From Eledone cirrhosa (taxonomy: Eukaryota), in assembly GCA_964016885.1 (NCBI GenBank), contig OZ024754.1:31992001-32056000 (forward strand): 64,000 bases of DNA, in the 5' to 3' direction. A program made the position numbers and the translations under genes. Of the stretch, positions 1 through 64,000 are shown piece by piece. Within the stretch, counting starts at the first letter, position 1. Each line of letters begins with the position of its first letter. The notes below the pieces were generated by a model. It was not told where the DNA came from and ran no database searches. It worked only from the letters and a program-made list of their open reading frames with translations.

Positions 1-71
1 AATAAATTCTCTCTCTGAAACAACTTTCTTTCAGTTAAAATGTTAGCAATCCTTCGTCTTAGGTAAACGCA

Positions 72-79
72 CCGGAAGT
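72..79 (+). promoter_or_regulatory. Candidate ETS/GABP site (CCGGAAGT), possible ZNF-1 promoter
   Basis: Same octamer as in the other ZNF promoters. Candidate donor AAG|GTAATT near 363 and acceptor TTTTTACAG at ~1413 give a similar two-exon layout. Confidence 0.45.
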
Positions 80-462
80 TGTATATTTTTCTTTTTGTTG
101 TCGTTAAGTGGGCCATGTACATGATTTTTGTTATAACAAACCCTATTTGTTTATCGTTCTTTATCATTTATTTTCGCTCGTCATATACCACGCTGTGTTA
201 ATGCTATTTCTAATCACTGTACACCAATTTCATGAACAAAGAAAATTTCACGCAACACAATGTCCATGTTGATTTAGAGTGACCTCCCTTCGTAAGCTTG
301 ATGTACTTAACAAAGTATCTATTGTTTGTCATCAAGATCGACTATTTAAATATATTTCGTAAGGTAATTGATAATTTTCTGAAGTTAAACATTATTTGCT
401 GTACATTTAATGTATTGTGCATTAAGAAACATCCGATCTTATTCTTTATGAACACTTACATT

Positions 463-756
463 GAGTGCGGCCGTGCTGGGGCACCGCCTTGATATACTTG
501 ATCACATCCTCCTCACCACTTTTTTTTTCAAGTCCGATGCTTATTTTATCGATCTCGTTGCTGTCGAACCGCGAAGTTACGAGACATAGACACGGACACA
601 AACACACACACATGTATATATCAAATTCCATTCACAAGCCATTAGTCAACCCAAGGCTATAGTAGAAGACACTTGCCCAAGGTGCCACGTAGTGGAACTG
701 AACACAGAAACAATTGGTTGTGAAGCGAACTTCTTAGCCACTCAGTCCTGCCTGTA
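463..756 (-). mobile_element. Degenerate tRNA-derived SINE segments
   Basis: GGCCGTGCTGGGGCACCGCCTTGA...GAACCGCGAAGTTACG, with a related copy at ~7975-8070, and AAGACACTTGCCCAAGG...TTCTTAGCCACTCAG, which reads as the reverse of a tRNA-like head plus CORE-like segment. Confidence 0.6.
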
Positions 757-771
757 CCTATATAAATAAGC

Positions 772-1300
772 AAGAGAAAAATACACCCAGTCCACCCTGT
801 GAGGTTGTTGTGTTGGTGACACGAGAAAAATACACCCAGTTCACCCCGTGAGGTTGTTGTGTTGGTGACACGAGAGAAATACACCCAGTCCACCATGTAA
901 AATGGTTGTGTTGGTGACATGAGAAAAAAGTACCCACTCCACTCTGTAAGTTGATCATGGGGGTGGCACGAAAAAATAAACCATCCAGTTCACTCTGTAA
1001 TATGGTTGTGTTGGTGACGTGAGGAACAAAAGCACACAGTCTGCTCTGTAAGGTGGTTGTGCTGGTGACACAATGAAAAAGCATCCAGTCCACTGTTAAA
1101 TGGTCATTTTGGTGCAATGATAAAAAGTACTCAGTCCAGACTGTATCATGGTTGGCATTTGGAAGGGCATCCAACCATAGACACCAAGCCAAAATACGGA
1201 TCTGTGTGAGCATGACATGTTCACCTGATCTGATTTGTCTCATATATACGAGAACCCATCTAATCCATGCAAGCATGGAAAATAGAGATTAAACGATGAT
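772..1300 (+). mobile_element. RTE-type retroposon 3' region with an internal ~46-bp unit tandemly expanded about 8 times
   Basis: Repeating AAAAATACACCCAGTCCACCCTGTGAGGTTGTTGTGTTGGTGACACGAG, followed by GGAAGGGCATCCA and the tail CCATGCAAGCATGGAAAATAGAGATTAAACGATGAT shared with the RTE at 9719-11064. Confidence 0.7.
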
Positions 1301-1765
1301 ATATACACATCATCGTTTAATGTCTATTCTGTGTTTGTATATATATATACATACATACACACACACACACACATTTACTTTCTCTTACACCATATCTTTT
1401 GTATATTTTACAGTTATATTGAATGTTCCATTACACTACCTGTCATAGAAGAACAGTGATTTCATCAGAACATCTGCTACATTTTATGGACATTGCATAT
1501 TGTTTAAGCCTACAGAGCATCCATTAACCATATCCATGCTTATTTATGTCAAAATAAGTCTTTCTTTTTTCTACAAAAATATGTCTGCAACTTGGAAAGG
1601 ACACAGTCAGCAACAAATATTCCAGTAATGAGTTGAAAATATGTCTTCATTGTATATATTCTACATTTGTAAACAGAGTCCCATGATATCCAAAACAAGA
1701 CCTGAACTATAATAGATTATAATCTTGGACATTTCTTAGCTTTTAAGAAATCCTAGAGAATTAAT

Positions 1766-2575
1766 ATGGAAGATGTCAATCACTTGGACACTTTGAACAC
1801 AGGTGTTTCTAAAAGCATAGATGCATTTACACAGACATACAGTAGTGAGAAACCTTTACGTAGTGAAAAGTTTGCTAAAACAAGATCATTGCGCAAAAAT
1901 ATTACAAAATATCGCTGTGACATTTGTAGAAGAAAGTTCGCTTCAAAATGTGAGGTCTCTGCACACAAAGAAAGACACAAGAGTGAAAAATCCTACCATT
2001 GTGAAATATGTGGTAAATATTTCCTGAATGATTCTGATCTTGTTATCCATAAAAGCATTCACAATGAACTAAAACCTCACCACTGTGAAATATGCAGCAA
2101 ATCTTTTTTCTCTAGGTGCAAATTAACAAGACACAAAATAATACATACTGGAGAAAAACCATTTCACTGTGAAATATGTGGGAAATCTTTCACACAAAAT
2201 TCAAATCTTGTTATCCACAAAAGAATCCACACTGGGGAAAACCCATTTCACTGTGAAGTATGTGAGAAATGTTTTAATAATAATTCTAGTCTTAAAGTCC
2301 ACATCCGTAGTCACACTGGAGAAAAACCATATCACTGTGAAATATGTGGAAACTCTTTTGTGAATAGTAGTAATTTAAAAAAACACAAAAGAATACACAC
2401 TGGTGAGAAAGCCTTCCATTGCAAAATATGTGGAAAATCTTTCATTGAAAATTCTAAGCTTAAAATCCACATACGTAGTCACACCAAAGAAAAACCCTAT
2501 CAGTGTGAAATATGTGGAAAATTATTCTCTGTTAATTCTAGTCTTGTTATCCACAAACGTACTCACACTGGATAA
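1766..2575 (+). CDS. ZNF-1: C2H2 zinc-finger protein, 8 fingers (CEICGK type, divergent from the other seven)
   Basis: ATG at 1766; 8 C-x2-C-x12-H-x3-H units with TGEKP-type linkers; ends at a TAA that falls inside a linker (HTG*). Confidence 0.9.
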   Translation: MEDVNHLDTLNTGVSKSIDAFTQTYSSEKPLRSEKFAKTRSLRKNITKYRCDICRRKFASKCEVSAHKERHKSEKSYHCEICGKYFLNDSDLVIHKSIHNELKPHHCEICSKSFFSRCKLTRHKIIHTGEKPFHCEICGKSFTQNSNLVIHKRIHTGENPFHCEVCEKCFNNNSSLKVHIRSHTGEKPYHCEICGNSFVNSSNLKKHKRIHTGEKAFHCKICGKSFIENSKLKIHIRSHTKEKPYQCEICGKLFSVNSSLVIHKRTHTG

Positions 2576-3160
2576 AAAAAAAATGTTTCATTGTGAAATG
2601 TGGGAAATCTTTTGTCGCTAACAGTAATTTAACAAAACAAACACATTGTGAAATGTGTGAGGAAATCTTTCATTAATTCCAATTGGGGTCGATAAAATAA
2701 AGCACTAGGGTCAATTTAATCGACTTTCCCTCCCCCCAAAATTGTGAAATATGTGGGAAATCTTTTGTCTCTAACAGTAATTTAACAAAACAAACACATT
2801 GTGAAATGTGTGAGGAAATCTTTCATTATTAATTCAAATTGGGGTCGATAAAATAAAGTACTAGGGTCAATTGAATCGACTTTCCCTCCCCCCAAAATTG
2901 CTGGCCTTATACCTATAGTAGAAACAGTTATTAATTCAAATCATATTATTACACATACTATCACACTGGAGAAAAATCCTTCCCCTTTGAAATATGTGGA
3001 AAGCATTAGTCACTGAGTAATTTCAGAAAACAAAAGAATACACGCAGCAAAAAGCCCATACCATTGTGAAAACATCATTCCCTGTTAATTCTAATCTTGT
3101 AGTTCACAAAATGATACACATTGGAGAAAAACTGTTTCGTTGTAAAATATATGAGAAATT
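2576..3160 (+). pseudogene. Decayed zinc-finger repeats after the ZNF-1 stop, with a ~150-bp tandem duplication containing a SINE piece
   Basis: Frameshifted TGTGAAATATGTGGGAAATC and CACACTGGAGAAAAA remnants; ~2591-2741 repeats at ~2742-2899. Confidence 0.75.
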
Positions 3161-3394
3161 ATTTATCACGTCTCTTCTCGCATCATCCCGCTTTCATAGG
3201 TGAAACATTTATATTGCTTTTCATAATACCTAGAATATATACTCACCACACCTGCATAAACATCCATACCACTAAGGTTAAAGTCACACAGACACACATA
3301 TACCTATTTTAAATTTTATTTTATGAAAATCTTAAAATTTCAAATTAAAATCTTATTTATAACTACAATATTTGTTGAGTGTTTTCTGGTGTAA

Positions 3395-6258
3395 TCTAGT
3401 GTTGTTTGTGTAATGGTTGTATCAGATAATGTGTTGTGTTGTGATGTTTGTGTAATGGTTGTATCAGATAATGTTGTGTTGTGATGTTTGTGTAATGGTT
3501 GTATCAGATAATGTTGTGTTGTGATGTTTGTGTAATGGTTGTATCAGATAATGTTGTGTTGTGATGCTTGTGTAATGGTTGTATCAGATAATGTTGTGGG
3601 GTGTTGTTGTATCAGATAATGTTGTGTTGTGATGTTTGTGTAATGGTTGTATCAGATAATGTTGTGTTGTGATGCTTGTGTAATGGTTGTATCAGATGTG
3701 TTGTGATGTTTGTGTAATGGTTGTATCAGATAATGTGTTGTGTTGTATAATGGTTGTATCAGATAATGTGCTGTGTAGTGTAATGGTTGTATCAGATAAT
3801 GTGTTGTGTAGTGTAATGGTTGTATCAGATGTGGTGTGTTGTGTAGTGTAATGGTTGTATCAGATAATGTGTTGTGTTGTATAATGGTTGTATCAGATAA
3901 TGTGTTGTGTAGTGTAATGGTTGTATCAGATAATGTGTTGTGTAGTGTAATGGTTGTATCAGATAATGTTGTGTTGTGATGTTTGTGTAATGGTTGTATC
4001 AGATAATGTTGTGTTGTGATGTTTGTGTAATGGTTGTATCAGATAATGTTGTGTTGTGATGCTTGTGTAATGGTTGTATCAGATAATGTTGTGTTGTGAT
4101 GTTTGTGTAATGGTTGTATCAGATAATGTTGTGTTGTGATGCTTGTGTAATGGTTGTATCAGATAATGTTGTGTTGTGATGTTTGTGTAATGGTTGTATC
4201 AGATAATGTTGTGTTGTGACGTTTGTGTAATGGTTGTATCAGATGTTGTGTTATGATGTTTGTGTAATGGTTGTATCAGATAATGTTGTGTTGTGATGTT
4301 TGTGTAATGGTTGTATCAGATAATGTTGTGTTGTGATGCTTGTGTAATGGTTGTATCAGATAATGTTGTGTTGTGATGTTTGTGTAATGGTTGTATCAGA
4401 TAATGTTGTGTTGTGATGCTTGTGTAATGGTTGTATCAGATAATGTGTTGTGTTGTGATGCTTGTGTAATGGTTGTATCAGATAATGTTGTGTTGTGATG
4501 CTTGTGTAATGGTTGTATCAGATAATGTTGTGTGGTGTTGTTTGTGTAATGGTTGTATCAGATAATGTTGTGTGGTGTTGTTTGTGTAATGGTTGTATCA
4601 GATAATGTTTTGTGATGTTTGTGTAATGGTTGTATCAGCTAATGTTGTGTTGTGATGTTTGTGTAATGGTTGTATCAGATAATGTGTTGTGTTGTGATGT
4701 TTGTGTAATGGTTGTATCAGATAATGTTGTGTTGTGATGTTTGTGTAATGGTTGTATCAGATAATGTCGTGTTGTGATGTTTGTGTAATGGTTGTATCAG
4801 ATAATGTTGTGTTGTGATGTTTGTGTAATGGTTGTATCAGATAATGTTGTGTTGTGATGCTTGTGTAATGGTTGTATCAGATAATGTGTTGTGTTGTGAT
4901 GTTTGTGTAATGGTTGTATCAGATGTTGTGTTGTTGTATAATGGTTGTATCAGATAATGTTGTGTTGTGATGCTTGTGTAATGGTTGTATCAGATAATGT
5001 GTTGTGTTGTGATGTTTGTGTAATGGTTGTATCAGATAATGTTGTGTTGTGATGTTTGTGTAATGGTTGTATCAGATAATGTTGTGTTGTGATGTTTGTG
5101 TAATGGTTGTATCAGATAATGTTGTGTTGTGATGTTTGTGTAATGGTTGTATCAGATAATGTTGTGTTGTGATGCTTGTGTAATGGTTGTATCAGATAAT
5201 GTTGTGTTGTGTTGTTTGTGTAATGGTTGTATCAGATGTTGTGTTGTGTTGTTTGTGTAATGGTTGTATCAGATAATGTTGTGTTGTGATGTTTGTGTAA
5301 TGGTTGTATCAGATGTTGTGTGGTGTTGTTTGTGTAATGGTTGTATCAGATAATGTTGTGTTGTGATGTTTGTGTAATGGTTGTATCAGATAATGTTGTG
5401 TTGTGATGCTTGTGTAATGGTTGTATCAGATAATGTTGTGTTGTGATGTTTGTGTAATGGTTGTATCAGATGTTGTGTTGTGTTTTTTGTGTAATGGTTG
5501 TATCAGATAATGTGTTGTGTTGTGATGTTTGTGTAATGGTTGTATCAGATAATGTTGTGTTGTGATGTTTGTGTAATGGTTGTATCAGATAATGTGTTGT
5601 GTTGTGATGTTTGTGTAATGGTTGTATCAGGTGTTGTTGTATAATGGTTGTATCAGATGTTGTGTTGTGATGTTTGTGTAATGGTTGTATCAGATGTTGT
5701 GTTGTGATGTTTGTGTAATGGTTGTATCAGATGTTGTGTTGTGATGTTTGTGTAATGGTTGTATCAGATAATGTGTTGCATTGCGTAATGGTTCTATAAG
5801 ATGATGTGTTGTGTTGTTTGCAATTGTATCAGATAATGTGCTGTGTAGTGTAATGGTTGTATCAGATAATGTGTTGTGTTGTATAATGGTTGAATCAGAT
5901 AATGTGTTGTGTTGTGTAATGGTTGTATCAGATAATGTGTTGTGTTGTATAATGGTTGTATCAGATAATGTGTTGTGTAGTGTAATGGTTGTATCAGATA
6001 ATTGTTTCTATTTTAGGCACAAGGCCAGCAATTACCCAGTGCCTTACTGGTACTTTATTTTATCGACCCCTTAAGGATGAAAGGCAAAGTCAACCTCGGC
6101 GGGATTTGAACTCAGATCATAAAGGGACGTAACTATGCTGGAAAGCATGGCGTCCGACCCTCTACCGATACTCCCAATCCATTGTATCAGATAATGTGTT
6201 GTATAGTGTAATGGTTGTATCAGATAATGTGTTGTGTAGTGTAATGGTTGTATCAGAT
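3395..6258. repeat. Satellite 1: 40-bp GT-rich unit ATGTTGTGTTGTGATGTTTGTGTAATGGTTGTATCAGATA, with ~33-42-bp variants
   Basis: Direct tandem repetition over ~2.8 kb, interrupted by a SINE at 6003-6181. Confidence 0.97.
6003..6181 (-). mobile_element. Nin/Deu-domain-like SINE inserted in satellite 1
   Basis: The reverse strand carries GAGTTCAAATCCCGCCGAGGTTGACTTTGCCTTTCATCC...GGGGTCGATAAAATAAAGTACCAG; flanked both sides by TTGTATCAGATAAT. Confidence 0.85.
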
Positions 6259-6269
6259 ACAAGTCACAG

Positions 6270-6503
6270 CTTATCCTATTTTCATTGGTAATAAGCAACT
6301 GAGAGTATAAGACTTCTCTCTGGACAGGACACCAATCCATTGCAGATTTAACTCCCAGTAGCTGTTGCTGATACTCAAATAGCCACATTGACTGGTGTAA
6401 CAGAAAGTGAAGTGTTTTACACAAGAATATGTCATCCAGGGCAGGAATTGAACCCACAACATTGCAATCATGAGCTCAACACCCTAACCAGACTATGTGC
6501 CTT
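6270..6503 (-). mobile_element. tRNA-derived CORE-like SINE
   Basis: Reverse strand has A box, B box (GGTTCAATTCC) and TTCTTGTGTAAAACACTTCACTT; homologous to 6947-7180. Confidence 0.7.
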
Positions 6504-6946
6504 CATATATTAAAATTTTATTTTACATTGGACACATTTTTTCAACCATTTATATTTTTCACTGGAATAAACTTTCTTGAAAAGGGCACTGAACCAGAGG
6601 ATTCGGCCTCAAAAAGTCATCCAACCCATGCTGGCATGGAAAAATAGATGTAAGCTTAATAATAATGATAATATTGTTTCTACTTTAGGCACAAGGCCAG
6701 CAATTACCCAGTGCATTACTGGTACTTTATTTTATCGACTCCGTAAGGATGAAAGGCAAAGTCAACCTTGGCGGGAGGTTGACTTTGCCTTGTTATCCAA
6801 TTATATTCATGAAGAAATAATTTCTTTTGTGGCTTGTGTATTATTTGTAATATAATAAAATACAGTGATGATATTTTTTATATATAGGATTACATATTTC
6901 AGCTATTCACCGACAAGTTAAATATATCAACAGTATCTTTCCATGT

Positions 6947-7180
6947 GAAGTCATGTGGCCTAGTGGTAAGGGTGTTGGACTTACAATCATGTCGTGGGTT
7001 CGATTCCTGGCCTGGGTTGTATGTTGTGTTCTTGAGCAAAACACTTCATTTCACGTTGCTCCAGTATACTCAGCTGAAAATGAGTACGAGCAATAGCTGG
7101 GAGCTTAACCCTATGATGGACTGGCATCCTGTCCAAGGGGAAGTCTTGTACTCTCAGTCACTTCATGCCATGAAATTAAA
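6947..7180 (+). mobile_element. tRNA-derived CORE-like SINE
   Basis: A box TGGCCTAGTGG, B box GGTTCGATTCC, then TTCTTGAGCAAAACACTTCATTTCAC. Confidence 0.75.
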
Positions 7181-8332
7181 TAAGCACTGGCTTAAGACAG
7201 ACTTTAGAGTATATTTCTCCCTTCTATAGATATGTCAGATGAAATATATAGGAATATTCTGAAAGAATCATCACCCTCATACATTTATTTTCCATGATTG
7301 CATGTGTTAAACAAGTCATCATGGTGTCAGACTTGACTGATCAAACCATATTTGGATTGGTGTCTACCACTGAATGCCCTTCATAGTTACTTTACATCAA
7401 GCAGATAATATAAAAAATAATTGAAGAGAATTAAATAGAAAGAATATTTTTATTGAAAATATAACAGTGGTAAGTTATCTCACCAATGTTGATATAGTTA
7501 TGATTATATAAAATATATTGTTGGGAGGTTATCACACACTGTTATATCTTTGCTTCTGTGTGAATATATTTATAGTTGTATAAAATATTTTTTCCATAGA
7601 TTGATTTTTTCTGTAGTTAGTTACTCTTATGGATGAATACATACAAATCCTTTTACTATGTATTCATAAGGCTGACTAAGCTGAAACCTAATGTCCTAAC
7701 AGAGACTAGGGACCCATCAATTTCTGTTTTTTACCAAGGCAATGTTACCTGTGCCCAAGGGATCCACTTTTTAAAGACACCTTACACTCTGCAAACTATT
7801 GATATGTGTAAATGTCCTTCGACAGTATATTATTAAATTTTCTATTTGATAATTTGTATTAAAAATATCATATCAGGCTGAGGCTGTAAGTTTGAAATGC
7901 CAGAGAACACCTGAAACATCTGAAACTCCAGGGACCTGGCCATGGGTTAAGATGGCTTTGCTTTCAGCCATTAGACTGTGGTCATGCTTAAGCACTGCCT
8001 TGAAAGGATTTAGTCAATTGTATCATCACCAGTACTTTCTCTCAAACCACTAAGTTATGAAACATAAACTCACACACAAATATAAAGACAAATGCAGACA
8101 CACACATATATTTGTGTGTGTGTATATATATATAAATTTGTCCCCTTAACCACAGTTTTCAATTTGCCATGCCATTTAACGTATGTTTATTACTCTAAGA
8201 TGTAACTAAGCGATTTATCGCTATCCTCTTCTTGAGTGCTTCGTGCAAAGCTTCCGAATATTGTTTTCTTTGTGGATGCTGGCCAAGCACTGCAACTTCG
8301 ATTTTACTCACTTCCATTCTTATATATATATA

Positions 8333-9146
8333 CAAGAAGGATTTTGAGCATCTTTCAATTGATCAAATCAAAAGCCTTCTTGAAATCTATGAATAAAATT
8401 GCTGCCTCCTTGTGATTCCGTACCTCCTCAACAATCCTTCTTAGAGCCAAGACGTGCAAGGCAGTAGAGTGAAATTGCCGAAATCCATTCTGGTTGGAAC
8501 ATAGAATGTTGTTAACACATGGTCTGATCCTATTCAGAATCATTCTATTGTAAGTCTTTGCTGCAATTTGTGTAAGACTGATGCCTCTATAGTTGGTGTA
8601 GATGGTAAGGTCATCTTTCTTGAGTATTGGTACTATTCCTGATATTCCCCCATTCCTCAGACTTCAAAGGTTTCAACGCTGGTCTCTTAGAAATTTGCAA
8701 ACTTTGGGTAGTTTCATAGGAATTTTGCCTGGTTTCATTGCCTTTAGTGCATTGTCTACCTCTTCTAAGAGTCAATCACTACATCTAGCTCGCAGCAATT
8801 ATCAGCTGATAGGGGTTTGTGGAAGTGCTCCCTCCAAGTCACAAGGTGGTTTTCTCCTTGGATATATATACCACATTCTTCCTCTTCTTGTTACCAGAAA
8901 ATTCTATTACCAGTCTCCAAGCTTCTCTGGGTGTATTGTTGTTTCTATTCTCAAAATAAGTCAGGATTTAGTTGATTCTTTCATCCTCTAGATGGTTGAA
9001 AGTACAGCACTGAATTCTCTGGTGATGCTGTACATCTTGAAGGTGTCGTTTCTGACTGTAGCCATTGCTGCACTTTCCACAGTGGGTGTGGCTCGACTGG
9101 GAAATATTGGTAGGATTTCCTCACCCACTTCATTACAGATGGAAAC
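8333..9146 (-). mobile_element. Non-LTR retrotransposon RT fragment (RTE-related), between (TA)n tracts
   Basis: Minus-strand translation YRGISLTQIAAKTYNRMILNRIRP...QNGFRQ...FIDFKKAFD matches early RT domains; frameshifted further upstream. Confidence 0.85.
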
Positions 9147-9170
9147 ATATATAATATATATATATATATA

Positions 9171-9558
9171 TGGTGCAGGGCTTAGTGGTTAGAGCATTGG
9201 GCTTCCAATCGAACGGTTGTGAGTTCAATTCTCAGACCGGGTGATGTGTTATTTCCTTGAGCAAGACACTTTATTTCACATTGCTCCAGTTTACTCAGCT
9301 GTAGAAATGAGATGATAGGGACTGGGGTCCCTATCATTCCACTGCAAAGTGGTCGTGGAGGTGCCACGGCAAAAAAGCACCCAGCACTCACTGTAAATGA
9401 GGTTGGTGTTAGGGAGGGCATCCAGCTGTAGAAATTAGGCCAGAATCAGTTCCTGTATGAGCAAGACAAGGTCAGCCGACCGGACACTGCCCACAACAGG
9501 ACAACCCGTCTAACCCATGCTAGCATGGAAGAACGGACGTAAAACGGTGATGATGATG
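9171..9558 (+). mobile_element. Young tRNA-CORE-RTE-tail SINE
   Basis: GGCTTAGTGG and GAGTTCAATTC boxes, CCTTGAGCAAGACACTTTA core, tail GGACGTAAAACGGTGATGATGATG; highly similar to 38701-39043 and 47360-47677. Confidence 0.9.
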
Positions 9559-9718
9559 TAGTATAGTAAATTTCATAAAATATTTTATAACCAAAGTTGG
9601 CAGAGCACCTGAGCGTCAAATTGTAATATACAAATTTAGGTTGGTTAAATTCACAGTGAAATGTGCATATTGAACAGATGTAAATGTGAATTTAACCTAA
9701 TTTTGTATATATATATAT

Positions 9719-11062
9719 CAACATCATCATCATCGTTTAACGTCCATGTTCCACGCTTGCATGGGTTTGGACGGGAGTTTTCCCACTTGAGGCAAGAGTG
9801 GTTGTCTTGCTCGCATAGGACTGTCTGGCGGGTTTTCTACAGCTGGATGCCCTTCCTAACACCAACCACATTTACAATGTGGGACTGGGAGGTTTTTACG
9901 GTGTTGCCTACACGGCCACATTACAGCGTGGACTGTGTGTTTTTTTGTCGTGACACCTACACGATCTCATTTGTTTCGGCCTGGATATTGTGGCACCAAC
10001 GTAACTTTACATTGAAAGGAGCGGTGTGGATGGGGTGGGGGTGGTGTGACGGGGGCGTATTTTGTTAGAGATGCCTACTGACTGTAGTAGGTTTACTTTG
10101 TATTTTGGCAAGGCGGGTCTTCTCTATTACTGAGTACCGCCAAAGATCTCGGTCCAGTGACATTGTCTTGGAGAGGTGTAAGTGTGTGAGGTCGGAATTT
10201 ATCAGGTCGTCCCAGGTTTTTCTGGGTCTGCCTACTCCTTGGCTACCGTCTATTTTTATTGCCCTGCACTTTTTTATACAGCTGTCGTCTTTCATGCGCA
10301 TCACGTGACCATACCAACATAGCCTTCTCTCGAGTAAACAACATCTGATCCCTCTTATTTCTAATGTTTCCCTTAGTTCGCTTATGCTTTGCCGTTCACG
10401 TATATTACTATTACACATCCAGCGGAGCATGCAAGCTTCGTTCCTCTCTAGTCTGCGTATATCCTCTGCACACAATGCCCAGGTCTCACTGCCATGCAAC
10501 ATTGCTGTTTGTATGCAAGCATCATACAACCTGCCTTTCATTTTTAGGGAGAACCCTTTAGCGGCTAATAGTGGTATAAGCTCTCTGAACTTTTTCCATC
10601 CAGTTCTGACTCTAGCTACTGTACTTTCAGAGCACCCTCCCCCACTGCTGATTTTGTCACCCAGGTAATGGAAGCTGTCCACTATTTCTATAGAACCCTC
10701 TGCGCAATTGAAAGAGCTAGTATTTTGTGGGCACTTGCTGCTACTTATTGCACCCGAGCACCGGCCACATGTAAAATCTATGTTCTTAGTTAGCTTACCT
10801 GTGATCCCACTACATCTTTTATGCACCCATACTTTGCATTTGGGACATAAAATGGAGTTTCTACCTACGCCTTTCCTACACACTGAGCATGGGCATTTCC
10901 CGGAAGGGACCGGCGCCTTATTTTCTTTCCTACAAACTAGAACTTTAGTCTTAGCCAGGTTAATTTTAAGGCCTTTTGATTCTAGGCCGTGCTTCCATGT
11001 TTGGAATTTCTTCTCTAGCTCGGCCATTGATTCAGCTATGAGCGTTAGATCATCTGCGTATA

Positions 11063-11064
<2 letters not shown>
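9719..11064 (-). mobile_element. 5'-truncated RTE-clade LINE: RT C-terminal half with a Cys-rich PHD-like insert, 3' UTR and (GAT)n tail, inserted in (TA)n
   Basis: ILYADDLTL starts at ~11064; open ORF 10065-11027 (KINLAKTK, FHYLG, MLHGSETW, WYGHVMR, GRPRKTW); (TA)n on both sides. Confidence 0.92.
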
Positions 11065-11106
<42 letters not shown>

Positions 11107-11248
11107 CAGGCTTCTGCAGTTTCTGTTTACCCAATTTCACTTACAAAGCATTCTATTATACCCAAGGCTATAATAGAAGTTATTTTTCCAGGGTCGTGGG
11201 CAATAGGACTGAAACTTAATAACATATATTATGCATGTATATATATAT

Positions 11249-11295
<47 letters not shown>

Positions 11296-11297
11296 GC

Positions 11298-11342
<45 letters not shown>

Positions 11343-11377
11343 GCATGTATATATATATATATATATATATATTATGC

Positions 11378-11418
<41 letters not shown>

Positions 11419-11420
11419 GC

Positions 11421-11457
<37 letters not shown>

Positions 11458-11601
11458 GCATGTATATATATATATATATATATTATGCATGTATATATAT
11501 ATATATATATTATGCATGTTTATATATATTATGCATGTATATATATATATATATATATTATGCATGTATATATATATATATATATATTATGCATGTATAT
11601 A

Positions 11602-11633
<32 letters not shown>

Positions 11634-11672
11634 CATATATATATATACATATATATATATATACATATATAT

Positions 11673-11706
<34 letters not shown>
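11065..11706. repeat. (TA)n microsatellites; 11225-11600 is a compound array TTATGCATG(TA)n
   Basis: Seen directly; about a dozen ATGCAT palindromic nodes separated by variable TA runs. Confidence 0.95.
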
Positions 11707-12250
11707 TCAAAATAGGGGGCACACAAGACAAAGACAATGGAAAAAGCAATGGAAAGTCCCATCTCCTCAGTCAACATTGGGAAATGACCATAGCTTCGGT
11801 ACCTTAAGGTTGAGAACATTCATTCCAGTGCACATTGGGACATAACAAAAGAGTTAGAGACAAGTTTTGCCTTTAGGCAAATTACAAAAATATAGTATGA
11901 ATATATATATATATATATGGGATAACAAGTTATTGTTTTAGGTAATCCAGTTAGAGGTTGTGAGTACTCTGTATTATGGATAGTTTTAACGTATGGCGTT
12001 GTTTGACTCAACAAGAGGTTTCCTTAGTTAGGTAGCGAGTTTGCGAGAATTTGGAGTAATAATTTTAAAAGATTGAAGAATATATATATATATATATAAG
12101 GATTAAAATACTGGAGCGTGTTGGAGTTAAACACCCTCTTCGTATTATAGAAATGACATGATTGCCCTGATGAGTCCTTAATAGGACGAAACATTGTCGG
12201 CTAATAAAAACTTTTGATGTATTAAAGGATTCTTTGTTTTACTCTCTTAA
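11707..12250 (+). mobile_element. Possible Penelope-like element 3' remnant
   Basis: Frameshift-joined [32 protein letters not shown] resembles a GIY-YIG C-terminal tail; followed by a minimal hammerhead, AATAAA and TA tracts. Confidence 0.45.
12161..12205 (+). ncRNA. Minimal type I hammerhead ribozyme
   Basis: ATTGCC-CTGATGA-GTCCT(TAAT)AGGAC-GAAA-C(ATT)GTC-GGC(T)AAT: complete core, 5-bp stem II, stem I with one bulge, predicted cleavage after C12198. Confidence 0.85.
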
Positions 12251-12465
12251 TATATATATATATATGCATGTATGTGTGTGCATGTAAAATGGTGATGATA
12301 TAAATAGTTCTGTTACATTTTTCAGAGGTTAATTTAGCACAGCTGCCACAATGACATGGTTTCTTTCCTATTATGACTGCATTTAAAAGAAATTGAGGTA
12401 TTTCCATTAGAGGATGATATATCTTAGATATCACAATGATATAGCCTCACACTTTTACACAATTG

Positions 12466-13539
12466 TTACTGGTTAGATATCATACTACTAAGAGATTTAT
12501 CACAGATATCAGTATATGGTATTTCCACTGCATTAATGCATTTATGTTTAGATAAGGTATTTCTATAAGAGAATGATTTTCCACAGATATCACAGTGGTA
12601 TGGCTTCTCTCCTGTATGAATACGTTTGTGTTTGGTTAAGTCGCCACTTTGAGAGAATGATTTACCACAGATATCACAGTGATATGGTTTCTCTCCTGTA
12701 TGGATACGTTTGTGTTTTGTTAATTGACTGTTGGTAGAGAACAATTTACCACAGATATCACAATGGTATGGTTTCTCTCCTGCATGAATACGTTCATGTC
12801 TAGTTAACTTGCTTCTTTCAGAGAATGATTTACCACAAATATCACATTGATATGGCTTCTCTCCAGTATGAATATATTGGTGAGTAGTAAGGTGGATTCT
12901 TTGAAAGAATGATTTACCACAGATATCACAATGAAATGGTTTTTCTCCTCTATGAATACGCTCATGTTTATATAAGTTACCTCCTTCCGAGAAAGATTTA
13001 CCACAGATATCACAGTGATACGGTTTCTCTCCTGTATGAATGCGTATATGAGTAGTCAATTCAGTTGTATGAGAGAATGATTTACCACAGATTTCACAAT
13101 GATATGGCTTCTGTCCAGTATGAATGTATTTATGTGTAGTTAAAACATTACTTTGAGAGAATGATTTACCACAAATATCACAGTGATATGGTTTTTCTCC
13201 TGTATGAATACGTTTGTGAGTAGTTAAAGGACTACTGGCAGCAAATGATTTGCCACAGATATCACAGTGATATGGCTTTTCTCCAGTGTGAATACGTTTG
13301 TGAGTAAAAAGGTTAGATTTTTGAAAGAATGATTTATCACAGATGTCACAGTGGTATGTTTTTCCTCCTGTATGAATACGTTTGTGAGTAAAGAGGCTAG
13401 CTCTTTGGGCAAATGATTTATCACAGATATCACAGTGGTACATTTTCCCCCTCTGTTTCAACAGCCTCTCATTATGAAAATCTATCATTTTAGTCTGAGT
13501 TACACAATTGTCCTGGTTCTCTAATATTCCATTTTCCAT
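12466..13539 (-). CDS. ZNF-2: C2H2 zinc-finger protein, 10 intact fingers plus 1 degenerate
   Basis: ATG at 13539; tandem CDICGKSF...HTGEKPY; cluster-type acceptor TTATTTCAG|AATATCAGATG at 13941 on the minus strand. Confidence 0.93.
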
Positions 13540-14160
13540 TATTTATTAGGGGTTTTTTTTTTACATTATATATTTTTCATTTTTATTTTCATATTTTGTT
13601 CCTAAGAAATATTTCAACTTCTATCTTTCCATCCACTGCAAATTTTATCCTCACATCTGAAAATGCTGCAAAATACCCTATAATTTCATTGCATTTCCAA
13701 TAAAACCCAAAACATCATTCTATACAGATTCCAGACAGTAATTCTCCCATAAATTTCTACAACCAAGATGATGATGATGATGATGATTATGTTGATGGAA
13801 ATATTTCTGTTGTTATATTCTCATCAACTCTGTTCTTTGTTGATATCTGAAGATGACAGCAAATTCTTTTGTAAATTTGTTCTAGTTTAATTAGAATACA
13901 AAATCATCTTGCTCATATTGCAGACAGTGTCATCTGATATTCTGAAATAATAGAGAAACATTAGAAGTTATAAAAAATATAGTAAAAAAGTAGAAATTCA
14001 ACAGTTGAAATTTTACTACATTAGATTTTTCTATATTGATAAACTGTACAATTATTTGAACAACTAAAATTTACTTTTCAATTTATCAAAATTATATTTT
14101 ACAACCTTGTGTGATATCTACAACATATTTACAGCCTATAGATATTCACATTGTATAAAT

Positions 14161-14552
14161 ATCATCATCATTGTTTAACGTCCATTTTCCACACTAGCAT
14201 GGGTTAGACAGGTTGGCCCATTTGAGGCAAGTTGGGTCAGGTGACTGTGTCTTGCTCATATAGAACTGTTTCTGGCTTGGTTTCTATGGCTGGATGGCCT
14301 TCCTAATGCCAGCCACATTTACAGTGTGTGCTGGGTGCTTTTTGTCGTGACACCTACACGACCATTTTACAGTGTGGGCTGGATGCTTTTTGTTGATACC
14401 AACATAACTTTACAGCGTAAGGGGTGTGTGGACAGAAGTGGGTGGATGGGTGTAGGGGCGTGGGGTGGATGGGTGTAGGGGCGTGGGGTGGATGGGTGTT
14501 GGGGGGTGGGGGTGTATGGAAGGCAGTATAGTGGTAAAGAGGTGCCTACTAG
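14161..14552 (-). mobile_element. RTE 3' UTR and tail fragment in the ZNF-2 intron, with a G-rich expansion
   Basis: Collinear with 9722-10080 (CATCATCATTGTTTAACGTCC...GTCGTGACACCTACACGA...AGAGGTGCCTACT). Confidence 0.8.
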
Positions 14553-16512
14553 ATGTATGTTTGAGTTCCATATATATGTTAATTTTTTCCATTACAGAAA
14601 TTCTAATGAAAGTCCCATAAGACTATTATGATTTTAATCTTTTAATCTAAAACGTGATCCTGCCTAACACTGTTGAAGGTGTTACACTTGTCCAGCTTCA
14701 CTAGGTGAGGTGACAAAGGAGGCATATGCTCTATGAAGTGTCATATTAGCAGCCACCTCACATCCACACTTAACTCTAACTCTGAGCTGGAACAGGGCTG
14801 GATACCTCTTTCAGGTCGTCAGTGAGTGACCTGCAGGTTATCTTGGTCGCAAGTTGTCACCCACTGCAGTGGCTCATATGCCAACGTTATTCTTCAACAC
14901 TGTCAAGTTGGTTGAGAAGAGAAGATGAAGAGCATGCAGGGGAGGCTGGCATGAAGAAGCCTGTTAGTGATAGCGGTAATGAATCAGAGCAGCTGTGCTG
15001 CTGTTTCAGCGGAGGTAAATGATGTGGCTGGATGGGACAACAGCCAAGTCTGGGTTTTGGGAGCAAATGGGACTGAAGAGCGAGTTGATACATCCAAGTG
15101 ATAGAGAGAGGGAGAAATAAATAGAGAGTGAGGGGAGGAAATAAATGACGAAGAAAAGAAAAACGGTGGGAAAAAAATTAGACAATCTGGAACTATCGAG
15201 TACCCTGTTGAATACTAGTCTAAGTAGTTTAAAATTGGTTCAATCCTGATATATATATATACACACACACATTAAACTACAGAATATTGGATAATAACAT
15301 TCTTCTCTGTAGAAATGTCATTTGTTATTATTATTTTGCTCTAGGTCAGCTTTGATTGATCAAAAGCTGTGCCTTTATCACTCTTTACTTAGATTTGTAG
15401 TGTGATTTGAGGCAATTATGTTGGTTATTTCTAGCGTTATGGCCCCCTCGATGAGCCCGTTCTTGTAATTTAGTCCCACATCAGCCCTGACTGGGTAGGC
15501 AGACCTATGACGATAGAGAGCTTGCTTTCATTGAGTCTTGATAGATGACACAACAGGAAATATTATATTGGCGAATGAAAAAGGAGGGAAGAGGTTATGT
15601 AGCCGGTAAGAGTGTCAGTTCTAAGAGTTGCGGCCCGAGTTAAGACAATTTGAAATCTTTTCCATCATCAATTGTTTAAAAACAAGTTAAAATCATTTAG
15701 TCGCCCATTCGTAACGTACGCTACGCTTTAGTTACATACACACACATCTATACGGAAATACATAAACAGATACAGACAACAGAAGAAAGGGGCTGGTGAA
15801 ATGCTATAGCGATGTGCGTTGCGTCCCTTCAGGGTTTAATGGCTACATAGCCTATTCGAAAAAGGGAAGGAGCCGATCATCAGATCGGAGCACGGAAACA
15901 ATGTTTCCATGGGTTTTTTCATTGTTGATACTATCTCCCAGTTAGTAGATAGTTGGCGGGATTGGAACTCAGTATACACAGAACCGCATTAAATACATAC
16001 TGTCAGACACTTTAACAATTCCACTAATCCACCGCTCCTGGATTAGTTCTTTATTAGATCCAGACAAGATGAAAGGCAAAGATTTATTAACTTAGCGCAC
16101 AGTAAACGGGGACAAATGCCGAAATGTTTAATCCCCCGATTCTAAAGACTGCCAATTCGCCGTCTATAAAGAAGAAAAAAAAAGGTGTTAGCTACTTTAC
16201 ACAAATACGCACACACCAATCAGCAATCATTCATCTTTATTTTATTATGTAATAACATTCTAACATTTTGTCAAATATAGTGCGACACCTTCAACGACAA
16301 CTGAAACAAATCAGATCAATAAATAGTTGAAGAGAAATCGATTTTGGACACACACCGAAAAACACTTCAATCAGGCTATAATCGCCATATATATATGATA
16401 AAATATAAAGAAAATACATGATACCTGATTGATCTGTGAAAATAAATTCTGAATGATTTATTAGTAAAAGAAAAGGAAATATTACATGAATGGGCATCTC
16501 TTTTCTACATAC

Positions 16513-16710
16513 CTGTAGGAAGGAAAGCCATCAACTTAAATCCAAAGAAAGCCTTTAAAGGATATTATAATGTTTAGTAGTTGAGACATATTCCACGAAG
16601 AATTATTATAAATGTGGCTAGTGAGATTAATTAACTAATTAAGCAACCACCTTAATAGGTTCCAGCTGAGAAGATGAAACAGGAAGTAGGCTTACTGAGC
16701 ATGCGCATCT
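16513..16710 (-). promoter_or_regulatory. Candidate ZNF-2 promoter and non-coding exon 1
   Basis: ETS-like CAGGAAGT (~16680-16687) next to NRF1-like GCATGCGCA (~16699-16707); minus-strand donor CAG|GTATGT at 16513/16512. Confidence 0.5.
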
Positions 16711-16765
16711 ATTATCATATTAAGACAACTCAATTTTTATTTCTGAGATGGAAATCCTATTATTA

Positions 16766-17108
16766 TGGATTGGCGGTACGTTCTGACTTCAAATCTCGCC
16801 GAGGTTAGTTTTGCCTTTCATAATTACGATGTCGATAAAATAAACCATCAGTAATGCACTGGGGGTCGATTTAATCGATTACCCCCCCCCCCCTCTCCAA
16901 AATTGCTGGCCTTGAGCTTATAGTAGAAATCATTATTATTTAAATGGACAGTGGATTGGCAGTATCGGTAGGGCGTCGGACACCATGCTTTGACGCATAG
17001 AGTTACGGCCCTTGCCATTCTGAGTTCAAATCCCGCCGAGGTTAACTTTAAAGTACCAGTAATATACTGATTAATTGGTGGCCTTGTGCCAAAAGTAGAA
17101 ACAATTAT
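16766..17108 (+). mobile_element. Two tandem Nin/Deu-like SINE copies
   Basis: GGATTGGC...TTCAAAT...GCCGAGGTTA...GGCCTTG...AGTAGAAA occurs twice. Confidence 0.8.
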
Positions 17109-17124
17109 TATTTACAATGAACAG

Positions 17125-18680
17125 GATTGACGGGCACAGCTGGGTTGGAAGTGGTATCATGACTGGCCGGTGTAAAATCAGTCATATGGAATTTGCAGAT
17201 GACATGGTGTTACTGAACTCGACCTCAAGAAGTGGGGTTTGATGGCGAGTGCTGCATGACTGGAACGAAAATCAGTGCGGCGAAAACTGAGACACTCGTC
17301 ATCACAAGGAAGCCTGCATAGTGCACTCTACATTTAAATGGAGTTTCAGTGTCTCGGGGCCGTGTTCACGAGTGATGTAAGACAAGAGGCTGAATTAACA
17401 TTGCAATATGACCAGAAATGATAAATGCAGTAGGACTAACCATGGCCGACTCTGACAACACTTCTATAAATATTCAAGTTGATAGAGCACAGGATAACTA
17501 ACTAACTGGCAGATTAGCGAAGTCTCTCTCTCTATATATATGGAATAACATTTGGTTAAATCAAATAAAGTTAACTGTCCAAGGGAGATAAATCTTGAAA
17601 GATACGGTAGGCCTACACTGATTCGTTCCCTTTAGTTGTTTCTTGAATTGCTTTTAATCATTTAGACACAACGACGCTAAATCTCTAGTCAGGCGCTCTA
17701 CCAGCTAAACATACCCTGAACCAAATAAATAAAACCAAACTATGAAACACCAACGTATTCGCCATAAACACGTTTACAAGGCTGTAAGACGTTGCTAATG
17801 AAGTCATTTCGGCCACAAACACGGGCTCTGTTGCCCACAACGCTGAGGAAGGGGAAGATAGACAAATACCAGGGCATGATCGACCACTTCCTTTTTGTAC
17901 CGGTCTCCATCGAAACCTCTGGTGTCCTTGGCCCCCGCACTGCTGATTTCCTCCGTAAAGTCGGAAGGGAGCCCCGTGAGGTGATGTAGCTGCCCCTGGC
18001 CATTCTCCATGGTAACGCTTTTGCCGTTTTGTCCGTGGGACGCAGCTGCGGCACCGCTCAAACTAGGGTCTAGTGACTGCCCCCCCTCTCCCTTTCTTTC
18101 GCCGCTTGATCTTTCTTTGTTTTTCTCCATTTCGTTTTCTTTTCTCTTCTTCCTTTTCTGTTCCCTTTAATAGTGTGTTTTGTTTTTTTTATTAAATACA
18201 GCTCAGTTATTTTTATATAATGCCAATGGATTTTTCGTGAGGTTGTGAGATTTCCTATATTGAAACTCACTATCTTCAATTCGGTATTCGTGTAAACCCT
18301 TGTACTATGGTCAAGAATCTTGGGTAATGTTCGAAAGAATACAATCGCGAATAAAAGCGGCCGAAATGGGGTTCCTGCAAAAGGTCTTTGGAATAACGTT
18401 TCTCGATAGAGAACCTAGCTCGGAAACCAGGGAGTCATTCAAGGTAGAACCACTACTTCTCCGAATTGAGAGACCACAGCTCCGATACTATAAGCATGTG
18501 AATAGAATGTCTCATAAAAGAATCGCTGTACAAATGTTATGGGCAAAACCAACCGGCGGGAGACCCAGAGCAAGATGGTTGGAGATCCAGTGGGATCAGT
18601 TGCTTCTGGCAGGACCTGGTGGAAGGAGTGTTTGAGGATTCTGCTCTTACGACCTTTCCAGGAATAAGTGGGCGAAGAAA
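17125..18680 (+). mobile_element. RTE (Expander/Rex3-like) LINE fragment split by ~880 bp of other sequence (~17400-18280)
   Basis: MEFADDMVLL and KISAAKTETLVI at 17187-17310; YGQESW...AAEMGFL...LLRIERPQLRYYKHVNRM...GRPRARW in ORF 18300-18635. Confidence 0.8.
17760..18060 (+). mobile_element. CRE-like non-LTR C-terminal (restriction-like endonuclease) fragment
   Basis: KIDKYQGMIDHFLFVPVSIETSGVLGPRTADFLRKVG...EPRE...AILHGNAFAVL. Confidence 0.7.
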
Positions 18681-18870
18681 CACTGAATTGATATTGGAAG
18701 ACTTAGCTGTTTTAAAATGAAAACGTAGAATTCCTTATAAAAAGCATTCGGAGTTTTCTAAGCAGACGATATTAACTTATTTATGTTTGTTTATGGTGGT
18801 GGTAGGGGTAAACCTCTCAACACTCATGTTATGACATATCCACCACACTTCATATATGTTGCAGTAAGTC

Positions 18871-19052
18871 TTATCACATGACCTAAACTAACCAATGAAA
18901 ATGCAACAATTCAATTTCTGCCATGTCTTTATTCCGGAAGTTCTTAATTTTACCATATTTGTTCATTTTAATTGTTAAATATATTGTCTGCTTATTTCTT
19001 CTCTTTTTTTCTACACATGACGATCTTTTACATACCAAATTTCATTCATAAG
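18871..19052 (+). promoter_or_regulatory. ZNF-3 promoter (TCACATGAC, CCAAT, CCGGAAGT 18934-18941) and non-coding exon 1 ending at donor AG|GTATT (19052/19053)
   Basis: Motif order and spacing are conserved in paralogous copies; acceptor at 21789/21790. Confidence 0.8.
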
Positions 19053-19689
19053 GTATTATTCTATTTCATTTTTATATTTTGCGGTTACAGGTTGTCAAAA
19101 ACAGTTTTATAAGTTGTATATGATGTAGTTTTAATATTTTTAATAATTTTTTTCAAGGTTTTTCCTTTGATCCCTTTGATGTGATTTGCGGCCAATTGTC
19201 GCACTTGGTGGTAAATTGATGGATGTTTTTCTTTGTTTCCCTTTATTTTTACCTTTTTCTTTCTCTTGCTCTGATAGTAGTAATAGTTAATTGTATTTAT
19301 TATATATGTTTATATTTTCATTCTGAAAGAATTGTGAACAATTTGTAATGTTATTTATGCAACATTTTACTAATATAGATTTTAAATTACCATCAAAAAT
19401 AAAAATAAATAAAAAACGAAAAACTCACCAATTGTGATGTTATTTTGGAGGTATGGATTAATTTTCCTATGGTATGTATAGACCCGAAATTTCCGATGGA
19501 GTTGTTGATGCGCTGTGGTGATATACAGCGTGTTTTGAAAATGTTAAACCTAGTGGAGCCCTTGCACTTTCCAGATCTAAATACAACAGATTTCTTCTAG
19601 AGAAGGAGAGAGTTATAGAAAAGAAGTGAGAAAAAGATATAAAGGAAAAAATCAACTTGTACATTTTTTATCGACCTCGGTGGGTTTAA

Positions 19690-20030
19690 GCGCAGAGAGC
19701 AGGAACGAATAAGTCAAAGCATTCTATCCGGCGCTGCCAATTCGACGCCTTAACTTTCCTATCCTTCGGCTCCAACTTAGTCGCTTCGACCACAAACTCC
19801 GGTTGTTCTGTCGCCTGCAATGAGAAGGACATGAAGACAAAGAAATACGGGGGATTGTCAGGCCGCTTCCTCTTCGCACCAGTCACCGTCGAGACCTCAG
19901 CTGCCTTCGGACCCCGTACTGCTGAGATCCTCCGCAAGATTGGAACGTCTGGGAGAGGCGCCCCGCGAGGAAGGGTGGCTGTTGCTGCGGGTGTCGCTGG
20001 CCATTGTCCGCGGTGCCCAGAGCCCATGAC
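19690..20030 (+). mobile_element. CRE-like non-LTR endonuclease fragment in the ZNF-3 intron
   Basis: KTKKYGGLSGRFLFAPVTVETSAAFGPRTAEILRKIG, homologous to 17760-18060. Confidence 0.7.
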
Positions 20031-20122
20031 CCTCTCCGCTTCCTCCTCATTTTATTTGGCCCCAGAGCCCCTGCTTTTTCGCTCCCTTTCCTCTCATTTA
20101 TGGCATTTATAATGCCCTTTCT

Positions 20123-21152
20123 GGCATAGGTTAAGAATAACGTTCGAGAAAATGAAAGATTTTCTGACAAGAGAATGTGTTTTTTGTTTTTTTTTACAAT
20201 GAAAGTTACGATACACTGTTTGTTTATTTACAACAGGTCTCTATAGTGATATGGTGTTAATTAGTATTGCGTGTGTGATTATTTTTTCTTTTTCTTTTTT
20301 TGTGTATTGTGTGTACGGAAAATGACATTGTGTTGAAAGAAATAAATTTTTTTAAAATAACTACATAGTTAGACGTTTGTTGCATATAACATATACATTG
20401 ACCTACCTAATCAAAATACTTTCATAGAAAGTATCATCGTGGCCAGTGGAGACAAGGCCACTGGGTGTTCGGCGCTGTAGAACGCCATTCTGGACGCTGC
20501 TGCCTCATCGAAGTCCCAGATCGAAGCCGTGAGACTCTTGTCCCCATCATACAGGAATGGATTTTGCCAGGAAGCCACATCATGTCCGATGGTTGGGCTT
20601 CCTATTCTGATATTGAAGAAATTCAAGGTGGCATTTACCTCCATGATGTTGTTGTGCACCAACGGACTTTGTCGATCCTGAAGACCCTAATGTGCACACA
20701 CAACTCATAGAGAACACTTGGAGCCGTGCGAAGAAAAAGCGACGATTTATTCCCCTCTTATTTAGCTGAATTTCTTTGGCGGCAGAGAGTTGGTGCCAAC
20801 AAGTTTGGCGAGATGATCAACTGTATTTCAGCTATTTATACGGTCTAATAAGGATGTTGATTAGGTACGTCAATTTATATGTTATATGCAACAAACGTCT
20901 AACTATGTAGTTATTTTAAAAAAATTTCTTTCTTTCAACACAATGTCATTTTCCGTACACACAATACACAAAAAAAGAAAAAGAAAAAATAATCACACAC
21001 GCAATACTAATTAACACCATATCACTATAGAGACCTGTTGTAAATAAACAAACAGTGTATCGTAATTTTCACTGTAAAAAAAAAAAAAAAAACACATTCA
21101 CTTGTCAGAAAAACTACTTTCATTTTCTCGAACGTTATTCTTAACCTATGCC
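20123..21152 (+). mobile_element. Non-autonomous Merlin (IS1016/ISXO2-like) DNA transposon with ~300-bp inverted termini
   Basis: IRs 20123-~20420 and ~20851-21152; internal RKYHRG...WVFGAVER...IMSDGWASY...VHTQLIENTW...SYLAEFLWR; possible 9-bp TSD GCCCTTTCT/ATCCTTTCT. Confidence 0.9.
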
Positions 21153-21384
21153 ATCCTTTCTTCTACTTTCCCATACAGCCAGAGCTGCCCTTCTTTACCT
21201 CATCCCTATTTTCTCATTGTTTAATTTTGCTTTTGTCTTTCTTTTTCATATTTATCTAATATATACAATAAATCTGATTTGCGTTTAAAAAAGAAGAAAT
21301 TACTTTAAACGAGTAAAGAGAGAAGGAAGAAATGTGAGAGATCATACAAGATTCGACTGCTGAAGATGATTATAGTCAATCATC

Positions 21385-21600
21385 CTTCGAGGGTGGGGTC
21401 GATAAAATAAACTACCAGTCGAATCCTGGATAGATTTCATCATCTTCCTTCTCCCCCAAAATTGCTGGCCTTGTGCCCAAAGTAGAAACAATTATTATTA
21501 TTATGGCAGCATTGGCCAAACATTGAACAAAATGTTTTGCAGTATTTGTTCTGGCTCTTTACGTTCTGAATTCATATCCCGCCCAGGTCAACGTTGTCTG
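21385..21600 (+). mobile_element. Nin/Deu-like SINE fragments
   Basis: GGGGTCGATAAAATAAA...GCTGGCCTTGTGCCCAAAGTAGAAACAATT, followed by a second degenerate head. Confidence 0.7.
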
Positions 21601-22186
21601 TTACAACTTGTGGGCGGGGGAAGGGGTGCTCTTGTGGGTAGCCACCTCCTCCCCACAGTAAAGTTCAGTTATTGAGGTCAATGTTTTTAACTACAGTTTA
21701 TCAATATAGAAAAAATGTATTGAAATTACATTTGTTGAATCTCTACCTTTCAACTATTTTTATATCAAATTGTTTTCCTGTCATTTCAGAATATCAGATG
21801 ATATTAGCATTAAAGAAGCATCAACGTTCGTTATATTTTAAAGACTAGAGGAAGATGTTATACAGAACAGTTTAACAGATTTTATTTTATGGTAGAACTA
21901 CAGTGAAATATTTCTTCTGATCTGAGAATACGGACCAAATTTCTTTTCTTAACTGTCTGCAGTAAGATCAAGATGACATTGTGTTCTAATTAATCTAGGA
22001 CAAATTTACAAAAACATTTTCCACCTTCAGATATCAACAAAGAACACAGTTGATGGGAATATAGCAGTTGAAATATTGACATCTAAATATCATTATTTTT
22101 ATGTCCACTTTTCCATGATTGTATGGAACAAATACAAGAAAAATGAATTATGTGAGCATTTAAAAGGTTGTTTTTTCCCTAAAGAA

Positions 22187-23650
22187 ATGTCGAAAGAGAT
22201 AGGAACTATATTATACCAATGTAATATCTGTGTTAAATCATTCTCAGAAAGTGATGACTTAATTAACCATAAATGTATCCATACAGGAGAGAAACCATAC
22301 CAATGTGATATCTGTAATATGTTTTTCTCACAAAAAGGGAACTTAACTACTCACAAGCGTATTCATACTGGAGAGAAGCCATATCACTGTGATGTCTGTG
22401 GTAGATCATTCTCTCGAAATCATGATCTAACTGTTCACATACGTATTCATACAGGAGAGAAGCCATATCACTGTAATATCTGTGGTAAATCATTTTCTGT
22501 ATCTAGTCACTTAACTAAACACAAATACATACATACAGGAGAGAAGCCATATCACTGTGATGTCTGTGATAAATCATTTGCTCGTAGAAATGGTTTAACT
22601 TATCACAAACGCGTTCACACAGGAGAAAAACCACATCAGTGTGATATCTGTGATAAATCATTCTATACACGAACTCACTTAACCAAACATGAACGTACTC
22701 ACACAGGGGAGAAACCATATCATTGTGGCATCTGTAGTAAATCATTCTCTTCAGAAAGTACATTAACTACTCACAAATACATTCATACAGGAGAAAAGCC
22801 ATATCACTGTGATGTCTGTGATAAATCATTCTCTATACCTAGTAACTTAACTAAACACAAATACATTCATACAGGAGAGAAACCATATCATTGTGATGTC
22901 TGTGGTAAATCATTCTCTCGGTCAAATGTACTTGCAGCCCACAAACGTGTTCATACAGGAGAGAAACCATATCATTGTGATATCTGTCGTAAATCATTCT
23001 CTCGGGCAAATGTATTAACAGCTCACAAACGTATTCATACTGGTGTGAAACCACATCACTGTGATATTTGTGGTAAATCATTCTATCGTAAGTGTGAAAT
23101 AACTGTACACAAACGTATTCATACAGGAGAGAAGCCATTTTCTTGTAATACTTGTGGTAAATCATTCTCTCAGATTAGTCCGTTAATAGTTCACAACCGT
23201 ATTCATACTGGAGAGAAACCATATAGCTGTGATATCTGCGGTAAATCATTCTCTCAGTATATTGAATTAAGTACACACAAATATAAACATACAGGTGTAA
23301 AACCATATCATTGTGATATATGTGATAAATCATTCTCTCACAATGGTGAATTAAAGGTACACAAACGCGTTCATACAGGAGAGAAGCCATATCTCTGTGA
23401 TATCTGTGGAAAATCATTTACTGAAGGACATACATTAATCACTCACAAATTTATTCATACCGGAGAGAAACCATATCACTGTGATGACTGTGGTAAATCA
23501 TTCTCTGTAAAAGGTAACTTAACTAAACACAAACGTGTTCATACAGGAGAGAAACCATATCACTGTGATATGTGTGGTAAATCATTCTCTCAAAGAAATA
23601 CATTAAATACTCACAAACGCATTCATACAGGAGAAAGAGAACACAACTGA
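22187..23650 (+). CDS. ZNF-3: C2H2 zinc-finger protein, 17 fingers
   Basis: Start placed at MSKEIGT (22187) by homology to ZNF-5 and ZNF-7; the track start 22076 is TTG, and an in-frame ATG also exists at 22115. Confidence 0.93.
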
Positions 23651-24022
23651 TATGTTTGGTAAATTATTCTCTTCAAGAAGTAACTTTACTATACACAAAT
23701 ACATTGATAAAGGAGTGAAACCACATCACTTAAATATGTATGGTAAATCATTCAATGTAGCTAGTCACTCAATATACAAGAGAGAAGCCATGTCATTGTG
23801 ATGTGTGTGATAAATGTTTCCCTCTGCCTAATCACTTAACTAAACACAAATGTATTCTTACAAGAGAGAAGCCATATCACTGTGATGTATGTGGTAAATC
23901 ATTCTCATGGTTATATATGTCTGTCATACAAGATGTCAACATTTTCTGAATATTTTGTCATCTCAGCTGTGAATCCAAGTATCTTGGGATCACTGAGAAT
24001 ATTTGTAACAAATTGAAAGATA

Positions 24023-24028
24023 AATAAA
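24023..24028 (+). terminator. Conserved poly(A) signal of the cassette (paralogs at 34514, 43749, 50886, 55579)
   Basis: TAAATAAAA(C/T)TGGTTT plus a U-rich downstream element at the equivalent position after ZNF-3 to ZNF-7. Confidence 0.7.
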
Positions 24029-24117
24029 ACTGGTTTGTTCTTAAAATATTCTTTTGTTATTTTATATGTTGAACATCAAACTAAAACTTGTGATGACAAC
24101 ATAAGCTATAGAATTCA

Positions 24118-24632
24118 CATCATCATCATTTTATATTTGTTTTTCCATTATTGTATAGTTTGGACGGTTCTTTTCCAGGACAGCCCCACTCCACTTGTGT
24201 TCCTTCATTATTTCTTCTGTGAAATTCAGCATTTTGGGATCAACTCTCACCATTTCTTTCATGGTCTTCCTCTACTGTAGCTTCCTTCCACTAAGATCAC
24301 TTTTCACTTCTTCACCCTACGATTATCATCCATACATGTCACATGCCCCATAGCAATATAATTTTCTGTCTCTTGCATGTACACTACATCTAATTCCTCT
24401 TATATCCAGTTTTTCTCTCACCCCATCATAGACATTAGCATTACATATCCATAACTGTCCAGTTTTCCCATATCCTCTGCATTCACTGCCCAAGTCTCAC
24501 TACCATGCAACTTTGCACACAACTATCAAACAGCTTGCTTTTCCTTCATGCAGAGAAATCTTTTGTTGTCCACATGGGTTGTAGTTCCTTGAGGTCTTTC
24601 TATCCTGTTCTTATTCTAGCTGCTATACTGAA
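24118..24632 (-). mobile_element. Old RTE 3' fragment duplicated with the cassette (also ~34610-34965, ~43845-44100, ~50980-51470, ~55670-55940)
   Basis: CACTGCCCAAGTCTCACTACCATGCA (reverse = LHGSETWA-like) and TCCTGTTCTTATTCTAGCT match the RTE at 10470-10620. Confidence 0.7.
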
Positions 24633-24655
24633 GCATTGTCAATATTTTATTGCAG

Positions 24656-25100
24656 AAGGGCAGTGGACTGGCAAAACTAGTATAGCATCGGATAAAATAC
24701 TACTGTGGCATTTGTTTTGACACTTTACTTTCTGAGTTCAAATACTGCCTTGGTCAACTCTACCTTTGCATAGAGTTACGGCCCTTTATGGTCTGAGTTC
24801 AAATCCCACCAAGGTTAACTTTGGCGTTCATCCTTATGGGGTCAGTAAAATAAAGTACCAATCAAGTACTAGGGCTGATTTAATCAACTTTTCCCTTCCC
24901 CCAAATTGGCTGGCCTTGTGCCTAAATTAGAAATCATTATTCTATTGGCGGAGGATTGGCAGTATCGGTAGAGGGTCCGACGCCATGCATTGCAACATAG
25001 AGTTACGGCCATTTACGGTCTGAGTTCAAATCCCGCTGAGGTTAACTTTGCCTTTCATCCTTACGGGGGTCAATAAAATAAAGCAAAATAGAAACAATTA
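24656..25100 (+). mobile_element. Cluster of three Nin/Deu-like SINEs
   Basis: Repeated TCTGAGTTCAAAT; two copies continue with GGTTAACTTTG...TTCATCCTTA...AATAAAG. Confidence 0.8.
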
Positions 25101-25799
25101 TTTTATTGCAAAAGTTCAATTGTTCAAATTAAAAATAGACTAAGCATCATCATCATCATCATTATTATTTTACATCTACTTTCCATGGTGGTATGAGTTT
25201 CAGAACCATGTCTTTCTTGCATGTTTCATATATGTCAAGGTTTTTGTGGTGGGATGCTCTTCTTAATGCTAACAACTTTTCAAAGAGTGTTGGATTCATT
25301 TCATTGTAGTACCAACTCTATCACTTACAGTGTGTAATTGTATATGTTTTGTTGTTTTTTTGCTACTTTACAGAGTGTACTGGGTGTATTTTATTGTGTA
25401 ACCAGCACTACTACTTTACTGGGTGTACTGGGTACATTTTATTGTGTAGCCAGCTCTGCTACTTTACAGAGTGTGCTGGATACATTTTATTGTGTAACCA
25501 GCTGTGCTACTTTTAGGATGTACTGGGTACATTTTATCATTACATGTGCTATATTTTACTGTGTACTCCATACTAATTACCATGGCATCAGAACTAGAGA
25601 TGTTGTCATATACTCAGTAAGATTGAAGAGTCTTCTCTAGACTATATTTTCTCCATTCTATCGCCAGTTAGCTAGCATGAAACTGTTACATTCAGTTAGT
25701 CAATAAAAACACCCCAAATGTCAGAACTACCACCAATAAAGTTGGTGGAGACAGTGTCAAATTGACTTTAATATTTTACATTATGTAGTTTTGGAATTG

Positions 25800-26400
25800 T
25801 TATTAGGAGTTAGATGAGATGCAGTTCAGTTTAATGCCAGACGGGAATTACTGATGCTCTCTTTCTTGTGGAACAACTACAGGAGAAGTACTTGACTATG
25901 AGTAAGCCAATGTACCCAGCATCTGTGAATCTACAGAAGGCCTTAGACAGGGTCTGTAATATGTTGAGTGATAAGGAAGTTAGGTGTAGAAGAATGACTT
26001 GTGAGGGATGTACAACTCATGTATAGAGGTGCAACCAGCAAGGTGAGATTTGACAGTGAGTATGGTGATGAATTTGAAGTATAGGTTGGGGTCCACAAGT
26101 GCTTTGTCCTCAGCACACCTGCTTATCATTGCCCTTCAGCCTACACTAGAGGAGTTTAAGACTGACACCCCATTGAAACTCCTGTATGCTGATCACCTAG
26201 TCCTTATAGATGAATCCTTGGAAGAGCTGGAGGCAATATTCCAGACATGAAAGAATAACTTAGAATTGAAAGGCCTAAAAGTAAACTTAGCATAGACTAA
26301 AATCTAAAGAAGTAGGAAGGGCCAGGAAACTTGTTAGATGTGTTGAAAAGGGGTGGGCTGAAATTCCCAAAACTGTACACAGTGTAATGTATGGATGCAC
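25800..26400 (+). mobile_element. Degenerate RTE RT fragment
   Basis: LDEMQF, EQLQEKYL, NLQKALDRV, LLYADHLVLIDESLEELE, KGLKVNL, with stops. Confidence 0.8.
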
Positions 26401-26577
26401 GAGTAGTAGTGGTGGTAGTAGTGTTGGTGGTGTTAATGGTGGTTGTAGTGTTGTGGAAGGGGTGGTGACAGTGGTAAGGAGAAATGTAGTTGTTTTTGTA
26501 GCAGTAGTAGTAGTATACCTCTAAACACCTTGTCATGTTGACATACCCACCTCACTCCTTCAATGTTGCAGTACGTC

Positions 26578-26675
26578 TTATCACATGACTTAAACTAACT
26601 AATGAAAATCGAATAATTCTGCCGTGCTTGTATTCCGGAAGTACCTATTTTCTGCATTTTGTTTACGCTTCAAAG
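26578..26675 (+). promoter_or_regulatory. ZNF-4 promoter (TCACATGAC, CTAAT variant, CCGGAAGT 26635-26642) with candidate donor AAG|GTATA at 26675
   Basis: Paralogous motif set; acceptor TTTTAG|AATATCAGATA at 30089/30090. Confidence 0.7.
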
Positions 26676-26972
26676 GTATATTTTATTTTAATATTTTAGT
26701 ATTACTTCAATCTTATATACCCACGTTTGTGTTGGTTGTCAAATGTATGTTTTCTACATATACGCATTGTTTATAATGATATCCGTTGTGGTATATAATT
26801 ATGGATGTTGTAGTTTATAGCTAATATATGTCTGTGTGTGTGTCATCAGCGATGCTGTGGTTTGTGAATATAAATATATACAAAAGCATTTTATTCATAT
26901 ACATATATACAAAAGTATTTTTATCATTAAATAGAAGTACATACATATAATGAATTAATTATTGCTAGGAAC

Positions 26973-27726
26973 CAGTGCCGAATTAACCATTGTGCTTAGT
27001 GCTTAAACGCAGGGCCCCGTTGGTCAAGGTGGGGGGGGGGGGGCATTTTAAGATTAATTTTTCAGATGCTTCAGGTCTCATAACTTAACTAGCACAGGGT
27101 TTCATTTGGGTGTTCCTTACTTTTAGCGGTCGCAATAATGAAAGTTAATTCATTTTCGAACGTCGTGTTTACATTTTGTGTGTGTGTTTAAACGAAACAT
27201 GCTGGCGACGAAGCTTCTTTGCACGGTTCCATGTGTTCTCTATGAGCTGTGTGTGCACATCAGGGTCCGCAGGATCTACAAAGTTCCGTTCGTGCACCAC
27301 AATATCATGAACGTAAATCCCACCTTCAATTTCCGAATAGGAAGCCCAACCATCGGAGATGATGCGGCTGCCTGGCAAAATCCCTGCTGAATGATGGGGA
27401 CGGGAGTGTCACGGCTTCGATTTGGGACTTCTACAAGGCAGCAGCGTCCAGAATGGCGGACTCACCATCTGCAAGCCTCATTACAAGATTACTTCGGTAT
27501 TGAGTACTCTTCTCTCAACCGTCAACTACACACACACGCACACACATATATATAATCAATTAAAACGACAGAGGCTCTGATTTTGTCTTTAATCTCAGTA
27601 ACTAATTTAGATCTAAACACACACACAAAATGTAAACACGACGTTCGAAAATGAAAATAAATTTACTTTCATTATTGCGACCGCTAAAAGTAAGGAACGC
27701 CCTTCATTGGTCCTAAATCCGAACTG
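26973..27726. mobile_element. hAT-like MITE hosting a nested Merlin element
   Basis: Termini CAGTGCCGAATTA / TAAATCCGAACTG; 8-bp TSD CTAGGAAC/CTAGGAGC. Confidence 0.7.
27109..27701 (-). mobile_element. Non-autonomous Merlin element with ~85-bp inverted termini
   Basis: IRs 27109-~27190 and ~27614-27701; minus-strand PGSRIISDGWASY...NFVDPADPDVHTQLIENTWNRAK; possible 9-bp TSD TTTCATTTG/CTTCATTGG. Confidence 0.88.
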
Positions 27727-28701
27727 CTAGGAGCCTTATAAATATAATACACAAAAATATTCAATCAAAGCGAAAAAAAACAAAACATCAATTCCCCACC
27801 AAGTGCATCAATCGGTCACACATCACAAGGGTCAAGGGACATTTTTGCGGCAAGCCAACACGCTCGCAGCATTACCGAGGATGATGGTGAGGCTAAGCCG
27901 CTGAAACAACCAAGCACCTTCTCGGGCATCTTGTAGAAAATGGATATGTGGAGAAGTTGATGGTGGGTTGTGAGGCAGAGACAATGTAGAGTAGATGTGG
28001 CGATGGAAAGGAATTGGTTTGAGTTTGTTGTTCGTTTGAGCGTGGCAGAGTTTCTAGTAGTGATTGTTGTTGTCTTGCTGGGTGATTATGCATAAGGCAA
28101 AATTTGTCCAATATGTACATGCTTTGTAAAAAGCCGATCAATGAACAAATAAAACATGATCGTTACTAAAATATATTTATTAAGTTAATAGCCTGCTATC
28201 ATAGACAATGTAATGAAAACAAGGCTTAGGTTGTGATATATGCGTGTGGACAATGATTTAAAATATATTTACCTTACTTATATAATGGGTTGATAGTCGT
28301 TTGTCTGACAGTGAGAGAGAAGAGAGAGAGAGTAACTTACGGGGTCTGTGCTATAGTGGCTACATCTTAACTGGTTGAAATCATTTCTGCAACAGTTTGT
28401 GATGTCCTTCTCTTCCAAGAAACGAAAGTGAATGACTTAAAGAAAAATCTTATCTCCTATAAATCTTAATTTGGCCAGTTTCTCCAGACCACTGGTGCCA
28501 GCCTTAGAGAAAGAGAAACGGCTCTGCTGTGTCGTTTGGAGATCAATAAGTGTGGAGAGATTTCGCTACAACCTGACACCTCAGTCAGTAAGACGAGCCC
28601 CTAACGATGAAAAGAACTTCTCTGTCAGTGGGTCAGCTCCCCCAAACGTTTATGAATGTATATATGATTTCATTTATGACTGTGTATACTGTGGTTTATA
28701 G

Positions 28702-29038
28702 CAGGGGTTCTCAAACTTTTTTTCGCTGTGGACCACCAAAATAAGTAATTTTCTCCTGTGGATCACCTAAACTTTTAAATCTTTTGTAATAGAACTGCTA
28801 CTTATAAGCATCAGTAGATGTTTTTTCCAATGAATTAGAAAATGCTATTATCATGTCGCAGTGCCTAAAAATCTACGCAAATAAACAGCTGAAGTCGTAC
28901 TTATGCGAAGAATAAGAACAGTGCTTTAAGTCAAATGCATGGATCAAAAAAGAATTTGCTATTGAAAATTTTCTGTGGACCACCTGAATTTTCCTGTGGA
29001 CCACTAGTGGTCCACATGGACCAGGTTGAGAACCCCTG
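28702..29038. mobile_element. hAT-superfamily MITE, 337 bp
   Basis: TIR CAGGGGTTCTCAA / TTGAGAACCCCTG; perfect 8-bp TSD GTTTATAG; subterminal TGTGGA repeats. Confidence 0.95.
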
Positions 29039-29308
29039 GTTTATAGCTATATATGATGTGGTTAATGATTTGTATGTCACTGTATTATGATGTAAGATGA
29101 AGGGGAAGCATAAAGACAAAGATTATTTGCCATAAATCTAGCTTGAGTTTGTTCCCTTACAACTTTCTTCACCATTTTCATAACCAAGCTATACCTGGTC
29201 CTACAAAAACGAGTTGTTTAGTTTAAAATGTTTATATTTATGTAAGAAACTTCCATCATAACCTTATGTAAAAACCTTCAAGTTATGCTCCAAGCAGCAG
29301 CTTGATAA

Positions 29309-29793
29309 TAAGAAAGTTTGTTATATTACTAAATCACTCCAAGTTCTTGATTATTTTCAAAATTATTACAAAATTACGGGCAGTGTCATTAGAAACAGAG
29401 TAATGAAAGGTTTAATTATGTATATTTTGAAATGAAACTTTCCAGAGATACGTTTTCCAACATGTAAGTCTCGACCATGTTGATGAAGTTATTTTCTTTT
29501 TTGCAATTCATTTTTGTTGAAATGATATAGTGTTCTTGTAAAAAAGATATTGTATTTTGGGGTCATGGTGACTATATCATTTCAACAAAAAGGAATTGCA
29601 AAAAAGAAAATAACTTCATCAACATGGTCGAGACTTACATGTTGGAAAACGTATCTCTGGAAAGTTTCATTTCAAAATATACATAATTAAACCTTTCATT
29701 ACTCTGTTTCTAATGACACTGCCCGTAATTTTGTATTAATTTTGAAAATAATCACAAACTTGGAGTGATTTAGTAATATAACAAACTTTCTTA
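29309..29793. repeat. Long near-perfect inverted repeat (arms 29309-29531 and 29571-29793; 39-nt spacer)
   Basis: Arms are reverse complements with only a few mismatches. Confidence 0.95.
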
Positions 29794-30447
29794 GAACACA
29801 CACACTGGTTGAGTTCCGCTGATAGTTTCTTAAATCAATTAATTGTCAAAGTCCTTTCATCACAGCCTGAGACCTTATCAATGACTCTTGCCCTCTGTGT
29901 CTTCATCCACACTTTATCTTTTTTTAGAAGCAGAAAAGATAAAGTAAGTAGTTAAGAAAAGTTACTTGTTTAGGTAAATGTTTATATCTATAGTTTATCA
30001 ATATAGAAAAAAAAATGTACTAAAATTTCCTTTGTGGAATCTCTACTTTTTTACTATTTGCTTGAACTCATATTGTTTCTCTATTTTAGAATATCAGATA
30101 ATATTGGCATTAAACAAATGTTCACATCAGAAGCATCATCAATATTTACCAGCTTTATGCAAGAATTCTTGTTGAATATTTCATCTGAACTGAGAATACT
30201 GTCAAAATTTCTCTTCTTCACTCTCTGCAATATGGACACAAGGGGTTTTTAATCTATTTAAACTTGGATAAGTTTACAAAAGAATTTGTTACATTTTTCA
30301 GATATGAACACAGAACACAGCTAATGGGAATATAACAGTAGAAATATTTCCATCTACATATCATTATTTTTATGTCCACTTTTCCATGCTTGCATGGAAT
30401 GAATACGAAAAAAAAAAATGTGAGCAACTTAAAAGATGTCAAAATAG

Positions 30448-33644
<3,197 letters not shown>

Positions 33645-33749
33645 TATGTGTGGTACCTAATCTGTTAAGTAAATAAATTCATTCAAGATAGAAGCTATAT
33701 CACTGTTATGTATGGTAAATCATTCTCTTCAAGAAACAATTCACCTAAA

Positions 33750-34295
33750 CATCATCATCATCCTTCGAACTGGTTGGAATACTCTCAACAATTTCTCTCC
33801 TAGCTCTATGATCCTACAGTTCTCTAATGTGGATTCCTGAATATCTGGATCAGTCATTTTTCATTAATTATTAATTATTGAATGGGGTTTGGAGATTTCA
33901 TTTCTAAAATAATGACCTGCAAACTGGAACCTTTTCTATTTAAGTCTTCCGTAGATTGTTTATCTTGTTGGATGTGACCACCACCTCAGATTCTTCACTC
34001 TTCTAAGTAAGTTGGTGTATGTGCCACTTAAGTGTTTTTGTAAGTGAGAAGTGAATGTCCAAGTTTCTGAGCCATATAGGAGAATAGGCTCAATTAATGT
34101 CTGAAAGACTTAATTATTAAAGTGTACTGGAGAATTCATTTCCAGATTGTTTCAAGTTGGTTACATACTTCCCATGACAAAGTTTTCCACATGTTAAACT
34201 CTTTTTGTACATTTTTCTCCATTTATGTTGATACAGACTCACACATGGAGTCAATCTCACACAAATTATATCAAATATACACACTACTGATGGTT
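33750..34295 (-). mobile_element. LINE 3' fragment inserted in a dead 3' UTR finger; shared by ZNF-4, ZNF-5 (~42773-43528) and ZNF-6 (~50347-50667)
   Basis: (CAT)n tail; reverse strand NMWKTLSWEVCNQLETIWK and LLYGSETW-like sequence; ZNF-3 has the empty site at ~23690. Confidence 0.75.
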
Positions 34296-35289
34296 GACTC
34301 ACAAATACATTTGTAAAGGAGTGAAACCACATAAGTGATGTGGTAAATCATTCTCTGTACCTAGTCACTTAACTAAACACAAATATGTTCATACAAAAGA
34401 GAAGTCATCACAGTGATGTGTATGATAAATTATTTCTGGTTGAACATATGAGTCCCAGTGTCATGGGATCTATTTGAATCCCTTTGTGAATATTTGTAAT
34501 GAACTGAAAAATAAATAAAATTGGTTTATTCTTAAATTATTCTTTTGTTATTTTCTTATATGTTGAACATCAAACTAAAACTTGTGATGACAACATAAGC
34601 AATAGAATTCACATCATTTTATATCCATTTTTCTATTTTTACATAATTTAGCTGGCTCTTTTCCAGCACAGCCTCTCTCCATCCATCACCTTTCTATGTC
34701 ATCTCTTCTGCAAAGTGCAGGATTTTTAGATCAACTTTTACTATATATATTAAAGTCTTTCTCTGTCTTCCACTACTGTAGCCCCCTTCTACTAGGATTC
34801 CTTGACATTCTTTACCCTACTATCATTTTCTATGTACATCACATGTCCATAGCATGCAATCTTGTCTTACATGCACACAGCTGATTCTTCTTACACCTAG
34901 GTTTTCTATCAGCTCATCATTTGTGTACATAAACATTACACATGCTGGACACATCCTTTGCATGTCCTAAGATTGAAGAGTCTTCTCTACACTATTTTTT
35001 CTCCATTCTATCACCAGTTAGCTAGAATGAAGCTGTTACATTCAGTTAGTCCATAAAAACACCCCAAATGTCAGATCTACCACCAATAAAGTTGGTGGAG
35101 ACAGTGTCAAATTGACTTCAATATTTTACATTATATAGTTTGGGAATTGCTACGCCTGTTAAAGTGCCACAGTGGGAGGGAATATATGACTGCCAACTTC
35201 TAAATATAAGGCTTACAAAAAAATTAAAGGTAGCACCTAATTAAAACTTCATTTATATAAATTTTATTTTTATAGAATCATACGTTCAT

Positions 35290-35565
35290 AAGTTTGTATG
35301 GTCCCGTAACTCACTCCAGGGGAAGCTGTGTTGACATACAGCAAATCTTGGGCAGGCCGCATCTCCTCTCCAAGTCTGAATACAGTAGATTTCTTCCAGG
35401 GAATGGTAGAGGAGGAATCGACCCAGTACTAGACGGCTACCTTTTTTTTTACGACCTTCAATGGATGAAATACAAAGTTGACGGCGGCGTGATTTCAATT
35501 CAGAGAACAGTAAGCTAAAACGAAACCACAAAGAATTCTATCCGACGTTTTAACAAGTGTCATTT
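35290..35565 (-). mobile_element. Degenerate SINE-like insertion upstream of the ZNF-5 promoter
   Basis: Absent from the paralogous site at ~51945; contains a Nin-like GGATGAAA...AAAGTTGAC...GATTTCAATTCAG. Confidence 0.6.
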
Positions 35566-35800
35566 CGTCGTGTTTAAAATATATAATTAAATTCTGCTAT
35601 TTCCTACGAACTAACAAGAAAGCCTTTACGTAACCTCACAACATACTAGAAATAGCAGCCAACAATAAAAGTTGAATTGTGCCTCATGAATTTTTAAATG
35701 ACAAAAGTTTAGATAAATTTTCAGACGGATGAAAAAGCTGTACAGTTATAAAAATTGAAGTCGTTGTTGTAGTAGCAACTCAGACATATTGTGCGGTAGG

Positions 35801-36077
35801 TTTTATCACATGACTTAAAGCAACCAATGAAAATGTAAGAATTTCATTTCTGCCAATTCTTTATTCCGGAAGTAGGTAATTTCACCATTTTTGTTTACTT
35901 TAATCAAAAAGCAGGTGCTTGTTATACCTTATCAAGAAACAAACTTTAATTGAAAAATACTTTGTCGGCTTTTCTTTTTAAAAAAATGTATTATACTGTG
36001 TAGCTAAGTAAACGTTATGAGTTTTACATACGACTGTCTTTTACATAGTTTTTCCTATACCAAATTTCATGCACAAG
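35801..36077 (+). promoter_or_regulatory. ZNF-5 promoter (TCACATGAC, CCAAT, CCGGAAGT 35866-35873) and exon 1 to donor AAG|GTATA
   Basis: Paralog conservation; acceptor TTTTTTGCAG|AATATCAGATG at 40413/40414. Confidence 0.8.
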
Positions 36078-36416
36078 GTATATTTCATTTTAATACTTTA
36101 TTCTCATTCTAAAATATCGATGTCTTGGTTCTCAGATTCTGTTTAGAGGCTGTTTATGTTGTAGATATATTTTTCAACTATATTAAAAAAAAGAAATAAA
36201 GAAATAAAGAAAATCGCTCTAAATGTGTTGTGTTGGAGCAATGGAATAATTTTCTTATAATACTGATCGATTAAGAAACAATTTCTGAAACGAGATCCAT
36301 TGCAGGTATATCCAAAGGAAAATGTTCCCATCTTCAGTTTGCGATCGTCTGGCTTGCCAGCCACCTCAAAATACTTCTCAGCAGACTGAACTTGAATGAT
36401 GCACACACATATTATA

Positions 36417-36995
36417 TCATCATCCTTTAATTCCTACTTTCCCTGCTATGAAGGGTTGGACAAGTCTACACAGATCGAATCAGTACTGTGAAGCGGGGCG
36501 ACTGACCTTCCAGGCAGGCCGGGATATGTAGTGGTGGTGAAGATAGCTACTATGGATTGCTAATGGAAAGAGGGGACATGGATGGGTCAAGTCATATTGT
36601 ATGCTAGTGACCAGGTCTTTCCAGCACAGCACCAGTCCTTTTGGTCTCGATTGTGAGGTTGGTTTTACTACCTCCACGATTCCCAGCCACCGAGATTTCT
36701 TTATGCAGCTGCCATCTTCCATGTGCATTACATGTCTATAGCAATCTTCCCTTTTGTACTCTATATCGAATTGCTCTAATGCTGAGTTTTTCTCTCAGTT
36801 TGCTTATGCTACGTTGTTCATGCACGCTTCATTTCTTTTTAGCCTTCGCAGGTCTTTTACAGTGAAGGCCAATGTTTCATTGTCAGGTAGCATTACAGTT
36901 CACACACAGACATCATGTATTCTAACCTTCACTTTAAGAGAAACGCCTTTTGTTGTCAGCAGCGGTACTAGCTCCCTGCACGCCTTTCAGACTAT
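36417..36995 (-). mobile_element. RTE 3' fragment in the ZNF-5 intron (shorter homologues at ~46850-47120 and ~52636-52710)
   Basis: Reverse strand MHMEDGSCIKK and KGVSLKVKVRIHDVCV, homologous to ORF 10065-11027. Confidence 0.75.
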
Positions 36996-37729
36996 TTTTA
37001 ATCCAGGCTATCATACTTATCACCATCATTTAACGTCCACTTTTCCTGCTTGCAATCATTGGACGGGTCTTAATACTCAAATGGTGTAACTGATCTCCCA
37101 GACAACCCGAGGGGTCTGTATCTCGCTTACATAAGGTGCATTTTATCATGGCTTCAGCACAAAGGAGGTTGTCATGTCTTTGAGACATAACTGAAGGGTC
37201 CTCTTAGCTCTTTGTTTGGCAAGCTTTCTATGGCTGGATGCATTTGCTATCACTAACCACTTTACAGTGTGTACAAGGTGCATTTATCGTATAGATCACC
37301 AATACTAGAGAGGTCGTGCCGATGACAACTGAATAGCCTTCTCAACTCATTTCAGCATTGTTTCTACAGTGAGGTGCCACACCTAAGTATGTACAGTGTG
37401 TATATGTGTGTGTATATGACCGTACGTAAGTAGGATACAGATCCCTTGACCTGTATGTGAGGTCAGTTGCAACTGCTTCAGCACTGACTTGGTTTATGTA
37501 GACCCATCCAACCCTCGATAGCAGGGAACGCAGATGTTAAACGACGATATGTAATTAACAATACATGTACACTAACTTACATATGTAGGGTTTCAAAACG
37601 TTATGATAAAATAATGGTGCCCCCCCCCCCCCCCCCCCCCCCATACACACTGTTTACTCTCACAAATTTCTTCGTTTCTTTTTTAATTCTCAATTCAACT
37701 TTCATTTCTCTTTCTCTCTTGACAAAGTT

Positions 37730-39528
37730 TGATGTGGATTATAGCTGTATATGATGTGGTTTATAGCTGTATATGATGTGGTTTATAGGTATATTATGAT
37801 GTGTTTTATACCTGTATATGATGTGGTTTATAGCTATATATGATGTGGTTTATAGCTGTATATGATGTGGTTTATAGCTGTATATGATGTGGTTTATAGG
37901 TATATATGATGTGTTTTATACCTGTATATGATGTGGTTTATAGCTATATATGATGTGGTTTATAGTTATATATGATGTGGTTTATAGGTATATATTATGT
38001 GTTTTATACCTGTATATGATGTGGTTTATAGCTATATATGATGTGGTTTATAGCTATATATGATGTGTTTTATAGGTATATATGATGTGGTTTATAGCTG
38101 TATATGATGTGGTTTATAGCTATATATGATGTGGTTTATAGCTGTATATGATGTGGTTTATAGGTATATTATGATGTGTTTTATACCTGTATATGATGTG
38201 GTTTATAGCTATATATGATGTGGTTTATAGCTGTATATGATGTGGTTTATAGCTGTATATGATGTGGTTTATAGGTATATATGATGTGTTTTATACCTGT
38301 ATATGATGTGGTTTATAGCTATATATGATGTGGTTTATAGTTATATATGATGTGGTTTATAGGTATATATTATGTGTTTTATACCTGTATATGATGTGGT
38401 TTATAGCTATATATGATGTGGTTTATAGCTATATATGATGTGTTTTATAGGTATATATGATGTGGTTTATAGCTGTATATGATGTGGTTTATAGCTGTAT
38501 ATGATGTGGTTTATAGCTATATATGATGTGGTTTATAGCTATATATGATGTGGTTTATAGCTGTATATGATGTGGTTTATAGCTGTATATGATGTGGTTT
38601 ATAGCTATATATGATGTGGTTTATAGCTGTATATGATGTGGTTTATAGCTGTATATGATGTGTTTTATAGGTATATATGATGTGTTTTATAGGTATATAA
38701 TGGAGGCACTTGGCTTAGTGGTTAGCGCATTGGCCTTGCAATCGAAAGGTTGTGAGTTCAATTCTCAGACCGGGTGATGTGTTGTTTCCTTGAGCAAGAC
38801 ACTTTATTTCACATTGCTCCAGTTTACTCAGCTGTAGAAATGAGATGATAGGACTGGGATCCCTATCATTCCACTGCAAAGTGGTCGTGGGAGTGCCACG
38901 GAAAAAAAGCACCCAGCACTCACTGTACATGAGGTTGGTGTTAGGTAGGGCACCCAGCTGTAGAAATCAAGCCAGAGTCAGCTCCCGTCCCACCCTTGCA
39001 AGCAGGGAAAAGCGGACGTAAAATGAAATGATGATGATGATGATATGATGTGTTTTATAGGTATATATGATGGGGGTTTACAGATATATATGATGTGGTT
39101 TATGGCTGCATACGATGTGGTTTATAGCTATATATGATGTGGTTATAGCTGTATATGATGTGGTTTATAGCTATATATGACAAGGTTTATGGCTATATAT
39201 GTTGTGGTTTATAGCTATATATGGTATAGTTTATAGCTATATATGTTGTGGTTTATAGCTATATATGGTATAGTTTATAGCTATATATGTTGTGGTTTAT
39301 AGCTATATATGGTATAGTTTATAGCTATATATGGTATAGTTTATAGCTATATATGTTGTGGTTTATAGCTATATATGTTGTGGTTTATAGCTATATATGG
39401 TATAGTTTATAACTATATATGTTGTGGTTTATAGCTATATATGGTATAGTTTATAGCTATATATGTTGTGGTGTATAGCTATATATGGTATAGTTTATAG
39501 CTATATATATTGTGGTTTATAGTTATAT
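37730..39528. repeat. Satellite 2: 22-bp unit TGATGTGGTTTATAGCTGTATA inside the ZNF-5 intron
   Basis: Tandem repetition; 375-bp higher-order duplication; SINE inserted at 38701-39043. Confidence 0.97.
38701..39043 (+). mobile_element. Full-length young tRNA-CORE-RTE-tail SINE in satellite 2
   Basis: A box TGGCTTAGTGG, B box GAGTTCAATTC, tail GGACGTAAAATGAAATGATGATG; flanked by ATATGATGTGTTTTATAGGTATATA. Confidence 0.92.
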
Positions 39529-40225
39529 AAGAGGTTCTGTTGAAAATTTTATAGTTTGACCGAGACACTTTCATGGAATGTGACCGATTCAGGTTTTTTT
39601 TCAACATAATCCCCTTTGCGGTCCACACACTTCTTCCATCCATGTTGCAGTGCTTGGATCCCATTGGTAATGAAGTTTTCATCCTGTTGGTAAGAACGTC
39701 ATCAACAGCAGATATGATGTCATCATCACTGCGATACTGGTTCCCACCCAAATGCTTTTTCAAACTGGGGAACATGATAGTAATTAAACAGTTCAAAGCC
39801 AGTCATGCACAGCAGCCATTGAAACCAAGGACTTTAGTGCTGGGGCATTATTCTGAAGAAACAAGACACCTTTCGTCAGTTTTCTTGGGTGTTTGGTCTT
39901 GATAGCTTTTTATAACTGCCTCAGCAAGTTGGCATAGTACTCTCAGATTTTCCCATGATGTGATCAGACTGGTGCGCTTTTGATCTGGTGTCAGAAGACG
40001 AGACAGCCAGTGAGCAGAAACTTTTTTATGCCAAGTACATTGTGCAGAATATTCTCAATTCTCTAATGGAATATGCTAATAGCATTGGCTATTTGATTTA
40101 TAGTCAATTGCCTGTCATCCATCAGTATGTAGTGAACACGATCAATGTTTTCCTCAGTGGTGGCAGTTGCAGGACGTTCAAACCGTGGGTCATCTTCAAG
40201 ACTCTTCCTTCCTGTAGAAAACCTA
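39527..40225 (-). mobile_element. Mariner (Tc1/mariner) transposase remnant with one terminal repeat
   Basis: Reverse strand MFPSLKKHLGGNQYRSDDDIISAVDD and SLEDDPR-like sequence; terminus TAAGAGGTTCTGTTGAAAATTTTATAG resembles 56457. Confidence 0.85.
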
Positions 40226-40853
40226 TGACATTGTTGTCTTTTGGGAAGGTCATGTTACCAGTCAACACACCTCCAATTAAGATTTGCTTCAGTTTCGTTA
40301 TAAATTAGGTAATTAATTAATTGGATAATCAGTCAACTAATGAAGTAATTGAATAAAGTCCTTTCATCACACACTGAGACCTGATTGATGACATTTGTTT
40401 CTCTTTTTTGCAGAATATCAGATGACATTGGCATTAAAGGATTCTTTACACAAGAAGAATTATCAATATTTATCATCTTTTAAAGACTAAAGGAAGAAGA
40501 TATACTGAACAAGATATAACCTTTATGTTTATAAAAAATTGATGGTAGAATTACTGCGAAATATTTTTCTTATTGGAGAATACTGGCAAAACTTTTCTTC
40601 TTCACTGTCTGCAATCTGGACAAGATGATTTTGTATTCTAATTAAACTATATTTACAAAAGAATTTTCCACCTTCTTTAGATATCAACAAAGAACACAGT
40701 AGAAATATTGACATCATTATTTTTATGTCCACTTTTCCATGATTGGATCCCATTGGTAATGAAGCTTTCATCCTGTTGGTAAGAACAGATACAGGAATAA
40801 TGAATTATGTGGACATCTGAAAAGTGCATTCTGTTTTTTAATCCCCTAAAGAA

Positions 40854-42653
40854 ATGTCGAAAGAGATAGGAACAACATTATACCAATGTAATATCTGTGA
40901 TAAATCGTTCTTTGTAAGTGATGATTTAATTAACCATAAATGTATCCATACAGGAGAGAAACCATACCAATGTGACATCTGTAATATGTCATTCACTCGT
41001 AAAGGGAGCTTAACTTCTCACAAGCATATTCATGCAGGGAAGAAGCCATATCACTGTGATGTCTGTGGTAAATCATTCTTACAAACACGAGACCTAACTG
41101 TTCATAAGCGTATTCATACAGGAGAGAAACCATATCACTGTGATATTTGTAGTAAATCATTTGCTCATGGAAATGCTTTAACTACTCACAAGCGTATTCA
41201 CACAGATGAAAAACCGTATCACTGTGATATCTGTGGTAAACCATTCAATACAAGAACCCATTTAACTACTCACAAGCGTACTCATACAGGAGAAAGACCA
41301 TATCACTGTGAAATTTGTAGTAAATCATTCTTTTCAGGAGACACATTAACTAAACACAAACGTACTCATACAGGAGAGAAACCATATCATTGTGACATTT
41401 GTGGTAAATCATTTTCATCAAGGAGTAGTTTGAATACTCACAAATATATTCATACAGGAGAGAAGCCATATCACTGTGATATCTGTAACAAATCCTTCTC
41501 TGTACCTGGTTACTTAACTAAACACAAATATGTACACACAGGAGAGAAGCCATATCACTGTGATGTGTGTGGTAAATCATTCTCTGAAAGTACTGAATTA
41601 ACTATACACACACGTGTTCATACAGGAGAGAAACCATATCATTGTGATATCTGTGGTAAATCATTCTCTCGAACAAATGTATTAACAGCTCATAAACGTA
41701 TTCATACAGGTCTGAAGCCACATCACTGTGATATCTGTGGTAAATCATTCTATCGAAGGGGTGAAGTGACTGTACACAAACGTATTCATACCGGAGAGAA
41801 ACCATTTTCTTGTGAAACTTGTGGTAAAGCATTCTCTCAGCTTGGTCCTTTAATAGTTCACAACCGTATTCATACTGGAGAGAAACCATATCACTGTGAT
41901 ACATGTGGTAAATTATTTGCTCGATATACTGAATTAACTATACACAAATATAAACATGCAGGTGTAAAACCGTATCAATGTAATATCTGTGATAAATCAT
42001 TTATTCGCAGTGGTGCATTAAATATACATAAACGTATACATACTGGAGAGAAACCATATAATTGTGATATCTGTGATAAATCATTCATTACACAAAGTAA
42101 CTTAAATATGCATGAGCGTATTCATTCAGGAGATAAACCATATCCTTGTGACATCTGTGGTAAATCATTCTTCCACAGTGGTGAAGTAAATGTACACAAA
42201 CGTATTCATACAGGAGAAAAGCAATATCTCTGTGATATCTGTGGTAAATCATTTACTGAAAAAAGTACTTTAAACACTCACAAACTTGTTCATACAGGAG
42301 AGAAGCCATATCATTGTGATGACTGTGGTAAAACATTTTCTGTAAAAAGTAACTTAACTAAACACAAACGTGTTCATACAGGAGAGAAACCATATCACTG
42401 TGATATGTGTGATAAATCATTTGCTCAAATAAATACATTAACTACTCACAAACGCATTCATACAGGACAGACACCATATGAATGTGATAGCTGTGGTAAA
42501 TCATTCTCTCTAAATAGCTATTTGACCAAACACAAACGCAGTCATACAGGAGAGAAACCATATCACTGTGATACCTGTGGTAAATCATTCTCTCAAAAAA
42601 ATACATTAACTACTCACAAACGCATTCATAAAGGAGTTCAATCACCTGACTGA
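40854..42653 (+). CDS. ZNF-5: C2H2 zinc-finger protein, 21 fingers
   Basis: Intact 599-aa [15 protein letters not shown]...HKGVQSPD. Confidence 0.95.
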
Positions 42654-42930
42654 TATGTGTAGTAAAACGTTCTCTCTACCTAATCTTTTAACTAAATAAA
42701 TTCATTCAAGATAGAAGCTATATCACTGTTATGTGTGGTAAATCATTCTCTTCAAGAAACAACTCACCTAAACATCATCATCATCCTTCGAACTGGTTGG
42801 AATACTCTCAACAATTTCTCTTCAAATTCTATTGGCTCTAGATCAGTCATTTTTTATCAATTAACAACACTTCCAGACTGATTGCATAGGAGAAGCGATG
42901 AAATTACTTCACTGTCCACTCTAAAATAAT

Positions 42931-43116
42931 TGTTTCTACTTTAGGCACAAGGCCAGCAATTACCCAGTGCATTACTGGTACTTTATTTTATCGACCCCGT
43001 AAGGATGAAAGGCAAAGTCAACCTCGGCGTGATTTGAACTCAGATCGTAACGGGACGTAACTATGCTGGAAAACATGGCGTCCGACCCTCTACCGATACT
43101 GCCAATCCACCGCCCT
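42931..43116 (-). mobile_element. Full-length Nin/Deu-like SINE with 18-bp TSD in the ZNF-5 3' UTR
   Basis: TSD TGTCCACTCTAAAATAAT (42913-42930 and 43117-43134); empty site at ~33910 in the ZNF-4 unit. Confidence 0.93.
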
Positions 43117-44441
43117 TGTCCACTCTAAAATAATGGCCTGCAAACTGGAACCTTTTCTGAGTAATATTGGACACAGACTTCCGTACATTTTTTATCTTGT
43201 TGGATGTGACCACCACCTCAGATTCTTCACTCTTCTAAGTAAGATGGTGTATGTGCCATTTAAATGTTTTTGTAAGTGAGTGATAAATGTCCATGTTTCT
43301 GAGCCATATAGGAGAATTGGCTCGATTAATGTCCGAAAGATTTAATTATTAAGCGTATTGGAGATTTCGTTTCCAGATTGTATCAAGTTGGTTACATACT
43401 TCCCATGACAAAGTTTTCCACATGTTAAAGTCTTTTTGTACATTTTTCTCCATTTATGTTGATACAGACTCACACATAGAGTCAATCTCACACAAATTAT
43501 ATCAAATATACATACTACTGATGGTTGACTCACAAATACATTTGTAAAGGAGTGAAACCACATAAGTGATGTGTGGTAAATCATTCTCTGTACCTAGTCA
43601 CTTAACTAAACACAAATATGTTCATACAAAAGGGAAGTCAAATCACAGTGATGTGTATGATAAATTATTTCTGGTTCGACATATGAGTCCCAGTGTCATG
43701 GGATCTAATTGAATCACTTTGTGAATATTTGTAATGAACTGAAAGATAAATAAAATTGGTTTATTCTTAAATTATTCTTTTGTTATTTTATATGTTGAAC
43801 ATCAAACTAAAACTTGTGATGACAACATAAGCAATAGAATTCACATCATTTTATATCCATTTTTCTATTTTTACATAATTTAGCTGGCTCTTTTCCAGCA
43901 CAACCTCTCTCCATCCATCGCATTGCTTTGTCATCTCTTCTGCAAAATGCAGGATTTTGAGATCAAATCTAACCATATCTGGCAAGGTCTTTCTTTGTCT
44001 TCCACTATTGAAGCCTCCTTCTACTAGGATTCCTTCATTTGATTTGTCTTGCTCCTAGGTTTTCAGTCAGTTCAATGTTTGTGTTCATAAACATTATACA
44101 TTCAGCAGAGTATACTGGACTCAGATATGTCAATATTTTTTTACAAAAGTCAGTTGTTGCTGAAATGAAAATTATACTAAGATTGAAGAGTCTTCTCTAC
44201 ACTATATTTTCTCCATTCTATCACCTGTTAGCTAGCATGAAGCTGTTACATTCAGTTAGTCCATAAAATCACCCCAAATGTCAGATCTACCACCAATAAA
44301 GTTGGTGGAGACAGTGTCAAATTGACTTCTATATGTTACATTATGTAGTTTGGGAATTGTTGTGAGTTGAGTTCATGCTAGGCCTGTTAAAGTGCCACAG
44401 TGGGAGGGAACGTACGATTGCAAACTTCTTCTAAACATAAG

Positions 44442-46272
44442 TGTGTTGAAAAGTTTTTTTTTTATTAAAAGACTTAATGGTCCCACAAATACCCATTGGC
44501 CTCTCTGGGTGACCAGTTAGACTGACCCAAACCACCAGAATACTCGTGACCGGTCTACACCAGTGATAACATCTGGAAGGTGATTTTATCCTCCTCTGCT
44601 GGTTCTGGTGCGGGGATTGAGGATCTATGAACTCAGCACCTCAAAGATGATAACTCCTTATCAGCCAGTGATGCTGGACTCAAGATTTTTGGAGAGTCTG
44701 ACTCAGTTTGTGAATTAGTTCTCTTCAAAGAACGTTCTCTCCTATATATCCATCCATTGTTCTTTGGTGTGAAACTATTCAGACACACAAAATCCAACGG
44801 AGACCTGCACCCCATTGCGGTTGGTTGTGCACTTCATTGTCATTCTGTCAAGGTGTGTTTGTTGTTGGCCTCTGGTTCACTGTCGGTGGAATTTCCCCTA
44901 TCCAGTTAGGTATGGGTACGGAGCTGGGGTGTGAGGCTGCTGCCCTCACTACCAGAAGCTTTATCAACTTGCCCTCCAAGTCCCCCAGGGTCATCCTCAA
45001 ACTTGACCTCAAGAATGCCTTTAATTCCATCAGCCACAATATCATCCTCAGCTCAGTAAGGGAGAGGGTCCCACAACTCTACTACTTTCTTTGGCAGGCT
45101 TATCAGGAACCCTCCTACCTCTCTTTTGGTGATCAAATCATCATTTCTACCTCAGGAGTTCAAAAGGGTGACCCACTTGGGCCTGTTTTGTTTGTACTGG
45201 GCATTGATGACATCACCAAGATGGGGGTTAAGCTGGATTTAAATGTTTGGTATCTTGATGCTTGTTTGGGGGACCTCTGAATAGGGTTCTTACAACTGCA
45301 AATACAATGATTGAAGAGCTTGGTTGTCGGGATCTCCAGGTCAATAGCTCCAAATGTAAGATCTGGATTCTCAACCACCCAGCTTCTCAACATCAGACGA
45401 CAGACCTGTTTGCAGAGTCCTTCCCTTCCATTATGGTCCATCCCTTGTTGGCATGGAGCTCATTTGGACCCCCAATTACAGACCTAGCTTTGGAATTAAA
45501 TTTCCAATCCAAGATGGTTAGCTTTGAGTAATTATTGAAGAACATTGAGGTAATTGAGCCCCATAAAGGTTTTTTATACTCAGCAATTACCTATCGATTC
45601 CTAAGCTTCTATATATGCTCAGGGTTAGCCCATCTCACAGATTTTCATCGTGTCCAACTCTTTGACAACCTAATCTTCGGGAGACTCGAGTGCTTGCCCA
45701 AAGTCAGACCCTCTCCAGAGTCTCGTGGTCAGGCTGCGTTGCCCAAGCGATTTAGATGCCTTGGTCTACGTAAATGTGCGTCCCACTCTCTCCCTTGTTT
45801 CCTTTCCTCTACCCATGCTTGCTCCACCCTGGTGGGCAACATCCTCTCTTTCCCAACAGGGAGATGGATGAAGCTCTCCTACGATGGAATGAGCTGGGTT
45901 TGTCTGCTCCTGACATGTTAGAGGACAAACAGAGACAGAGTTTGGGACAACATACTTTCGAGGGCCACTTTTGACTCTCTCTTCGACCAGTCAGATCAGT
46001 TCTCAACGTGCTGCTTCCTGGTGCTAGCTTCAAATACTCAGGAGACTGGGTTGCTGCCCTACTTATCTTGGATGAGCTTTGTATATCCATTGCTCTCAGA
46101 GTGGGAGCCAATGTCTGTACGAGTCTGAAATGTCAGTGTGGTAGGCTCCTCGACTCCACAAGTCTTCAAGGCCTGTCTTGCAGTCTGAATGCTGGTTGCT
46201 TCACATATCACAGAGCTAAACCTCATCATCAAGAGAGCTTTGGCCTGGGCAAACATCCCCACGGATAAAAAA
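44442..46272 (+). mobile_element. CRE-like non-LTR retrotransposon fragment (RT plus Cys/His knuckle)
   Basis: PIAVG, GCEAA, LKLDLKNAFNSI, GVQKGDPLGP, WYLD, CQCGRLLD...GLSC, with frameshifts; absent from paralogous units. Confidence 0.85.
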
Positions 46273-46318
46273 AGGTGTTGTTGTAATAGTAACAACTCAG
46301 ACATATAGTGCTGTAGGT

Positions 46319-46524
46319 TTTATCACATGATTTAAAGCAACCAATGAAAATGTAAGAATTTCATTTCTGCCTGGTCATTATTCCGGAAGTAGGTAATCTC
46401 CCATTTTTGTTTACTTTCTTTTCTTAAAAAAAATGTATTACACTGTTTAGCTAAGTAAACGTAATAAGTTTTACATATGACAGTCTTTTACATAGTTTTT
46501 CCTATACCAAATTTCATTGACAAG
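46319..46524 (+). promoter_or_regulatory. ZNF-6 promoter (TCACATGA, CCAAT, CCGGAAGT 46383-46390) and exon 1 to donor AAG|GTATA
   Basis: Paralog conservation; acceptor TTGCAG|ATTATCAGATG at 48284/48285. Confidence 0.8.
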
Positions 46525-47359
46525 GTATATTTCATTTTAATACTTTACTCCCATCCTAAAATATCTCTTGGTTATCAGATTCTGTTTAGAGGCTGTTTAT
46601 GTTGTAGATATATTTTTCAAATATATTAAAAAATAAAGAAATCGCTATAAATGCGTTGTTTGGAGGTATGGAATAATTTTTTTATAATATGAGTCTGATC
46701 GATTAAGAAACAATTTCTGAAACGAGATCCATTGCAGGTAGTTCCAAAGGAAAGTGTTCCCATCTTCAGTTTGAGGATCGTCCGGCTTGCCAGCCACCTT
46801 AAAATACTTCTCAGCAGACTGAACTTGATGCAAAAATATATATATTAATATCATCATCGTTTAACTTCTATCACGGGTTCGACAGGTCTACATAGACCAA
46901 ATCAATACTGAAGTGGGGGCTACAGACAAACCAGGGTGGGATCAACACACTGCTCCCTGGATATACGTCCTCCACGAGTCCCGGCCACTGAGATTTCTCT
47001 GAATTTCTTTATGCAGCTACCATCTTCCAATCGCATTATATGTCTATATTAATGCAGTCTTCCCTCTTGCACTGCACATCCAATTCCTCTTATGCTGAGT
47101 TTTTCTCTCAGTTCGCTCATGCACGGGAAATAGTCATGTCTTTGACATATATGAAGGGTCTTCCCAACCCTTTGTTTAGCAAGCTTTCTATGGCTAGATA
47201 CGCTTCCTATCATCAACTTATATACAGTGTGTACAAGGTGTATTTATTGTGTAGATCGCCAACATTAAAGAGGTGGTTGTGCCATTGACACTACTGAATA
47301 ACCCTCTCAAACTTGTTCATCATAGTGTCTACGGTGAGGGGTTCTTTCTATGTATCATT

Positions 47360-47677
47360 TCATCATCATCATTTCATTATACGTCCGCTTTTCCCTGCTT
47401 GCAAGGGTGGGACGGGAACTGATTCTGACTTGATTTCTACAGCTGGATGCCCTTCCTAACACCAACCTCATTTACAGTGAGTGCTGGGTGCTTTTTTGCC
47501 GTGGCACCTACACGTCCACTTTTCAGTGGAATGATAGGGAACCCAGTCCCTATCATCTCATTTCTACAGCTGAGTAAACTGGAGCAATGTGAAATAAAGT
47601 GTCTTGCTCAAGGAAACAACACATCACCCGGTCTGAGAATTGAACACACAACCTTTCGATTGCAAGGCCAATGCTCT
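47360..47677 (-). mobile_element. Young tRNA-CORE-RTE-tail SINE in the ZNF-6 intron, followed by a Nin-like SINE piece (~47705-47823, +)
   Basis: Reverse complement of 38701-39043; the paralogous ZNF-7 intron lacks the SINE body. Confidence 0.9.
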
Positions 47678-48679
47678 GTATATCATTATCATCATTTTAT
47701 GTGTGATCTGAGTTCAAATCCCGCCAAGGTTAACTTTGCCTTTCATCCTTACGAGGTCGATAAAATAAAGTACCAGTAATGTACTGGATAATTGCTGGCC
47801 TTGTGCCGAAAGTAGAAATAATTATCATCATTTTATGTGTGTGAGTATATGTTTGTGTGTATAAAACTGAAGTGAAACTCAACTGGAATGTGTGTGTTCT
47901 AACTGGCAGAATGACCCTACAAAATATAACATTGTGATAGGTTATCTACTGGACTCAACATTATTTTTACAACTTTGAATTTGAAAAAATTTTAAGTATT
48001 TTTAACTGAAATTCATCAACTTAGTTATAACCTACACCTAGGAAAATGTATGTCTGAAAAATTTCATTACAACATATGAATTCTTAATCTTTTCGTTCGA
48101 ATATTTCTATTAAAAGATACTGTCCATGATTTTGAATTAATTTTGAAAATAATCAAATCATGGAGTTATCAAGTAATTAACTAATTCATTAATTGATTGG
48201 ATAATCAATCGACTAATTAATTGACAAAGTCCTTTCATCACACACTAAGACCTTATTGATGACTCCTGTTTCTCTATATTGCAGATTATCAGATGACATT
48301 GGCATTAAAGGATTCTACACATCAATATTTATCATCTTTTAAAGACTAAAGGAAGAAGATATACTGAACAAGATATAACCTTTATTTTTATAAAAAATTG
48401 ATGGTAGAATTACTGCAAAATATTTTTCTTATTGGAGAATACTGGCAAAACTTTTCTTCTTCACTGTCTGCAATCTGGACACGATGATTTTGTATTCTAA
48501 TTAAACTATATTTACAAAAGAATTTTCGACCGTTAGATATCACAAAAAAAAACACAGTAGAAGTATCGACATCATTATTTTTATGTCGACTTTTCCATGA
48601 TTGCATGGAATAGATACAGGAATAATGAATTATGTGGACATCTGAAAAGTGCATTCTGTTTTTTTAATCCTCTAAAGGT

Positions 48680-50227
48680 ATGTCGAAAGAAAAAGGAACA
48701 ACATTATACCAATGTAACATCTGTGCCAAATTATTCTTTGTAAGTGATGACTTAATTAACCATCAATGTATTCATACAGGAGAGAAACCATATTACAGTG
48801 ATGTCTGTAGTAAACCATTCTTACAAAGTCATGAACTAACTGTTCATAAGCATATTCATACAGGAGTGAAACCATATCACTGTGATATTTGTGGTAAATC
48901 AGTGTCTTCAGGGAGCAATTTAACTAAACACAAACGCACTCATACAGGAGAGAAGCCATATCATTGTGATATCTGTGGTAAATCATTCTCTCGAAATTAT
49001 GATGTGACTGTTCACAAACGTATTCATACAGGAGAGAAGCCATATCACTGTAATATCTGTGACAAATCATTCTCTGTATCTAGTCACCTAACTGCTCACA
49101 AATATATTCATACAGGGAAGAAGCCTCATCATTGTGATGTGTGTGGTAAATCATACTCTATAAGTACTGAATTGACTATACATAAACGTATTCATTCAGG
49201 AGAGAAACCATATCATTGCGATATCTGTGGTAAATCATTCTCTCGAAATTATGATCTGACTGTTCACATACGTATTCATACAGGAGAGAAGCCATATCAC
49301 TGTGATATCTGTAATAAATCATTTTCAGTATCTAGTCAGTTAACTAAACACAAATATGTTCATACAGGAGAGAAGCCTTATCACTGTGATGTGTGTGGTA
49401 AGTCATTCTCTAGAACTACTGAATTAACTATACACAAACGTGTCCATACAGGAGAGAAACCATATTGCTGTGATATTTGTGGTAAATCATTCTCTCGAAC
49501 AAATACATTAATTGATCACAAACGTGTTCATTTAGGTGTGAAACCATATCACTGTGATATTTGTGGTAAATCATACTATCGAAGTTACGACATGACTCTC
49601 CATAAACGTATTCATACCGGAGAAAAACCATTTTCTTGTGAAACCTGTGGTAAATCATTCACTCATAGTAGTCCGTTAATTGTTCACAACCGTATTCATA
49701 CTGGAGAGAAACCATATCACTGTGATATCTGTGGTAAATCATTTTCTCAACATGTTGAATTAAGTACACACAAATATAAACACACAGGTGTGAAACCATA
49801 TGAATGTAATATCTGTGGTAAATCATTCATTCAAACTGCTGTGTTAACGATTCATAAACGTATTCATACAGGTGAGAAACCATATTATTGTGATATATGT
49901 GGTAAATCATTCTCTCAAAGTAGTGCAGTAAATGTACACAAACGTATTCATTCAGGAGAAAAGCAATATCTCTGTGATATCTGTGGTAAATCATTTACTG
50001 AAAGAAGTAGTTTAATTACTCACAAACTTATTCATACAGGAGAGAAACCATATTACTGTGATGACTGTGGTAAATCATTTTCTGTAAAAAGTAACTTAAC
50101 TAAACACAAACGTGTTCATAGTGGAGAGAAACCATATCACTGTGACATGTGTGATAAATCATTCTCTCAAAGAAGTACATTAACTACTCACAAACACATT
50201 CATAAAGGAATTCAACCACCAAACTGA
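48680..50227 (+). CDS. ZNF-6: C2H2 zinc-finger protein, 18 units (finger 2 has Cys to Ser)
   Basis: Intact 515-aa ORF; internal 3-finger duplication (RNYD/VSSH/ISTE and RNYD/VSSQ/RTTE). Confidence 0.94.
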
Positions 50228-52170
50228 TATGAGTGGTAAGTCATTCTCTCTACCTAATCTTTTAACTAAATAAATTCATTCAAGATAGAAGCTATATCAC
50301 TGTTATGTGTGGTATATCATTCTCTTCAAGAAACAATTCACCTAAACATCATCATCCTTCGAACTGGTTGGTTGGAATACTCTCATCAATTTCTCTCCAA
50401 ACTCTATGATCCTGCAGTGCTCTTCCCAGTTCTCCAAGGTGGATTCCTGAATATCTGGATCAGTCATTTTTCATTAATTATTAATTACTGAGGGAGGATT
50501 GGAGAATTCATTTCCAGATTGTATCAAGTTGGTTACATACTTCCCATGATAAAGTTTTCCACATGTTAAAGTCTTTTTGTACATTTTTCTCCATTTGTAG
50601 ATACAGACTCACACGTAGAGTCAATCTCACACAAATTATGTCAAATATACACACTACTGATGGTTGACTCACAAATACATTTGTAAAGGAGTGAAACCAC
50701 ATAAGTGATGTGGTAAATCATTCTCTGTACCTAGTCACTTAACTAAACACAAATATGTTCATACAAAAGAGAAGCCATATCACAGTGATGTGTATGATAA
50801 ATTATTTCTGGTTCGACATATGAGTCCCAGTGTCATGGGATCTAATTGAATCACTTCGTGAATATTTGTAATGAACTGAAAGATAAATAAAATTGGTTTA
50901 TTCTAAAATTATTCTTTTGTTATTTTATATGTTGAACATCTAACTAAAACTTGTGATGACAACATAAGCAATAGAATTCACATCATTTTATATCCATTTT
51001 TCTATTTTTACATAATTTAGCTGGCTCTTTTCCAGCATAGCCTCTCTCCATCCATCACCTTTCTGTCATCTCTTCTGCAAAGTGCAGGATTTTTAGATCA
51101 ACCTTTACTATATCTACTAAGGTCTTTCTCTGTCTTCCACTACTGTAGATTCTACTAGGATTCCTTGGCATTCTTCACCCTACCACCATCTTCTATGTAC
51201 ATCACATGTCCATAGCAGTGCAATCTTGTCTTACATGCACACAGCTGATTCTTCTTACACCTAGGTTCTTTATATCAGCTTATCATTTATGTACGTACAC
51301 ATGCTGGACACATGCTTTGCATGTCCTCTTCATTTACTCCCTAAGTCTCACTACCATGCAGTATTGCACTTCATACATTGATATCATGCAGCCAGTCTTT
51401 TGCTCAACAAGAAAGTCTTTGTTGCTCCCCCGAAATGTTTCCATCCTGTTTTTATTCTAGCTATTATACTGACAGTGAGGGAATATATGAAAGATGAAAT
51501 ATCAGAAATGTCAATATTTTATTACAAAAGTCAGTTGTTATTGAAATGAAAATTATACTAAGATTGAAGAGTCTTCTCTACACTATATTTTCTCCATTCT
51601 ATCACCAGTTAGCTAGCATGAAGCTGTTACATTCAGTTAGTCAATAAAAACACCCCAAATGTCAGATCTACCACCAATAAAGTTGGTGGAGACAGTGTCA
51701 AATTGACTTCAATATTTTACATTTTATAGTTTGGGAATTGTTGTGAGTTGAGTTAATGCTAGGCCTGTTAAAGTGCCACAGTGGAAGGGAACGTACAAAT
51801 GCAAACTTCTAAATGTAAGGCTGGATAAGAACAACATACCAATGTAATATCTGTGGTAAATTATTCTTTGTAAGTCATAACTTAAAGGTACAACCTAATT
51901 AAAACTATGTTAATATATTTGTATTGTGTATAGAATCATAAGTTCACATATTAAAGATATAATTAAAATCTGCTATTTCCGACGAGCTAAGAAGAGAGTT
52001 TTTGCGTCACCTCACAACATACTAGAAATAGCAGCCAACAATGAAAGTTGAATTGTCCTTCATGAACTTTAAATAACAAAAGTTTAGATAGATTTTCAGA
52101 CGAATAAAAAAGCTGTACAGTTATAAAAATTGAAGTCGTTGTAGTAGTAACAGACATATTGTGCGGTAGG

Positions 52171-52396
52171 TTAAAGCAACCAATGAAAATGTAAGAATTT
52201 CATTTCTGCCGGATCAATATTCCGGAAGTAGGTGATTTCACTATTTTTGTTTACTTTAATTCATAAATACTTTCTCTGCTTATTTCTTCTTTTCTTAAAA
52301 AAAAATGTATTATACTATTTAGCTAAGTAAACGTTATTAGTTTTACATACGACTGTCTTTTACATAGTTTTTCCTATACCAAATTTCATTAACAAG
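52171..52396 (+). promoter_or_regulatory. ZNF-7 promoter (E-box deleted; CCAAT; CCGGAAGT 52222-52229) and exon 1 to donor AAG|GTATA
   Basis: Paralog conservation; acceptor TTACAG|AATATCAGATG at 53327/53328. Confidence 0.8.
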
Positions 52397-53630
52397 GTAT
52401 AATTTTAATACTTTACTCTCGTTCTAAAATATCGATGTCTTAGTTGTCAGATTCTGTTTTGACACTGTTTATGTTGTAGATACATTTTTCAAATATATAA
52501 AAAAAAATAAAGAAAATCGCTCTAAATGTGTTGTGTTGGAGGTATGGAATAATTTTCTTATAATACTTCTATTTGAGGATCGTCGGGCTTGCCAGCCACC
52601 TCAAAATACTTGATCGATGCACAAATATATATATATCATCATCGTTTAACTTCTGCTTTCCCTGTTATTTAGGGTTTGACATGTCTACATAGACCAAATC
52701 AGTACAAGCGGACAAACCAGTGTATAAGGTGCATTAATCATGTAGATCATCAACATTAGTGAGGTTGTTGCTCCGATGACAACTGAATAGCCCTCTCAAA
52801 CCTTTTCAGCACTTTCTTTAGTGGGGTGCTCTTCCTATGTATGTATTTGTATATATATCATTATCATCATTTTACGTCCGTTTCTGGACAATGTGCGTGT
52901 GAGTATATGTTTTTTTTATAGCTGAAGTGAAACTCAACTGGAAAATGTGTGTGTTCTGACTGGCAGAATGACCTTCCCAAAATATAACATTGTAATGTTT
53001 TCTACGGGAGTTAATATTATTTGAACAACTTAGAATTTGAAAAAAGAAAACATTGTATTTTTAACTGAAATCCCTCAACTTAAGTATAACCTACACCTTG
53101 GAAAATGAATGACTGAAAAATTTCATCAAAACCTTTTCATTGGAATATTTCTAATAAAAAAACTGTCCATGATTTTGTATTAATTTTGAAAATAATGAAG
53201 TCAGATATTTATTAATCAAGTAATCCATTAATTGGATAATCAGTCAACTAATTAATTGACGTATTCATAAAGTCCTTTCATCACACACTGAGATCTTATT
53301 AATGACTCTTGTTTCTTTATATTACAGAATATCAGATGACATTGGCATTAAAGAAGTTACTGTGAAATATTTTTCTGATCTGAGAATACTGGCAAATCTT
53401 TTCTTCTTCACTCTCTGCAATCTGGAAAAATGATTTTCTATTTTAATTAAACTATATTTACAAAGGAATTTTCCACCTTCTTTAGATATGAACAAAGACT
53501 GCTGTTGGTGGGAATAGCAGTAGAAATATTGATATTAGCATAATCATCATTATGTCCAATTTTCCATGATTGCATTGAACAAATACAGGAATAATGAAAA
53601 GTGCATTCTGTTTTTTAATCGCCTAAAGAA

Positions 53631-55346
53631 ATGTCAAAAGAGATAGGAACAATATTATACCAATGTAATACCTGTGCTAAATCATTCTTTTTGAGCGATG
53701 ACTTAATTAACCATAAATGTATTCATAGAGGAAAGAAGCCATATCACTGTGATGTCTGTGGTAAATCATTCTTACAAACACGAGACCTAACTGTTCATAA
53801 GCGTATTCATACAGGAGAGAAACCATACCACTGTAATATTTGTGGTAAATCATTTGCTCATGGAAATACTTTAACTACTCACAAGCGTATTCACACAGGA
53901 GAAAAACCACACCACTGTGATATTTGTGGTAAATCATTCAATACAAGAACTCATTTGACTCAACATAAACGTACGCATACAGGAGAAAGACCATATCACT
54001 GCGAGATCTGTGGTAAATCATTCTCTTCAGGGGACACTTTAACTAAACACAAACGTACTCATACAGGAGAGAAACCATATCACTGTAACATCTGTGGTAG
54101 ATCATTCTCTTCAGGAAGTACTTTAAATACTCACAAATATATTCATACAGGAGTGAAGCCATATCACTGTGATATCTGTAACAAATCATTCTTTGTACCT
54201 AGTCACTTAACTAAACACAAATATGTACACACAGGAGAGAAGCCTTATCATTGTGATGTGTGTGGTAAATCATTCTCTAGAACTACTGAATTAACTATAC
54301 ACACACGTGTTCATACAGGAGAGAAACCATATCACTGTGATATCTGTGGTAAATCATTCTCTCGGACAAATGTATTAACTTCTCACAAACGTATTCATAC
54401 AGGTCTCAAACCACATCACTGTGATATCTGTGGTAAATCATTCTATCGCAAGTGTGAAATAATTGTACATAAACGTATTCATACTGGAGAGAAACCATTT
54501 TCTTGTGAAACCTGTGGTAAATCATTCTCTCAAAATAGTCAGTTAATTGTCCACAACCGTATTCACACTGGTGAGAAACCATATCACTGTGATACATGTG
54601 GTAAATCATTCTCTCGATATACTGAATTAACTATACACAAATTTAAACACACAGGTGTAAAACCGTATCGGTGTAATATCTGTGGTAAATCATTCATTCA
54701 AAGTGGTGTGTTAACGATTCATAAACGGAGTCATACTGGAGAGAAACCATATGGTTGTGATGTTTGTCGTAAATCGTTCACTGTACGAGCTAACTTAGAT
54801 ATACATAAACGTATTCATACAGGTGAGAAACCATATCATTGTGATATTTGTGGTAAATCATTCTCTCAAAGTAGTGAAGTAAATGTACACAAACGTATTC
54901 ATTCAGGAGAAAAGCAACATCTCTGTGATATCTGTGGTAAATCATTTACTGAAAGAAGTAGTTTAATCACTCACAAACTTGTTCATACAGGAGAGAAACC
55001 ATATTACTGTGATGACTGTGGTAAATCATTTTCTGTAAAAAGTAACTTAACTAAACACAAACGTGTTCATACAGGAGAGAAACCGTATCATTGTGATATG
55101 TGTGATAAATCATTTGCGCAAATAAATACATTAAGTACTCACAAACGTATTCATACAGGAGAGAAACCACATGAATGTGATATTTGTGGTAAATTATTCT
55201 CTTTACATAGTCATTTAACGAAACATAAACGCAGTCATACAGGAGAGAAACCATATCACTGTGATACCTGTGGTAAATCATTCTCACAAAGAAATACATT
55301 AACTACTCACAAACACATTCATAAAGGAATTCAACCACATAACTGA
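53631..55346 (+). CDS. ZNF-7: C2H2 zinc-finger protein, 20 fingers
   Basis: Intact 571-aa [15 protein letters not shown]...HKGIQPHN. Confidence 0.95.
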
Positions 55347-55987
55347 AATGTGTGGTAAATTATTCTCTGTACCTAGTCTTTTAGCTCAATACACATATAT
55401 TCTTACAAGAAAGAAGCGATGTCCCTGTTATGTGTGTGGTAAATCATTATCTGGTTATATATGCCTGTCATACAAGATATCGCAACAATTTTTCAGTGTT
55501 TTATCATCTCAGCTGTGAGTCCAAGTGTGTTGAGTTCTCATTGAATCACTGTGAATATTCTTAATAAACTAAAAGATAAATAAAACTGGTTTCATCTTAA
55601 ATTATTCTTTTTTCGTTTTATATGTAGAACATCAAAACAAAGCTTGTGCTGACGTCATAAATTATATTTCTGTCCAGCATTTGCTTATCTTCTGCATTCA
55701 CTGCCCAAGTCTCACTAACATGCAGCATCATACTTCACAAATAGGCATCATACAACTGGCCTTTTTGTTCATAGATAGAAACCCTTTGTTGTCAATATAG
55801 GTAGTAGTTCTCTGAACATTTTCCATCCTGTTTTATTCTAGCTGCTGTGCTCTCAAAACAACCTCCTCCACTGCTAATTGGGTCACATAAGTAACAGAAG
55901 CTATCAACTATTTCTATGGTATTTTCTTGGGATTGGGGAAAGTATATTTCACTAGAGCAAATTTGTTGATGTTATTTTATACTAAAT

Positions 55988-56176
55988 GGACGGTGGATTG
56001 GCAGTATTGGTAGAGGGTCGGACGCCATATTTGACGTATAGAGTTACGACCCTTGCCATTCTGAGTTCAAATTCTGCCGAGGTTAACTTTGCCTTTCATC
56101 CTTACGAGATCGATAAAATAAAGTACCAGTAATGCACTGGGTAATTGCTGGCCTTGTGCCAAACGTAGAAACAGTT
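55988..56176 (+). mobile_element. Full-length Nin/Deu-like SINE
   Basis: GGACGGTGGATTGGCAG...CTTTGCCTTTCATCC...GTAGAAACAG; flanked by duplicated GTTATTTT(T)ATACTAAATG. Confidence 0.88.
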
Positions 56177-56456
56177 ATTTTATACTAAATGTTATTGCTG
56201 TGAATGTAAGATACACAATAATATAAGTTTGTACATTAACTGGTAAACATGGTGGTTATCTTGTAAGTATGTGATGTAGCCAAGTGAGAGGCATGGTAAG
56301 GAAAATATTTCTCCTACTCTTGGGTCTCAATGCAAGAAATAAAAATAAAATACAGCATGCTCCCCCCCCCCCCCCCCCAACATACACATTGTTCTTCTCA
56401 TCGGTAGTAGTTTCAATGGATAACTGGTCTTAAACACCTAGTATGGCCTGGAGGTC

Positions 56457-56642
56457 TACGAGAGATTGCTGAAAAGTTCATAGACTGACTATAACAAAGT
56501 GATACTAGAGCTGTGAAATCTTGCATGCATTAATTTCAACTCTATTGTTTTTTTCCAGGGACTATATTGAAAAATAAATCTCATTTGGCTATTCCATGAA
56601 AGTATCTTGGTCATCCTATGAATTTTTCAGCTGATCTTCATA
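56457..56642. mobile_element. Mariner-type MITE
   Basis: TACGAGAGATTGCTGAAAAGTTCATAG...CTATGAATTTTTCAGCTGATCTTCATA: imperfect TIRs with TA ends. Confidence 0.7.
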
Positions 56643-56816
56643 AGTTAGTGAAACTGAGAAAATGGAATATATGTAAAATTCTAATTCCCACTTTCCTATT
56701 TTAATAACACCTTTTACAATTACTTCATATTAATCAATGATGTTCCCATAACTGGTGCAGTCAGTTGTAATGTTACTCCAATGTTTGACTGTGTTCATTA
56801 TGGCATTTCAGTGGGT

Positions 56817-57008
56817 TTAATCCTTTAGTATTTACATTACTCTATATTTACTATTGTATTTTCACAGTAAAGGCTTTATCTCACTTAATTATCTTACATA
56901 ATATCGAACCTACATGATTTTGATATTATCTATTTTGAGAACAATACCTTAACGTAGGTAAGAGCGGCTGGTTATGACCGGTTTGAACAGAAAATGCTAA
57001 AGGTTTAA
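56817..57008. mobile_element. piggyBac-like MITE remnant
   Basis: TTAA-TCCTTTAGTATTT ... AAAATGCTAAAGGT-TTAA inverted ends with TTAA flanks. Confidence 0.6.
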
Positions 57009-57144
57009 GGAAAACTTAACAATGCTCATTCCTGCTCCAAGCATGCAGTCCTTCACCAAGTTTAGCCTTCCAGCAGAAGCAGCTACTGGGTTGTGGTTGA
57101 AAAAATGTTCTAGAGCCAAAGTAAGAGTCAAATGAAAACCAATG

Positions 57145-60100
57145 TACCTCTCCAGACATCAAGGTATTCTCTCTACCCTTCCAGACATGAAGGCATTCTC
57201 TCTACCCTTCCAGACATCAAGATATTGTCTTTACCCTTCCAGTCACCAAGGTATTCTCTCTACCCTTCCAGACATCAAGGTATTCTCTTTACCCTTCCAG
57301 ACATGAAGGTATTCTCTCTACCCTTCCAGACACGAAGGTATTCTCTCTACCCTTCCAGACATCAAGGTATTCTCTCTACCCTTCCAGATATGGAGGTATT
57401 CTCTCTACCCTTCCAGACATCAAGATATTCTCTCTACCCTTCCAGACATGAAGGTATTCTCTCTACCCTTCCAGACATGAAGGTATTCTCTCTACCCTTC
57501 CAGACATGAAGGTATTCTCTCTACCCTTCCAGACATGAAGGTATTCTCATTACCCTTCCAGACATGAAGGTATTCTCTCTACCCTTCCAGACATGAAGGT
57601 ATTCTCTCTACCCTTCCAGACATGAAGGTATTCTCTCTACCCTTCCAGACATGAAGGTATTCTCTCTACCCTTCCAGACATCAAGATATTCTCTCTACCC
57701 TTCCAGACATGAAGGTATTCTCATTAACCTTCCATACATGAAGGTATTCTCTCTACCCTTCCAGACATGAAGGTATTCTCTCTACCCTTCCAGACATGAA
57801 GGTATTCTCATTACCCTTCCAGACATGAAGGTATTCTCTCTACCCTTCCAGACATCAAGATATTCTCTCTACCCTTCCAGACATGAAGGTATTCTCATTA
57901 CCCTTCCAGACATGAAGGTATTCTCTCTACCCTTCCAGACATGAAGGTATTCTCTCTACCCTTCCAGACATCAAGATATTGTCTTTACCCTTCCAGACAT
58001 GAAGGTATTCTCTCTACCCTTCCAGACATGAAGGTATTCTCTCTACCCTTCCAGACATCAAGATATTCTCTCTACCCTTCCAGACATGAAGGTATTCTCA
58101 TTACCCTTCCAGACATGAAGGTATTCTCTCTACCCTTCCAGACATGAAGGTATTCTCTCTACCCTTCCAGACATGAAGGTATTCTCATTACCCTTCCAGA
58201 CATGAAGGTATTCTCTCTACCCTTCCAGACATCAAGATATTCTCTCTACCCTTCCAGACATGAAGGTATTCTCTCTACCCTTCCAGACATGAAGGTATTC
58301 TCATTACCCTTCCAGACATGAAGGTATTCTCTCTACCCTTCCAGACATCAAGATATTCTCTCTACCCTTCCAGACATGAAGGTATTCTCTCTACCCTTCC
58401 AGACATGAAGGTATTCTCTCTACCCTTCCAGACATCAAGATATTCTCTCTACCCTTCCAGACACGAAGGCATTATCTCTACCCTTCTAGACATCAAGATA
58501 TTGTCTTTAACCTTCCAGTCACCAAGGTATTCTCTCTACCCTTCCAGACATGAAGGTATTCTCTTTACCCTTCCAGACATCAAGGTATTCTCTCTACCCT
58601 TCCAGACATGAAGGTATTCTCTCTACCCTTCCAGACATGAAGGTATTCTCTCTACCCTTCCAGACATCAAGATATTGTCTTTACCCTTCCAGACACGAAG
58701 GTATTCTCTCTACCCTTCCAGACATCAAGGTATTCTCTCTACCCTTCCAGACATGAAGGTATTCTCTCTACCCTTCCAGACATGAAGGTATTCTCTTTAC
58801 CCTTCCAGACATGAAGGTATTCTCTCTACCCTTCCAGACATGAAGGTATTCTCTTTACCCTTCAAGACATGAAGGTATTCTCTCTACCCTTCCAGACATC
58901 AAGGTATTCTCTCTACCCTTCCAGACATCAAGGTATTCTCTCTACCCTTCCAGACATGAAGGTATTCTCTCTACCCTTCCAGACATCAAGATATTCTCTC
59001 TACCCTTCCAGACATGAAGGCATTCTCTCTACCCTTCCAGACATGAAGGTATTCTCTCTACCCTTCCAGACATGAAGGTATTCTCTCTACCCTTCCAGAC
59101 ATGAAGGTATTCTCTCTACCCTTCCAGACATGAAGGTATTCTCTCTACCCTTCCAGACATCAAGGTATTCTCTTTATCCTTCCAGTCACCAAGGTATTCT
59201 CTCTACCCTTCCAGACATGAAGGTATTCTCTTTACCCTTCCAGACATGAAGGTATTCTCTCTACCCTTCCAGACATGAAGGTATTCTCTTTACCCTTCCA
59301 GACATGAAGGTATTCTCTCTACCCTTCCAGACATGAAGGTATTCTCTCCACCCTTCCAGACATCAAGGTATTCTCTCTACCCTTCCAGACATGAAGGTAT
59401 TCTCTCTACCCTTCCAGACATCAAGGTATTCTCTCTACCCTTCCAGACATCAAGATATTCTCTCTACCCTTCCAGACACGAAGGCATTCTCTCTACCCTT
59501 CTAGACATCAAGATATTGTCTTTACCATTCCAGTCACCAAGGTATTCTCTCTACCCTTCCAGACATGACGGTATTCTCTTTACCCTTCCAGACATGAAGG
59601 TATTCTCTCTACCCTTCCAGACACGAAGGTATTCTCTCTACCCTTCCAGACATCAAGGAATTCTCTTTACCTTTCCAGACATGAAGGTATTCTCTCTACC
59701 CTTCCAGTCACCAAGGTATTCTCTCTACCCTTCCAGACATGGAGGTATTCTCATTACCCTTCCAGACATGAAGGTATTCTCTCTACCCTTCCAGACATGA
59801 AGGTATTCTCATTACCCTTCCAGACATGAAGGTATTCTCTTTACCCTTCCAGACATCAAGGTATTCTCTCTACCCTTCCAGACATGAAGGTATTCTCTTT
59901 ACCCTTCCAGACATCAAGGTATTCTCTCTACCCTTCCAGACATGAAGGTATTCTCTTTATCCTTCCAGACATCAAGGTATTCTCTTTATCCTTCCAGACA
60001 TCAAGGTATTCTCGCTAACTTTCCAGACATGAAGGTATTGAAGGTATTCCCTCTAACCTTCCAGACATAAAGGTATTGTCTTTACCCTTCCAGACATCAA

Positions 60101-60250
60101 GATATTGTCTCTACCCTTCCAGACATAACATATTGTCTTTACCCTTCCAAACATCAAGATATTCTCTCTACCCTTACAGACATCAAGATATTCTCTCTGC
60201 CCTTCCAAACGTTAAGGTATTCTCTCTGCCTGAATACCCTTCCAGACATC
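57145..60250. repeat. Satellite 3: 29-bp unit CCTTCCAGACATGAAGGTATTCTCTCTAC, roughly 105 copies
   Basis: Head-to-tail repeats without spacers; degenerate at the right edge. Confidence 0.98.
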
Positions 60251-60689
60251 AGTACAACTGGTTTTGAAATAATGATTCAAATAGAATATATATTCCGTTA
60301 CATATAACTGTATCTGTTCCTTTGTTGTAAGTACCCCGTCACACACACCGCCTTCTTTTAAATCCAATTTCTGGTTGTAGCAGCAGCATGAATAGAGAAA
60401 ATAACTTCGTTTCGTCATTTGTATTTATGTTTCGACTTTTGATTTTCTGTCTGGAAATTTCAAATTTTAAAACTTTAATGTAACCCTTAAATAGGATATT
60501 GCCCCATGTATTCTACTTATCTAACTGTATATCTAATATCTTCCTATCATTTTATTGTCACAGCTTGCTCTGTCATATATATCTACAAAAGACCTAATAG
60601 CCACACAATAAAGACGATAAAGAAGATACACCAAAGAATTATAAAATTGAACTATTCCTCGTTGCATAATACCTAACCCCTCTAAATTG

Positions 60690-60901
60690 ACCAATGAAAT
60701 TCCAATAATTTCATTTCTGCGGTGCTTTTATTCCGGAAGTACCAATATGTTTACTTTAATTATTAATCACATTTTTGTCTGTTTTATTTATTCGTCTCTT
60801 TAAAAAAAAAACGTATTAAACCGTGAAGCTAAGTACAAGTATTTAATTCTATATACGACAGTCTTCTACACAATTTTACTCTACCTAATTCCATTCACAA
60901 G
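60690..60901 (+). promoter_or_regulatory. ZNF-8 promoter (CCAAT, TTTCATTTCTGC, CCGGAAGT 60733-60740) and exon 1 to donor AAG|GTATA
   Basis: Paralog conservation; acceptor TTTCAG|AATATCAGATG at 61808/61809. Confidence 0.78.
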
Positions 60902-60944
60902 GTATAATTCATTTTAATATTTTACCGTTACATCAATCTATAAT

Positions 60945-61143
60945 ATTGGTTTCTGATTTAAGCACAAGGCCAACAACTTTGGGGGAAGAGAAAGTCGATT
61001 AAATCGATCTCTGTGCATTACTGGTACTTTATTCTATCGACCCCGTAAGGATGAAACGGAAAGCTAACTCAGATCGTAAAGGGCCGTAACTCAATATGAT
61101 AAAGCATATCCGACGCTCTACCGATACTGCCAATCCACCAGCC
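60945..61143 (-). mobile_element. Nin/Deu-like SINE in the ZNF-8 intron
   Basis: GCACAAGGCCA...CTGGTACTTTATTCTATCGACCCCGTAAGGATGAAA...TACTGCCAATCCACC. Confidence 0.8.
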
Positions 61144-62237
61144 TGCAGCACTCACCAATTTATAGTTTTAACGCCTGTCCTGGTTGTCAAATTTATGTTT
61201 TGTAAGTTGTTTAGTATATTCCATTTTATGAACATCTTGTACATATAAACACAATTTATAGAATAAATAAGATTGACAAAAGAAATCAATAAAATTTGAA
61301 GGACGAAAAAAAAAACGAGATGATATGCACACTTAATTACATAATACAACGCAAGGTTGGTGTTTACCTCGAGGGAAGCTAAGACGGCATTGCGGTGGGT
61401 GATAACGAGGCCAAGGTGCTTGAATAGCTAAGATATCACACGAGGAGTATCACTTGATATATGTTGGAATAACTACACAGCCGCACTAGGAACATCTGAT
61501 ACTTTAAGGCGAGGTGATGGTGAGGCTAACGTGCTGTAGTAGCCAAGTACACTTACAAAGAACAACACTTGATATTTCAGTAATGGGAGTTGCCAGGTTA
61601 TGTTTCTCATGCACCCTCTTGGCTATTCCAATGTATATCAAATGATGTTTTTTAAAGCATCTTTATATTGATAAACTTCAATTGCCACTAAATTCAACAG
61701 CAAAGTTCAGGTAAATGTTTTTATATACAGGTTATCAATATAGAAAAAATTTAAAATTTCCATTATTTTAACTATTCTTTATATCATATATTGTTTCTTT
61801 TCTTTCAGAATATCAGATGACATTGGCATTAAAGAATTCTTCACATCAGAAGCATTATCAATATTTATCGTCTTTTAAAGACTGAAAGAAAATGTTATAC
61901 AGAACAAGATATAACCCTCATATTTATATAAATCTATGGTAGAGTTGCTGTGAAATATTTCTTATGAACTGAGAATATTGTTAAAATTTCTCTTCTTCAC
62001 TGGACATGATGATTTTGTTTTTTACATGAACTAGGATAAATTTGCTAAAGAATGTTCTACATTCTTTAGATATCAATAAAGAATACAGTTGAAGAGAATA
62101 GGAGTAGAAATATTGACATCAACACAGGAATATGTAAAACAAGAAAAATATCTATATATTGTGATGAGAGAAGAAATTATTTTAAAAAAATATATATATT
62201 TGAGAAATTTAAAGGATTGATTTCATTTCCTAAAGAG

Positions 62238-63785
62238 ATGCCAAGAATGAAAGGAAAACCAGCATACAAATGTGATATTTGTGGCAAATCATTCTTTCGA
62301 AATTACATCTTAACTAGACACAGATACATTCATACAGGAGAGAAACCATATCAATGTGATATCTGTGGTAAATCATTCTCTCAAAATAATGATGTAACAA
62401 CTCACAAACGTATTCATACAGGAGAGAGGCCATATCACTGTGATATTTGTGGCAAATCATTCTCTCGAAATTACATCTTAACTAGACACAGATACATTCA
62501 TACAGGAGAGAAACCATATCGATGTGATATCTGTGGTAAATCATTCTCTCAAAATAATGATGTAACAACTCACAAACGTATTCATACAGGAGAGAGGCCA
62601 TATCACTGTGATATCTGTGGTAAATCATTCTCTCATGCAAATGCTTTAACTATACACAAACGTATTCACACAGGAGAAAAACCACACCATTGTGATATCT
62701 GTGGTAAATCATTCTTTACACAAACTCACTTAACTTCTCATCAACGTGTTCATTCAGGAGAGAAACCATATCACTGTGATATCTGTGGTAAATCATTCTC
62801 TCAGGGCAGTAGCTTAACTAAACATGAACGTATTCATACAGGTGAGAAGCCATATCATTGTAACATCTGTGGTAAATCATTTTCTGAAGGCAGTACCTTA
62901 ATTACTCACAAACGGATTCATACAGGAGAGAAGCCATATCACTGTGATATCTGTGGTAAATCATTTTCTGTGCGTAGTCACTTGACGAAACACAAATACA
63001 TTCATACAGGAGAGAAGCCATATCACTGTGATGTCGGTGGTAAATCATTCTCTGAAGATAATGAATTAACTATACACAAACGGATTCATACAGGAGTAAA
63101 ACCATACAAATGTGACATCTGTGGAAAATCATTTTTTCAAATGGGTCACTTAACTATTCACAAATATATTCATACAGGAGAAAAACCATATCACTGTGAT
63201 ATCTGTGAAAAGTTATTCACAGAAAAAAATAGCCTAATTGCTCATAAACGTACTCATACAGGAGAGAAACCATACCACTGTGATATCTGTGGTAAATCAT
63301 TCTCTGAAAATGGGGAATTAATGAAACACAAATACATTCATACAAGAGAGAAACCATACCACTGTGATGTTTGTGGTAAATCATTCTCTCAAAGTAGTGA
63401 CTTAACTAAACACACACATATTCACACAGTAGATAAGGCATTTCATTGTGATATCTGTGGTAAATCATTCTCTCAAAATGGTAAATTAACTATACACAAA
63501 CGTATTCATACAGGAGAGACACCATACCACTGTGATATTTGTGGTAAATCATTTATTGAACAAAGTAAATTAACTATTCACAAACGTGTCCATACAGGAG
63601 AGAAGCCATATCACTGTGATATCTGTGATAAATCATTCTCTGCAAGAAGTACTTTAACTCTACATAAACGTATTCATTCAGGCGAAAAGCCATATGATTG
63701 TGATATCTGTGGGAAATCATTCTCTGTAAAAGGTAACTTAATTAAGCATAAACTCATTCATTCAGGGCAGAAACCATGTCATTGA
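62238..63785 (+). CDS. ZNF-8: C2H2 zinc-finger protein, 18 units (finger 10 has Cys to Gly)
   Basis: ATG at 62238 after CCTAAAGAG, the same context as paralogs (track start 62217 is TTG); decayed fingers follow the stop. Confidence 0.93.
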
Positions 63786-64000
63786 TATCTGGTAAATTAT
63801 TCTCTCAAAACAATATGTTAACTACTCCCAAATACATTCATACAAATAAGAAACCACATGTGTGGTAAACATTCTTTGTATCTAGTCACATAACATTGCA
63901 CATCCAATGAAGCATGTTTGCTTACTTTAAATTTAATATAAATGCAAAGTAAGTGATATGATTGGTGAATTATCTTCACCATTATTTTAATGTCCACTCT

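What the first reader, a model, noticed from the sequence alone, without database searches (positions are those of the whole stretch)
21798..61885. Frame-conserved uORF/micropeptide at the start of exon 2 across paralogs
Seen: the ATG 8 nt after the acceptor opens MILALKKHQRSLYFKD* (21798-21848, TAG), MTLALKDSLHKKNYQYLSSFKD* (40422-40490, TAA), MTLALKDSTHQYLSSFKD* (48293-48349, TAA) and MTLALKNSSHQKHYQYLSSFKD* (61817-61885, TGA). Length differences are 12 and 18 nt, both in frame, and the stop codon varies yet stays a stop. ZNF-7 and ZNF-2 keep the ATG with shorter uORFs; ZNF-4 has ATA instead. Inference: a selected translational brake or micropeptide shared by the cluster. Two in-frame indels alone have about a 1/9 chance, so more paralogs are needed.
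Basis: partly seen in the sequence, partly recalled or inferred. Interest (0 to 1): 0.72.

Follow-up and report, generated by a model that had tools for sequence, protein, structure and literature searches.

The report
Inherited upstream ATG, no conserved micropeptide
The four short reading frames in front of these zinc-finger genes are in the DNA, but among related copies across the genome their length and frame vary freely, so they are likely an inherited by-product of a shared gene leader rather than a selected mini-protein; only the first 17 bases of the likely exon, which include the upstream ATG, change more slowly than the rest.

Summary
The four uORFs are there verbatim. The reading as a frame-conserved micropeptide fails its own test. 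The leader belongs to a genome-wide C2H2 zinc-finger family (354 exact acceptor matches, 0 control). Of 192 distinct leaders, 100 have a 4-codon uORF, 16 reach the shared stop, 46 end elsewhere and 30 lack the ATG at +9. In 47 independent pairs, 11 of 37 indels in the uORF span keep the frame, against 53 of 149 elsewhere in the leader; dN/dS-like ratios are 1.0-1.3, against 0.67 in the fingers. The ninth cluster gene, just outside the window, has a frameshift. What is conserved is the block +1..+17 of the inferred exon 2, which changes at about half the leader rate; the ATG does no better than its neighbours. Splicing is the likeliest cause; an ATG-only translational brake is the main rival. 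No RNA data were found. The scan noted this family's leader and first exon on other DNA, not this uORF.

The parts
21798..21848 (+). uORF, 16 codons, TAG; 18 nt shorter than the 69-nt form
40422..40490 (+). uORF, 22 codons, TAA
48293..48349 (+). uORF, 18 codons, TAA; 12 nt shorter
61817..61885 (+). uORF, 22 codons, TGA
53336..53365 (+). same ATG, 9-codon uORF; a deletion removes the shared stop
13913..13933 (-). same ATG, 6-codon uORF in the minus-strand paralog
30090..30106 (+). exon-start block of the paralog with ATA in place of ATG (30098)
21790..21806 (+). constrained 17-nt block at the start of inferred exon 2 (acceptor CAG directly before; second CAG at +6..+8; ATG at +9)
40414..40430 (+). 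constrained 17-nt exon-start block
48285..48301 (+). constrained 17-nt exon-start block
53328..53344 (+). constrained 17-nt exon-start block
61809..61825 (+). constrained 17-nt exon-start block
18934..19052 (+). ETS-like CCGGAAGT site to inferred exon-1 donor (AAG|GTAT) of the 21790 gene; CCAAT-like box about 40 nt upstream
   Evidence: motif names recalled
26635..26790 (+). same promoter/exon-1 unit for the 30090 gene
35866..36077 (+). same unit for the 40414 gene
46383..46524 (+). same unit for the 48285 gene
52222..52396 (+). same unit for the 53328 gene
60733..60901 (+). same unit for the 61809 gene
22115..23650 (+). C2H2 zinc-finger main ORF from its first in-frame ATG (+326)
30448..32709 (+). 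C2H2 zinc-finger main ORF (+359)
40854..42653 (+). C2H2 zinc-finger main ORF (+441)
48680..50227 (+). C2H2 zinc-finger main ORF (+396)
53631..55346 (+). C2H2 zinc-finger main ORF (+304)
62238..63785 (+). C2H2 zinc-finger main ORF (+430)
12466..13539 (-). C2H2 zinc-finger main ORF (+403), minus strand

Best explanation
The four ORFs are copies of one upstream ATG in the leader shared by several hundred duplicated zinc-finger genes; their peptide and frame are likely unselected, and the ATG likely persists because it sits in a 17-base block at the start of the inferred exon 2 that is likely held by splicing. Shown: one leader family genome-wide; uORF length set by whichever stop comes first (4 codons in about half the copies, 22 when codon 5 is not a stop and no net indel has occurred); no frame bias; no amino-acid constraint; slower change at +1..+17. 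Inferred: the exon structure, that the block serves 3' splice-site recognition, and that the ATG (C at -3, a weak context by recalled Kozak rules) is mostly scanned past as one of several upstream ATGs.
For: Family size: 282 and 354 exact matches to two acceptor patterns, controls 1 and 0. Census of 192 distinct leaders: 100 four-codon, 16 shared stop, 46 other, 30 no ATG at +9; in the set anchored on intron sequence only, 59, 8, 17 and 21 of 105. Indels in 47 independent pairs: 11 of 37 in frame in the uORF span, 53 of 149 in the rest of the leader, 24 of 49 in the coding N-terminus (Fisher P 0.57 for the first two). dN/dS-like 1.29 (codons 2-7) and 1.04 (last 13 codons); finger control 0.67, P 1.6e-8. 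Neither stop is constrained: 13 observed vs 13.9 expected for the long-form stop, 22 vs 12.5 for codon 5. +1..+17 changes at 0.50 (45/90.4) in intron-anchored, 0.42 (16/38.4) in downstream-anchored, 0.56 (17/30.5) in downstream-only genes. Within the block +3, +4, +6 and +15 are as slow as or slower than the ATG as a whole, and the A of ATG is at 0.78. The 8 cluster leaders carry 6-18 upstream ATGs each, and other short uORFs (MILYSN-type in 5 of 8) look just as 'conserved'.
Against: Under neutral simulation from an extant copy, 4 or more of 7 local genes stay intact in only 1.2-1.8% of runs, and 4 or more of 9 in the well-supported clade in 2-5% (tree). The ATG triplet is slower than all but 2% of 109 control triplets. 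No direct evidence for a splicing role: no RNA run, and why the constraint would reach +17 is not explained. Leaders with a lost 5' end were under-sampled in the downstream-anchored sets (one search kept only profile hits that include the acceptor).
Confidence: 0.6

Rival explanations
1. The upstream ATG itself is selected as a leaky translational brake on a large transcription-factor family; what follows it is irrelevant, and the common 4-codon form would allow reinitiation.
For: ATG changes at 0.37 of the leader rate (6 vs 16.2, P 0.0035) and 0.40 over all 81 pairs (12 vs 30.2), while two other majority ATGs in the leader are at 1.92 and 0.94. ATGs are otherwise depleted in the leader (mean 4.9 vs 8.5 expected in 90 genes). 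C at -3 is kept in 82 of 84. Conserved start with neutral body is the common pattern for uORFs (PMC7889888, sections 11-12 read).
Against: Flanking bases are equally slow (+1..+8 0.39, +12..+17 0.49). The A of ATG is barely constrained (6 vs 7.7) while T and G are (3 vs 8.0, 3 vs 14.4), which a start codon should not show. 21 of 105 intron-anchored leaders lack an ATG at +9 (3 of them have one shifted nearby), among them 9 neighbouring genes with open finger frames that share a deletion of it. The codon-5 stop is not constrained. In downstream-only genes the ATG alone is not significant (3 vs 6.2, P 0.13).
Confidence: 0.25
2. The block is held by something other than splicing or translation, such as a DNA-binding site (+6..+11 reads CAGATG, an E-box by recalled consensus) or use of the second CAG at +6..+8 as an alternative acceptor; or the leader is a decayed coding exon.
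For: C+6, T+10 and G+11 are slow while A+9 is not, as a CANNTG site would give; 10 of the 28 ungapped non-CAGATG variants among 163 leaders keep CANNTG (counted). One copy (L126) has lost the 8 nt so that the ATG follows the acceptor directly.
Against: G+8, a free position in an E-box, is also slow (0.34), and so are +3, +4 and +15, outside the box. No coding signature in either other frame (1.00 and 1.21).
Confidence: 0.1
3. One reading: a 16-22-residue micropeptide, or a uORF of fixed frame and stop, is selected, at least in the clade that includes this cluster.
For: 4 of 7 local genes intact against 0.85-0.99 expected (P 0.012-0.018); both surviving length changes are multiples of 3; 16 of 192 leaders on several contigs reach the same stop; +51..+75 is somewhat slow (0.83 in intron-anchored genes, P 0.036).
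Against: Conditioning on at least 2 intact copies, which is needed to notice the ORF, raises P to about 0.04-0.06 locally and about 0.16 in the 9-gene clade (computed from the histograms), before allowing for the many uATGs and clusters one could have picked. The nearest relative of the 61817 copy (L002, 100/99 support) has a +5 frameshift; L004 has -2; L121/L122 stop early. Intact copies show 22 synonymous and 55 non-synonymous differences, ratio 0.81, P 0.24. Both deletions lie at short direct repeats in sister copies (sequence), and 3-nt indels are common throughout the leader (24 of 149).
Confidence: 0.05

Closest known systems
Canonical uORFs with conserved start codon and neutrally evolving body (Zhang et al. 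2021, PMC7889888; abstract and sections 11-12 read)
   Same: Start codon slower than control triplets, body with dN/dS near 1 and frequent stops and frameshifts.
   Different: Compared here across paralogs of one genome, not orthologs; the ATG cannot be separated from a splice-site-adjacent block; no ribosome data.
Conserved peptide uORFs, CPuORFs (Hayden and Bosco 2008, PMC2276209; abstract and Methods read)
   Same: A short ATG-initiated ORF upstream of a main ORF, not fused in frame with it.
   Different: CPuORFs require conserved peptide in several species and Ka < Ks; this one fails on peptide, frame and stop conservation.
Lineage-specific C2H2 zinc-finger expansions of coleoid cephalopods (PMC12513265, PMC9795677, PMC12988792; passages read)
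   Same: Hundreds of tandem poly-finger genes in clusters on many contigs of a 3.0-Gb genome.
   Different: The taxon is not shown here: three protein searches listed no cephalopod name (120 rows each, no hit), so 'likely octopod' rests on recall of the finger style and on unreviewed scan notes. No occurrence of 'uORF', 'UTR' or 'exon' in the main text of PMC12513265 or PMC12988792.
KRAB- and FiNZ-ZNF genes (PMC10547256; passages read)
   Same: Upstream exon plus one exon holding the finger array.
   Different: There the upstream exon encodes an effector domain; here neither inferred exon 1 nor the first ~370 nt of inferred exon 2 keeps an open frame.

Membership tests
Conserved peptide uORF (CPuORF) / micropeptide | Ka/Ks below 1 in the uORF frame | tested here: not met
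   1.29 and 1.04 in 47 pairs; 0.81, P 0.24 in 6 pairs of intact copies; finger control 0.67, P 1.6e-8
Conserved peptide uORF (CPuORF) / micropeptide | Frame preserved by indels | tested here: not met
   11 of 37 in frame vs 53 of 149 in the rest of the leader; phase 46/39/37 in 122 of 147
Conserved peptide uORF (CPuORF) / micropeptide | Conserved stop position | tested here: not met
   16 of 192 reach the shared stop; triplet changes 13 vs 13.9 expected
Conserved peptide uORF (CPuORF) / micropeptide | Conservation in at least three species | not testable with these tools
   the genome has no relatives in the collection
Regulatory uORF with conserved start only | Start codon more conserved than other leader triplets | tested here: met
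   6 vs 16.2 expected; 2% of 109 control triplets are as slow
Regulatory uORF with conserved start only | Constraint specific to the ATG rather than its surroundings | tested here: inconclusive
   +1..+8 0.39, ATG 0.40, +12..+17 0.49; A 0.78, T 0.37, G 0.21
Regulatory uORF with conserved start only | Lies in the 5' leader of the spliced mRNA | tested here: inconclusive
   conserved promoter-like unit, donor and acceptor and ATG depletion 4.9 vs 8.5; no RNA run listed
Regulatory uORF with conserved start only | Ribosome occupancy and repression of the main ORF | not testable with these tools
   needs Ribo-seq or reporters
Structured RNA element (Rfam or new) | Match to a known family or folding below shuffled sequence | tested here: not met
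   0 Rfam matches in the window; mean z 0.06 for +1..+80 in 78 representatives

The most novel reading that the evidence does not exclude
Several hundred zinc-finger genes of this animal share one selected 17-base cassette at the start of exon 2 whose weak-context ATG sets the translation of the whole family, so that one change in start-codon stringency (or one antisense oligo) would move the output of the entire expansion at once; the 4-codon and 22-codon forms would tune the brake gene by gene.
Probability: 0.12. Interest if true: 0.6.

Novelty: new member of a known kind. Interest (0 to 1): 0.17.

Why it matters
As a micropeptide it does not matter: the apparent frame conservation is what shared ancestry plus a small sample gives. 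The useful residue is the 17-base block at the start of inferred exon 2, which is slow-changing across a family of several hundred genes. It offers one shared target (splice-blocking or translation-blocking oligo) to knock down much of a large zinc-finger expansion at once, as was done for zebrafish FiNZ-ZNFs with a single morpholino (PMC10547256, passage read), and one simple reporter test separates a splicing role from a family-wide translational brake.

Tried and rejected
RNA evidence: no RNA holder listed; the three listed runs of one sample cover introns and show no exon-1 to exon-2 joint among the joints printed (15 rows shown in each call; 571 and 35 more not shown), so they behave as DNA and say nothing on splicing. 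Structured RNA: a possible pairing of +1..+12 with a downstream complementary stretch was tested and rejected (mean z 0.06; ATG paired downstream in only half of 78 representatives); Rfam empty. Coding in the +1 frame (ISDDIGIK-like) was tested and rejected (ratio 1.00). An internal intron from a GT near +124 was considered and dropped because many copies have GC there and the triplet before it is unconstrained. A 15-gene clade seen in a fast tree was not supported as one group; only its 9-gene part was used. One search placed the long-form stop one column off and used a partly biased set; one search replaces it. Protein searches did not identify the taxon. The 2015 octopus genome paper was not held, so its description of gene structure was not seen. 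Literature: 0 papers held 'cephalopod', 'C2H2' and 'upstream open reading frame' together; searches listed nothing on this leader by title or abstract start; supplements were not opened and may bear on exon structure. Look-up of the leader among earlier scan findings by sequence gave nothing. Changes were counted between extant pairs, not along branches, so event counts per lineage remain rough.
Full report
Observation. The four ORFs, their coordinates, peptides and stop codons are exactly as stated, each ATG 8 nt after a CAG. The window holds eight C2H2 zinc-finger genes; a 264-kb map shows the cluster has nine, the ninth about 10 kb beyond the window. Seven window genes share the leader: four with the long uORF, one with 9 codons, one with 6 codons, one with ATA. 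The gene at 1757-2575 has no match to this leader. Contigs of three runs from one sample match 61812-61917 without differences.

Anatomy. Upstream of six plus-strand genes lies a shared unit with a CCAAT-like box, a CCGGAAGT (ETS-like; names recalled) site and a donor-like AAG|GTAT or GTG|GTAT, then 0.9-4.3 kb of intron-like sequence and the acceptor. The first in-frame ATG of the finger ORF lies 304-492 nt into the inferred exon 2 in the eight cluster leaders; family-wide the usual start is a MEN(E/K)L-type N-terminus near +377. This exon structure is inferred: no RNA run was listed and the three runs behave as DNA. The leader is ATG-poor relative to its composition (mean 4.9 vs 8.5 in 90 genes), as expected of a real 5' leader.

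The leader is family-wide. A search with one leader gave 881 candidates, 40 scored. Two exact patterns gave 282 matches (control 1) and 354 matches (control 0); only the first 100 places of each are listed. To avoid selecting for the uORF I sampled by an intron-only anchor, two downstream anchors (one search overlapped these) and tiling of the local cluster. Of 192 distinct leaders held, 100 have a 4-codon uORF (M-T-L-x-stop), 16 reach the shared stop, 46 end elsewhere and 30 have no ATG at +9. In the intron-anchored set alone the counts are 59, 8, 17 and 21 of 105. The long form appears where codon 5 is not a stop and the net indel is a multiple of three.

Test 1, indel phase. In 122 of 147 leaders with an alignable stop region the phase was 46/39/37 (P 0.58); 34 of the 46 have no net change, and 12 of the 88 with a change are in frame. 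These copies are related and a few are misaligned, so I repeated the test on 47 phylogenetically independent pairs from 95 intron-anchored genes (10 of 105 dropped for lacking a finger 300-720 nt downstream): 11 of 37 indels in the uORF span are multiples of three, 53 of 149 in the rest of the leader, 24 of 49 in the coding N-terminus. The ninth cluster gene L002, sister of the 61817 gene (100/99), has a +5 frameshift. The 12- and 18-nt losses lie at short direct repeats in sister copies (inference that slippage set their length).

Test 2, amino-acid constraint. dN/dS-like ratios are 1.29 for codons 2-7 and 1.04 for the last 13 codons; the finger control gives 0.67 (P 1.6e-8) in the right frame only. 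Six pairs of intact long uORFs give 22 synonymous and 55 non-synonymous differences, ratio 0.81, P 0.24 (a small sample that cannot exclude weak constraint).

Test 3, the stop. The triplet is TAA in 103 of 122 copies. Where it is not the uORF's stop, 6 of 17 changed triplets are still TGA or TAG, so stop-to-stop change needs no selection. It changes at the leader rate (13 vs 13.9), and the codon-5 stop changes faster (22 vs 12.5).

Result against my reading. Simulating neutral decay from an extant intact copy along the measured trees, 4 or more of 7 local genes stay intact in 1.2-1.8% of 2000 runs, and 4 or more of 9 in the supported clade in 2-5%. Given that at least two intact copies are needed to notice the ORF, these become about 0.04-0.06 and about 0.16 (from the printed histograms). 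The cluster leaders carry 6-18 upstream ATGs, and other short uORFs recur as often, so there were many chances for such a pattern; gene conversion was not modelled. I leave about 5% for local selection on the ORF.

What is conserved. Positions +1..+17 change at 0.50 (45 vs 90.4) in intron-anchored genes, 0.42 (16 vs 38.4) in downstream-anchored genes and 0.56 (17 vs 30.5, P 0.006) in downstream-only genes, while +18..+50 is at 0.95-1.6. The ATG is part of this block (0.37-0.48) but not its peak: over 81 pairs the rates are A 0.78, T 0.37, G 0.21, with +3 0.12, +4 0.27, +6 0.20 and +15 0.26. Nine neighbouring genes on contig C3 (L239-L247) share a deletion of the ATG and keep open finger frames of 323-413 residues within the fetched stretches. 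The -3 base is C in 82 of 84, a weak context by recalled rules, and it is also the C of a second CAG. No RNA structure signal, no Rfam match, no coding signal in the other frames. Caveat: downstream-anchored leaders were kept only if the profile hit included the acceptor, which favours intact 5' ends.

Mechanism. Most likely (0.6): an inherited, weakly used upstream ATG riding in a splice-site-adjacent block; the peptide is a by-product. Shown: family, census, absence of frame and peptide constraint, slow block. Inferred: exon use, a splicing role, leaky scanning. Rivals: ATG-only brake (0.25), DNA motif or tandem acceptor (0.1), micropeptide (0.05).

Comparison with what is known. It works like the ordinary uORF class described by Zhang et al. 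2021, with conserved start and neutral body (PMC7889888; abstract and sections 11-12 read). It is not a CPuORF by the criteria of Hayden and Bosco 2008 (PMC2276209; abstract and Methods read). The gene family resembles the cephalopod C2H2 expansions (passages of PMC9795677, PMC12513265, PMC12988792, PMC10547256), but the taxon was not established by my searches. I found no paper on this leader in the held library; the 2015 octopus genome paper was not held and no supplements were opened. Unreviewed scan notes on other pieces of this genome describe an untranslated zinc-finger leader and a shared promoter/first exon; none describes this uORF.

Verdict. Observation real, interpretation mostly not supported; ordinary uORF in a shared leader, with a small conserved exon-start block worth one reporter test. 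Interest 0.17.

Noticed in passing
G000:C3:147.62-147.73 Mb (L239-L247): Nine neighbouring zinc-finger genes share a deletion that removes the upstream ATG block after +6 and keep open finger frames; a natural ATG-less control group for expression or ribosome comparisons.
   Followed up: partly
window 40854, 48680, 53631, 62238, 30448: These cluster genes lack the family's usual MEN(E/K)L start in frame and begin at a later ATG close to the first finger, losing about 20 N-terminal residues and gaining upstream ATGs.
   Followed up: partly
L187-L189, L256 (G000:C4:83.05-83.30 Mb): Four copies inside the large 4-codon clade have a 22-codon uORF ending at the same stop but with a different middle, apparently reached independently through loss of the codon-5 stop and a 1-nt deletion.
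   Followed up: partly
window 30448-33626: Longest finger array of the cluster (about 33 units of 84 nt); the frame stops at 32709 and further fingers follow in another frame to 33370, then decayed units.
   Followed up: no
window 34297-34434, 43527-43670, 50667-50810: Decayed finger-like remnants 3' of the coding arrays, shared between paralogs.
   Followed up: no
window 10065-11126 (-) and 44714-45280 (+): Open frames that read like fragments of non-LTR retrotransposon reverse transcriptase regions (label from recall, not searched); the first abuts a TA microsatellite at 11238-11706.
   Followed up: no
window 57151-60227, 3399-6006, 37730-39529: Tandem arrays with 29-nt (about 106 copies), 40-nt and 22-nt units between or within the gene units.
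   Followed up: no
window 1757-2575: First zinc-finger gene of the cluster has a different finger style and no match to the shared leader.
   Followed up: no
L032:1472-2006: One locus holds two copies of the acceptor and exon start about 265 nt apart in front of one finger array.
   Followed up: no
family-wide, intron -100..-41: The intron just upstream of the pyrimidine tract changes 1.4-1.8 times faster than the leader control, so the whole leader may be under mild constraint (alignment noise not excluded).
   Followed up: no
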